A stretch of 64,000 nucleotides of DNA, taken from Alloascoidea hylecoeti (lineage: Eukaryota). The stretch covers positions 310,001 to 374,000 of the forward strand of contig BCKZ01000014.1 of NCBI GenBank assembly GCA_001600815.1, in the 5' to 3' direction. Position numbers and translations under genes: made by a program. Each line of letters begins with the position of its first letter. Positions within the stretch are counted from its first letter, which is position 1. The notes under the pieces are model-generated. The model worked only from the letters and a program-made list of their open reading frames with translations, did not search any database and was not told the origin of the DNA. Shown here piece after piece: positions 1-64,000 of the stretch.

Positions 1-451
1 AAGAATTTTAATATGATATACTACTTCAAAATTTTATTTGAAGAACATATTTATACGAAACACAAATATAGGAAAGGAATGAATGACTTAGCAGGAATTC
101 AATCACAAACAACTGGTAAACCCATCAGGCTCTATGTATCTACCAGGGTAGAAATTACTTATTTACCTACAAACAACTGAAATGAATATTTTAAATTTCT
201 TCTAAATTTTATATTTACCTTTCTTTCCTTATATTTACAGTTATTAAAAGTATTTATCTTTTTTTCTAGAGATCTCTTTTTTTTTTTCGTTGTTGTTATA
301 ATTGGTATGCATTTGGATATGTTTTGATTCTTGTTATTAGCTAGGAATGTTCGTTTTATTATGTTAGAATGTAACTAATCGTTACTTCTTTTTTCTTATT
401 ATATTACATGGTTAAATTAAAGTAGCTAAATTGTATAGCCGTTAATCATAT

Positions 452-1432
452 TTATATAAGATTAATCACAATATCATCATCAAATTTGACATTGTATATT
501 TTAACATTTTCAGTAATAATGTTGTTAATATTTACAAGTCTTCAAATTTGATTTTTGGGGATAACTTCGATCACAAATTTCCACTCCTTCACCGTTAACA
601 TTATGGCATAAGAAGCATGTCCGTCTATTTCATCTTTTAAACAAACTGCAGTCTGATTACATTTGTCCATATGCTTGATTGTGGAGGAGTTTTTAAAATT
701 TGGGTCCTTACTATAATGACGCTTGTAGCCTGGATTTTGGCCAACATTGATTGGTACAAACGGCCTTTATCCTAAACTTTTTAACATACCCTTAGAGTAA
801 TTATCTTCCTGTACTTTAGCAAAAAAAAAGTAATTCTTTTATAATTTCATTTTGTATCGAAACATTCCAGTCAACCATTTCCATGGTGGTTTTGGAGTCG
901 GTAATATCATTAGTATTCATTTCATTTTCAATCACAGGGTCCAATAATGTAGTTCCATAACCATCTTCGGAATCTCTGCAACTTATAAATGACCAGCATG
1001 TGAAAAATCGAGTCTGAATTTTTTCATTACAACATCATTAACACAACTGAATGATTTTATTAATCATACACGTTTAATCTATTTTCGTGGTATCGTAATA
1101 TCTGTTATTCATCGATGAATAGTCCCATATATTGAAAGCTCATGGTCTGCAATCGAAATTACAAACTTATCAAAACCCTCAAGAGGTTTTCTTTTCTCAT
1201 CATTCCATTCATCATCATCAGTTGCTGGATTTTGAACGCGAAATTCACGATATATTTTATAAATACATTTATAAACATTAATAAACCCTTTAGTAAAAAC
1301 TTCTTGTTTTCCTTCGATCAATTTATAATTTGTGTCAATATTAAGTTTTAGTTTCCCATCAATCACTTCATAATAGTTTCTTGATACTGTATAGAACTTT
1401 TCGTAGTTGGATTTAGTTATATGTTTGGGCAT
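452..1432 (-). pseudogene. Type-A orphan family copy A1 (disrupted)
   Basis: ATG at 1432; MPKHITKSNYEKFYTVSRNYYE...SIADHELSIYGTIHR, then in-frame TGA (1109-1111), further TAG/TGA stops and frameshifts. Homology to A2/A4 continues to a C-terminal KSNLKT...NVKFDDDIVINLI* ending at 452. Confidence 0.85.
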
Positions 1433-1784
1433 GGTGTTCAAAAAATTATAATGCTATAGAAGTAAAGAAATAAAATGGGCGATAGGAATAATAGGTTTCA
1501 AATATATAGGCTTGTAAAGGAAGAATCAATAAATATAGTTTCAGTATGGACCGTTTTAATATTAATACTTGCATGAGACTAGTTTACAGATATGTAATAT
1601 CCACTTTAAGCCATTATATGACTCAGCTACATAATTCTAAATAAAAGCACTATACTTTTAAAGAATACACTTTATGTCTGAACACTGCACATACCTATTT
1701 TGTATACATATCAATGGGTTCGATGCCCTTGAAATTGACAGTCGTACCTGCATTTCCCCAACTTTAAAAATATGAATTAATAAC

Positions 1785-2484
1785 AATTATGGTACTACTG
1801 ACAAGTATAAGTTGTTCAATGACTTGTCGAAATCCACTGAGAAAATCAAAACAAAATGTGTGAATTTTTATAACATTACAGTCTCGATTGAAGACCATGA
1901 GCTTTCAGACTCTGGAATTATTCATCGATTATATCAAAATATCATACTACCGATTCGAGTGGTGGAAGAGCGACTCTACATCAATGGTGATGATGGAAAA
2001 GATAGAATTAAAAAACTTACTTATTGCCCTTCGGGATATTGTAATGGAAGAGTTTCAACTAGAGTATTTTGATGTGACAGATAATTCTTTGATGAGCTTC
2101 AGAAGTTCAAATAATGGGTGCATTATTATTCCCTCCACTTCATCAGTTAAAGACATGTGTGTTCAATGGTTTTAGAGAGACATATGTCGATTGCTTTGCT
2201 ATAGTAATTGGGATGGTTTTAAGAAATATATGGCTTTCCAAGAGTTAGATAAATTTGTTTCTACCCAGGAAAAGGATTACACCACAGCTAAACTAAAAAT
2301 GATGAAGGAAAAACCATCCAGGACAATAATTTTGCTCTCATTTCAAATGTTAAGAACATTTTTGACATAAATCCACTTCTCAGAAAAAGAAAAATAGTAT
2401 AAAAAAAAGAAGCTTACGTGAATATATACATTCAAACACCGATTTGAAAAACATAAAGAGCGTCGGATTTAATGAACAAGCTAG
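1785..2484 (+). pseudogene. Type-B orphan family copy B1 (5'-deleted, frameshifted)
   Basis: NYGTTDKYKLFNDL...SIEDHELSDSGIIHR, then shifted frames (LLIALRDIVMEEFQLEYFD...MSFRSSNNG; STQEKDYTTAK; SNTDLKNIKSVGF). The conserved promoter block joins almost directly to mid-gene sequence, implying a deletion of roughly 400 bp. Confidence 0.85.
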
Positions 2485-2505
2485 TATCTTTTATTTTCAA
2501 TTACT

Positions 2506-2540
<35 letters not shown>
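2506..2540. repeat. (TA)n microsatellite
   Basis: Near-perfect TA dinucleotide run. Confidence 0.9.
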
Positions 2541-3029
2541 CTGGTATAGCTCTAGCTATGTATATGTATATTATATTCAAATTGTATCTGGAATGAATTA
2601 AATGGAATGAATTAATTCCTGAAAAGAATAATAGAAGTAAATATTTATATATATTTTTCTACTCAAATATATATATTTCAATAAGAAATTTTAAAACAAA
2701 TTTAAAGTAATAAGTATATCAATTATTCATATTCACTTTCCATTACCGGTTTATCATTATTAATGTGATAGACATCGTCATGCATCTCCGAGTTAATAAA
2801 CAGGTTCCTGCAGCTGCAGCTAGCTTAACCTCCAACACAAAAGTTAAAAATAATGCAATCGACAAATGGAGAAATCCCCAATTTATAGAAACTAAAAAAC
2901 TTCAGTGCCTTCGATTCATACAATGCAAATAATAAATAGGGAAATAACTGGGTTATATAAAAGTTCGTTCCCACAATATTTTTTCTCCTTCAACCTCTTC
3001 ATTATACACATAAACTACAAACTACCAAA

Positions 3030-4706
3030 ATGTCTTCTAAAGCACCATCCTCTAATTGTTCTGATTCGAGAAATATTGAACAGGAGACCTTTGAGGAAGT
3101 CGATTTGGATCAAGATTCAAACCCTATTGTCTCTTCATTTTCGACCACCTCTGGTCATCACAAAAAAGAATTGAAAATCAACGAAGAAACTGTTTATAAN
3201 GGTTTNNCNAAAANNGACNTAGANTCTTTATTATTTTGTTCTAATAATGAAAAGGAATCAAAAAAATCAATAAGATATTCCAAATATTTCATTAATCTTT
3301 TTTTATGTGTTATGTTATCTTTTGGAGGATTTATTATTTTCTGGGATTTCGGTACNATCGGTGGACTATTCTATATGAAAGAGTTTAAATTTTCTCACCA
3401 AAATATGGGTGGAATAATTGCTATTTTCGCTGTTGGGGCCGCTGTTGGTTCTGCCGGAGTTTCAAGACTCAGTGACTCCATGGGAAGAAAGTTGTGTATT
3501 TTATTGGGTGTAGCAATTTATGATATTGGAATGTTGGTTCAAATTCTTTTAACTCCTGATTATGAAATGGATTATTCAGGTATTATGTATGGAAGATTTC
3601 TGACTGGAGTTGGTGCTGGAACTTTGACTATTGTTTGTCGAGAATTGATAGCTGAAAATTCATTTCCATCTATTTGTCAATTATCGCTTAATCTTTTCCA
3701 TATTATAAGTTCCTTTGGCATGTTCAGTGGAGCTCTGTTNATTAAACTTACAGAAAATATCAAAATTGATATTGGTTATTATAGTCAATGGAAATTCATA
3801 ACACTTCTTTCTCTTGTCTGGTCTACTATTGTTATAATTGGGGTTTTATTTTCATTTGAGTCTCCAGTATATTTAATAACAATTGATAAGAAATATAAAG
3901 CTAGATTGAACCTTGGAAAAGCAATGGGTTTAGATATTCATGATTTAACAGTCCAGTGTCAAATATTAGAAATATCTAAACAAGATGAAGATAAAAATGT
4001 ATTATCTGTTCCTCTTTCCCTTAAAGGATTAAGAAAATTATCAATGATAGTGTTCTCAGACAAAAAGGTGACTTATAAATTAATAGCTTGTATTGGTATT
4101 CAATTCTTCGAGCAACTAACAGGTATTCATTTTCTTTTACATTATTTCCCTGAGATTATCAAAAATATTACTATTAGTAATAGTCATATTAATAATGATC
4201 CATTTATTTTGATGATGATTATTACAGCAGTTTATCTCTTTGGAATTATTATTGGATTACTTACTATTAAAATGAAAAGAAAATTAATTTTAATTTTTGG
4301 TTCCACAACTATGTTTTTATGTCTGCTTTCATCCTCGGTATTAGGACTCGGTTTTTTAAATGCAAAAAATCACATATTAATCGGTGATGCAATTTTCGGG
4401 CTTATATGTTCTTATGTGTTTGCATATTCTGCTTTCTGGGGAACTACCTCGAGTACTATTTGTGAGGAGACATTGGTTAACTTTTCGATATTAAACAAAA
4501 CATTAAATTCATTTTCATATTCAACAAGTTGGTTCACAGCAGCTTTTGTTACTTATTTTTCACCTTTTTTGATTGAAGTTATTGGGGTTTATTATTATAA
4601 TATGATTATTTGTCTTGGACTAATATTTTCTGTTTTATTTGTTTTCTTTCTTGTTCCTGAATCGTCTACAAAATCAAAGAGCTTGGATATTGATATCGAA
4701 AAGTAA
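3030..4706 (+). CDS. Divergent MFS sugar-porter (HXT-like) transporter
   Basis: 558 aa, ~12 hydrophobic segments, sugar-porter motifs GGFIIFWDFG, SDSMGRK, GRFLTGVGAG, FESP, QFFEQLTG, VPES; contains a few N bases. Confidence 0.85.
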   Translation: MSSKAPSSNCSDSRNIEQETFEEVDLDQDSNPIVSSFSTTSGHHKKELKINEETVYXGXXKXDXXSLLFCSNNEKESKKSIRYSKYFINLFLCVMLSFGGFIIFWDFGXIGGLFYMKEFKFSHQNMGGIIAIFAVGAAVGSAGVSRLSDSMGRKLCILLGVAIYDIGMLVQILLTPDYEMDYSGIMYGRFLTGVGAGTLTIVCRELIAENSFPSICQLSLNLFHIISSFGMFSGALXIKLTENIKIDIGYYSQWKFITLLSLVWSTIVIIGVLFSFESPVYLITIDKKYKARLNLGKAMGLDIHDLTVQCQILEISKQDEDKNVLSVPLSLKGLRKLSMIVFSDKKVTYKLIACIGIQFFEQLTGIHFLLHYFPEIIKNITISNSHINNDPFILMMIITAVYLFGIIIGLLTIKMKRKLILIFGSTTMFLCLLSSSVLGLGFLNAKNHILIGDAIFGLICSYVFAYSAFWGTTSSTICEETLVNFSILNKTLNSFSYSTSWFTAAFVTYFSPFLIEVIGVYYYNMIICLGLIFSVLFVFFLVPESSTKSKSLDIDIEK

Positions 4707-5667
4707 ACATTGTATTAGTTATAATCTTAATTAATTGTGACATTTTAAATACAACATATCATATAGAGCTAATATAAAAAAAGTATTTGAAATTTATAAC
4801 TAAAATATCTGTAGCGACAAGTAATCATATACATTTTCTTTTATAATTGTGAATATATCGTATAAGTTATATAACTAATTATCTACTAGCTAATCTAAAA
4901 ACTATTACATGTCAGTTCGATACTGTTCAAATCATAGTTATTATTATACAATTATAAATCCTCCACAGAATTAGGACATATGATTATAACTGGTGGTCTG
5001 TAAAGGTCAGAAACTTCAAAGCCTTAAACACAATTTCACACATTTTTAGGGTGTATTGATTTTTTTTTCATTCAATGCTTCATCTAATTCTGGTGAATAG
5101 TTTAATAAACGAATGAGTACTTTCCAATAGGATTTTTCTAAAATTTTAATCAAATTATCAAGAATTCTATATCCAATGATAATATACATATACATGTACA
5201 CTGATTTATTTATATCAAGAGGGATTTTACCATCATTTCTTTCAACATATTCGTTAAAACATTTTTTATATAACAATGCAACAGCCATATTCATACGATC
5301 TCTTATATTCCGTAAAACTATTGATATAGTTCTGATCTTCCAATACTACTTGAAACATTGTCATTTGAGGAAATCATTTGTGTTTACTTATCTTGCTTCG
5401 ATGCCAGGAGTTAACCGTAAAAAAATCAGTGATTTCCACCCCGCGTGGTACTTTCGAGTTATTACTGCTTATCATTGTTCGTGTGGTGTCATGGAAAATA
5501 GAAGATCCAGTAAAATAAATGATTGAAGAAGTAAGATAAATTTTCAGCCTACCTCCTGGTCTGGTGGTAAGTTGTAACTAGTTGAATATAGGCACAATAT
5601 GAACCTTCCTATCAATTTCCTCCTTACATTAAATTAATCATTGTTCTTATCATCTATAATCAATATT

Positions 5668-6244
5668 ATGGGAAGTTACAACTCTAAACTCGCCAATGAC
5701 AAAGGATATGATCCACCACCTTACGATTGGCCATTTCCCGCCCCATCTTCCAATATTAAGTCGCCATCAACTTCAGCTTCAGTTGAAGAAGTTGAAGACA
5801 TTGAAGCAGTTTTTAGTATCAGAGCAGAATTATTGGTTAAAAATCCAAGAGATTCCGGAAAATGGTCTGAGCCAAGAATGTGTATCATAAAATTCATCAA
5901 AAATATAAATGATGAAACATGTTCGTTCTCTTATCGCACTTGATATACACAATTCCAAGGTTTTATTAAATCATTTTATAGCACCAGAATATCATGTTTT
6001 AACTCTCACTTCAGGTTTTTTTAAATTACCGGAGTATTCAAATTTTGATTATAATCAGGGTAGTTATCAAACTTATACGCTTACTAGAAACTCTGACTTG
6101 AAAAGATTGAACAATTTATTGGCATTGGGGGTTTGTTTAAATTTTAGATCTGAATGGAATGCTGATAAATTCAGAAAAGAATTCATACAACAACAAGATA
6201 TAAATAAGAAGATTGAGAGTGATAAAAGTTTTATTGAATATTGA
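5668..6244 (+). pseudogene. Divergent Ran-binding domain (Yrb1/RanBP1-like) paralog with one frameshift
   Basis: Two overlapping ORFs join near 5915-5920 into ...EAVFSIRAELL...KW...KFIKN.../VRSLIALD...KVLLNHFIAPEY...FRSEWNADKFRKEFIQQQDINKK, collinear with Yrb1 (VRAKLF...EW...KFLKN...NHIIAPEY...[23 protein letters not shown]). Confidence 0.75.
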
Positions 6245-6505
6245 AGGTCATGATTAAAAATATTTATTTCTGGATCCTGATAGATGATTTATATCAATGT
6301 GATTAATTTGCTACATGTATAAGTATAAAGATAATTAATAGATGGATAACAAAATTTTGCTGGATAATTAAAATGCTAATAATATACTAAAAATAGTGGA
6401 GTTCAGTATCAGAATAGAGTTTATATGGATTTAAAATAAATGTCTGATCCAAAACTTCCGACTTCAAGAATTGGAAGTCCTTGAATCAGAATATAATGGT
6501 AATAC

Positions 6506-6590
6506 AGTTAAAGCTCTAAATGCCTGTTTCTCCCAGTTACGCCAAAAAGCCAATTGACTTCTTGTGAACTGTTCTAAGTGTGATACCAGA
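6506..6590 (-). mobile_element. Degenerate copy of the ~91-bp mini solo LTR
   Basis: Reverse complement aligns along its length with 13724-13814 (tgcctgtttctcccagttacgccaaaaagccaattgac...gtgaactgttctaag); termini decayed. Confidence 0.75.
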
Positions 6591-6716
6591 AATTAATTAT
6601 AAAGAAAAATAGGGGGAACCTTCTTAGACATTTTCATAGTTGTCTCTTATTAAAATTTTATCATTTTTATTACAATTACCAAATTAAGATATTTAAATTG
6701 TAGCCTTTGACTATAT

Positions 6717-7775
6717 TTATATGAGAAGTATATAAACATGATCATCAATTTTGACACTGAATCTGGAATTTCTGGTATTTTGATCAACATTCGATGGGGT
6801 AGAACTGGAAGACTTTAAATTTGATTTTTTGGGAGAACAACGACCAGAAATACTTACTCCTTCACCATTATTAACATTGATCATTGGGATCACATTCTGT
6901 GAAGTTTCATCAAATTCATTGACAATTTTATTTCGAATTTCAACAGAGGGTTTGATATTCGAATATATATTCCTATCTACTTCATTTTTTAAACGAACTG
7001 CAGTACGACGGCATTCATACAATTTTTTTAATGTATGGAAATCTCGGTAGTGTGGATCCTTACTATAATGATACTTATAATCTGGATGTTGGCCTTTCGA
7101 CTTCATTTCTTCTTGTGTATTAGAAAAATCAAGTAATTCTCCTATAACTTGAGTTTGCATCAGAAAATCCCACTTATAAGCACTATTAGCATCGTAATTG
7201 GTAAGGGTCGAACCCGTTGTAGCAGCTTCAATCATATTAATATCATCATCATCATCATCATCACCTACAGTGTCCAATAATGTAGTTACGTAACCGGCTC
7301 CTAATCCTCTACAACTTAGTAAAATACCAGGTTGTGCATCTTTAAGTGCAAAACTCCACATTACAGCCTGTTTCATATGATTGAGTAATTCTGGTATTTT
7401 ATTACCTATATCAGTTGAAATATTTTTTCGTGGTACTGTAATATTTGTTATTAGACGATGAATAGTACCATAGATTGAAAGCTCATGGTCTGCGATAGAT
7501 ATTACGAACACAAAATCATTCTTAAAATTTTTTATTTTCTTTTTCATGAAATGATAAATTTCCGGATTATCGACGCGAAATCGTTTACACAAATAATCGA
7601 CACATTTTGCAGTATTAGTAAATTCCCCTGTAAATACTTCTTGTATTCCATCAATCAACTCATATTCTGTGTCGAAATCAAGTTCTGATTCCTGATCAAT
7701 CACTTCATAATAGTTTATTGATATGGTATAAAACTTGCTGTAATTGGATATAGTTATATGATTATAATTAAGCAT
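6717..7775 (-). CDS. Type-A orphan family protein A2 (352 aa, intact)
   Basis: Open ATG-TAA frame with all family motifs; strongly similar to A4; no introns. Confidence 0.85.
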   Translation of the reverse strand: MLNYNHITISNYSKFYTISINYYEVIDQESELDFDTEYELIDGIQEVFTGEFTNTAKCVDYLCKRFRVDNPEIYHFMKKKIKNFKNDFVFVISIADHELSIYGTIHRLITNITVPRKNISTDIGNKIPELLNHMKQAVMWSFALKDAQPGILLSCRGLGAGYVTTLLDTVGDDDDDDDINMIEAATTGSTLTNYDANSAYKWDFLMQTQVIGELLDFSNTQEEMKSKGQHPDYKYHYSKDPHYRDFHTLKKLYECRRTAVRLKNEVDRNIYSNIKPSVEIRNKIVNEFDETSQNVIPMINVNNGEGVSISGRCSPKKSNLKSSSSTPSNVDQNTRNSRFSVKIDDHVYILLI

Positions 7776-8305
7776 GGTGTTAAAAAAATTGTAATAGTAG
7801 AAAGTTAAAAAATAAAGTCAAAAATGAGGAAAATAATAGAAAAGAAATATTTTAGTAAAATATTAGGATTAGGCTGGATTAGTGAATGAATTAATGTATT
7901 TTCTGTACCAACCGTATTAATCCAATGCATCACTAGTAAGAATCATCTAGAAATGGAGTCTGTAAATATGTAATATGCCACTTTAAACTATTCTATGACT
8001 TCGCTACATAATTTAAAGTCAAAATACTTACACCTTTAAGGAATAAAATTTATGTCTGAACACTGTAATATCCTATTTTGTATACCATCAATCTAATATG
8101 TGATGGCCTACTGATGAAACCTGCATTTACGGAACTTTAAAAAATTGTATTCATGAAGAATAGGAAGTATAATGTATATATTTATAGTCAACAATTAATA
8201 TATAAATAGAAGCAAGTGCAGAAATCATCTTTTCTTCATCCTCACACTTTTTAAACAAATTTGATATCTTTTTCCACCTAATTAACTAATTATAATTATA
8301 ATTAA
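7776..8305. promoter_or_regulatory. Conserved bidirectional promoter between A and B genes (also 1433-1780, 11390-11848, 15416-15972)
   Basis: CCTATTTTGTATA (1694, 8072, 11589, 15711) and ACCTGCATTT...AACTTTAAAAA (1746, 8119, 11668, 15793) recur in all four spacers; AATAGGAAGTATAA plus a TATA-like tract recur in spacers 2-4. Confidence 0.65.
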
Positions 8306-9235
8306 TTGTTTAATAATACTGATAACGATATGGATTATATTCTAAAAGACGCCAAAAAGTTTTACACTGTTTCACTCTGTTATTATGAATTGGAAAACGT
8401 CAATGAAGCTGAATCAGATGCTATGGAAATATTTAAATTGAAAAATACTTTTGTCGGTTCGTTCAATGATGTTGAGGAGCTCACTACGGACTTCTATACC
8501 GAATTTTGTGATATGTCACCGATAACCGAATACAGTATTNAAGATCTTAATGTTAATTATGGTACTACTGACAAGTCTGTCTTGTACAATGACTTGGTGA
8601 AAGCTACTNAGGAANTCGAAGTAAATTGTGNGAATTTTCATAACGTTACAATCTCGATTGCAGATCATGAACTTTCAGATTCTGGATTTATTCATCGATT
8701 ATATCCAAATATTGTATTATCACGTCGAATGGTGGAAGAGCGTTTCTCAATTAATGGTGGTAATGGTAATTATGGAACATTACTTATTTGCCTTCGGGCA
8801 CTTGTAATGGAAAAGTTTCAACTAAAATATTTCGATCCGGCAAATGATCATTTGATGAGTTGCAGAGGCTCGGAAAAAGGTTACATTTTGATGGCCTCGA
8901 CTTCATCAGTTAACGACAAAAATGATGAAGAGACAGGTGGTGATAGCTATACTAACTGGACTGCTTATAAACAATCCAAGATTTTTGAAGAATTAGAAAA
9001 TTATGTTTCTACACAGGAAGAGGATTACACCAGAATTAAACAAAAAATGGTGAAGAAAAAACCATGGAGGACTACAATTGGCCAGCGTTCAGAAGTTAAG
9101 AAAATTTTTGACATGAACCCCTATTGCAGAAATATAAGTATATCATTCGAAGCAGATGAAAGCCATAATCTTGTCCATTTGGAAGATGATGGTTCGGATA
9201 GTTATATAGTGGCTATGGTAAGTTTAGATAACTAA
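8306..9235 (+). CDS. Type-B orphan family protein B2 (first ATG lost, C-terminal tail truncated)
   Basis: Paralog of B3. The codon equivalent to the B3 ATG is TTG (next ATG at 8330). Stop at 9235 precedes the KSNLK/KCVRF tail present in B3/B4/B5. Four N bases. Confidence 0.7.
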   Translation: MFNNTDNDMDYILKDAKKFYTVSLCYYELENVNEAESDAMEIFKLKNTFVGSFNDVEELTTDFYTEFCDMSPITEYSIXDLNVNYGTTDKSVLYNDLVKATXEXEVNCXNFHNVTISIADHELSDSGFIHRLYPNIVLSRRMVEERFSINGGNGNYGTLLICLRALVMEKFQLKYFDPANDHLMSCRGSEKGYILMASTSSVNDKNDEETGGDSYTNWTAYKQSKIFEELENYVSTQEEDYTRIKQKMVKKKPWRTTIGQRSEVKKIFDMNPYCRNISISFEADESHNLVHLEDDGSDSYIVAMVSLDN

Positions 9236-9449
9236 ATTCATAAGACCTACAAATTCAATGATGTAATATCTGAATTATAGGTGAAGCTCGCCAGAACTTT
9301 CCTTATAAAAATAGCTAATTCCGCTTGAAGTTGCTATAAGTTTAATGGCTACTCCGCCAGAAATAGCTATACACTAAATAGTTATATAAAAAATTAGCTA
9401 GTTAGAAACAATATAAAAGGAGAACAAAATCTACTTTATATGCTTGTGT

Positions 9450-10550
9450 TAAATGAAGTGTGTGTAGGTTCCCTTATGGTCAGACCAAAAAATAAATATT
9501 ACTTTCTCTTTTACCATTACTCTCCACGTCAATCCGGTTCAAAGTAGAAGACAATCGATGTTAGTAATTTTCATTTCTTCACGCACAGCTGAACCCTCAA
9601 TTATTCCGTGTCGATATTTTAAAGGGGTTCTTCTTTCACTGATCTTCCCTATCATTCGAATGAAGGGTTTAATAGAAAGAAAAAGCAAAGCTTTTTGTGT
9701 TTTTAGGAATATGATGCATTGGAACACATTCGGACAATGCAAACGTGACTGTGATATTAGTATATCACTACTATTTGTGATTGTTGAATAGTATATCCAG
9801 ACGCGAGTTAATTCAACTTTAGTTGGTTCCTAAACACATATCAATAGCAATAAACGAAAATTACGTGAAAATCAAATGAGTTAAAACCTCTTTTGATAGG
9901 AATTATCGGTAGAAACGCACCTCAAACCCGCCTCAAGTTCTCGATTCATACCGAAATATTCTCTAAAGACAAACCTGGTTCAAAGCAGAAATGGTTATGA
10001 GATCAATTTAAATATGAGCTTGCAACATTCGCAATGCGGAAGACCCTGGTCGTATTCCAGTTATTTGCCTGAAATTATTAGAAGTCGCCTCAAAGTGCTT
10101 AAGTGGCATAATGGTAATCATTGAAATCACTCCATGAATTACAGAAGATCCGTAAAAGAGAAATGGTTGAAGAAATAACACAGGCCCATCAATTCAGTTT
10201 CGGCAAGAGTTGCTCTAATAGAGCGCCTTAAGAACAGATTCTCCATTTGGATATCATAAATTTACATCTTTTTAATTTAATTTAGAAGTTTTAAAATTTT
10301 TTGAAAAGGGTGATTAGATCTTTGATTTTCCGCTGATCAAAAAACCATATAATAATAATACTGATGATATTGTTATGAGCGATATGATTTCATCTTAAGA
10401 ATCTCATATAAAAATGGAAGAGATTATAGAGTTAATTCAGTATTATTGCAATATGACAGTGATACTTTAGATGATCTGGCAGAAGAAGAAGAAAGTGATA
10501 ATAGTAGTTTTACAGTTAGGTATTTAAAGATCAAATTTGAGAATTCTCCT
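9450..10550 (+). pseudogene. Decayed third gene ('C') and its upstream block, downstream of B2
   Basis: gtgtgtaggttcc... and tcactactatt...gattgtt blocks align with 13130-13520 (the first block also with 17467-17640); broken reading frames. Confidence 0.45.
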
Positions 10551-11389
10551 AGCTTGATCAATATTTGACGGTTTAGAGACAGAAGATTTCAAATTTTGAA
10601 TTTTTACCACAAATACTCACTCCTTCATCATTCGTAAAAATAATCATTGGTGTCACATTTTGTGTAGTTTTATCAATTATACTAGCAATTTTACTTTGAA
10701 TTTCAGCAGAAAGTTTGATATTGACATAAGATCTATGTCCGTCTATTTCATCTTTTAAACAAACTGTAGTCTGATTGCATTTGTCCATATGCTTGATTGT
10801 GGAGTAGTCACTAAGATTATAATCACTATTAGATTTTATTAAATCGGCATTGGACTTATCAACCATTTCCATGGTGGTTTTGGAGTCGGTAATATCATTA
10901 GTATTCATTTCATTTTCAATCACGGGGTCCAATAATGTAGTTCCATAACCATCTTCGGAATCTCTGCAACTTATAAACGACCAGCATGTGCAAAATCGAG
11001 TCTGAATTTTTTCATTACAACATCGTTAACACAACTGAATGATTTTATTAATCATACACGTTTAATCTATTTTCGTGGTATCGTAATATCTGTTATTCAT
11101 CGATGAATAGTCCCATATATTGAAAGCTCATGGTCTGCAATCGAAATTACAAACTTATCAAAACCCTCAAGAGGTTTTCTTTTCTCATCATTCCATTCAT
11201 CATCATCAGTTGCTGGATTTTGAACTCAAATTCATGATATATTCTATAAATACATTTATAAGCATTAATACCCTAGTAAAAACTTCTTGTATTCCTTCGA
11301 TCAAGTTTTAATTTTCCTATCAATCACTTATAATAGTTTGTTGATATATTAAACTTTTCATAATTGGATTTAGTTATATGTCTAGGCAT
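10551..11389 (-). pseudogene. Type-A copy A3 (disrupted; near-identical to A1)
   Basis: 10860-11300 is almost identical to 870-1330, including the same premature stops (HR*, PRK*, RV*); additional indels near the 5' end. Confidence 0.85.
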
Positions 11390-11848
11390 GGTGTTAAAAA
11401 AATCATAATGTTATAGAGGTAAAGAAATAAAATGGGGGATAGGAATAATAATAAAAAGAATTTTAGGGAAAAATTGAGCTTAAATATATAATTTAATAGA
11501 GGAGCTTCTAATGAAAGAATCAAAATATTTTTAAGTCAAAATACTTACACCTTTAAGGAATACAATTTATGTCTGAATACTGTAATATCCTATTTTGTAT
11601 ATAAATCAATAATTATACCACTAATCTCATCTGCATGTAATGAATTTGCGATGCCTATTAAATTCGTACCTGCATTTACGGAACTTTAAAAAAATGTATT
11701 CATGAGGAATAGGAAGTATAACAATATATATTTATGGCAGTCAAAAATTCATAAATAAATAAAGACATCTGCCAAAATAATTTCTTCCTCATCCTCCTCA
11801 CACTTGTTAAAAAAATTTCTACTATTTTTCTTTTTAATTAACAAAATA

Positions 11849-12925
11849 ATGTTTAATAATACTGATAACGATATGGATTATATTTTAAAGGACACCAAAA
11901 AGTTTTACACTGTTTCACTCTGTTATTATGAATTAGATAACATCAATGAAGCTGATTCAGGTACTAAAGAGATATTCAAATTGAAAAATATTTTTGTTGG
12001 TTCCTTCAATGATGTCGAAGAGCGTACTCTAGACTTTTATTCAGAGTTTTGTGATATGTCAATGATAGCCAAACACAGTAATCAATATCTTATTGACAAA
12101 TACCGTACTTCTGATAAGTATCTGTTGTACAATAATTTGGTAAAAGCTACTGAGCAAATCAAAGTAAAATGTGTGAATTTTCATAACATTACAATCTCAA
12201 TTGCAGATCATGAGCTCTCAGACTTTGGTCTTATTCATCGATCACACCCAAATATTGTATTATCGCTTCGAATGGTAGAAGACCGCCTCTTAGACAATGC
12301 TAATGATGGTGATGATGAAATAGAAAATCTACTTATTGACCTTCGAGATGTTGTAATGGAAAAGTTTCAACTAAAGTATTTTGATCCGGGATGTAATCAT
12401 TTGATGAGTTGTAGAGGTTCAGAAAAAGGTTATATTATAATTCCATCCACTTCATCAGTTAATAACAATTTTGATAAGATGATTGATAATTACAGTGATT
12501 GGACTCCTTCCAGGCAATCCATGATTTTACAAGAATTGGATGAATTTGTATCTACACAAGAAAGGGAATTTACAGCAGCTAAAAAAAAAATGTTGGAGGA
12601 TAAACCACTCAGGACTACCATGGGCCAACTTTCAAATGTTAAGAAATTTTTTGATTTGAATCCATATTTGAGAAACAAAAAGATAGCTGACGAAGTTGAA
12701 GAAAAACGTACTCTTGTCGTTTTGGAGGATGATAGTACAGATTTTGGCTTTGATAATTTCATGGATGATTCTAAATTCTTAAGACCTGGTAAATACAATG
12801 ATGATGTAGTATCAGATAATTCAGATGTACCAAGGAAATCCAACTTGAAGACTTCTACATATTCAAACACCGATTGGGAAATCATAAAGTGTGTCAGATT
12901 TATGAAATTAATTCCTGAATTATAA
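11849..12925 (+). CDS. Type-B orphan family protein B3 (358 aa, intact)
   Basis: ATG at 11849 (MFNNTDND...), full open frame ending ...RKSNLKTSTYSNTDWEIIKCVRFMKLIPEL*. Confidence 0.85.
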   Translation: MFNNTDNDMDYILKDTKKFYTVSLCYYELDNINEADSGTKEIFKLKNIFVGSFNDVEERTLDFYSEFCDMSMIAKHSNQYLIDKYRTSDKYLLYNNLVKATEQIKVKCVNFHNITISIADHELSDFGLIHRSHPNIVLSLRMVEDRLLDNANDGDDEIENLLIDLRDVVMEKFQLKYFDPGCNHLMSCRGSEKGYIIIPSTSSVNNNFDKMIDNYSDWTPSRQSMILQELDEFVSTQEREFTAAKKKMLEDKPLRTTMGQLSNVKKFFDLNPYLRNKKIADEVEEKRTLVVLEDDSTDFGFDNFMDDSKFLRPGKYNDDVVSDNSDVPRKSNLKTSTYSNTDWEIIKCVRFMKLIPEL

Positions 12926-13129
12926 TTTCTGTTATTTATATCCAAACGGTATCGAGAATGGAATAATTCATAAATAGCATACATATAATAATATAATAGT
13001 AATACTCTATATGTTTTGCTACTCAAATATACGTATATTCTTAATAAAAAATTTAAAATAAATTTAAATTAATGGTTATATTAGTCATTGATGTACTTTC
13101 CATTCGTATCATTTTGTACTTGTTCTTTA

Positions 13130-13520
13130 ATACTGAGTGTATGTAGGTTCCTTCAAGGCCGTAATGAAAAATAAAATAAATTCGACCCGTAAAATTTACC
13201 TTCTATTTAATCATCGATATCTAACTCAGTGTTCACCACCATGCCAAAACAATCTAAGTGGGAAAAGGACAATCGCAGTTTGAGATTACATTAAGTCGTT
13301 TTTTATCCCCAGCTTAGCTCTAAAGTATTACAAGATTGTAGAGGGCTTCGATGTTCCTTGGTTAATCTTTTTTAAGGAAGAAGTTATCCTGCAAATCAAA
13401 ACGTATAATAGAATAAAATGTTTTCAGGAAGATGATTTACGGAGCATACTCGGATAACGGTTAAGTGTGACTGCCTTTTTGATAGATCACTACTATTCAT
13501 GATTGTTTGGAATTCTGACC
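13130..13520 (+). pseudogene. Decayed 'C' gene copy downstream of B3
   Basis: caccaccATG at 13241 (MPKQSKWEKDN), then a shifted frame DYIKSFFIPSLALKYYKIVEGFDVPWLIFFKEEVILQIKTYNRIKCFQEDDLRSILG*; homologous to 9540-9790 and 17560-17640. Confidence 0.45.
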
Positions 13521-13723
13521 TCATTGTTGTCCTTTCTCAGATTTCAAGATATCATTTCATCCTCCTTCTAAGATATTGTTTTCATTATCTGCCATGTTCT
13601 TCAAAATATTTTCATCGCCATTCAAATTGTTTAATATTGGAACACTGATTTCTTCATGCTCATTTACTAATCCATCATCTGAATTATCAATATCTCTATC
13701 AATATCTTTACTATTAAATAATT

Positions 13724-13814
13724 TGTTGGATATATTACGCTCTTAGAACAGTTCACTAAAGAGTTGATTGGCTTTTTGGCGCAACTGGGAGAACAGGCAC
13801 TTTGAACTTTAACA
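13724..13814 (+). mobile_element. 91-bp solo LTR with 5-bp target-site duplication
   Basis: Starts TGTTGG, ends TTAACA, flanked by TAATT on both sides (13719-13723, 13815-13819); both ends match LTR ends of the element at 15974-16339. Confidence 0.85.
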
Positions 13815-14362
13815 TAATTGGAATGTAGTTTTCAAGAAATTACCTCTAAATCTTCAATAGAAATTCCAATTCTTTCATATAAATATTCTATATTTTGATA
13901 ATTATATAAGTAATACAAAATAAAAAACGAATAAAATATTGAATTCGAATAAAGCTTGTTCAACTAATTTCTTAAACACCTTTTGCAATTTCTTTCGAAC
14001 TGAACTTATTATATACTGAAACTCAGTATTTAAAGCATTTATACCTAGTATGATATTGAACCCCAATGTCTCTTCATATTCATCACATAATTCGATTTAA
14101 ATGGTGTCGTTATGATCTTAACTTTTTCATCTAACTTTTTTTTCACTTAATTTTTTTTTACTTTAAATTTTCTTTTATTAGGCTTATACCATCTATTAGG
14201 CGTATTTGTCATTCTTTTATTTTGAATATAGTTGGTATACATATATTCTGATTATTGTTATTAGCTGGTATCCGTCTTATTATCTTAAAATGTAACTAGT
14301 ATTTTTCTTATCATATCACAAATTCATATTAAAGTAGCTAAATTTATAGGTCTTGATCATAT

Positions 14363-15415
14363 TTAATTATATATATCTACATTATCATCAAATTTGACAT
14401 TGAATACTACATTTTTACTAGCTTGATCAATATTTGAGTGTGTAAAAGTAGAAGTCTTCAAATTTGATTTTTTGGGATAAATGGGACCACAAATACCAAC
14501 TTCTTCATCATTGTTAATATTAATCGTTGGAGTCACATTCCGTCCAGTTACATCAAGTTCATTGATAATTTTGCTTCGAATTTTAACAACAATTTTGATG
14601 TTGGAATATATATTCCTGTCTAGTTCATCTTTTAAAAAAACCGCACTCTGATGGCATTCGTCCAAATATTTTATTGTTTCGAAGTCTCTGTAGTTTGGAT
14701 CCTGACTATAATGATACTGAAGATCTGGAGTTTGACCCTTCGAACTTTTATCTTCCTGTGTATCAACGTAATCAAGTAATTCTTTTATGACTTCATTTTG
14801 TTTTGAAAAATCCCATCTATAATCACCATTAACCTTATTAAAATCGTGATTGATAAGGGTGGTTGTGGCGGCTTCAATGCTTTTAATTTCATCATCATTT
14901 AGCCATATGGTGTTCAACAACAAAGTCCTGTAACCAGCTTCGGAACCTCTGAAACTTAATAAATAACCAGGTTGGAGAACCTTGAGTCCAAATTTCCCCA
15001 TTACAACATCCGTAACAAAATTGAGTAATTCTGGTATTTCAATACCTTTACCAATTGAAATATTTTTTCGTGGTACTGTAATATCGGTTATTAATCGATG
15101 AATGATCCCATAGATTGAAAGTTCATGGTCTGCAATTGATATTATGAGCATTTTATTTTCCAAGGAAGATTTTATTTTCTTATCATCGAGATCATCAGTT
15201 GCCGGATTATGGACGCGAAATTGTTGGCATAACCTATCAACACATTTTTCAGGATAAACAAAACCCCCTATAAAAACTTCTTGTATTCCATCAATCAACT
15301 CATATTCTGTTTCGAGATCAAGTTCTGATTCCTGATCAATAGCTTCATAATAACTTATTGATACAGTATAGAACTTTTTGTAATCGGATTTAGTTATATG
15401 ATTATAATTAGACAT
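14363..15415 (-). CDS. Type-A orphan family protein A4 (350 aa, intact)
   Basis: Open ATG-TAA frame; ends PKKSNLKTSTF...KNVVFNVKFDDNVDIYN*. Confidence 0.85.
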   Translation of the reverse strand: MSNYNHITKSDYKKFYTVSISYYEAIDQESELDLETEYELIDGIQEVFIGGFVYPEKCVDRLCQQFRVHNPATDDLDDKKIKSSLENKMLIISIADHELSIYGIIHRLITDITVPRKNISIGKGIEIPELLNFVTDVVMGKFGLKVLQPGYLLSFRGSEAGYRTLLLNTIWLNDDEIKSIEAATTTLINHDFNKVNGDYRWDFSKQNEVIKELLDYVDTQEDKSSKGQTPDLQYHYSQDPNYRDFETIKYLDECHQSAVFLKDELDRNIYSNIKIVVKIRSKIINELDVTGRNVTPTININNDEEVGICGPIYPKKSNLKTSTFTHSNIDQASKNVVFNVKFDDNVDIYN

Positions 15416-15973
15416 GGTGTTAAAAGAATCCTATAAAGTGAAAAAATAAAGTGGGAGATGAGGATAAAAGAAAAGAAAAATTTTAGGGGAATACTAGGTT
15501 TGAATATATAATCGCGTGGACTGGATTGTAATGGAAGAATTGATATATTTTTTTAAAATACACACAGCGACACTATATGATAAGTTAGTAAGAAATGGGC
15601 TGCAGATATGTACCATCCACTTTTAGCCCTTCTATCACTAGACTATATATTTTTAAGTCAAAAAACTTATACCATTAAGAAATAAACTTCATGGATGAGC
15701 ACTGTACTATCCTATTTTGTATATAAATCAATAATTATACCACCATTAATCTCATCTGCATGTAATGGATTCGCGATGCCTTTTAAATTCGTACCTGCAT
15801 TTACGGAACTTTAAAAAAATGTATTCATGAGGAATAGGAAGTATAACAATATATATTTATGGCAATCAACGATTCATATAAGAATAAAGACATCTACCAA
15901 AATAATCTCTTCCTTATCCTCCTCACACTTAATCAAAAAATTTCTTCTCTTTTTCTGTTTAATTAACTGACCA

Positions 15974-16339
15974 TGTTGGATATATATTACACTCTTAGAA
16001 CAGTTCACTAAAGAGTCGATTGGCTTTTTGGTGAACTGTTCTAAGAGTGTAATATATATCCAACACACCCCCCAACCTTAGGCAGGTCACTTTACTAATC
16101 GCCATATCTGCTCACCCCCGTGATCTTGCGGGTTTCGGACTTCTTGCAGACTGACTCGGACATTTTACTTTCGGGCCATTTATGCGTTACCCTACTAAGC
16201 CTCAACTAGACTGATGTAAACTACCGTCCTACGGCGGACTCGAGCCTGATGCCTCTCGTGGCGGCGCCGCTACCATGTTAAAGTTCAAAGTGCCTGTTCT
16301 CTCTCTCGTTTTCTATCTCGATCACTATACCTATCTCGA
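15974..16339 (-). mobile_element. Miniature non-autonomous copia-type LTR element (TRIM-like)
   Basis: On -: 5'LTR end ...GAACAGGCACTTTGAACTTTAACA (ends 16276), PBS TGGTAGCGGCGCCG (16275-16262, tRNA-iMet type), ~185 bp non-coding GC-rich core, PPT GGTTGGGGGGTG (16077-16066), then 3'LTR TGTTGG...CCAACA (16065-15974). The 5'LTR runs into the assembly gap. Confidence 0.8.
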
Positions 16340-16964
16340 NNNNNNNNNNNNNNNNNNNNNNNNNNNNNNNNNNNNNNNNNNNNNNNNNNNNNNNNNNNNN
16401 NNNNNNNNNNNNNNNNNNNNNNNNNNNNNNNNNNNNNNNNNNNNNNNNNNNNNNNNNNNNNNNNNNNNNNNNNNNNNNNNNNNNNNNNNNNNNNNNNNNN
16501 NNNNNNNNNNNNNNNNNNNNNNNNNNNNNNNNNNNNNNNNNNNNNNNNNNNNNNNNNNNNNNNNNNNNNNNNNNNNNNNNNNNNNNNNNNNNNNNNNNNN
16601 NNNNNNNNNNNNNNNNNNNNNNNNNNNNNNNNNNNNNNNNNNNNNNNNNNNNNNNNNNNNNNNNNNNNNNNNNNNNNNNNNNNNNNNNNNNNNNNNNNNN
16701 NNNNNNNNNNNNNNNNNNNNNNNNNNNNNNNNNNNNNNNNNNNNNNNNNNNNNNNNNNNNNNNNNNNNNNNNNNNNNNNNNNNNNNNNNNNNNNNNNNNN
16801 NNNNNNNNNNNNNNNNNNNNNNNNNNNNNNNNNNNNNNNNNNNNNNNNNNNNNNNNNNNNNNNNNNNNNNNNNNNNNNNNNNNNNNNNNNNNNNNNNNNN
16901 NNNNNNNNNNNNNNNNNNNNNNNNNNNNNNNNNNNNNNNNNNNNNNNNNNNNNNNNNNNNNNNN
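16340..16964. other. Assembly gap (625 N)
   Basis: Run of N. Confidence 1.
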
Positions 16965-17273
16965 TCGATTGCAGATCATGAACTTTCAGATTCTGGATTT
17001 ATTCATCGATTATATCCAAATATTGTATTATCACGTCGAATGGTGGAAGAGCGTTTCTCGATCAATGGTGATAATGGTAGCTAAAAACAAAATGATGAAG
17101 AAAAAACCTCAACGGACAACGTTTGGCCAGCATTCAGAAGATGATAGTACAGATAGTGGTAAGATCTGCTAGATATAGTACCAAAGAAATCAAATTTGAA
17201 AACTTCTACACATTCCAATACCAATTGGGAAATTATAAAATGTGTCAGATTCACAGATTTAATTCATAAATAA
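16965..17273 (+). pseudogene. Type-B copy B4 (start codon at 15973 hit by LTR element; internal deletions)
   Basis: SIADHELSDSGFIHRLYPNIVLSRRMVEERFSING is identical to B2; followed by deletions/frameshifts and tail PKKSNLKTSTHSNTNWEIIKCVRFTDLIHK*. Confidence 0.8.
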
Positions 17274-18528
17274 TATTTTCCGTTATTTATATTCAGACTG
17301 TATCTAAAAAGAATTAAATCTTGAAAAGCATAAAAATATTAATGCTATATATGCTTTTCTACTCAAATATAAAGTAATAGTTATATTAGTTATTTCGATG
17401 TAGTCTTTATTAGTATCATTTTAAACTTGTTTTATAAGGCCCTTGATGCTGTTTTATAAATATGGTAAATGAAGTGTGTGTGGGTTCCTTCAAGGCCAGA
17501 ATAAAAAATAAAAAGTGCGACCCGTAAAATATACTTTCTTTTTAACCATCCGCTCTTTACCAGAGTCACCACCATTTTAAAAAGATCTGAATTGGAAATA
17601 CACAATGGACATATATCAGATTACTTTGAGTCAATTTTTACTAAAAATAATAGGACAGATGATTAACGGAATTCATTTGATTTAAAAAAATTTGCAAAAC
17701 TATTCCTGTCATACGTTCATACTCACATTCATTGAAATCTTATTAATATTTTGATGATAGTCTCATGATAAAGATGTGGCTTCTCAGAGTAATACCAGTC
17801 TACCAGTTGAAGAGCGATTAAACGGAAGTTAACATAATACTAATACAACAATAATCCAAAACCTTTCACCCCTACTACTACCACCAACTACTACTATACC
17901 AAAGAATTTAACAAGGACTTCAAATACTGCATCTAAACCAATACTCATGATAATAGATATACGCACATTTTATATGATTAATTATCAAAACCTCCAGAAT
18001 TAAATATAACTCAAAAGGTTTAAAACTTCAGCCACACACACAATATGAAATTTCAATTGACACCACAGAACATAATGCATCAGATTTCCCATTTTTATCA
18101 ATACTAAATAAAACAAATTTAGTATTTCGGATTCAACTAATACTAATGCAGTTCAAGAACATAAAGAAGAAAGTCTTTCGAGTACTGAAAAAAAAAAGAA
18201 TCAACAATTATCACTACGAATACACCCACAACTACTACATTAATTCCGTCATCATCTAATTTTTCAAATCGGATTAGGTTTAATAAAACATTTCAAGATA
18301 TGAAAATGGGTTTTGGTTTCGTTGATGTTATTTAAGCAACGAGTATTTATAAAGTTAGGAAATCATTTGTTTCTATAAATTTAGAAGAACTACGTATACA
18401 ATGATGAAAAATCAATCACAAACTAAACATTTATTATAATTTAATATATACTGTACAAACAAATTATCTAAAAACTCAAAGAAGACTCCAATTATAATCA
18501 CAATTTTACTATTAATTTCCGTTTATCA

Positions 18529-19239
18529 CTATAAAATAGAACCTGTATATTTTTCCGCCATTTCCCAGTTCATGTCATCAAAGTTATTGGCTAGGAACCC
18601 TTGGATGAAACCGTTCGGTAATTTGAAATGTGAATTTAAAAAATCACACATTATTTTGGTTTCGTCATCGTTTAATCCATTTAAATAAATGGTTTTCAAT
18701 ACCCTCTCGATTTCGTTCGCCTCTATAATTAAATCATCATTGTTTGATGATTCATATACATTTGCGGTTGGAACTGCAGCTGCTACTGCAAGACCCAATG
18801 CGTTTACTGGTGAGACTAATGGAGTTGGTAAATTAGTTGGTTCAATTGGTGCTGCCCAGGCATGTGTCTTTTTAGCTGGGATAGAAGTAGCCGAAGCAAG
18901 TGTCTCTTTGGTTGGAGTAGGATCAGTCGAAACAGGTGTTGCCAGTTTTGCCTTTAATATACATTGTAATCTAATGTGGAGGCCATTGTCGTGTTCTACC
19001 ATTAAAGCCACCTTTTTGGATTTGTCCAAGTTTTTAATTCTAGTGTATAGATCAGACACCATCTTTCTGATCATTTTTTGTTGAGGAGCAGTCAATGTTA
19101 GAGCCTGAAGCTCGTTGCCAACGCTGAAATTTTTGACGGCAATCGAATTATCCGCACCTGGTGTACCTTGAACACCATCGATCATTGCAACTAACATAAT
19201 TGCACAGGCTATAGAGATTATAGGGGTTGAAGTTCTCAT
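18529..19239 (-). CDS. Hypothetical secreted protein
   Basis: 236 aa; N-terminal hydrophobic signal-like segment, Pro/Thr/Ala-rich middle; TATA-like tract at ~19345-19355. Confidence 0.65.
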   Translation of the reverse strand: MRTSTPIISIACAIMLVAMIDGVQGTPGADNSIAVKNFSVGNELQALTLTAPQQKMIRKMVSDLYTRIKNLDKSKKVALMVEHDNGLHIRLQCILKAKLATPVSTDPTPTKETLASATSIPAKKTHAWAAPIEPTNLPTPLVSPVNALGLAVAAAVPTANVYESSNNDDLIIEANEIERVLKTIYLNGLNDDETKIMCDFLNSHFKLPNGFIQGFLANNFDDMNWEMAEKYTGSIL

Positions 19240-20222
19240 TTTTGAAATAAAATAAAGTAAAAATAAAACTGACTATGTATGAATTCAAAAAACTTTTTAT
19301 GGAAAAAATTAAAAGGGTGAGCGGGAAGATGGGCTTGACTCCTTCTTATATATACTTACCATAATGCATACGTATATTATGTGGGATCCCAATTAGGTAT
19401 TGGATCAATACATGCAGTAGTATTTATCATAACCTTAATAATAAATGATTTGAACATTTTCGGTGTTTTACAAACTAAGTATCCATTAACAGTTGATTTA
19501 CCCAAATTAAAATGTCCTACCCATAATCAATAACTGTAATTATTCTCGAATAGGTTATACTTGTATGTAATTTTGACTTCTACAGATGGAAAGTGATGTA
19601 TTTCAGAAGGAATCTTAGGGGTCTTTGGTGTGGTACTCGAGATAAGCGTTAGTTCGATCTTGGAAAATATATGTATAACAATCGACAGAAATTCCAGCTG
19701 CCGGTGGTTTCGGGAATTATTGATAGGCACCCACGGACTAACAATTATCAATCAGCCTACTCGAATATTGGATTATAAAGGTGGAACGTTTATATTAAAA
19801 TAGATTAACATTCATATGATCCGATTTGAACTTTATATCAGCGTTAAAAAATGTTACTTTCAAAACATACTACTGCCCATGGAAATTATATGAATTCATT
19901 TATTTACTCACCTTATAACTACTTGGGAAGGTTTACTACTCTAAGTGGAGAGTCAAAATAAAAGATATAATAAATATATAAAAAGCAAATCGGATTAGTG
20001 TACAATATCTAGGAATTAACAATGATACAAAATAACATTTTTTTGTTGACCAATCTAAGCCTACATTATAATGTTCAGAAGCCTAAAATAATTTTTATCT
20101 TCTGTTGTTATCTTGTTTATTTTTAGTTTTTTTTCGTCTCTCTTATAATTAGATAGCTAGATTTTGTAGAAGAATATAATTGTTTAAAATAGTATTCCAC
20201 ATTTTAAATTCTTAAAAGTGTA

Positions 20223-20573
20223 TTAACAATGATTACGCATATTCATTAATATTCTCGCTGCATTAAGTACCTCAATATCCTCCTCCTTGTGTTCTTCATC
20301 CTCGGGCTCTTTAACCTTTGACTGCTCTTCCTCATCGGGAAAAAGCCTTTCAAAATCATCCACATAAACCATTCTTCTGTCGAGATGCATCTTGTTTTTC
20401 AATTTCCAATCAAAGAAGTGTTTAGCCCTTGATACTGTATTCAATCTATCCACACATTTATTCCAATGTAATCCACAAGGATTACAAACAGCACCAAATG
20501 GGCATGTACGAAATTGTATCTTACTTCTTGGAGTTCGGCAATACTCGCAAATTTTCAATTCGTTTGACTTCAT
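20223..20573 (-). CDS. Small GATA-type zinc-finger protein (Gat3/Gat4-like)
   Basis: CEYC-x17-CNPCGLHW finger followed by a short basic helix (AKHFF...DRR) as in the small Gat3/Gat4 proteins; ATG at 20573. Confidence 0.75.
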   Translation of the reverse strand: MKSNELKICEYCRTPRSKIQFRTCPFGAVCNPCGLHWNKCVDRLNTVSRAKHFFDWKLKNKMHLDRRMVYVDDFERLFPDEEEQSKVKEPEDEEHKEEDIEVLNAARILMNMRNHC

Positions 20574-22658
20574 TGTTGCAATGTTATAGCTGTTTTTCAA
20601 GTATATGATTAAAACTTGAATAATGAAAAAAAAAAAAGAGATGTAGAGAATGGAATCAAATATATATATTTATAGCAGCAACTATAGTAGTATAACTACT
20701 ATATTCTTCTTGGGAATATTTTCCGATTTACACAATAATTTCCTTATTTGGCAGAGACTTTTAAATATAACGCTAAATTTATGTAATATTGTGTAACTTC
20801 TTCCTATTATCATATGCATAGTACCACATTTAGAAATGTTCGATATGCATTCACACATAAGGTTATTATCTGGAACACAGCGACTTCCAGATATAGCATA
20901 AGCAATGTTAAATGCATATTAAAATGATCACTTTAATAGGTACGTATATGTTTGAACTAAATGTAAAAAATTACTATTAATGGGATTGTACGATATGGGA
21001 ATACATGTCGATACAAACCCAAGCTGACAATATTGATAAATGTTATTCTTAAAATAGAAAGGCCTGTTTGTAGTAAAGGAATTAAAACTAACAGGAAATA
21101 GTTGGGGATAGTATTATCCAAATATCTGACAAAATAATTCACTATATATGAGTTCCTTACTTGAATAGATTTTAGTTAGATGTTTTAATTGTAGATATCA
21201 TTTTTTTATATGATTAATATAAAAGTTCAAAATTTAATAGGATAAACCAGCTTATGAAAGGTTCAGAATGAAAATCTACTTAGGTCTTAATCTCGAGTAC
21301 CGTACATATGTAACTTTATATCTATTGAGTTGTGGCTCCTCTGATTATGTATTAACAACATCATTGGTCTCAGCCAGACCCTTTTGCTATTAGCATGGTG
21401 ATAAGGAACAGAATACCTGTTTCAAAAGTCATTTGCAAGTACAAACGACATTCCCACTTTTTCACATCATTCATCAACACACACCACATGTTAAAGCCTA
21501 AGAAAAGTAATATACTTAAAATATTAACTGAGCTCATAAGAATTATTTAGCCGTAGGACATAAATTTATTTTTTAACCTATTAGTACTATTAGACAGATT
21601 TCATATAGTATTGTGGTGACACCGGAAGAAAACATGAATATTTTTGCCTTTAAAAGTTAGGAATAAAAAAGACAGTCAATATCAATACATGTATGAGACC
21701 TTATAGGTTGGGTTCTGGCCGCTTGGTCAAGTTTGGCTATTAGTGTTATAAATATAATGATTAAACACGAAAGAGATTATTTAAATGAATTTTGAAAATT
21801 TTCATATATTGTCGAAGTTGTTTTTATATCTAAATCTGATTGGTGTGATACGGGCGACTATTTTATCACTCTTTTATTACATTAATCAATCGCACCGGCG
21901 TTCTAAGGATCAAGATTGAAATTAAATTATTAAATATTCGTATCAAAAGTAAAAAGTGTATTTAGCTACGATACAATTCAATTGATCATATAAATGTTAT
22001 ATTTATGTAGTAATTCATGAGGAAATGCAGGAAACTATATTTGTCCATATTTCCACCAGAGCGTTCGAAGATCCCTTAGAGTTATACAGAGTAGAACTCA
22101 GATCTCCAAGAGGGAAAGTTATTATTTACACACAATTCTCCGGAGACAAATAGTGAGCTCAACATGTTAAATCGTAGAACGCTCACACCACAACAATATT
22201 TACCAAAAAATATCAAACATATATTATCAGAATGACAAGATTGAGTACATTTTAGTAATACTATTTTCAATCATTTATATTTGTTGTTGGTTTTGAAATT
22301 CGTGATTGAAATGTAAAAAAAACGGTAATTCTCCTAAATTAATTCTCCTTCGCGTAGTCTGACGGCATAAATCATGAGTAATACTTAACCATTGCCAAAA
22401 GTGGGTTATAACTAATTAATTCTATTCATAACATTTGGAGCATAATTAGCACAGGGAAACCTGAAAATAGTTATTATTTTTTCGAGAAATACATGTATTA
22501 ATCAATATGGATTTTATTAGCATCGTAGGCACTAGTTAATTAACCAGTGTAATAATTAATTTACTTAATTAATCGAAGTGCAGACAATCCATGCAGCCTT
22601 TATGTTATTTTAAATCACTTCATTCACCATCACAATTGTTTGCCCCCCTCCCCAAAAA

Positions 22659-23753
22659 ATGGCAAAACTTGAAAGGAAACCAAAATCGAACTTCCAATTA
22701 AAAAATGCCGATTTATCAAAACCATCTGGTTTTCCTTCTTCTTTTTTAAAATCTCAAACTTCAAAGGCTTCTACTTCTATGTCTAGGGGTCCCAATTCTT
22801 CTGGTGTAAGCTCTTCTTCAGCGGTAAAACCAAGGTATTCATCCCCTACCACCCCATTATCAGATGATTCTTTGATGAAAGTGAAGCAAGAAGTTAATGC
22901 TGATAGCCCCTTACTTGGTAAATCTGTATCACAAGATCGGTTGGAAAGATTGAGTTCCTTTTATTTACCCCCTGTTCCAATAGATGATGAGCAACAAGCT
23001 ACTAGCAATGATGAAAAACCTGAGGATCCGAGAAAGAAAAGGACCAGGGATTCCGATTATATCAATGATTCTCTTGTTTCTAGTTCTCCATTAAAGAAGT
23101 TTCATACTAATATGAATGATAAAGATATCAAACAAGAGCACAATACCCCTAAACTTACAATTGATAATTCATTATCAAATATCGTTGAAGAACCTGAATA
23201 TCATACAAAACCATTAGAAAATCCAGATATCAGATCAGATGAGTATACTGATGATGCCCAAAATATGAGTTTAAATCAAGAAATGATACCTCTAGAAGAA
23301 TATTTCAAGTTTAATATCCCATTGTCTACTCCACTTGAGGATGAAATTGTTACAATCCCTGAAGAAGAAAGAAATACTGAAACTGATTTAGCTATGAAAT
23401 ATGCAAATATTACATTTGAAGAATGGGAAAAATATGGTGATATTTTGGCAGAGAAAGCATCTTCGATTATTAAGAAGGCAATTAATTTAAGAAAGTATGA
23501 TTTATTTGAAATTTTCACTTTTTATGTGATTTATTTTTTATCATTACTAACTCACTAATACCATTCATCATTTATCATTTTATTTATAAATTAAATTGAT
23601 AGACAAAAGGTTCTTTTATTTTCAAAACTTCAAAAATCTATTGATGAACATGCTGATGCTTTACAACAAAGAGATGAATATATTACCAATCATATGGAAC
23701 GAGTTAGATCAAAAGCTAATGATATTCTACAAGATGTGGAGCCAAGTCAATGA
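22659..23753 (+). CDS. ECM11: Ecm11-family meiotic protein; exons 22659-23494, 23603-23753
   Basis: Intron GTATGA...TACTAAC...TAG restores the frame; C-terminal TFEEWEKYGD...coiled coil (IDEHADALQQRDEYI) resembles the ECM11 domain; VKQE/IKQE SUMO consensus sites. Confidence 0.7.
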
Positions 23754-23971
23754 TGTTAAATTGATATTAGTTTCACGTGTATTTTTTTATTTTACATATA
23801 CTTATAACTAAAAGTTTTGGGATCAAGGGCATTAATATATAATGAAAACAAAAGGTCAAAATTAATATAAAAATAATAATGTTGTTAAGTTTCATACACT
23901 AAAACATAAAATATTATGTTGAATTCGTTTTTAAATTTGAAAGTTGAAATTAGTGTGTTATGAAAATGCAA

Positions 23972-24487
23972 TTAGTTTCTCTTATTGTAACCTCTTGTAG
24001 CACGTTGAGCAGAGACGGAAACAACATTAAGTGGGAGGTTAAATCCAAGGGCTTTAACAAGTGCTTCAGTTTCTCTATCGACTTCCAACTGACCATCAGT
24101 CTTTGAGATATCTAAAGCCGAAACATCAGGAACATATTGATCTTTTCTTTCTCTTTCTTCTTCCTGTAATTTGAAAGAAATACCACGAACAGGACCCTTT
24201 TGAATACGTTTCATTAAATGTGTTGTGTAGCCAGCAATTTTGTTGCGAAGACGCTTTGATGGGATTGAAGCAATTTCACTTGCAAGACGTTTGTTGGTCT
24301 CAAAGTCTAAGGTGAGCTTTGGGTAATAACGTTCAATAAGAACTTTTGAAGCACGTTTAACTGTCTTTGTTCTAACACGACCCTATCACAAAACGGTGAT
24401 TAGTTACATGAGCTGGTATTCCATTATTGTGTTGTTTCATAAGAATTGGGATGGTATATTAAGAAATCATACAAACTAACATACCAT
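23972..24487 (-). CDS. RPS17: 40S ribosomal protein S17; exons 24487-24485, 24382-23972
   Basis: ATG|GTATGT intron, then [13 protein letters not shown]...[23 protein letters not shown]. Confidence 0.97.
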
Positions 24488-24682
24488 TTTTGATAACAAT
24501 ACAGAAGTATGAAATATGCCTTTCCAGAATCAGGTTGTGGCGGTGCTGAGATATACACGCAGACCGGGTATTACTGAGGCGTGACTGGTTCTCCCGCAAA
24601 CGGAGACGGCGTCGCACGTGACCCGCGTTTCCGGCATTCGTTTGGAGGATCCCAACTTGATGCCGGGCATAAAGGAAATAAA

Positions 24683-26212
24683 ATGACAGTAATCCATCGC
24701 AAAAATGCATCCGAAACGGCGGTGGTTTCTTTAGAGCCTGGTGTTAGGTATGTGATAATTGCTCAAAGCATAGGATATTATGGAAAATAGTGACTAATTT
24801 TAATTATTTAATTATTGTTGTTTATTATTAGGTATCATTGTGACATATGTGCTTGTGATTGTACGGACCTTATCAGAATAAAATGTGCAGAATGTTCAGA
24901 ATATGACCTTTGTGTCCAATGTTTTTCAAGAGGGAAGAGTTCTGGTACTCATAAACCATATCACGATTATCATATTATTGAACAACATTCATATCCCATT
25001 TTCTCCGATGATTGGGGTGCTGATGAAGAATTGTTGTTGATTGGAGGGGCTGAAACATACGGTTTGGGAAATTGGCAATGCATTGCTGAACATATTGGTG
25101 GGAGATCAAAAGAGGAAGTTGGAAAACATTATTTTGATATTTATGTTAATTCTGATCAATATCCATTACCAGAAATGAATAAAGATTTTTCAACAATTAC
25201 TGTTGATGATTTTAATATGAGGAAAAAACAAAGATTAAATAAAAGAAAAAGAGCACCATTATTAAATCCAAAAACAAAACAAACTGCTTCTGTACCAAGT
25301 TGTCATGAAGTTCAAGGTTATATGCCTGGTAGATTAGATTTTGAAACTGAATATGATAATGAAGCAGAAACTTTTGTAAAAGATATGATTTTTGAACCTG
25401 ATGAAACTGAACAAGATATTGATTTAAAATTAACGGTTTTAGAAATTTATAACCAATCACTTACAACAAGATCAGAAAGGAAAAGAATAATTTTAAATCA
25501 TAAATTATTGGATTATAGAAAAAATATATCATTGGAAAAGAAACGAACAAGAGATGAAAAAGATTTATTTAATAAATTAAAACCATTTGCAAGATTAATG
25601 ACAAAAGAAGATTTTGAATCATTTACAAATGATATGATAATTGAATATCAATGTCGTAAAAGAATTTCTGAATTACAAGAATATAGAAGAAATGGTATTG
25701 AATCATTACAAGTTTCCCAACAATATGAAAAGGATAAATCATCAAGATTACAAATGTTTTCAAGATATTCAAATGGAATTGGTTCAAATTCATTATCAGC
25801 ATTATCAAATTCAAGGCATACTGCAAATTCAATGGGTATGAGTAAAGAACCAAGATCATCATCAATTAATAATTTTAGAAATTCACCAATTCCAATTTCT
25901 AAAAATCATACAAATAGTAGTGGGAGTTTATTAAAAAATAAATATAATAGAAAATTACCATCAAATCCATTAGATATATCAGATTCAGCAGATATTGAAT
26001 TATTAAGTCTTGAAGAACAAGAATTATGTAGTCAATTAAGATTACTTCCAAAACCATATTTAGCAATTAAAGAAACATTATTTAGAGAATTATTAAGAAC
26101 TGGTGGAATATTAAGAAAAAGAACTGCTAGAGAATTGATTAAAATAGACGTTAATAAAACAGCAAGGATTTATGAATTTTTTCAAGAACAACGATGGTTG
26201 ATAGTACCATAA
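24683..26212 (+). CDS. ADA2: SAGA subunit Ada2; exons 24683-24747, 24832-26212
   Basis: ZZ finger (YHCDIC...CAEC...DLCVQCF), SANT (WGADEELLL...YGLGNW), C-terminal SWIRM (KIDVNKT.RIYEFF). Confidence 0.96.
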
Positions 26213-26392
26213 TTAATATGTTTTTTTCTTTTTTGACTTTTAACTTACAATTTATGTATAATGAGAAGGACAATAAATGTAATGTATTATTTGTAACTTG
26301 TAACAATATATAAAATTAATTAATATACTTTTTACTTCTTAATAACTAATGAATACATCTTATGAGTATATGAATATAACTAATGTGGACAA

Positions 26393-27242
26393 CTAGTGAG
26401 TTCCAGCTGGATAAGTTGCAATTATATTATCATCTGCATCAACAAATTCAAAATTAAATCTACTTAAATAATGAGGAATTGCAGATAATTGACCACCATA
26501 TCTTGCAGAATTATCATAAAGTTCAAATAATGGAACAGCTAATAACTTCATATTTTTTGGAACTGATAAAACTTTTGTTTTTGGTAAATTAATAATATAC
26601 ATTTTTTTACATTCTTTTGGTCTTGTAATATGAGGTGGTATAAAAGGATACATGAATGTTTCAAAATTAGGTCTCCACCATTGTGATATACATTCACCTA
26701 TATTCCATTCTGAATTAGCTGGATCGTTTGCATATTGAGAACCAGGACCTTTAGAAAAAGTTAGAGCAATTACAATTGAATGGAAATAATATAAAATAGA
26801 GCATACCAGGGGCTAAACGTTCATTAAGCCTATTCTTGAATCCATCAATTTCATCCTCATCGGATTTAATATAATCACCAGGTCTGATGATATAAGTAAA
26901 TGGTTAAGATTGTTTCCCAAATAATTTCAGATACAACAAAAAAACGTACAGTTTAAAGAAAGAATTAGCAATTTGTAGCATTAAGATATAAGGATGTCCA
27001 TGTTCATGACACAATAAAATAGCTTCACATGTCCTCCTCATTCCTTGTGTTTCATATTGATCTTGTAATCTTTTCAGTCTTGCTTGAACCGAACCATCTT
27101 CTTCTGGTTGTGGGTCCTTTACACCAAAAGTATAATTGGTAACAGGATATAATCTGATTGTTGATGGTTGGTTTGCATCGAATGTTTTAGGTTCGGGGGG
27201 AATTATTGATGTTTTTCGAGCGAATTCTGTTACTGTTGTCAT
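26393..27242 (-). CDS. Cleavage factor Im 25-kDa subunit (CFIm25/NUDT21/CPSF5); exons 27242-26950, 26883-26807, 26748-26393
   Basis: LYPVTNYTFGVK, GMRRTCEAILLCHEHGHP, FFKLPG, QWWRPNFETFMYPFIPPHITRPKE, LLAVPLFELYDNSARYG; both introns restore the frame. Confidence 0.93.
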
Positions 27243-27591
27243 AATTAAATTTAGATATTGGATATTTCACTGAACTGTTATGATGGAGATAAACAATACA
27301 GTTCCCAGATTTACGCACATTGTTATGAGAACTTTCAATGAGCTGTTTTATCATTAATGAACATTTTTTCATAATTCATATTTGATCGATGCTTTGAAGG
27401 ATTTCGTAGGGTTTATAAGGGTTCTGAGGGATTGACGAGGATTCTGGTGGACCATGAAGAATTCTGGTGGATCGTGGAGGTTCATGTAGGGCTCAGGGTC
27501 ATTGTTGGGTGTTCCTGAATATTCAGTTACATAGTTTGTAACCTTTAAATTTGATTTCATTCCTCATTTTCATCCTCTCCAATCTTCTCCA

Positions 27592-28479
27592 ATGTTCAGT
27601 TTTTTGGCCTCTTCTCTGCTGACAATGTTGACGGTCTCATCCGTCGCTGCTGAACAGTACCCACTGACGAAGAATGGCAATGCTCCAAAGATTGTTCCAT
27701 ACCAGCCAGGAGACACGTTACCACTAGAATGCATTGCAAGACAAATACAAACTGGTGAGCACAAGTTTGATGAAGAGAGTATGTAATCATTTCGAAGGTT
27801 TATGTATATTATAATTATATTCTAACTGTTATTTTTTGAAGAAAACATCATTTACACTCCTTTCCCCAAATGTCGAGAAACACAAAGCCCATTGGCTCTT
27901 CCATACGAATTGGACAGCGAAATAAATTGCACTATAGGTTTCACTGATGAACTATATCACCTCTTCCAACTCTATATCCATGAAGATGTTCCGTTTTCTT
28001 GTAGAATCCCAATTTCTTCAAGACTTTCCGATGTTAAAACTGGTGATATGGCCTACATTCCTTTTACAATTAACATTAGAGGTCATATTCAAGATTCTCA
28101 TCTTGACATTGATCCTACTTTAAACACAATCTTCCACACTTTTGAAGATATTGATTATCCAGTTGCTGCAATTGCTTATGGAGCAGGTACTCAAACAAAT
28201 CGATATGTCATTGGTGATTGGTTGCCATTACAATTTATTGTTAGATGGGCACAAACTGACACAAAGAGTACAGAGTCAACTGTTTTAAAATTACCTCCAA
28301 TTTCAAGTACTTTACTTAAAACAACAACAATTATATACTGTATTATGACAATGATTATTTCTGTTATTGCAACAATTTGTTATTTTTATTTAATTGTTTT
28401 CCCAAAGAGATTTTCAAACGATTATACAACTGCAAAAAGTTCACTCCCATTGGAATTTGGTTATACAAAGAAAGATTAA
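27592..28479 (+). CDS. Conserved-looking fungal type-I membrane protein, unknown function; exons 27592-27778, 27842-28479
   Basis: Signal peptide, Cys-containing luminal domain, C-terminal TM helix; GTATGT...CTAAC...AAG intron joins two ORFs in frame. Confidence 0.75.
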
Positions 28480-28731
28480 CTTAAATTTTGCTTTGATTCA
28501 CTTTTTGATTAATGCTAAAAACAATTATGTTCTATATGCTTATACCTTCAACTCATACATACACGATTATTTCATTTCATCTATTAGTATAAATATTAAT
28601 TGATTTTTATATAAACATAGTTATAAATATAAATATAAGTATAATTAGGTATAAAATATATGATTAATTATAGCAGTTATTTACCATTATATTTTCATAA
28701 TTATAATATAACTCTTTTATATCCTCATTAA

Positions 28732-30066
28732 TTAATTGAAAGTTTTGCATTTTTTCAATAAAGATTTAATAACAATTTCTATATTTGAATCTAATGATGA
28801 TTCTTCTAAAATCTTATTAAAATAAATTGTTAATTCTTGTGACATATTTTCAAGACTTTTATATTCATCTGATTCCGATTGATTTTTAAATTTTGATTTT
28901 AAAACAAAATATCCATTATAATTATTAATAACAAGTTTTAATGCATCAGGGAAAGATGAAGATGATATTTCAACATGTCTTAATGGTAATGTTACATGTA
29001 AGAATAAAACATGACCATTATTTGGAATTGTAGCTGTTAAATATTCAATAATATGTTGACATAAATATCCTCTATTTAATTCTTTAAATGAATCAAATAA
29101 TTCTAAAAATGATGTTGCAATATTTAATGTGATTTCAGATAATGATTTATGAGGATTTAATTCATGTTTATATTTAATTAAAACTGGTAATGCTGAATCA
29201 AATACAGCAAGGGCAACATCACCTTTTAAAGCAGGATTTGATTCAACATCTCCTAACATATTAATATCAACATCTGGTAAAGTTTTCAATTCACTTTTTA
29301 ACTCATCATCATCTATAATTGGTGTATCGATGAATCCACTAACTTCTTCTTCATCAATATTAAATTTATCATCTTCTTGTAATTTTTCATTTTGTACTTG
29401 TTGTTCTTTTTCTAATTGTGCTTTTTGTTGAGATTCTGTTAATAATCCTAAAATTCGTCTTCTAACCAATAATTTACTAACAAATATTAATTCTAATTTA
29501 GCATATTCAAGCCATAATTTTAATGATTCTTCATTAAATCTTAAACCTCTTTGTAATAAAATTCTACCACCTTGAATATTTGAATTATCAACAATTTCAA
29601 AATTTGCTGCACTTATCCAAAATTCAATTTTTCTTGGATGTAATTTTAGTAATTTTGAATAAACATTATAAGTTTTTTTAACAGAAGAATTTTTTTTACA
29701 ATAATTTAAATAATTTCTCCATATTTCTAAATCTCCTGAATATTTTTTAATTGATCTTTCAAATATAAAAAAAATTCTTCTTGGTCCTGACCAATCAGAA
29801 ATTGATTTTTTTAAAATTATACCTGAATTTGGTGTTTTTTTTAATCTAGAAATTCTTTTTTTTCTTAATTCTTCTAAATTATTTTCAAATTCAATATATT
29901 TTAAAAAATCATTTGGTTTTGATCCACGACCTTGAATACGATGTTCAAAACTTGTTCTTTTTCTCATAATCTGATTGATTTCTTTTTTATCAAAGATTTT
30001 TCTTTTTAATAAATCTTCTAATTCTGGAACTGATTGTTCTAAATAATATCGAACTTTGTCTGACAT
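28732..30066 (-). CDS. UTP6: U3 snoRNA-associated protein Utp6
   Basis: MSDKVRYYLEQSVPELEDL...RTSFEHRI...HAT repeats (LQRGLRFN...LWLEYAKLEL). Confidence 0.93.
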   Translation of the reverse strand: MSDKVRYYLEQSVPELEDLLKRKIFDKKEINQIMRKRTSFEHRIQGRGSKPNDFLKYIEFENNLEELRKKRISRLKKTPNSGIILKKSISDWSGPRRIFFIFERSIKKYSGDLEIWRNYLNYCKKNSSVKKTYNVYSKLLKLHPRKIEFWISAANFEIVDNSNIQGGRILLQRGLRFNEESLKLWLEYAKLELIFVSKLLVRRRILGLLTESQQKAQLEKEQQVQNEKLQEDDKFNIDEEEVSGFIDTPIIDDDELKSELKTLPDVDINMLGDVESNPALKGDVALAVFDSALPVLIKYKHELNPHKSLSEITLNIATSFLELFDSFKELNRGYLCQHIIEYLTATIPNNGHVLFLHVTLPLRHVEISSSSFPDALKLVINNYNGYFVLKSKFKNQSESDEYKSLENMSQELTIYFNKILEESSLDSNIEIVIKSLLKKCKTFN

Positions 30067-30115
30067 TTTTGATTAAATTTTATGATGTTGTTTAATGAAG
30101 AAAGAAGAAAAAATT

Positions 30116-30125
30116 TGAAAAATTT
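30116..30125. promoter_or_regulatory. RRPE element upstream of UTP6
   Basis: TGAAAAATTT about 50 bp upstream of a ribosome-biogenesis gene. Confidence 0.6.
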
Positions 30126-30502
30126 GGTTCCTAACTTAAACACACAGTATAAAAATAATTTTTTTTTATCCACATCGAAGGTGTATGGATGTTACGCTTT
30201 TTTTAAAAAAAAAGTATACAAAAACCCCTTTGAAGTTTCTTGTTCTTTTTTCATTTAACGAAATAAATAGGGAGAGGTTTTTCATTCTTTTTTTATTTCT
30301 GATTTCAAATATTCTTTAAATTTCAAGCATTGTCTTCTCTCTATATAGATAATTAGCAGCAAGAACACAATTGTTATACCGTGTTTGTAAAATCCGGGTA
30401 ACAACCACGTTATTTCTGGGAAAAAGATATCTATGGCTGATTAAAACATCATATCTCTAATGACAAATATTTACATTTCAACTATATGTTTTACTGTAAA
30501 TA

Positions 30503-32887
30503 ATGGGGCCTAAAGGACGTAAAAGAAAATCAACATCTGGGTCGAATGAAACAACAACACGAAGAACTAGATCTAAAAAAAATCCAGAAGTTAATAATTT
30601 AGATCAATATTTTAAAACTAATCAACAAACTAAAATATCAAGATTACCAAGCATAACAAACTTTTCCAATGAACAAGAAAATCCACATAAGAAAAGGAGA
30701 AGAATTATTGTTTCTGATAGTGGGAGTGATGATACAGATATAGATGATAGTCATGAGGCGATTGGATTATATTCATCTTCACCAATAATTGAATCTAAAA
30801 AGCGAAAGATTAATAAATCAAATGAACAAAATGATCATATTTTGAAACCATTACATTCATTGAAAATACCCTCAAAGAAAAGCAAACAAGGTAATAGTAT
30901 ATTTTCTGATCAATTGAATAATAGAATTAGCAAATTGCGATCATCATCAGAAATACCTATGCCAATTAATTTGACTTCATCTACATGTACTAAAATGTCA
31001 AACCTTTCAATAAACAAAGATAAATCGATTAATAAAGAAATACAACCCCCACAAAATTATGATAATACCCCATGGATTGAAAAATATAAACCATTAAAAT
31101 CATCAGATATAGCTATTCATCCTAAAAAATTAAAAGAAGTTTCAGAAGCTATTAAATCAATGATAAATTGTACATCATCAATACGAATATTAGTACTTAG
31201 TGGTCCTGCTGGTAGTTCAAAAAGTACATGTATTAAATTATTAGCTGAAGAATTAATTCCAACACCGTCATTAAAAAAATCAAAATATTCTCTTGATATA
31301 AATGATAATGATAATGATAATGATTCAAAAATTATTGAATGGGATAATCCAACAACAATTGAAGGATCAACAAAAATGTCAACATTTGAAGAATTTTTAA
31401 AATCATGTTTATATTTTAAATCAAAAAATTTAAAAATTATATTAATTGAAGATTTTCCAAATATTTTTCATCAAGAAACAAAAATCAAATTTCAAAATGC
31501 ATTGATAAATTTTATTTATACTAATTTATCATCATCACCACCATTAATTTTATCAATTACTGAAGTTGATTCACCAGTTGAAGAATCATGGAGTAGTGGT
31601 TCAAATAATAAGATTTTATCATCATCTTATAGTTTAAATAATAGTTTTACAACTGAAATGATATTAGGAAAAGAATTATTGAATGATAAAAAAGTTAAAA
31701 GAATAAAATTTAATCCAATTGCAAAAACAATAATATCAAAATCTTTAGAATCAATTATAAAATTTGAAAATTTAATATTTAATAAAATATCAAAAAATTT
31801 AATTAATGAAGAATTAAATAAAATAATTAAATTAGGTGATATTAGATCATCAATTTGTTCATTAGAATTTTGGAGTAAATGGCAAATTAAATTAAAAAAA
31901 AAAAAGAAAAGTATTAATCAAAATAATGATGAATATTTAACTTTTGGAAGAGAAAATCGAGTTGGATTTTTCAATTCTATTGGGAAAGTAATTTATGGAA
32001 GTAAAAATGATGAAATTTCAACATTAAGAAGAGAAAATACATATCATTCAAAATTTAAACTAAATTCTAATAATAATGAAAATGAAAATTATAAAATTGA
32101 ACAAAATGCAATAACAGTTCAAGATGTACTTAATAATTGGTCAGGTAAAAGTACATCATTATTAACTTTATCAATTCATGAAAATTATACAATATTAAAA
32201 AATAAATTATCACTTGATATTGCTTCTAAATGTGCAGAAACTATTAGTATGGGGGATATTATGCAGTGTTCAGATAGTACTCATGATATTGGATTAGATT
32301 ATACTATTAGAGGTACAAGATATTATTTAGATCAAGCAATTGAAACATCAAATAAATCTCAAGGATTTCGAGGTTTAAATTTCCCAAGAATATGGAAAGT
32401 TACAAAGAAACGAAGACAGATTGTTGAAGAAGTATCACAGTATAATATAAAAAGAATGAAGGCACACGATATTAATGCAAGATGCTTCGATGACATTATT
32501 CAACTTGATGGATATTATGAACCAATTATTAACATGGGTATCTCACGGAAATTAAGAAACGAAACAATAATAAATGATAATAAGAAAAAGGTACTCATGG
32601 AACTTAAAGAAAGACTTTTATCAAAAAGAATCGGAGGACCCGTGTCTGGATATCTTTTTGCGGATTCTGAAATTTTTGCAGGGGATGATGAGCAGAGCTC
32701 AGAAAGTCCTATAGACAAGGATATTGAAAGTAGCGTCAATATGACTGATCATGAAGATGAAGATGAAGATGAAGATTTAACTATTAATGAAACAACTCTT
32801 GAAGAAGATCTCGTAAGTAGTGAATTAGACGATGATGAAGAATTTGGGCTTGATGAAGTTGATAACTGGGATCTTGGTTCTTTATAA
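30503..32887 (+). CDS. RAD24: Checkpoint clamp-loader subunit (ScRad24/SpRad17)
   Basis: PWIEKYKP...DIAIHPKK, Walker A GPAGSSKST, IILIEDFPN, IKFNPIAKT, GDIRSSI; acidic C-terminus. Confidence 0.9.
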   Translation: MGPKGRKRKSTSGSNETTTRRTRSKKNPEVNNLDQYFKTNQQTKISRLPSITNFSNEQENPHKKRRRIIVSDSGSDDTDIDDSHEAIGLYSSSPIIESKKRKINKSNEQNDHILKPLHSLKIPSKKSKQGNSIFSDQLNNRISKLRSSSEIPMPINLTSSTCTKMSNLSINKDKSINKEIQPPQNYDNTPWIEKYKPLKSSDIAIHPKKLKEVSEAIKSMINCTSSIRILVLSGPAGSSKSTCIKLLAEELIPTPSLKKSKYSLDINDNDNDNDSKIIEWDNPTTIEGSTKMSTFEEFLKSCLYFKSKNLKIILIEDFPNIFHQETKIKFQNALINFIYTNLSSSPPLILSITEVDSPVEESWSSGSNNKILSSSYSLNNSFTTEMILGKELLNDKKVKRIKFNPIAKTIISKSLESIIKFENLIFNKISKNLINEELNKIIKLGDIRSSICSLEFWSKWQIKLKKKKKSINQNNDEYLTFGRENRVGFFNSIGKVIYGSKNDEISTLRRENTYHSKFKLNSNNNENENYKIEQNAITVQDVLNNWSGKSTSLLTLSIHENYTILKNKLSLDIASKCAETISMGDIMQCSDSTHDIGLDYTIRGTRYYLDQAIETSNKSQGFRGLNFPRIWKVTKKRRQIVEEVSQYNIKRMKAHDINARCFDDIIQLDGYYEPIINMGISRKLRNETIINDNKKKVLMELKERLLSKRIGGPVSGYLFADSEIFAGDDEQSSESPIDKDIESSVNMTDHEDEDEDEDLTINETTLEEDLVSSELDDDEEFGLDEVDNWDLGSL

Positions 32888-33338
32888 TATTTACACTTAA
32901 GCCAGAGTTCAACAGCTATAACATCATTATCTTATATTATAAATATTAACAGAATTAACTATAAAAAGTTACGACCTTATAAAAATGCATATAAATTTAA
33001 AGTGATATTGTTTTTACTTAACTTAACTGTATTATGCCATATCATATGTATCAATCAAAAAATCATAATTATAATAGAATTGTATATGAAAAAGTCAAAA
33101 TTAATAACGTCAAACGAAAAGGGATTTTTTTTTTCCAATGCAATAAATGAATCATGATCAACGTTTATGAAATTAATATTAGATTTTTAAGAACCAAGAA
33201 CCACATTTATAATTAAAGAAAATGAATAATTATAAATTTGAATATTATATTACAGGGTGAAGTGAGATGCAGGTATACGTGCACGTGAGTTGTATTGTTT
33301 AACTTTCATATTCCGGAATATGGATATGTTGAAAAGTT

Positions 33339-34121
33339 TTAAGGGCCATTTACTGCATCATCGAAATAAGTTGGATCTTTGTCAATTGAATCTTTAATGA
33401 TATCTAAACCTCCTTGTAGTTGACCATTAATGTATAGTTGGGGATAAGTAGGCCAATCTGAAAAAGCTTTCAAACCTTGTCTAACCGCGTCATCTTTTTG
33501 AATATCAAAGAAACCAAATCGAACTCTATGTTCTCGTAGTAAAGCGACCATTTGTCGAGATAAATCACATTTTGGAGCGGAAGGATTGCCCTTCATGAAA
33601 AGCATTACTGGGGCAGCATTTATTAGTTTTGTAAGTCGTTCATTTAAGGCTTCTGGAGTTTCTTCGATATAAGATTCAGGACTCCTATGTCGCGGAGAGT
33701 GCCTTGATCCTTCGTGATGTGTATGCCTGGTGTGCTTATGCGAAGAATGTGATGAATGGGATGAGGAATGAGAAGAGTTTGAATCTGAGTGACATGCCTG
33801 GGAATTATGCTTAATGGAAGAAAATAGTTCCTTTGTATCACCTCCGCTCAATTCTTTGATAATGGTTCCATTTTTTATCAGTACGAAAAAAGGAACAGAC
33901 GAAATGTCAAAGAGCTCGGAGACCTGGGTGTTATTGTCGGCATTGACGGACAGAAAGATGGTGGAGGGGTAGGACTCGGCCAGAGACTCGAATACCGACT
34001 TCATCTGGATACAGGGAGCAGCCCACGGGGTGTGGAAGTAGACAGCGACCAGTGTGGTGGGTCCTATGATGGAGGTTAGGTCTGTGAACTGGGAAGCCGA
34101 CGTGATCTCTATGACACCCAT
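33339..34121 (-). CDS. GRX3: Trx-Grx monothiol glutaredoxin (Grx3/Grx4 type) with atypical CDLS site
   Basis: WAAPC Trx-like domain; VMLFMKG.P..PKC, RFGFFDI, VRQGLKAFSDWPTYPQLYING...GGLDII. Confidence 0.88.
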   Translation of the reverse strand: MGVIEITSASQFTDLTSIIGPTTLVAVYFHTPWAAPCIQMKSVFESLAESYPSTIFLSVNADNNTQVSELFDISSVPFFVLIKNGTIIKELSGGDTKELFSSIKHNSQACHSDSNSSHSSSHSSHSSHKHTRHTHHEGSRHSPRHRSPESYIEETPEALNERLTKLINAAPVMLFMKGNPSAPKCDLSRQMVALLREHRVRFGFFDIQKDDAVRQGLKAFSDWPTYPQLYINGQLQGGLDIIKDSIDKDPTYFDDAVNGP

Positions 34122-34515
34122 TGGATTTAGTATGGTAGAAGAGCAGAAGTGGAAACGCGACGTCTCTGCCTGTTTATCGGAAAACAGATCCAGTTCAATA
34201 GCCTAGGTGAAAAAAGCGTTTGACATATTTTCAGCGCCTATATATTGTGCGGGTCACGTGCGCCAGGGTTATCTAATCGGTCTAATCTCGGAGTAATCGA
34301 AACGATCAGCAGCGCAAAACTGCGCTTCTGCGCTTCTTCCGCTGCGGCGTGCGTTTGTGCGTGGCTGAAATGCGATGTTCCATCTCCACCGTGTTTACTA
34401 TTTGCCGTTTTCCATCTGTCATCGCGTCCGCTTGCGATTGTAGCACTATAAAAAATATGTAGCTGCCTGGCTGTCTCCGTTATATATACCCAGTCAGCCC
34501 GACCCAAAAAGAGAT

Positions 34516-35919
34516 ATGAAGGCAAGCCCAACTACTTTTCTCGTAGCACGCACTCCCGCACGGCCAGTGGAGGTCCAAAGCTCAGACGTGGACCCATTGT
34601 ACTCGCTGGATAGTTTTAATACGTGTTCCGATGACTCAGATTGTTCTAGCTCGGACTATGAAGCCAGTACTTCGATCTCAAGCGATATCGGACTATACGT
34701 CACCTCTCGATCAGCAATCGACCTTCGTGATCTGGGCAACCAGATAGAAATTCAAAGACATCGATACGACCAGGACGGAATTTGGCCTTCCAGCTATTGC
34801 AATTGCTCAAGCTGTCAACTATACACAATCCCTGAAACCCCAGAATTTGACAGTCGCCAATCCTTTGAAAGTCTCGAGCTCTCGACTTGTGCGTCATTTT
34901 CCGTGGACGTAGACTGCGTGTCTGTTCTAATACCAAGAAGAAAAAGCTTGGCAGAAACTTCGATATTGTCTGATAGTGACATTAATTGTGAAGATGTCAG
35001 CTCAAACTCATCAGAATTCGAACATGATACATTTAGCACTACAGCTGACTGGACTTATACACCAACCACTATAACATCATTTGCAGTAAACCCAAGCTTT
35101 ATATCTCAATGCCATCTTGAAGAAACTATCGACCCAACTTCAAAATATTCAATTTCACCCCCACTGCTTCAAAAATCTATCCCAATTGAAAAAAGTAAAG
35201 TTCCAATTCCAAAGGATTTACTTCCGACTGGTATCAATGAGACCATAGCATCAACAGATTCTTTTGCACATGACGAAACCAAAGGCAATTCAGTTGGCTT
35301 GCCATCTTTACACATTCCAAAGACTATCAACCGGTTGGTCACTAACGTAAGTAATTGAAATAATGGACTATCAAGATCATTCATGATTATGATATGAGAA
35401 TGTTCTCTAGAATGGTAAACAATTAATTAGAACTAACAATGATTGAAATTTGAAACATTTTAGTTAATTTCTCATTTTAAACATAAAAACAATAAAACAC
35501 AATCCCACACTAGCACCGGATCTTTAACTCATGTTGATTCAAAGAACAAATTAAAATCTCATGGCATCACTAAACAAAAAAGGTATGTTTGAATTGATTA
35601 CTTTATAGACAATTAAAATTTAATTATAACCAATTAACGTATATTTATTTTTATTAGCCATTTTTCCAACAATAGTAAATCATCATTTACAAATATAAGA
35701 TTAGAATCAACAGTTATTAAAATAAAAGTTTCAATGGCAAGCCTATCATCTGAACAATTATTAAAAAATGTAACTAATATTCCAAAATTATCAAAATCAA
35801 GAAGATTTTGGATAAGATTTAAAAATACTAATGTTAGTGATTTTTTAAATTCAAAAGTTTTAACAAATAATAATAACACACCATTACAATCACGAAAACA
35901 AAATATTTTAAAAAATTAA
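34516..35919 (+). CDS. Ser-rich hypothetical protein (~403 aa); exons 34516-35346, 35464-35582, 35658-35919
   Basis: GTAAGT and GTATGT introns with ACTAAC/ATTAAC branch sites join three segments in frame; basic C-terminus. Confidence 0.65.
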
Positions 35920-36309
35920 AAGATTTATTAAATTTGAGTATTGGATATTAAAGAAGAAAGCATTTTTGGTGTATCATATATATATAAAATTACGTTTAGG
36001 ATGTAACATATATGACGGCACGTGCATCTGAATATCTATTAGTAATCGTTTATCTCCAATTCACCCGTGCGCTGCTCATGCTGTTCTTTCGTGAGTGGCT
36101 GAGCTCATTTTTCTTTTCTGGGTGGGTGCTGCCGCGGACGAAAAGCGTGCACTGCTTGACTCTAAAACCCTCCCGACGTGGTTACGTCAGCACATGTATT
36201 GATTAAAATAAATATATAAGAATATGTCATAAATTGGTATTATGTTTTTTAACTTGACTTGGTCACGTTTACTACCCCGTTTCCAATATCATTGCGAGAA
36301 CCTCCAATA

Positions 36310-37307
36310 CTATAACAAACAATGATGATGAGAGTGCATTATTCTGACAATCACCTCGATGTTATTTTTCATCTTTCGTTTGGGAACGTAAACTGTTTGT
36401 GTTTTACTTATCCCTCTGTTTAAATATTTTAAGATTCTTCTATTTACCGCTTGACATAAAATTTTAAATTCTGTGTTTGATAGACATATATTTCTATAAA
36501 TAGAGATCAATACATCCTTTCCTTCTTTTACAATTGACGAGAGTCGCCATTTTCATGGGGTTTAGTATTGTTCCCGTATTTAGTATCATCTTAACAACAC
36601 CAATAAGATGTTTACTACAGGATTCCCAGGTTAAAAAGGTTAAAAAAGCTGAATGGTATGCCATCTAGTCCTGGACTACTATTTTTTTTTATTACACTCA
36701 TATAATGCAAATTTCAATTCGTTTGAGGTAAAAGAAAAATTCAATCTCTGCAAGTTCATCTTTGCTTAATGGTGTCTTCTTTTGAAATAAAACCATAAGA
36801 ATCAATGGGTTTAGTTCTTTTTTTTTGTGGTTGATGTTTATATTTACTAGACAGTTCTTTTGTTGCAATTTTGAATAATCCTTCATTATCATTATAAGTG
36901 AGATTACTAGTTTTATCCTTCAGTGATAAAAGAAAAATATAAATCTTCTTGATAGCGTTTTTAACGATTCATTTGAGACTAAGGAGGTTGATGTTTTTAT
37001 TTTTAATTAGTCTTGTGATCCTATTCTGGTATGGATTTACTGAAATCACGAAAGAAGTATTGCATGGTCTTTAAATTTGATTCCTGTGAAATTTATAATA
37101 ATCTCTCAGGCAATTGTAGTGTTTCGAACTATGTGAAATAGGGAACTTGTGATTTTGATAATGCAGCTCCCATTTTAAATATGGGTTTTATGAGACCTTT
37201 TCTTTCATTTGACAGTTTTATACAAATTCCAAATGGATTGAGAAGTTGTAGTTAGTGTGCCACATTCTTTCTACCTTAGCTAGTATTGAAGGCGATAAAT
37301 ACATTCT
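36310..37307 (-). mobile_element. Decayed L1-clade non-LTR retrotransposon ORF2 fragment (EN end to RT start)
   Basis: SSPGLDGIPFSFF (cf. SPGPDG) and YRNICLSNTEFKIL...NRR...ISKTQ..Y.PKR...N (cf. YRPISLLNxDYKIL...Q.GF...R); RMYLSPS near 37300 resembles the APE 'RIY.S' motif; many stops. Confidence 0.8.
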
Positions 37308-37385
37308 AATCGAACCCACGACTGCAGGTTACGATATTGGGATTGAGATAAAGTATAAGTCTTCAACCACTTGCGCCACGGGGAC
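37308..37385 (-). pseudogene. tRNA-derived fragment (possibly intron-containing Ile-TAT), 3' truncated
   Basis: GTCCCCGTGGCGCAAGTGGTT (A box), CTTATA followed by an intron-like insert, GCAGTCGTGGGTTCGATT (B box); no 3' acceptor strand. Confidence 0.55.
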
Positions 37386-39214
37386 ACAAGATTTCTTTTT
37401 TTATTATAAACTATTTAATTATATAAGAAGAGAAGAAAGATGTGTGTCAAGAATATACAAAAATAAGAAGAAAATATAAAGAGGTTTTTATTTCACTATT
37501 TACAAGTATCGATAGTAGGGATTTCCTTAGAATTTACATATTTCTAGTTATATAATTTAATTGGAAAATATATGAAAAGTTAAATATATATATAACTAAT
37601 ACAATACCGTATTGCTATATATTGTTTGATTTATTTACTTATTTATCATATCTGATAATAACAAATTTGAATTTATGAACATTATTATGCTCATTTATGA
37701 TTGAAAAATATATATTTAACATATAATTTCGCTTTTTACCTTGTACTATTATCATGACATCTTCCAAAGTTTGGAATCGTTCTCCATGTAGATCAATATA
37801 ATATCACTGAATCTTCTTTGTACCCTTATACTCCAGATGATTTCTGATACGTGACTCAACTCGCTTATGATGGAATGATTATCTATCTTGGGACAAATTA
37901 AATCTTCCAAAGTTATATCATTACCTGATAATCTTATGAATATTTGTCTATATTTAAAAAAAAAAAAGAAAAGAAGCTTCAAATTTTTATCGAAGAGTTT
38001 AAGATTTTTTTTGTTATTTGTTTGACTTCAAGCACCTTAATATGTCAGTTGAATAAGATTTATTTTAGTTTCCTAGAAGGACTAATATGAGCAAACTATT
38101 ACAAATAATTTATCTTCATTAACAAGCACATAAACATTAACACTTTTTGGAAATATATGCTGGATATACCAACAGTTTATAAATGACGTTTAACACCGGA
38201 AAAAGATGATGATTACATTGCACAAAAGGTAGAATTAATTCCATCAAGTTTTTTAAAAGCAGAGAAAATAGTTTCGCGATTTAGTTAATTTAAGGGGCGA
38301 GCTTCGTAATAGACATTTAAAACCCTGTAGCTTAAGATCAGAACTTACTTAATAATACAAAGTTGCTGTTCCGGCTACTACTAAAATTGAAAATTTCTTA
38401 TTAGGTATGCTTAAAGAGGAGCAAATACTGGCGATATGGAAAATCATGGATGTTTATCTGATACTAAAAAAATGGAGGGCATTATATTATTACACTGGAA
38501 AACAGATAATTTACTTGGACTAATGTCAAACGGCAAAATAAATTATCATTATACATCCAAATTTATTATGTTAAAACAATTATTGAATGAAATAAAATTT
38601 GAATTTAAAAGAATTCTTAAAATTACCAAAATGGACACCAATCCAAGAACAACAAATTGTTCAATTTTAAATATATTTTTAACGAAGTTTATCATTTGCT
38701 TCAGAAATACTTTTTCTGATTCATATGTCTTCTGGTTTCATTAAAAGTCTACTATATGAATAGCAATAAAGACTCGATAAGAGTTGAAGTCATTTTGTTT
38801 ACAAAGGAGGGAATAAAGCAAAATCTAATTATGGATAACATTAATGACCCAAAAAGAGTTAAGGTCTTCTTTGAAATTTTGAAATTTTGAAATTTTTTCC
38901 GATCAAAAAGTGAAAATAAAACATTAATTTGTTAAACAAAGCAAAAATACCAAAAGAATACCTATATGAACGATGTTTTGAGGAATACAGTTGATAATTA
39001 TAATGATGGAAATATCTTAAAAGGAGTAGAGGATGCAATGATACCAATAATATCTTCAAAATTCCCACTTCCAGTATTTTCAACATGCTCAATCATTTCA
39101 TTCAAATTGTTCAAAATTGATCATCTTTATTTACTATCTGAATTATCAACATCTCTCTAAATATCTTTACTATCAAATAATTGGTAGTGTTTTGTGTAGA
39201 ACAACCTGCCATTA

Positions 39215-39672
39215 TCAATTCCACCCAATGCTTAATTCAACATAAGTGCACAACTCACCTCTGAAATGTAACTTTGATTTCACTTCTTGTTGAGGTCTAC
39301 GAAATACTACACGTGAACCAAATTTATGGATATGATTGATGTTGCCAACACCATTAATTCTCAATTGATTAAGTCTACCTAAAACAATATTGCGAGTCAC
39401 AATTGCATATTTTGCAGCTAGATCCCAAAATCTATCACCAAGTTAAGGATCGTGTAAAATGGACCTGACCAGATTCAAAACCACGTGGTTCTCCTTCTCA
39501 ACAGAGCCTTCAACAGACCCAACTATTTGGTGGACACCTCTCAATTGAAGTGCTTTAGTAACTGCCATATTTGAAAATTTTTTACCATTGTCACTTATCA
39601 ACTTCTTAATGCGTTTCCCAGTTTGATTGAGTAAGATAATTAGATTTGCCCTTACAAATTTAGCTACAATCT
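39215..39672 (-). mobile_element. Ty1/copia integrase relic
   Basis: IKKLISDNGKKFSN...RGVHQ...SVEKENHVVLNLVRSIL...DRFWDLAAKYA...N...KFGS...KL.FRG follows the copia IN core and the downstream segment; internal stop. Confidence 0.85.
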
Positions 39673-39684
39673 GGAAAAAAATTA

Positions 39685-39756
39685 CTCGGTAACGGGGAAT
39701 TGAACCCCGGTCCCCCGCGTGACAGGCGGAAATTCTAGCCACTAAACTATTACCGA
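39685..39756 (-). tRNA. tRNA-Asp(GTC)
   Basis: TCGGTAA/TTACCGA acceptor stem, anticodon arm TCCGC-CTGTCAC-GCGGG, T arm CGGGG-TTCAATT-CCCCG, discriminator G, T7 terminator just downstream. Confidence 0.95.
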
Positions 39757-39870
39757 AATCACATGATTTGTGAAGGAATGGCTCAACTCCAAGGGCTTGC
39801 CCCTAATGGCCTATGGCTCTAAGATTTAAATTATTTAGATATTTTAATTAAAAATTATATGTAAAGTACA

Positions 39871-40209
39871 ATGAGTAATACCGAGGACATGAAACATAGT
39901 AACGAGATGAAGAATGCTATCGCTCCTTTAACTCAATATGGTAGCGTTTTGGCTTCCACTGAAATAAGAGGTATACTTAAACTCACAAACCAACGAAGTT
40001 CCTTTGAACAGTGGGGTACAAGCAGCCCTAAGAAGATTATTAACCAATTTTTAAGCCAAGATGAAGAAACAATTCGCGAGATCTACGGTGATGGTTTGGA
40101 TGCAATAGCTGATATTCTTTCAGATGAGGATTTATTAAAGCATGATGAAGTAATGAAACTCAACCCCGATGGTAGGATTGAGGCCTACCATGGTTTCAAC
40201 GGGTTATAG
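39871..40209 (+). other. Short ORF, possibly a retroelement gag relic
   Basis: 112 aa; LKLTNQRSSFEQW loosely resembles the copia gag 'KL.G.NY..W' start; sits among TE relics upstream of the tRNA. Confidence 0.25.
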
Positions 40210-42070
40210 TTGATTTTATTGCCAGTTTTCAGACGATTGATTAAGGATATTGCTCCATATGGCGACCAGTAGAATTATCAATATCCTTAATCAATCGTCT
40301 GAAACTGGCAATAAAATCAACCACGATCTGATAGTTGTAGGAACAGAACGGTGTAAAAAATATTCCAAATTGGTAAAAGTGTGTAATTGCCAAATTTAAG
40401 TCAGGGAAATTTTGAAAAACTTGAAGAATTTTTCTTTTACCAATTGAACATAAATAAGGCATTTACGGTATTATTATATAAAACAAAAACTTTGTAAAAC
40501 GTTTATTTGTCATATCTCTGATATCTTCTTCCTTTTATCTCATTTGAGTAATTTCCGCTAACAACTTTTCCTTTATATCTTCATCACCATTATTAGCATC
40601 ATCATGTACATCTTCAATATTCTTTAATTTTCTCTCCAACTTTCTGCGTTACAACCAGAACAATATAGTTCTCCTTCCTCTGCATATATCTGTCTAGACG
40701 ATTTATTATGTCTCCCAACATCGCGACGCAATCAACACATTGTTATTATTAATTATTGGTTGAGAAAAATCAGTAATTTTCTTACCATCCGGATGGTTAT
40801 TAATAATTACTGGTTGGGAAAAATCTATAATATGACCACCACGAGGAACCGAATTGTAACTAACGATCGGTTGAGAAATCTCTTTTTCCAATACTAGTGG
40901 TTGAGATAAATTAATAATTTTTCTACTAGGAAAAGGTATTTCTAGAAAATAATAAATGTTCGAGGTGTTAGTAAGGATAGTAATTAAATAAATCCAAAGA
41001 ATAAGAATGCATTACTTACGCCAAAATCGTCAAAATAATAAATGAAGCGAAGATATAAACAAATGGTGATGGCACTAGTGGCTATTATTGATTGGGCCAA
41101 AGCGAAAATAGATAATCTCATCGCTTTAATTGGAATGCAATTATTGGCCCTATATATTTAATATTCATTTGAAATAACCCTTCACTTGGTGTTTTAACAT
41201 ATACAAATTGTACTGGGTTATGCAATACTTTGGAGACTGATACAATCTTACATGAAATGGGTAAAAACAATATCATTCGAAAAAGAAAGTGAAGATAAAT
41301 TTTACTAACCTTCTCTCTAATTAAGTTAAAATCAATGAAATAGTGTTTTGATTGGCTGTTTATTAAGAATTGAACAATAAAATTGTTGTGGTTTAAATTT
41401 GATTTACACAAATCGGGGATATATCTTTCAGCGCTAAACTAATAAGGTGGTGTAAATAAAATAAACGATACAATTCATTGAGCCTTTGAATATATATATT
41501 CATCTGAGATATTCCACAAATTCAGTTATATACTTTTTTTCTTTTAATTCGGCATGTACTATGTAGTGATTTATATAATTGGGGTAGATATATTGGCATT
41601 CCTGTAGTGGATATAATGGTACGCCGCTAAGGGACTTAATATTTAATATTTGGTTGAAATATTAAAATAATAATGGTACTCTTCATGGAAATTTGTAGAG
41701 AATAATTAAATAAAGCATAAAGACTTGATAGTGTGCCATTATTAATTCAGAAATTAATAACACCGATTCTAAAAACGAAACTTCAATATTTCAACTAATA
41801 ATTGGCCTTTATAAATAAATTATATAATTATATTAAAAATTAGAGTATTCGCAATGATACAGTTTCATTTTCGTGAATGGAACGTTGTAGGAGATAAATA
41901 TCTAGTATCGGCATCACAGGAATATGGTTTTGGAAAGTAAAATATTCAGTAAACCGTTGAATAAATGATCGACAGATAAGATATGAAATGTTAAATACAT
42001 TACGTATATCATTGATAACATTTGTTGAATTTAAGTATATACAATCGAATATTAATTGTAATATATTAGT

Positions 42071-42715
42071 CTATTTTGGAACTCTTATACCACAGACAAA
42101 CTAGGAAAGATTCCACAGTTAGTATAATTATATAACATGTCTTTACCACATTATATTAATTTATATAAAAGCTGTCTCATATACTCACCGGATAGATAGT
42201 CGCATTTTTAAGATCCCAAACACCAGAAGTATAATAAATATCTTTTTTTAACATATCTATAGCTTCTTCCTTACTTTCAGCAACAACGGTTATCGCCGAC
42301 CCATTTAATTCTAAATCTTCTTCTTCGGATTTAGGGAGTGAGTTTAATGTGCCACCTATAAATTATATCTCGATTGTGAACGTTAGATTGGTTTCTCATA
42401 TAGCAATTCGTTTAAGATCATAAACCACAAGCCGGAAATTGAGATGAAATTTGTATATATTATATGTAGAGCTTGAGGTATATGATTGAACTGTTGTTAA
42501 TTAAAACATTGATATCGGCTTACCTCCGAAAGTGATTTTGACATTTTGAGCAGCTTCAGCCAAATGTTGAGATCTAACAGACATTCTTTTATCCAACTGC
42601 CATATAAGAAAATCGTTATATTTAGCTATAGCCTGATGATATAATTTTATAATTAACTGCTACTTACAACATTAGGATGATCAGGAATCAGGGCAAAGAA
42701 TTCAAATTTTGTCAT
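42071..42715 (-). CDS. YCII-related (YciI-like) domain protein, 105 aa; exons 42715-42668, 42596-42524, 42355-42189, 42100-42071
   Basis: Spliced: MTKFEFFALIPDHPNV/LDKRMSVRSQHLAEAAQNVKITFGG/GTLNSLPKSEEEDLELNGSAITVVAESKEEAIDMLKKDIYYTSGVWDLKNATIYP/FVCGIRVPK*; three GT-AG introns with consistent phases. Confidence 0.88.
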
Positions 42716-43259
42716 ATTTATAGGATTTCAAACTATAGTTTCCTAAGTTCTCATTTAAGTTGGGAATTTATAGGTATGTATATAATTTTATTATGACGGA
42801 AACAATTGAGGTTAGCCGATCTTCTCCTCTTCTTGACATTACAAATATCTACAATTGCAATGTAGCTTAAGCTTGAATTCCGTTATAATTATTACGGTAT
42901 GACATATGACGTTTTGGCTACATGCAGCCGGGTAAAACGCCAGGTTAAGCTTTTTGGATATTAATAGAAAATTGTCACCGAAAGATGTAATATCTAGAGC
43001 AATTTCCTACAGTTGAAAGTAACAGTTTGATACCTTCTAATCTATATAATGCGGTAACTTTGTAAAGCTTATAGTTTCATGATTATTGACAGCTGTGATA
43101 TATTACTAGCGCTACTTTCGAAAATAATTATCGTTAGGTAGCTATTTCCCTAAATTAATCAGCCTTCTCTTTGGTACTTAATTAGAATTATTTTCGATAA
43201 TTGATTAGTGATCCCAGATATAATTATTTAACGTTACCTAATGAAACAAATATAACTCT

Positions 43260-43817
43260 TTTAGAATGAGCTGATGTTGTTTCGTGGGTTTGGGCTTTGA
43301 TTGATTCTTAGCTACTTCATTATCATGATTCTTGTGATGTTGTAGAGGTTCAAAATATGATTGCACACTATAATTCCTCCTGGAATAGTAGGTGTTGAAA
43401 GAATTAATTTGCGTCTACACAAGGAATGAGTTGCAAGAAAGCTGAACTCGAAGCCCTGAAGAGGGATCCGCACAGTACAATTATTGATATGAATTATTAT
43501 GAGCCCATATGATAAAAAATAGATATACAACAGAAAATGATCAATTAAACCATACTCTTGCCGTGTTCCGAAATGAAGGTAAATATCGCGACTTGGAAAT
43601 CTCATGTAAAATTGAACGTGAGTTTGGTAACTTCGAATTCATGGGAAGTACTAAAAGTGACTTGGATCATTTCATGGAAAGTACTGAATTCCTTAGCTGG
43701 ATTGAATTCATAAGACCTGGTATTTACAAAGCTAGTTTGAAAAAATCAAACCTGAAGAGTTCTACATATTCAAATACCGACTGGAAAATCAAAAAGTCTG
43801 TCAGATTCGTCTCATAA
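43260..43817 (+). pseudogene. Dispersed type-B relic (B5); last 102 codons still open
   Basis: CRGSK, ASTQG...DPHSTI and FIRPG...KKSNLKSSTYSNTDWKIKKSVRFVS* match B3 in order. Confidence 0.8.
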
Positions 43818-44170
43818 TTCATGTCTTCTGTTAGTTGTATCTGGCGTAACTCTAACTATCTCCAAATTGTTTCTACGATTAATCATTTACAGTATAAGAC
43901 AGAAAGTTGAGATCAAGTGCATACGGTTTATATTGCTTCTACCTCTAAATAATCCAAGATTTCTTGAATTGGATCATGAATTACATTTGAACAAACTTTT
44001 GCATTAATCACTATCATATAAATCATAAGTGTATTAAATCTAATCTTGTTTGTTTGCCCTATATAAACAAGTAATTGTCAATGTTATATATTAAATTCGA
44101 TGGGATGAAGCATGTAAGTCCGCTATCAGTGGCTTGGGCATTTCAAAAACGTTTCTGGAGGATCAGAAAT

Positions 44171-44797
44171 TTATAATTTCGAAATTAATTCAACCCAATC
44201 TTCTTTCTCGTTTCCACTTCCAATACTATTTTCAACTATTCCATTAATTGCGACAGTGGGAGTAACATGAATACCATTTTGTCTTGCATATTTAACAAAG
44301 TATTTTAAATCGACTGTTGTTTTATTACCAGCATTAGTTGCTGCTTGACCTTTCCCAGTTTGCTTAATATACAAAAGATCAAGTAAATCATTTCTTTTAA
44401 TTGATGGGATATTTTGTGAAATTAACTCAGACAATGATTCATAAATCTCTCCAATTGTTTTATTTAAAGTAAGTGAATCAAAATATTCACGTTGGTGCTC
44501 AAATAAAACTTTTGAAATGTTCCAAAATTCGTCTGATGCCAATTGTTCAGAAGCTAGAGCAGCTTCATGTAATATAGTGGACACTGGATGCCATGGTTGT
44601 GGTACATTCCTGAAAATAAAGGTAACTGGTTTATCTTTTGTCGAGGGGTTTGATTGTAATTCTTTCAGAATTGGATTGATTTTAAAGAAGAGTTTGGCAC
44701 TGAAAGGACAGTCATAATCAAGGAAAATGTCAATGACATTAGTATTTGTAGATGTAGAGCCTAACTTATGGCTAGCAAAACGAGGTGGGAGAGACAT
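44171..44797 (-). CDS. DsbA/thioredoxin-fold fungal protein
   Basis: IDIFLDYDCPFSAK, PQPWHP, ARQNGIHVTPTVAING. Confidence 0.85.
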   Translation of the reverse strand: MSLPPRFASHKLGSTSTNTNVIDIFLDYDCPFSAKLFFKINPILKELQSNPSTKDKPVTFIFRNVPQPWHPVSTILHEAALASEQLASDEFWNISKVLFEHQREYFDSLTLNKTIGEIYESLSELISQNIPSIKRNDLLDLLYIKQTGKGQAATNAGNKTTVDLKYFVKYARQNGIHVTPTVAINGIVENSIGSGNEKEDWVELISKL

Positions 44798-46039
44798 TGA
44801 AAATGTTGGTTATGGTCAATGATTAGCGAATGCCCTCCTATTTATGTGATCGGTGGATTGATAATTTTAGTCAGGGAGCACGTCTTCTTAATTACAATTA
44901 AGTAATAATGCAGATGCGATATAGAGGCCGGGTAAGTACTGGGATCCCATTTGAGGGCTGAATAATTGATATTTTGAATGGCTACACAGTTGTAAATAGC
45001 TTGTAATATTAATACGTAGTTATCTGGAGCTACATAAAAATCAAACTCTAGTAATTCACCATCTTCTGTGATAAAATCTGAGTATCCGTATTTTCAATAT
45101 CATTGTAATGCTATTTTTTGATGGTTGTACTTGGGCTGATAACTCTTTTTTCACATAAATATAATATTAAAAGCTACTAACAATAACAATGCAGACATTA
45201 TTGTTCAATCTAGCAATCGACCATTGATATCTCTTTTATATTGACTGATTTCCCCATAACATTATTATGCTTAATAACATCTATGTAACTACAAATAATA
45301 TACACATCAACTATATTATATATCGATACAGACTTAAAATAGACCGCATCACGCGACTTACTTCATTTATACCACGTGATGAGTTGAATACGACCTTTTG
45401 AACTAAATAATCGGCCCTATGATCACTCCATCAGAGTCCACCTCCTTTCTCAACATAACCTTAAGCTTTATCAGAAAATTATATCAATAAACCGAACAGA
45501 ATCTAAACCTCAATGCATAAACACAGAAAGTTTGAAAATTTTGTAAGCTAAAGAAAATCATAATTTGTCGTACATGATGATTCTTGTTGGTGTAATTATG
45601 TATCAGATTCAATGAATTTTAAAAGTCTATCTTAATGTAGTGAAGGCGAAATTTTACATCCATAGATTCCATACCAATAGAAAACGTCTGACAACACTTG
45701 AAAACAAATCCAATAGGATACTGCAATATTGCAAGTGTTCTGTGTACTAATCTACACGTATGCCTTTAAATATCGCCAGAATACTTAAATTGGAGAACAT
45801 AATAAATATAAAGTTAATTGCCCATTGGGGTAAAATCTTTAAACCCTTCCAGAGCATTAAAATCAGTACTGGCTGTTATTGAATGGCTAAATAACCCTCT
45901 TCTTTTCATTTGATACTAAATAATAAGGGACAAAAAGTAATTGTGGTAATCCTGACATTTCTACTTGCGCATAAAAGCCAGCCTCCTACTTTCGTTTCTT
46001 GCACGCGTTCTTTCACAACTACGAATTTTTTATAGATAT

Positions 46040-48268
46040 ATGTCGACATATCCTATAGTCCCTAAAGGGTATTTAAATGTTATTATTTCTAGAGCAAGAC
46101 ATTTACCAAATCTTCGAAGAATAGAAAAGCAAAATCCTTTTTGCGTAATACGGTTAGGAACTGATACCGATAGGACAACAACAATACAAAGAGGAGGGCA
46201 AACACCAGAATGGGGTCATAGAACACAATTCATTATTTCTAAACAACAGAGAATAACTACTTTAACAATCTCGGTATTCGATGAAAATAATAATGAATCA
46301 CAGCTTATTGGTGAAACATCAAATGTAAATATTATTAAAGCAGTTGAAAGTTCTATTGAAGAAGGTTATGATAAATGGTATCCTTTAACTTATGGAAGGA
46401 AAGATGCTGGTGAGATTTATATTGAAATGACGTTTTATCCCTTTGAAGGGACAACTTCTCCTCGAAGGCCATCAAAAATGATGGGGAAAGAGCCAGTTAG
46501 CGCTAGTCCTGTTATTAAGGGTCGACGGCCTTTACCTCCATTACCGAATCAACCATTGCAACCTGTTGAAACACCATCACAAAATATAACGGAAGGTAAC
46601 GTGTCACCTAATAAAAATTTTCAATGCAATACAACTAACAACGATGGAACTCAAAGTTTCGACTTTTCTTCAAGTGTAAGCACATATATTAACTTAGAAA
46701 GTCCATTTTTTAATCCAAATGATGATTCAAGAGACGTAATCCCAGGCGAGCCTTTGGATGTGTATCAATGTGAACCAGATCCCCAGATATTACAAAGAAA
46801 CTTATACTATGATGGCATCATAAATCATAGTTCTAACTCTCTCTATTCAGATTCTTCAAAAGACCTGGATTCGACAAGATATATAACAGCAAAATATAGA
46901 TATACCAATGAAGAAGATATTCCACTACAATTATTATACTCAAAATCCAATTCAAATTCGAACTTTCAAAATAACATAGAATCTATCAGAACCCTACCAA
47001 CAATTCCACATGTTAATGACAATCGCAGTACTCCAGGTCCATTAGCAACCAATTACAAGACATCACGTTCTAGTATACCCAATTTGACTAGAAATGATAA
47101 TTATAATCCAAAAATGCAAAGATCTTATTCTCCAACAAACCATGAACGATCTGCTGGATCAAGCATATTCTCAAGGGAAGATATGATCGTTAATTCATTT
47201 AAAAACGATTCAATTTCATTACAGCAAAATATATCTAACGAATCTATTAGTAAAGTTAAAAACAATTCTTTTCAAGGTTCGATTACAAATAGCAATCATA
47301 GTAATGATAATTTTTATAATTATACTAATAATGAAAGGATATCTTCAAGACAAAATTCACCAATTCGAAAATCGTTACCACCTAGTCTTGTCGATGAACA
47401 AAACAGTTATAATCGATCAAGTTCAATTGACTATCCAAATAATATTGATAAAGTTCAAAACAATTATTTTCATGAAGATTCAATTACAATGAGCAATCAC
47501 AGTAATGATAATTTTTATAATTGTACTAATCATGAAAGGATATCTTCAAGACAAAATTCACCAATTCGAAAATCATTACCACCTAGTATTGTCGATGACC
47601 ATGGCAGTTATAATCGATCAAGTTCAATTGAATACGCTAATAGTAGCGATAGTAGTGATAGTAATATTAAAGTGCTATCTAAAAGACAATCACTACCACC
47701 AATTAGGAGCAGTACTTTTAATAATAATTCTTCTTATAATTCAACTTCAAGTAGAATATATTCAAATGAAAGTTATCAATCAGATCAATTTCCTCAATCA
47801 GTGATTACAACACAATCTATACGAATGAGAACTTCACTACCACCAACATATAATTCAAATAAATACAATCCTAGAGGAGAAGCCTTTTCTAGTTATGAAA
47901 ACGAACAAAATATCAACAATATGTCAAATTCTATAAACCACTTAAGTTATTCTACTCCTCCTAAGTCACCCATAAAGTACACAAGTAGATCATTAAGTGG
48001 GTCGCCAACCAAATCCAAACCACGAAGAAAACCTGTTCCTATCACAGAAGAAGATTATGTTTTGGGTTCAAATAAAGAGAATAATAGTAATATTAATATT
48101 AAAAATAGGAAATTGATGCCTTTTTCGACGGATCCATCAAGAGAAGTTGACGTTGATGCAATTAAAAAGACTCTCTATCCAAATGAAGATGCCGAGGAGA
48201 AAGAAGATGAGATATATGATTCTTCTTATTTTGCACCAACTCCAAGTTCATATATTCAAAGTTTATGA
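46040..48268 (+). CDS. INN1: C2-domain cytokinesis ingression protein (Inn1/Fic1-like)
   Basis: N-terminal C2 domain (GYLNVIISRARHLPN...KQNPFC...RGGQTPEW...AGEIYIEMTFY), PxxP motifs (RRPLPPLP) and a long disordered tail; ATG at 46040. Confidence 0.8.
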   Translation: MSTYPIVPKGYLNVIISRARHLPNLRRIEKQNPFCVIRLGTDTDRTTTIQRGGQTPEWGHRTQFIISKQQRITTLTISVFDENNNESQLIGETSNVNIIKAVESSIEEGYDKWYPLTYGRKDAGEIYIEMTFYPFEGTTSPRRPSKMMGKEPVSASPVIKGRRPLPPLPNQPLQPVETPSQNITEGNVSPNKNFQCNTTNNDGTQSFDFSSSVSTYINLESPFFNPNDDSRDVIPGEPLDVYQCEPDPQILQRNLYYDGIINHSSNSLYSDSSKDLDSTRYITAKYRYTNEEDIPLQLLYSKSNSNSNFQNNIESIRTLPTIPHVNDNRSTPGPLATNYKTSRSSIPNLTRNDNYNPKMQRSYSPTNHERSAGSSIFSREDMIVNSFKNDSISLQQNISNESISKVKNNSFQGSITNSNHSNDNFYNYTNNERISSRQNSPIRKSLPPSLVDEQNSYNRSSSIDYPNNIDKVQNNYFHEDSITMSNHSNDNFYNCTNHERISSRQNSPIRKSLPPSIVDDHGSYNRSSSIEYANSSDSSDSNIKVLSKRQSLPPIRSSTFNNNSSYNSTSSRIYSNESYQSDQFPQSVITTQSIRMRTSLPPTYNSNKYNPRGEAFSSYENEQNINNMSNSINHLSYSTPPKSPIKYTSRSLSGSPTKSKPRRKPVPITEEDYVLGSNKENNSNINIKNRKLMPFSTDPSREVDVDAIKKTLYPNEDAEEKEDEIYDSSYFAPTPSSYIQSL

Positions 48269-48844
48269 AGTATTAATATGATAATTACCACTCAAGGAAT
48301 AAAGTGCTGGTTGCCCCGACATCCATATGTAAATAAATAATATCCCATTGTAGTCACGTGCCAGATCTAGTGGAAAAGATATTTCACTATTTTGCGTTTG
48401 AAAATTCTTTTCCTTTTTTCTTTTCTTCCTCAACATAAAGAAAAAGTTTTTATACACTGAACTTTGCCTTAGTAACGCTCTTCAGCTGGATATCTGGAAC
48501 TAAATCACTAATTTTATCTCGAAAACTGTAACTGATCATTACAATTGATACCAAAAAGGTATGCCGTTATTTATACTTTACTATCTTACACTTTACTAAT
48601 CATATTTATGACTTGAATGCTTCAATTGATGTTTAATAGCATAATATAATATCGTATTCTGAAATATATTTATTTATTTGCTTTTAACCTGATTCCCCCT
48701 TGACACACAAACCTCCAGACACCCTTACGCTTTCCTTTACTTTTGTGCCACCTTTTCTCTTCTTCTTTTTATCAATTATCTTCTGGATTAATTCTGTCTA
48801 TTATTATATATTCTTATAATCTCGAACATCATAATTTTTGAAAA

Positions 48845-51748
48845 ATGGATATTGGACAACTTTTAGAAAGCGCAATTCTTAATCCTGGTATGTGTTTTTT
48901 TCTGAATTTTTTTTTTTTTTTTGCCATTCATAGAAAACTAACAGATCAATGCAAATTTTAAGACCAGCAACTTCGTGCACAGGCCGAAGCCAGATTAGAA
49001 GAACTTGCAAAAGATAGATTTGTATGTTCATTTCTTATCGTTTATTTTCCGACAACAAAAAAAATTATTCTAATTTTTTAAATCTGTTTATCTAGTTGGA
49101 ATATCTTGGCCTACTTACCGAAGCTCTTGCAAATGAATCTCAAAAAACCGAAGTGCGGATGTTAGCAGGTATTGCTTTGAAAAATCAATTGACCGCAAAA
49201 GTAAGTAATCGATTAATATTAAAATTAATATTAATATAATTTATTAACTGATTTCTTGCTTTTCTTAATAGGATAGTAAAACCAAATCTGCTCAAATTGA
49301 ACGATGGTTAGCAATTGGCGAGAACGAGAGAACCCAGATCAAATCAACCGTATGTGTGATGCTTGTTAAAAATTCAATTCATCCATGAACTATAACTAAT
49401 CATATAACATATAGGCCCTACAAGCGTTATTAACACCCGATGACCGTGTTGCTTCATCAGCTGCTCAGCTGGTTGCTGCTATTGCCGATATTGATTTACC
49501 AAGAAATCTGTGGCCCGAGCTCATCCCCACGATTGTCGAAAATACGAAAACTGAAAAACCTGTTCATGTTAAAAGAGCTTCTTTATTAACAATTGGTTAT
49601 ATTTGTGAAACTGCTGATCCATCAAATCCTGGAATCATAAACCAATCAAACGGTATTTTAACTGCTATTGTTCAAGGTGCTCAAAATTCTGAAGAAAGCA
49701 TAGTTGTTAGATTAACAGCAATTAATGCTTTAGTTAATTCTTTAGAATTCATCAGATATAATTTTGAAAGAGAAGGTGAAAGAAATTATATCATGCAAGT
49801 TGTTTGTGAAGCAACTCAGTCAAGCGATGTTGAATTACAAGCTGCTTCGTTTGGTGCTTTAGCCCGTATAATGAGTTTATATTATCCTTATATGGGTTTA
49901 TATATGGAACGTGCTTTATACGGTTTAACTGTTAATGGTATGAGAAGTGAAAATGAAGAAGTTGCCTGTATGGCTGTTGAATTTTGGAGTACTGTTTGCG
50001 AAGAAGAAATTGATATTTCTTTACAATTAGCTGAATTGGAAGTTAATGGTGGAAAACCAAACGATATTGATAATGACTTAAATAACTTTAACTTCGCCTT
50101 GACCGCAATTACTGATGTTTTACCAACTCTATTGAACTTATTAACAAGACAGAATGAAGATCCATTTGACGATGATTGGAGTGTTAGTATGGCATCTGGT
50201 TGTTGTTTACAATTATTTGCTCAAAATACTGGTAATTTTGTTGTTCAACCAACTTTAGAATTTGTTGAAAAAAGTATTGGTAGTGAAAATTGGAGATTAC
50301 GTGAGGCTGCTGTAATGGCATTTGGTTCAATTTTAGATGGTCCAGATCATGATCAATTGAAAACTTTAATCGGTCAAGCATTGGGCCCCATCTTACAATT
50401 AATTAAAGATTCTACTTTACAAGTTGAGGATACTGTCGCTTGGTGTCTGGGTAGAATTGCTGATCTCGTTATTGATGGTATTGATATTGATACACATTTA
50501 CCTCTGATTATTGAAGCTATAACTTTGGGTATGAATGATCATCCAAAGGTTTCTACAAATTGTTGTTGGACTTTAATGAACTTGGTCGAACAATTATGTC
50601 AAGATGGTCCTCAACAAGATACTACTCCAATGTCGAGATATTATGAAAGTCTAGTACCATTACTAATGCAATTAACTAATAAAAATGATAATGAATATTC
50701 TTCAAGAGCTTCAGCTTATGAAGCTTTATCAACGTTAGTTATATTCAGTGCTGATGATGTTTCATCAATCGTTTTGTCAATTTCAAATGAGATTTTATTA
50801 AGATTAGAGCAAACTTTAAAACTACAAGCTGAGATTGTTAATAGTGATGATAAGGCTACCTTGGAAGAATTACAAACTAATATTTTATCCTTATTGACTA
50901 ACATTATAAGAAGAGCTGACTCACAAGTAGTTGGTGCATCTGACCAATTGATGCAATTATTCTTATCTTTGTTATCAAATAAAGTTTCAAACTCTTTGAT
51001 TGAAGAGGATATTTTCATTGCAATTTCAAGTGTTTCCGGTGCTGTTGGTGAGGAATTTATAAAATATATGGATGCTTTCATACCTTTCTTACATGCTTCG
51101 TTACAAGAGCCGGAGCATCAGGCATGTACCACTGCCGTTGGTTTAGTTGCTGATATAAGTCATGCATTAGGTGAGAAGATGTCACCTTATGTTAAAGATA
51201 TAATGGCGTTATTGGCTGGTATTTTATCAAATGAAAATGCAAGAAGGGATGTTAGACCAAGTGTTGTTTCTTGTTTTGGTGATTTGGCTTCTAGTATTGG
51301 TCCTGAATTTCAACCTTATTTAGAAGGTGTCTTCACTTTATTACAACAGGCCAGTAACGTTAATATTGAATCTGAACCAACAATTGAAAACTTGGATTAC
51401 TTTTTAAGTTTAAGAGAATCAGTTTTGGATGCTTATGTTGGTATAATTGCTGGATTACATTCACAACCAAACATGATATTACAATATATCGAGTCAATTT
51501 TCCAATTCTTATTATTGATTCATGATGATGTCAATATGACCATTAGTGAACATGTTTGTAGATCAGTTGTAGGGTTATTGGGTGATATTGCTCAAATGTA
51601 CCCTGATGGAAGTGTTAAGGAAGCATATAAACAATCTTGGGTTACCTCGTTTATTAGGAAGACAAGATCAAATGGTCAATTCAAGAAAGTTACAAAGGAT
51701 ACAGCTAGATGGGCAAGGGAAATGCAAAAGAGGCAGTTGGACCTATAA
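48845..51748 (+). CDS. KAP95: Importin beta Kap95 (~872 aa); exons 48845-48887, 48963-49021, 49096-49200, 49272-49349, 49415-51748
   Basis: IBN_N (RMLAGIALKNQL), NFEREGERNYIMQVVCEATQ, AVEFWSTVCEEE, REAAVMAFGSILDGP, TKDTARWARE; four canonical introns in frame. Confidence 0.96.
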
Positions 51749-53699
51749 TTATTATAAGTTACGATTGATAATTTTGTTCTCTTCTGTTTAAGCTTGTATT
51801 TAAAAATATACGAAGGGAAAAATGTTGCCAACCTATGCTTCTATCTCCTCCTAACTTTAAAATTTGAAATTTACAGTTGGATTATTGATCAAGACGTTTA
51901 GATGTATTTACCATTCTCCGAGATTCTCTCAATTTATTATTATTAATATTACCCATTGTTACCTGTTATTTTATCTCACTTATTTTGCGGGGAAAAATAT
52001 ATATTCTTCTCCATTATTTTATTACTCACATTCACACACACTCACACTCACATTCATATTTAGATTTCTCTTTACATACTTACACTCCAATATTGTCCAC
52101 TCCACTGATTTTTCATTTTAATTTTTTAAAATTTTGTTCTTAAAGTTTTAATATTATTTTGATATATCTTTTTCGCTCTAATTTATATTTACGTATCTTG
52201 ATCCTTTATAATTTTCATCATATTTTTATTCACTTTTATAACCATTTTATCCATCTATCTCCATAAATTATTATAGGTTTGTATTTCACTATCCATACCA
52301 TTATTTGATTCAAAAGCTAATCATATGCATGTGAAGAATAGTGCACCTAGCCATTATATACTTATATCCTACCATATATTCTGGTTATTAATGACTGTCG
52401 TACGATTCTTTGTCTTTATCTTTATTAAAAAAAATGAAGGGAAACCTAAGGTGGTGGTTAAAAATTTATAATCATTGTAAAATCTATAGCTATATCACGA
52501 TTGATCGTAAGGAGTACGATAATTATGATAATTATGATTCACAACCATAAAATTTAAAGAAAAAAGAAAAAAAGAAAAAAAGAAAAAAAAAAACCAAAAA
52601 CAAGAATATTTAAAAGGTATAATGAATTATAAGTTAGCTATCGAGGTGTATCATCATATGCTAGCTAATTAATATATAAATAATCAGTGAAAGTGTATGA
52701 TCAACAAAAATTAAATGGTATGGTTTTATTTTGTATATAGAGCGCGGAAGATGAGATATCATTGAACCAGTATAGTAAACAAATATTTAGGTGAGACCTG
52801 TCACTTTTAAATATGTTATGAAAATCGGAAATAGTGGAAACTTCGGACTGTGTGCTTCACTGAATTTGGCCAACGTTTAGGAAAATCAAAAAACATTTAC
52901 ACCTCTCTCGCAAAATGTGGTCACAGCATCAAAATCACTTCATGTAAACTTATATTTTAAATAAGATAAAAGCTAGATAAGTTGTCAGTGTATATCATGT
53001 CACTTCAAATATAATAAATGTTTCACCTTTCTGTTAAATGTTTTGACCTTATTTCCTCACTTTGTAAGATTTCGAACCCCATGTACAAATAGGTAGGAAC
53101 ATATTACCACGTGTAGAGCATCATACTTACTTCATCTAGATGAGTACATACATATACTGTTTCAATATATGTAGTTGGGTATTTCCTTATATCGTAGTAT
53201 GTATAATTGCATGCATATTCTTGGAGATCAAATTTTCGCAGTAAGAAAGGTTGGTCGAATTGAATGACGCTATAATTCATAAACCTTACGATAATATTCG
53301 GACTTTGAATAGCTAGAGTAGTGTAAAATATTAATGATGACATGATGATATTATTCCTGTTATACATTTAAACCAAACGCTCAACACATATTCCTTTTGC
53401 TTTAACTGGCTTAAACTCTGCAACTACGAAATAATAATAGCATATGATAATTGAACCACTAGGGAAATTTATCTGTAGGTTTCTAGAACATAATACATAT
53501 ATCTTAATTATTATAACGTTAATTAATGAACGGTTGCAAAACATCACTGAGTTAATTGATGGATCTACTGTCATAGGGTGATGGCTTTCACTGTCAGCCG
53601 CACAACAACACATACTATAACTCAAAATATATGAAATTATAATAACAAAAACATTCGATTTATATAAAAGCTTCCAATTTTTAGAGCTATTATTGCTGG

Positions 53700-54430
53700 C
53701 CATATTTGCATGGATCTAGAAAACCAATATACATAATGATTCATGATATGGTATATCCAGTATTATCCACTCGCCAATTCCCTAACAACCGATATGCACC
53801 GCGTAAGAAACTACACCAATAACTCAGACAATCTACATCTCTCTGGTCAGATATTACATGCTTATATAGATTAAATATATGATAAGTGTTTAAATTAGGC
53901 ATTGACCTCCAAAACACAGTTTCTTGTATCAAAATATACTGGTGTACCACCATTCAATTCCAGAAAAAGTCTTGAAGAAGTGCAATAATGGAAAAATCAC
54001 AGCTGAACCAATTGAAAATACGTCTAAGCATATTACATACAAAAGTTTCAATAAAGGGGCTGATGAAAGATATATGAACCGGTTGGCAGATTTTGTGGAA
54101 GAACATTCGAATACTGATATAATCTGCTCATCTTCTGTATGTGTTTGAGTCCTATAGGCTCTACTTCATAGATATCGATGTTCCAGAGCCATACAATCTA
54201 AAACGCCTAATCCACTGGAAATTTTAAACGCCATCTGCTATAATGAAAACTGAGGTGTGAGGGGATTTTCAAAATTGTCCCATTCTTAACATCTGCATAT
54301 AAAAGAAATGGTGGAAATGTTGAATTATGCAAAGAACATGCATATGCCTCCATCCCTACGTATTCCACCAGTTGAGCGACACCGGAGACTTCTAAGTTCT
54401 ATAAAAAGGTATCTATCAGATTCTCCTTTG
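53700..54430 (+). pseudogene. Unidentified decayed coding relic
   Basis: Protein-like runs broken by stops (e.g. ADERYMNRLADFVEEHSNTDIIC; KEMVEMLNYAKNMHMPPSLRIPPVERHRRLL) in an otherwise ORF-poor region. Confidence 0.3.
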
Positions 54431-57400
54431 TCTAATTAAATATATTTACATTCTATATTGATAATCAATTTTGTTGAAATTTAAAAAAAGTTTTATAATT
54501 AGGTTTATGTTTCTTATGGTGCATATATCTGGACGGTTGTTAGAGAATGGGCGGTTGTTGGTGGAAAAACCATATACGATTATTATAACGTTTTAATTAT
54601 TTACCCCATTCAAACATACACATTGCAAATATATCAACATCGCAGCTGTAGGATGAAATAAAAATGTCTAAGAATATAAGCTTATACCATATAAGAATAT
54701 AAGCTTATACAGCATATATATGTAACTATAAAACTTAAAAGATATCATATATTGAGGATAAGCCCACCATCCACGCCTACCAAAGAATAGAGGGCATCTC
54801 TAGATTGCGTTAATTTAACTGTTTAGCACAATAATGTGTTAAGTTGAAATGAAAAAAAAAAATATAGCATACACGGTATTAGACAGAATCGGTCCACTGA
54901 TTATGGGCCTTGGTCAAATTAAAACTAAATTAATAGACGGCACTGAATAAAAACTTTTATCTATTTGAGCACAAAAAAGAACTGGTTGCAAATTGCAATT
55001 GGAAACAAACAAAAGTACCATAGTTTTCAATAGTTAAAGTTATTGCAGGATCCATTTTTTGTAGATTAGTACCGGGTAATACCGACTGTATTATCCTTGT
55101 TCAAAATGTATTTACCAATTACCACTTGCCAAGTTGCCAGTAGCCAGTGGCCAGCTTACCACTGTTATTGCGAGTTGAGAGGTTTTCATGTGAAAATTAA
55201 AACTGATTTTGAATAAATTATCGTAAAATAAAAGCCTGTAGAAACCATGGCTAGCGCTGTCGACTGTGCATATTAATTATAATTAAAATAAATTTAGATT
55301 TGATATATCATAATTATAATTATAAGGTAATGTAATTAGCGACTAAATCGATATCATAAACTTCCAAGTTTAGGGTGAAAATATCTTCGAAACTTTGTGA
55401 ATGTATTAGGATGCATATAATGTATACCAATTACCTACTCTACCTTTTTAATCAGTTTGTTATTGAAAATTAATTATCGAAATAAGATGTTATATATCTA
55501 TTGATCGTAACATTGCAGCTATAGTCAATTTAATCAAATTCGTTTTGTACAATTATGAACATTCGTTATAATATAGCCTATACAAGCTGAAATTAAGTGA
55601 TAAATTGATGATAATATTAATATATTATTGATTATTATTAATCCTAGTGTATAGCTTAGCTATAGATTATAGTTCCATGTATGGTTTAAAGTATGCGCGA
55701 TATTAATTGGAGAAATATTTTATTTATAAATCAAGTGCTATTAGAAGGAGCCCGATATCGATGTTATATTTCTGGAATCATTTAATGACACTGTTATAAA
55801 TTTGAGATATTCAATTTGACAAAAAAGATGATAATTAATATTAGATAATATATCGATGACCTTTTGCCATGTAGCTATAATCCAATTGTAATTACAAATT
55901 ACAGTCTCAGACTTTATTCGATATATAGAAACTTTAAATTTTAAGTTTCGCCTTTTTTTGCTTGATATTGTCGGAAATGTGAATTAAAACAATACCAGGA
56001 AGAGATAGGTTATATTCATAATAATTTATATATCAGTTTATGTGCTTGATTAATTTGAAAATGTTGTGAATTATGTGTACAATGTCTATGTAATGTTTCC
56101 AACATAATATTCAATAGCGATTACGGCTTATATCGATGAGTATAAGACTATAAGTACAGGTATGTTATATTGCTTGCCAATTGACTACTTAAGTTTCTTG
56201 AAATAGAAAGGTTGCAGTACTCAATCTTCTGGCACTAATATTAACCCTCTTTATAGTTATGAATAACCCAAATCGAGGAAAATATACTTTGAGCTCTCTA
56301 TAGCTAAATATGCAACATTAATTGTTATAAATATCTATGTATATAAGTCTCTATATCTATGCATTATCTATAATTGTAATTAGATCTCAAATGCAAATAG
56401 CATTGATTAATATTGTTGACTTTAAGACATTGAAAAATTAGATAGTTTAAGTAAAAGATGAGATAAAACTGGAAATGTGAAATTACAAATTTAAAATGTT
56501 AAACGATCTTTAAACGAGTGTAATTATATTGGCCATTGAGTGTATCTTGGACTGGCCTAGGGTTATACTATAAATTAGCTGCAGAGGGCTTAATAATAAA
56601 AATATACTCTCATATTTATAGCGCTAGCTGGATCTATAGATTCTATACCATATTGCTACTCCAATACATTGCTGTTCTAGATCTACAGTGATTCTACTCG
56701 TTTTAAACTAAATAATATTAATCTATTTATCAGCTAATGTGTTTATAAGTAATATTAGATCTAGAGTAATAAAATATATAATTCCTTGGTTGGATGTTTT
56801 TTCAGATCTAGTCATATAACATTTAAGGAGTTAGCTGTAGCTATAAATCGATATGGCAAAATATAGCATCGACTTCAATCGCAATTAAAGTTCCATTTAT
56901 AACTGAAGCTTAAGCATTCAATTGATATATAGTTATAACTAAGTAAGTAAACAAGTTCATTGACACTGAGTAGTTGTGAGTACGCTCAATTCGGATCATA
57001 CATATAAATATCCCAATTGCAAGATAAAAATATGGGGTTAGAAAACAAATATAGCAATCACCCTCGTCGATGTATGATTATGTGAATACTTTCAATCCTT
57101 TTGTGGAATTCAATTGTATAATTACAGAAAATTATAGTTTCAAAATAAACATTACTAACGTGGCTATATAACTACATTTGTAAATCTCCATTATACTTAT
57201 ACATTGCAATTGGTTTCAAAACATCGTGTTCCAAAGAAAATGTTAATATATATTATTGACTCTTATATGACTGCAATCAATTGGCTAACTTTTGCAATTG
57301 TAAATTTAAAAAGATATTGGTTGGTCGACAGATCCGTACATAATATGTACGTAACAACTCTCGTATATACTCGAGCTCAAATGTGCCTTGATTATAAATA

Positions 57401-58669
57401 TATTCATATAACTTGCTAGTTAGCACCAAGATTCAATACCATTTTGCAAATATTTTTTTTGTTTTATCCAGGGCGCTATATAATTAGTATACGTAGGAAG
57501 GAGAAAAAGATCGAATTTTTGATATTGGCATCTACTTTTCTGTACTTTCCATAATCATTGAAAGTATAGTAATTATAAAGAAGATTGGCATGGGCATTAA
57601 TGTAGTTGCATAATATATTGGGATTTGAGTTTGCAATTGCAATTGATCTGAACTTCCTTTTTATTAGAAAAATAAAAGCTTTCACCCATCAGATATCGAT
57701 TTAACACCACTATAGTGCACATAGTCTATATCTAATATTAATCTTAAGGCAATTACTAGTTAGGTTATAATATTGTCTATTTGATAAATACGCAAACTTG
57801 TCAACATCAAGGCGTGAAAAATATTTTATTATTTGTGAATCTTTGTTCAACTTTGGCAATCAAGGATTTTTATTCCTTGCAATTTTAATATAACAGAGCA
57901 TCTGTTTCAAACAATCAAAAACTTCAGAGAAAAAGTCCAAAACATTCAATCTGGTTATAAATATTATAATTTAATACATATACATGTATTTGCCTACATA
58001 ACGTTAGGCTAATAATGGATTATGTATCTATGCATGAATATACAGCAAGTTTATTAACTTATGTTTTCTATAAACATATATAAACGATATAATTGGAACT
58101 GAAGGTTAGTTATAATTAAATTTCATAGCGATTGATGTCTGAATATTGCCCCATTTTGACATTATTATAGCTGGGATTAAATTCAAGCTCAGGAATCTTT
58201 TAATTTTAAGTCACAATTATGTGACTACCAGTACTGTAGTTTTTCCACAGAAATAACTTTCGTTTAGTGCAGAATCACTGCAGATGTAGTTTCCCTTTTT
58301 GCAATTTTGATAGAATTTTAATCATAAAAATTAGGATATACCTGCAGAACATCATCATTGAAACTTTTTAATCCAACTACTATATTTTTAAGCAGATGTA
58401 ACGGTTTTAGAAGTACAATTTTCTTAACCAGGAAACCGGATGAAACATACATGATTTAGTTATAAGCTATAAATAATTATAAAATACGTTCATGAATCAA
58501 AAATAATTAACCCCTAATATGGATATAGCAACTACAATGTTTGGCGATATTGATGAGTATTTATATGGCATATATCCACCTCAATCTAGTTTTTTTTCAA
58601 CCTCAACCACTGTGCTTTAAACCATCGATATCTCAAACCTAATTCAACTATAACATTAATTTCCAGCTA

Positions 58670-59458
58670 ATGTCAGATAAAAACTTCAAAGATTCAAAAG
58701 AGATAAAGAGTACCAAAGTATCAGATATTTCTCGAGACATTGGGTACGATCCAGTTCCATTGAAGCATACAAATGTTCTTTATGATCCAAATGATGGGGC
58801 ATCATGGTATTTAGCCTGGATCTCAATGCTACCAGTTTTCATTCTAGTGCATTATGTGTCTTGGTTTATTGTTGATAGAGATATAGAGGCATTGATTTGC
58901 TTCTGCGCACAATTTGGTAATGATTTTGTCAACCGGTATCTTAAAAAGGTATTCAAAGAGAAAAGACCTACAATGTTAAATGAAGAACAGGCTTCAGAAG
59001 GTAATAAATTAATTGGAAAAGGTTACGGTATGCCAAGTTCTCATTCACAATTTATGGGATTTTATTCAACTTATTATATCTTAAGAGTTATTTACAAATG
59101 GAATGATGTGGGATTACCAATGAAATTAGCATCAATTACTATGTTTTGCTCATCATGCTTCATTGTATGCTATTCCAGATTTTATTTGCATTATCACTCC
59201 AAGAAACAAATTATTGTTGGAATTCTATGTGGCGCTGTATGTGGTATGGCTTACTTCTCTATCTTGGCACTTTTGAGAGAAGTTGGTTTTATTAGTTGGT
59301 TTATTGAATTGCCTATCATTCGGGATTTTTATGTTAAAGATGAGGTCCATGTCGCTATCACTATTAAAGATGAATATGAAATCTGGAAATCCAATAGAGC
59401 TGAATTCCTAGCTTCAAATTTTACAAGAGAGTGGAACTTCAGTAAGCTAGAACTATAG
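58670..59458 (+). CDS. CAX4: Dolichyldiphosphatase (PAP2 family)
   Basis: KKVFKEKRP, GYGMPSSHSQF and SRFYLHYHS PAP2 motifs; T.VLYDP N-terminus. Confidence 0.9.
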   Translation: MSDKNFKDSKEIKSTKVSDISRDIGYDPVPLKHTNVLYDPNDGASWYLAWISMLPVFILVHYVSWFIVDRDIEALICFCAQFGNDFVNRYLKKVFKEKRPTMLNEEQASEGNKLIGKGYGMPSSHSQFMGFYSTYYILRVIYKWNDVGLPMKLASITMFCSSCFIVCYSRFYLHYHSKKQIIVGILCGAVCGMAYFSILALLREVGFISWFIELPIIRDFYVKDEVHVAITIKDEYEIWKSNRAEFLASNFTREWNFSKLEL

Positions 59459-61918
59459 GTCGTCAACCATATAACTATTAGTTAGGTATGAAGTTATATG
59501 TTGCTCAATTAATGTCGATCAACAAAGAAGTATATCAGACCAGACCTTTCAAATTGTTTTATTCCAATCAACATCATCAAATGACATTCCGTTCTCTATA
59601 AACGAATTTTCAGGCCAGGATTCCTGGGTTTATTTTTAAATTTTTTTGATACTACATAGTATCAGTTGACTAGCTAGAGTTACTGTTTTTATTTCTCCCA
59701 ATCAAGCTACTGCGTTTGTTAATATCAAGAGTAAGAGGCTTTGATAGCATTCTTTTTATTTAATGTATAGGCATATCTATATATAGGGTTTAGTTGTTTT
59801 TGGATTATTTTCTTTCTGCTTAGGTTTCGTGATCATTTTCAAAACTTTGCAATTTCTAAAACTAGTGAATAATCTTTTTCGCTTAAACTTTATTTTAGAT
59901 CATAAATTCTATAATAATTATATATAGCATAATTATAAATATATTAGTTTAAAAACTTGAAGTTGTGGATAAAATATTGGACTCTACATGATTGAGAATC
60001 CCTTGATTTTGATCATGAAGTTCCAGTTTAATTGCATACAACGATATTAAAATCGTAGTATGTCCAAGAATATTAACTTAGCTTAGAGTTAGATGACCAT
60101 GCATATATATCTATGCAGAGATTAGTTGCGTTTAAAGAGCAAAAGGACGAATAAATAGAAATTGCATTCAATATTGTTACATTTTGTAATTGGAAACATT
60201 TTCTAATATATCATATCACAAACTATAACATTTAAATTTACTATCTAAGAATGGTCAGTATAAGTCTTATATGTCATATAATTAACATGGTTATACTTAA
60301 CTAGGGAATTCTAATACGCCCTTATGAACAATTAAACAGTCATGGATGCAGCATAACATATATTGATTAATATTATTGTCATATTAATAGTTAGAAGATA
60401 TTAATATCATCAATAAATGTTTACCAAGATACAATATATGCATTTTATAATCATAATTACATGATATTATATATATTAATATTATGTATAATATGAAGTT
60501 CTATTGTGAACTATTTATATGCAAGGTATAAATTCCAGTTATACCCAATTTGAATATATGCATATATATACATACAAACATGATCACAAGATTTACAGTG
60601 TTATATGAATAGTTGATAATAGTGATGATACTGTACGGATTTCTTGGTAATAACGCTAACAATGATTACTTTAAATGACTGTAGTTCATCGATTATTATT
60701 TATTTGTAGCACTAGCTTATTTACAAGTTCTTCGTATGATTTAGCTAATTAAAAGTTTACTAATTATGATCATGAATCATTGATGATCAACCTTTTAACG
60801 AACAATTTTTTGATCTTGCAATTGACCAATTGATTATAAAAGCAGCTGCAGGCATACATAAGTTTTTCAAGTTTAAAATTCGTTATAGATAACAAAATTT
60901 AAATTTAAAGAGTCATATAAATACGATAAAACTATTATTCAGTTATTGAAGTACTACTGGAACAAATTGTACAACGTTAACTTTATATATAAGCTGATAA
61001 TAATATATATTGTGGTTTTAATGATCTCGTATACATAGCTATAGAATAAGATACCCTTATTTCGTTCAATTGCAAATTGTAATACAAGATCAATATTTTA
61101 ACTACATTTATTTAAGATAATCCGATAGAGATGGTTATGGGTACTCTTAAGTTCCAATGGTTATAAAAGTTGATTTTTTAAATATAGACATAGCCATAAA
61201 ATTAAACTGATCATGATTAATATATGCAGTTGTAGATATAGATCATTCATATTAATTAATAAGGTAGGCATATAATCTTAAATGTAGATATTATATAGTC
61301 TATATAGGGCCATATTAAGTTATTAACCTATATCACTCAGATCTACGTATACATTAAACAATATCAGTATTTACGTATACGATTGATTTTCATACTGTAT
61401 CATATAAATTTAATAATTAAGTGACTTGAGCTCACTCTCAATATCTAGGTAATTGCAATACAATTGCATATGTACAGTGCAGTACATGTTCATACAATTG
61501 GAATTGGTATGTACTATGTATAACAATATCAATGGTAATCAATAAAAAAAACGTTAGGTAATATCTATCGCTCTATGGACGTTAACTATAGCAGTATTAT
61601 ACTACAGTTGCTAAAAATAATAGGGTATACCCAGGATATAGGATTTAAAAACTACAAGTTATAACTACTCTTATAAGGCCTTATTGCCATATAGTACATA
61701 GAAAATGTTGATAATATATCCACAGATATCGATAGATGGCAGATGCATAGATTTCAGATTATATAGCTATACGCGTTAATTTCAATTAACTCACTTGGTA
61801 TAAATTGTATACAGTAGTACATCGTAATTATTCAAAGAAATATCAAAAAAAAAAAAAGCATTCGAATCAATTATTTATAATTTTTTTATATTTTATTTTT
61901 TATTATCATTAATAATCA

Positions 61919-63655
61919 TTACTTATCATAAATTTGATATCTATGAGCATAATTAGCATAAGCATTAAATCTCACTTCAACAATTTCATTTTCAGGAAAT
62001 TTTAAATGTGGTATATCAGTTACAGAACAAGCCATTAAATAACCATATAAAACTCTTAAAACACACTCATCGGCAATTACTAATAAATCACCGGGCATTC
62101 TTTCCATTTCTAATATCAATGGTTCCATTCTAACAGCTACATCATGATATGATTCACCTCTTGGGAAAGGATGATGATATGGATTTTCTTCATGCTTTTT
62201 TAACTCATTGGGAAATTTTTCTTCAATTTCTGAATGCGTGAGACCTGCAACATCACCTTGATTTAAATCTTTCAATTGCGATTTTTGATTAATCGGTATT
62301 CCTTTCGATTCAAAGAATTGAGCTGTTTCACGGCTTTTTATACGTGTTGAAGTCCAAATAGCAAAATTAGTTTCTTCATCATTAATATTTTCCGGAGCTT
62401 TAGATTCAACCGGTGTTAATGATTCGGCAGATTTAGTAGATTTAGGATCAGTATAACTTTCATCAGTCACTGCTTTAATATCGTTAACATTTAAATCAAC
62501 ACTAACATCATTATCTAATTGTCGTTCTTCATTTCTTCTTTCTTCGAGTTTTTTTAATACTACCTCAGCGAGAGTTTTTGAATATTCAATTCCTTCATCA
62601 GATAGAGAGAAATCCGTTTTGATATTAGTAGAAGATTTGTCAGATGTAGTAGTATTGGCTTGTGGTTTTTCTGTTTCAACTTTTTCAACTTTTCCTTCTC
62701 TTGCAAAATAAACACATCCAGATTTGATTCTTGCATTCAGTAAATAAAAAACAATTCGATTTAATAAATACCCAAATGTTAAGTTATTAACAGTCATTTT
62801 TTGACCAAAATTAATAATCTTAATATAACTTAAAGATTCAGATTCTTTAATTTCTTGATAATCATTAATTTTTTTAGATATTCTAACTAAATAATTTTCA
62901 ACAGCTTTTTCAACATTCCAACCTTTATAATCTGGGCAAGTTCTAACTTGTTTAACATTTGATATAATAAGTTCAGGATCGGTTACTAAAGACTCGATAA
63001 ATAAGGTTCTGATGCTTTGTTTTCCAAATGTCTCCACTAATGACTTTCTTTCTGATTCTCTACCATTAATGGCATCAAATATAGCAACTTGACCGCCGTG
63101 TTCATTGAAAAATTTGGCCATGTCAGACATACATTCATCAAAGACTTTTTGGATGATAGATGTTGTTTCCTTGGATGGATTTACGGCAAAATATTCATCA
63201 CGCATATCATCATCACTTAAAAATCTTCTTCGGTAATCACCCATATGGAAGGGATGTGTTTTCACACCTAACCAGCGTAGATATCTTGTTAGTGATACAG
63301 TTAAATGTGTTTTCCCGCGCGCCGGCAAACCGACTAAAATAATACACAACCTCCCTGCGTGGAACAATCGTCCGGATTCCGTTAAGTAGGGTTGGGCCGG
63401 AGAGATATGATACGGAGATAAAGTATTATGAATAGCATCAACTTCAGTGTCATTTCTTCTTTTTATCTTCCTGGAAGAACTGTTTCCATCAATCTTCTCT
63501 AATGAAGTGTTAAGGGCCTCAAGTAGTGCGGGAGAAGGACGGGATGAAGTATTCAACGTAAGATCCCCGGATCCTAAGCCATTTTCCAAAGGTTTGAGGA
63601 CAGATGCACCCAATCCATATGTCAATTCAACCTCAAGACCATCCGAATCACTCAT
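61919..63655 (-). CDS. 6-phosphofructo-2-kinase/FBPase-like protein (YLR345W type)
   Basis: TESGRLFHAG, VGLPARGKT P-loop, FPRGESYHD; the phosphatase RHG motif reads REG. Confidence 0.85.
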   Translation of the reverse strand: MSDSDGLEVELTYGLGASVLKPLENGLGSGDLTLNTSSRPSPALLEALNTSLEKIDGNSSSRKIKRRNDTEVDAIHNTLSPYHISPAQPYLTESGRLFHAGRLCIILVGLPARGKTHLTVSLTRYLRWLGVKTHPFHMGDYRRRFLSDDDMRDEYFAVNPSKETTSIIQKVFDECMSDMAKFFNEHGGQVAIFDAINGRESERKSLVETFGKQSIRTLFIESLVTDPELIISNVKQVRTCPDYKGWNVEKAVENYLVRISKKINDYQEIKESESLSYIKIINFGQKMTVNNLTFGYLLNRIVFYLLNARIKSGCVYFAREGKVEKVETEKPQANTTTSDKSSTNIKTDFSLSDEGIEYSKTLAEVVLKKLEERRNEERQLDNDVSVDLNVNDIKAVTDESYTDPKSTKSAESLTPVESKAPENINDEETNFAIWTSTRIKSRETAQFFESKGIPINQKSQLKDLNQGDVAGLTHSEIEEKFPNELKKHEENPYHHPFPRGESYHDVAVRMEPLILEMERMPGDLLVIADECVLRVLYGYLMACSVTDIPHLKFPENEIVEVRFNAYANYAHRYQIYDK

Positions 63656-64000
63656 TTTGGAAGACGTGGATGTTCAGGAAGACGGTTTATATTTAGCAGG
63701 AGATTTAAACTTATAACATCTGACGTACGGGTGTTACAATTAGCATACGAATTTTGAATTTATCAGATTTAAAGAAATTAATTAAACAGAAATTAAGACA
63801 AACGATAAATAATACTAGTATTATGTTTACGGTTGAAATTGTAAATATAGTAAGATGTGAATATTGTAAAACATTAAGAGTATATATATCGTCTAAATAC
63901 TTTTAACCATTTTGTAATTGTGGTCATTTTGACTTCGCTAATTTTACTCGGCATCAACACCTCCTTTACGCTTGAGGATGGCCTTTCTGTCTTTATCGAG

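Follow-up and report, generated by a model that had tools for sequence, protein, structure and literature searches.

Does the series of divergently oriented gene pairs in this stretch of an AT-rich yeast genome (the window, 64 kb) represent a selfish two-component module, a decaying relic, or a gene family that still retains a function? Searches with tblastn (A2, A4, B2 and B3 against the window) and blastn (positions 1-20000 against the window) recovered the four head-to-head units, each with an A gene on the minus strand and a B gene on the plus strand, that a sequence-only reading had described. They lie at ~300-2480, 6680-9260, 10530-13300 and 14230-17640 (Table 1).

Table 1. Genes, gene remnants, spacers and repeat fragments of the A/B family locus (window positions).
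Feature	Positions	Strand	Remarks
A1 pseudogene	coding remnant ~521-1432; DNA homology to other units from 297	-	tblastn, translated frames
Spacer 1, shortened	1433-1775		block I 1651-1715, block II 1746-1799 (repeat families D14, D15)
B1 pseudogene	1776-2399	+	~72 N-terminal codons missing; several frameshifts
A2	6717-7775	-	intact 352-aa ORF
Spacer 2, 554 bp, putative bidirectional promoter	7776-8329		block I 8029-8093, block II 8119-8172
B2	8330-9235	+	301-aa ORF
A3 pseudogene	10527-11389	-	stop codons common to A1
Spacer 3, ~460 bp	11390-11848		block I 11546-11610, block II 11668-11721
B3	11849-12925	+	intact 358-aa ORF; SNLK at residue 331, KCVRF at 347
High-copy LTR-type repeat fragment between units 3 and 4	13515-14028		word depth and blastn
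A4	14363-15415	-	intact 350-aa ORF; SNLK at residue 317, KNVVF at 334
Spacer 4, 558 bp up to LTR end at 15974	15416-15973		block I 15668-15732, block II 15793-15846
LTR fragments at expected B4 start, running into 625-N gap	15974-16339		inverted repeat I7
B4 pseudogene	16965-17264	+	begins after 625-N gap
B5, solo B-type remnant, C-terminal half	43364-43817	+	tblastn

Complete ORFs persist only in A2, A4 and B3 (350-358 codons in DNA of 30% GC); five of the nine copies in the window are pseudogenes with stops or frameshifts, and B2 additionally lacks its tail. None of the four units retains two complete genes, the nearest being unit 2, whose B gene has lost the conserved tail. In translated frames, A1, B1, A3 and B4 carry both stops and frameshifts: residues 6-302 of A4 match A1 at 1423..521 (39% identity, E 2e-50, tblastn), B1 is recovered by B2 and B3 as three collinear pieces in different frames (E 4e-51, tblastn), and A3 falls into four tblastn pieces, again in different frames. 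From B2, which contains four ambiguous bases (8540, 8609, 8615 and 8631), the C-terminal KSNLK...VRF tail has been deleted; blastn homology to unit 3 stops at 9263 (corresponding to 12803), and the tail was not found in any frame of 9100-9500. B4 is cut by an assembly gap of 625 N at 16340-16964, after which 115 nt with 97% identity to B2 are followed by a stop, an internal deletion and an out-of-frame tail, PKKSNLKTS...KCVRF. The solo remnant B5 contains an ORF of 102 aa (43509-43817) that terminates in KKSNLKSSTYSNTDWKIKKSVRFVS and is matched by residues 197-372 of a database relative, P0003 (longest piece, residues 275-372, 53% identity, E 2e-22, tblastn); no A partner was found near it.

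Identity is 61% between A proteins (A4 versus A2, BLASTP E 1e-134), 63% between B proteins and 28% between the two classes (A4 versus B3, 103/367, BLASTP E 3e-24), the last E value indicating a resemblance beyond chance. All six motifs previously listed as common to A and B are present in the alignment, which upholds their description as distant paralogs. None of the six members scanned matched a Pfam family, and structural comparison gave no match above noise (best Z 4.1, where the typical best of unmatched models is 7-8; Foldseek TM <=0.19), so that the absence of a recognisable domain, as first perceived from the letters, extends to profile and structure searches, neither of which returned a confident match. 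Among 1,835,955,588 representative proteins, seven relatives were detected at E<=0.001: P0002 and P0006 are encoded letter for letter in the window, P0008 corresponds to B1 read at 98.6% identity, P0003-P0005 are additional A- or B-type copies absent from the window, and P0007 is a distant relative of 323 aa. By sequence criteria, A and B constitute an undescribed, lineage-restricted family with two old paralogue classes.

With a maximum 19-residue hydropathy of <=1.11 and a pI of 4.7-5.6 in the window copies, and with no membrane spans in the hydropathy scan, the A/B proteins are predicted to be soluble, acidic and intracellular. They have three parts: a new alpha/beta N-domain of ~150 residues, a poorly ordered middle and a conserved C-terminal linear motif. 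The AlphaFold2 model of the N-domain (11 sequences; mean pLDDT 58.4) has the order strand-strand-helix-strand-strand-helix, with pLDDT of 64-88 in most 10-residue blocks of residues 11-150 and 52-54 in blocks 71-90; given this middling quality, the fold description may be wrong. The most conserved feature of the domain is the beta-hairpin S-I-(A/V)-(D/E)-H-E-x-S-x-x-G-x-I-H-(R/K), and H97, E98, S100, H106 and Y22 are invariant in A, B, P0003 and P0007 despite divergence to 25% identity.

The proposal that the pair amplifies as a unit is borne out by blastn, in that homology between units runs unbroken from ~140 bp past the A stop, through A, spacer and B, to ~380 bp past the B stop. Moreover, the units are mosaics, parts of a single unit having different nearest relatives: A1 and A3 match at 91% over 623 nt and at 99% over 300 nt (repeat family D4, which joins 871-1170 to 10859-11158 at 99%), spacers 3 and 4 are 90% identical over 321 nt, and the B4 fragment is 97% identical to B2; DNA identity is 73-76% for A2 versus A4 and 73% for B1 versus B3. 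As far as sequence comparison goes, these relationships demonstrate reshuffling of the copies by non-allelic gene conversion, dead ones included. A1 and A3 carry identical stop codons, so that an A copy already dead was duplicated or converted, and copy spread thus needs no function. Furthermore, since all four units derive from one ancestral pair, their head-to-head layout is a single observation rather than four. The dN/dS ratio is 0.62 for A2/A4 (bootstrap CI 0.45-0.85; 5 of 2000 replicates reach 1) and 0.37 for B2/B3 (CI 0.26-0.53; 0 of 2000). The rapid divergence and frequent pseudogenisation noted earlier are supported, and the array evidently evolves by birth and death under weak purifying selection.

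With respect to the spacers, identity among units 2-4 is 0.84-0.94 in block I and 0.93-1.00 in block II (0.84-0.94 and 0.93, respectively, for spacer 2 against units 3 and 4), versus 0.34-0.72 in the spacer flanks (unit 2 against units 3 and 4). This conservation above the flanks suggests a shared promoter, and A and B are probably co-expressed via these blocks, so that the co-regulation proposed earlier is plausible. The spacer of unit 1 is short because B1 lacks its first codons. The Ndt80-type middle sporulation element has one match in the three full spacers, which is not conserved between units; by the consensus for this element, the window contains 45 matches versus 50.6 expected.

In the conserved tail, KKSNLK(T/S)S is separated by 10-13 residues from a downstream K-x-V-x-F. 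The first of these elements reads SNLK or SNMK, and a motif scan of the family yielded no match to the SILK consensus, [GS]IL[KR]. The downstream element corresponds to the short RVxF consensus [RK]x0-1[VI]{P}[FW] (given in a section of PMC4794898), which B3, A4, P0003 and the B5 remnant contain within their last 25 residues, as does, judged by eye, the tail of the B4 remnant; two of these sequences, P0003 and the B5 remnant, also fit the stringent consensus [KR][KR][ACHKMNQRSTV]V[CHKNQRST][FW], with KKSVRF. As background, the short motif lies in the last 25 residues of 0 of 12 non-family window ORFs of at least 200 aa, and the stringent motif was found 0 times in 6,159 residues. A valid RVxF is absent, by motif scan, from A2 (RNSRF), the shortened B2 and P0007, and a Pfam scan revealed no sequence homology of the family to known PP1 regulators. 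According to passages of PMC3989773 and PMC6406801, Rif1 and KNL1 recruit PP1 by paired upstream and RVxF motifs with phosphorylatable serines close by. The A/B tails resemble these interactors in having a basic K-x-V-x-F in a poorly ordered Ser/Thr-rich segment, preceded at a distance of 10-13 residues by another conserved basic motif, and differ from them in the identity of the upstream motif, in the location of the motifs at the extreme C-terminus and in the members devoid of a valid RVxF. We tentatively suggest, as the likeliest mechanism though a doubtful one, that the tail is an RVxF-type docking site for the PP1 catalytic subunit (Glc7), the proteins then being predicted adaptors, regulators or substrates; this assignment is weakened by the chance occurrence of the short motif in ~25% of proteins (a figure from a section of PMC4794898).

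Beyond the demonstrated family, its unit structure, decay, mosaicism and constraint, the account that we favor, with confidence slightly above even, is that the array represents a family restricted to its lineage, evolving by birth and death under weak constraint and possibly consisting of PP1-binding proteins. An ancestral inverted duplication would have given rise to a divergent A/B pair around a ~0.5 kb spacer; a ~3 kb block (A, spacer, B and short flanks) would then have been tandem-duplicated beside LTR remnants, and gene conversion would later have reshuffled the copies, most of them decaying. The tail would dock Glc7, with the N-domain supplying the target or activity. Given that most copies are dead, the family may have lost all function.

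Taken to its end, such loss would make the array a relic without present function. It would then be in the course of disappearing, with the intact ORFs as its last remaining members and the head-to-head layout as no more than a legacy of its history. We regard this as unlikely: the five dead copies and one shortened copy, the high dN/dS of A and the GC3 of the two classes (0.22-0.28, level with or higher than the upper limit of four housekeeping neighbors, 0.06-0.21), which suggests poor codon adaptation, are consistent with it, but dN/dS is significantly below 1 in both classes, three ORFs of at least 350 codons persist at this base composition, and conservation of both the tail motif and the spacer blocks clearly exceeds that of their flanks. 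Another, quite improbable, reading makes the N-domain an enzyme, for example phosphoesterase or nuclease-like, with the five invariant residues as its active site and the tail as a regulatory or localizing element. Although these polar residues are retained while the rest of the sequence diverges, and the low-scoring structural neighbors include RNase H-like and 2H phosphoesterase folds, every structural match is under the noise level and the H-x-T/S motif that characterizes 2H enzymes is not matched by these residues.

We consider it very improbable that the pairs form a two-component selfish or conflict module, that is, a poison-antidote meiotic driver or allorecognition pair spreading as a unit, in which one paralogue may harm cells or spores and the other neutralize it, perhaps by N-domain co-assembly. 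The analysis gave no support to the heterodimer, poison/antidote or allorecognition pair suggested by the sequence-only reading. Tight linkage, divergent orientation, a conserved spacer, amplification of the whole unit and confinement to very few genomes are compatible with such a module, as are rapid divergence, many pseudogenes, LTR neighbors and gene conversion, which, in the part of PMC6526906 drawn upon, are also features of wtf. However, at least one gene is incomplete in every unit, duplication or conversion has involved an A copy that was already dead, dN/dS below 1 gives no arms-race sign at the whole-gene level, the Ndt80-type element is not conserved in the spacers, and the genes are single-exon and encode no membrane spans, unlike wtf. 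Moreover, the invariant residues and the KSNLK tail box are common to A and B, so that neither looks specialized as toxin or antidote. The possibility that alleles or dispersed copies were stitched into a false array appears extremely improbable. The gap in unit 4 and the scattered ambiguous bases would accommodate such an artefact, and no read contigs spanning two units were found, but the copies are 24-39% divergent in DNA, well beyond what alleles would show; the B2 flank is connected to A3 through unique inter-unit DNA (contig 9411-10764), as is the B3 flank to 13591; and, in runs from three studies (~60x, 8x and 10x), one of which may be the source, contigs at single-copy depth cover 8719-15737 with 0-4 differences, the unique contigs of each copy showing 0. 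Both the unit order and what lies in the 625-N gap depend on one assembly.

In budding yeast, the SNZ/SNO (subtelomeric) and histone pairs are divergent, co-regulated and repeated in the genome, and the A/B genes likewise face outward around a short spacer in a repeated pair. However, in the SNZ/SNO and histone pairs the two proteins are unrelated, deeply conserved and known to function jointly, whereas A and B are paralogous members of an orphan family in which most copies are dead. Lineage-specific tandem or subtelomere-like yeast families evolve by birth and death, and the array, located beside a sugar-transporter gene and LTR remnants, resembles them in copy turnover, gene conversion and relaxed constraint, although the A/B protein family is itself undescribed. 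With S. pombe wtf, as portrayed in portions of PMC6526906, it shares the character of a species-restricted multigene family with many pseudogenes, mosaics from non-allelic gene conversion, LTR association and spread by segmental duplication. In wtf, according to the same portions, one gene with 5-6 exons yields poison and antidote from alternate transcripts, and the products are predicted transmembrane proteins; in contrast, the A/B array comprises two separate single-exon paralogues with neither membrane spans nor a Pfam family.

Both repeat analysis and read depth indicate that the LTR remnants reported to be mixed into the array are real. The fragment between units 3 and 4 has a summed word depth of 5,234-19,450 versus ~60 in its flanks (run X1) and matches 15974-16038 (91%) and 39136-39185 (90%) by blastn. 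The fragments, inserted precisely at the expected B4 start, have a depth of 3,071-12,024 (run X1); two TGTTGG... ends face each other at 15974-16065, and the blastn homology of the unit 3 spacer to spacer 4 ends at 15967 (corresponding to 11842). The contrast drawn previously between intronless A/B genes and intron-containing neighbors likewise stands, the A/B genes being single-exon and the adjoining genes having short introns; the array is adjoined by the sugar-transporter gene (Pfam Sugar_tr, E 6e-52).

The A genes, on the - strand, and the B genes, on the + strand, of the four head-to-head units constitute a genuine protein family that had not been described before, arranged in an array that was amplified in blocks and is now decaying. 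All four A(-)/B(+) units were recovered by tblastn with four proteins combined with blastn of positions 1-20000 against the window, and the description of the array in the sequence-only reading, which comprised its units, shared motifs, decay and block amplification, is borne out in each of these respects. The two classes had been proposed to be distant paralogs, and BLASTP aligns A4 with B3 at 28% identity (103 of 367 positions, E 3e-24) and A4 with A2 at 61% identity (E 1e-134); every motif that had been listed as common to A and B is visible in the four-sequence alignment. A2, A4 and B3 carry no interruption and can be aligned end to end (see the table), and chance would not be expected to produce open reading frames of 350 codons at a GC content of 30%, the value across the whole window. 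The kind of locus is already known, namely a lineage-specific birth-and-death gene family; what is new here is a protein family without a recognised fold.

Gene copies, high-copy repeat fragments and other features of the window
Feature	Position	Strand	Description
A2	6717-7775	-	352 aa, uninterrupted ORF
A4	14363-15415	-	350 aa, uninterrupted ORF
B3	11849-12925	+	358 aa, uninterrupted ORF
B2	8330-9235	+	301 aa ORF, shorter, 4 ambiguous bases
B5, solo remnant	43364-43817		Remnant of a B-type gene, C-terminal half; extent from tblastn with P0003 and the ORF listing
High-copy repeat fragment	13515-14028		Summed word depth, TGTTGG...CCAACA-type ends
High-copy repeat fragment	15828-16339		Summed word depth, TGTTGG...CCAACA-type ends
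High-copy repeat fragment	6507-6582		Summed word depth, TGTTGG...CCAACA-type ends
High-copy repeat fragment	39136-39185		Summed word depth, TGTTGG...CCAACA-type ends
Assembly gap	16340-16964		625 N
tRNA-Asp	39684-39757		Only tRNA gene of the window
236-aa ORF	18529-19239	-	Directly right of the array
Overlapping ORFs	5668-6244	+	91 and 111 aa
C2-domain protein	46040-48268	+	742 aa

Pseudogenisation had been described as frequent, and three-frame reading agrees: there are three complete copies in the window, five dead ones and a truncated one, nine in all, and none of the four units retains two complete genes. Stops and frameshifts make pseudogenes of A1, B1, A3 and B4. Units 2, 3 and 4 have spacers of 554, approximately 460 and 558 bp, respectively (in unit 4 measured to the LTR end), and the spacer of unit 1 is shortened by the same deletion that took approximately 72 codons of B1. 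B4 has LTR fragments at 15974, exactly at the expected start position, and is also broken by the assembly gap and by an internal deletion. B2 lacks the last ~120 nt, which code for the conserved tail, its homology to unit 3 stopping at 9263 (equivalent to 12803). The solo remnant B5, picked up at ~43.7 kb by both the tblastn search with the four proteins and the blastn search with 1-20000, is located 26 kb away from the array, unaccompanied by an A gene; its KKSNLK...KKSVRF tail is perfectly kept, and its closest relative is P0003, a B-type database protein that is not encoded in the window.

Contigs assembled from the runs of three studies, one of which is possibly the source, tile 8719-15737 with 0-4 differences and at single-copy depth (~60x, 8x and 10x). 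The DNA of the copies differs by 24-39%, far too much for alleles, and, with the contigs at single-copy depth, a misassembly of alleles is very improbable. None of the contigs of the three studies bridges two units, and the order of the units therefore comes from one assembly. One metatranscriptome gave no contigs over the region, a result neutral on expression. Some of these contigs join spacer-like pieces differently from the window; together with the absence of P0003-P0005 from its coding sequence, this shows that the family has more copies outside the window, in this genome or a closely related one. Ambiguous single bases are clustered at 3200-3224, 3356 and 3740, in a sugar-transporter gene, and at 8540-8631, in B2; the assembly is of draft quality exactly in its repeated parts, the gap included. 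The first two repeat fragments of the table are identified as high-copy by their very high summed depth; in such fragments this reaches ~19,000, vs ~60 in unique DNA. Ends of the TGTTGG...CCAACA type are typical of yeast LTRs, and the fragments are probably solo-LTR debris, in agreement with the LTR remnants noticed earlier amid the array. Two repeat ends face each other at 15974-16065, one fragment lies ~500 bp from the tRNA-Asp gene, and the window showed no ORF of a retroelement.

The history of the array can be read from the unequal resemblance of its parts. A1 and A3 carry identical stop codons and are 91% identical over 623 nt (99% over 300 nt), as against just 73% identity between B1 and B3, their partners; hence a dead A copy was duplicated or converted. 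Because different parts of the units have different nearest relatives (spacer 3 and spacer 4 at 90% identity, the B4 fragment and B2 at 97%, A2 and A4 at 73-76%), the array is, on these alignments, a mosaic generated by non-allelic gene conversion or unequal exchange. The earlier proposal that the pair amplifies as a unit is upheld by blastn, in which the duplicated block extends from ~140 bp past the A stop to ~380 bp past the B stop. All four pairs come from one ancestral pair, and the layout thus represents one historical event, which does not count several times over as evidence that pairing is selected. The dN/dS values (Nei-Gojobori) are 0.62 for A2/A4 (bootstrap 95% interval 0.45-0.85, 5 of 2000 replicates reaching 1) and 0.37 for B2/B3 (interval 0.26-0.53, none of 2000 reaching 1), from which it follows that selection on the family is purifying but weak. 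With respect to composition, GC3 is 0.22-0.28 in A and B vs 0.06-0.21 in four housekeeping neighbours, placing the family at or above the top of their range. CTG codons are nearly absent from A2, A4, B3 and the neighbouring genes alike (0-2 per gene). The array provides a clean view of birth-and-death evolution in a family that is young and taxonomically restricted: inverted duplication, block amplification, gene conversion by which even dead copies spread, and decay are all visible in one locus.

The four spacers are alignable with one another, and two conserved stretches stand out in them: among units 2-4, identity is 0.84-0.94 in block I (e.g., 8029-8093) and 0.93-1.00 in block II (8119-8172), as against 0.34-0.72 for the spacer flanks of unit 2 compared with those of units 3 and 4. 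TATA-like AT-rich stretches can be read off the spacer alignment ~100 bp upstream of each start codon. Together with these stretches, the conserved blocks fit a common upstream element that would serve both the A and the B gene, and a head-to-head arrangement around a spacer of less than 1 kb, as found here, is a feature of co-regulated divergent pairs. Alternatively, the likeness of the blocks could have been kept by gene conversion. The spacers show no enrichment of the Ndt80-type element CRCAAAW and do not conserve it, and every candidate site for a known yeast transcription factor found by eye in the two blocks was unconvincing.

At the protein level, A and B had been said to contain no recognised domain, and this assessment stands: Pfam was blank for all six members scanned, with no family at E<=1 for A2, A4, B2 and B3 and none at E<=0.01 for P0003 and the distant relative P0007, and fold searches gave no significant neighbour. 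A profile search of 1.84 billion representative proteins retrieved seven family proteins, namely A2 itself, P0006 (A1 read letter for letter), P0008 (a reading of B1, 98.6% identity), the 373-aa B-type P0003, two fragments of another A-type copy (P0004 and P0005), and P0007, a 323-aa protein from an NCBI record (E 6e-6). Word-indexed search of 5.8 billion protein clusters recovered only A4 and A2 among 1,612 candidates for the A4 query and P0007 alone for the P0007 query; with a six-sequence profile it yielded three proteins, B3, B2 and P0003 not among them. The ESM Atlas contained no usable match to A4, whole or as residues 8-170; PHROGs gave a single row for P0007 (E 0.06) and none for four other sequences; and tblastn confirmed none of 206 pattern matches in JGI metagenome contigs. 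The sole match in a profile search of PDB sequences, synaptonemal complex protein 3 (E 0.01), is compositional, reflecting helical charged sequence. Furthermore, Pfam detected no transposase, integrase or reverse-transcriptase domain in the A/B proteins, and no terminal inverted repeats were found at the unit ends in 1-20000, where the eight inverted pairs all trace either to LTR fragments or to the paralogy of A and B around the codons for SIADHELS.

Whereas the whole-protein AlphaFold2 model, built from 4 sequences, was unusable (pLDDT 38.5), a model of the N-terminal domain (A4 residues 1-235, 11 family sequences) has a pLDDT of 64-88 over most of residues 11-150, dropping to 52-54 at 71-90, and shows the order strand-strand-helix-strand-strand-helix in the modelled part. 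The check by predicted structure led to no known fold: with this model, the best results were E 0.037 and TM 0.11 for Foldseek against PDB, Z 4.1 for VIA-align against 48,161 chains (none at Z>=5), and E 0.0039 and TMq 0.21 for BFVD, with no significant neighbour in Foldseek or BFVD. Structural neighbours of the RNase H-like type appeared only at Z<=4.1, below noise, and were set aside. A solved structure of this domain, which has neither detectable relatives nor a known fold, would add a new family. Residues K14, F15, T17, S19, Y22, F48, F66, I92, S93, I94, H97, E98, S100, G103, I105, H106, L131, F142, L213, Q220 and Q228 are invariant out to P0007 and gather in two places, the first strand and the hairpin S-I-(A/V)-(D/E)-H-E-x-S-x-x-G-x-I-H-(R/K); the cluster may serve in binding or in catalysis. 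The proteins encoded by the copies in the window are acidic. A complex prediction for the N-terminal domains of A4 and B3 scored 0.00, a value that, with alignments unused and no controls, is neutral on binding.

In both classes the C-terminus carries KKSNLK(T/S)S and, 10-13 residues further on, a V-x-F element, which resembles the RVxF motif by which proteins dock to protein phosphatase 1 (PP1, catalytic subunit Glc7). For such docking, PMC4794898 gives a short consensus, [RK]x0-1[VI]{P}[FW], and a stringent one, [KR][KR][ACHKMNQRSTV]V[CHKNQRST][FW]. The B-type element reads K-C-V-R-F in B3 and in the B4 remnant and K-K-S-V-R-F in B5 and P0003, and all four tails fit the short consensus (by motif scan, B4 by eye). 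The A4 tail, K-N-V-V-F, fits the short consensus only, and R-N-S-R-F of A2 does not fit; the motif scan found no RVxF in truncated B2, A2 or P0007. The stringent consensus is matched by KKSVRF of B5 and P0003 alone and by none of the intact genes of the window. As for the background, the short motif occurs in the last 25 residues of none of 12 non-family ORFs of at least 200 aa in the window, and the stringent motif 0 times in 6,159 residues. In the whole-protein model, the tail has a pLDDT below 50, consistent with a disordered segment. The consensus of SILK, a further motif, is [GS]IL[KR]; upstream of V-x-F it is found in none of seven family sequences, which have SNLK or SNMK instead. Rif1 and KNL1, as portrayed in PMC3989773 and PMC6406801, recruit PP1 through RVxF, a second upstream motif and nearby phosphorylatable serines (Glc7 regulators are surveyed in PMC6506691); in the A/B proteins, SNLK or SNMK at the upstream position departs from the SILK consensus. 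A literature search with the tail pentapeptides produced one relevant paper, on the Plasmodium PP1 interactome. We infer from the motifs that PP1 docking by the tail is the most likely molecular handle on the family, while regarding it as rather doubtful. If the tail does bind PP1, the family would consist of rapidly evolving phosphatase adaptors, unusual among PP1 regulators.

The sequence-only reading had further suggested that A and B form a poison-antidote, heterodimer or allorecognition pair, by analogy with the wtf killer meiotic drivers of S. pombe. The A/B array does resemble wtf in being a restricted family with LTR neighbours, gene conversion and pseudogenes. Pfam includes a WTF model, and A/B, with no Pfam family, show no sequence homology to wtf that would make them members. 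As characterized in PMC6526906, wtf encodes a predicted multi-pass transmembrane protein from 5-6 exons, an alternate start in intron 1 yielding the poison; A/B, in contrast, are two single-exon genes instead of one, and lack membrane spans, the maximum 19-residue Kyte-Doolittle hydropathy being 0.35-1.11 in all seven family sequences. The wtf likeness thus fails on every molecular feature tested, and what speaks for the conflict readings, toxin-antidote and drive included, is confined to the genomic pattern. That no unit has a complete A/B pair, and that dead copies have spread, weakens these readings. A more specific version would have A and B act through PP1 as a two-component conflict module, i.e., a paralogue-based toxin-antidote or drive system: B-type proteins would use their strong K-K/x-V-R-F tail to capture Glc7 or misdirect it, A-type proteins, with the same N-terminal domain and a weakened docking tail, would antagonise B by co-assembly, and array turnover with its dead copies would be the debris of past rounds of conflict. 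We consider this version very improbable; were A/B nevertheless a toxin-antidote or drive system, it would be a new kind in yeasts, built on a new protein family.

Pfam places a sugar-transporter gene (Sugar_tr, E 6e-52) between units 1 and 2 and, to the right of the array, ECM11-like, ADA2-like, UTP6, RAD24/Rad17 and thioredoxin-glutaredoxin genes as well as those for importin beta, a PAP2 phosphatase and 6-phosphofructo-2-kinase. The contrast drawn earlier between intronless A/B genes and intron-containing neighbours is supported by four candidate introns of 65-75 nt in the importin-beta gene (48888-49414) and a further one, 84 nt long, in the ADA2-like gene (24748-24831). These have GTATGT or GTAAGT donors and ACTAAC, ACTAAT, TCTAAT or ACTGAT branch-like sites and were found with relaxed signals, the strict S. 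cerevisiae combination GTATGT...TACTAAC being absent from the whole window. The order ECM11-like, ADA2-like, UTP6, RAD24-like, thioredoxin-glutaredoxin at 22659-34121 resembles the adjacent pairs ECM11/ADA2/UTP6 and RAD24/GRX4 of S. cerevisiae; the array would then border on conserved gene order rather than lie within DNA that is variable throughout. The 236-aa ORF next to the array starts with a hydrophobic stretch resembling a signal sequence and is rich in Ala, Pro and Thr in its middle, and Pfam gave no family above threshold for it (only HrcA_DNA-bdg, E 0.073). The overlapping ORFs left of A2, which start with MGSYNS..., a possible N-myristoylation signal, and have no Pfam family, could together form a single gene interrupted by a frameshift or by an intron that escaped recognition. 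Finally, the C2-domain protein contains a direct repeat of ~70 residues in its Ser/Asn-rich middle, seen in translation as ...NHSNDNFYN.TN.ERISSRQNSPIRKSLPPS...
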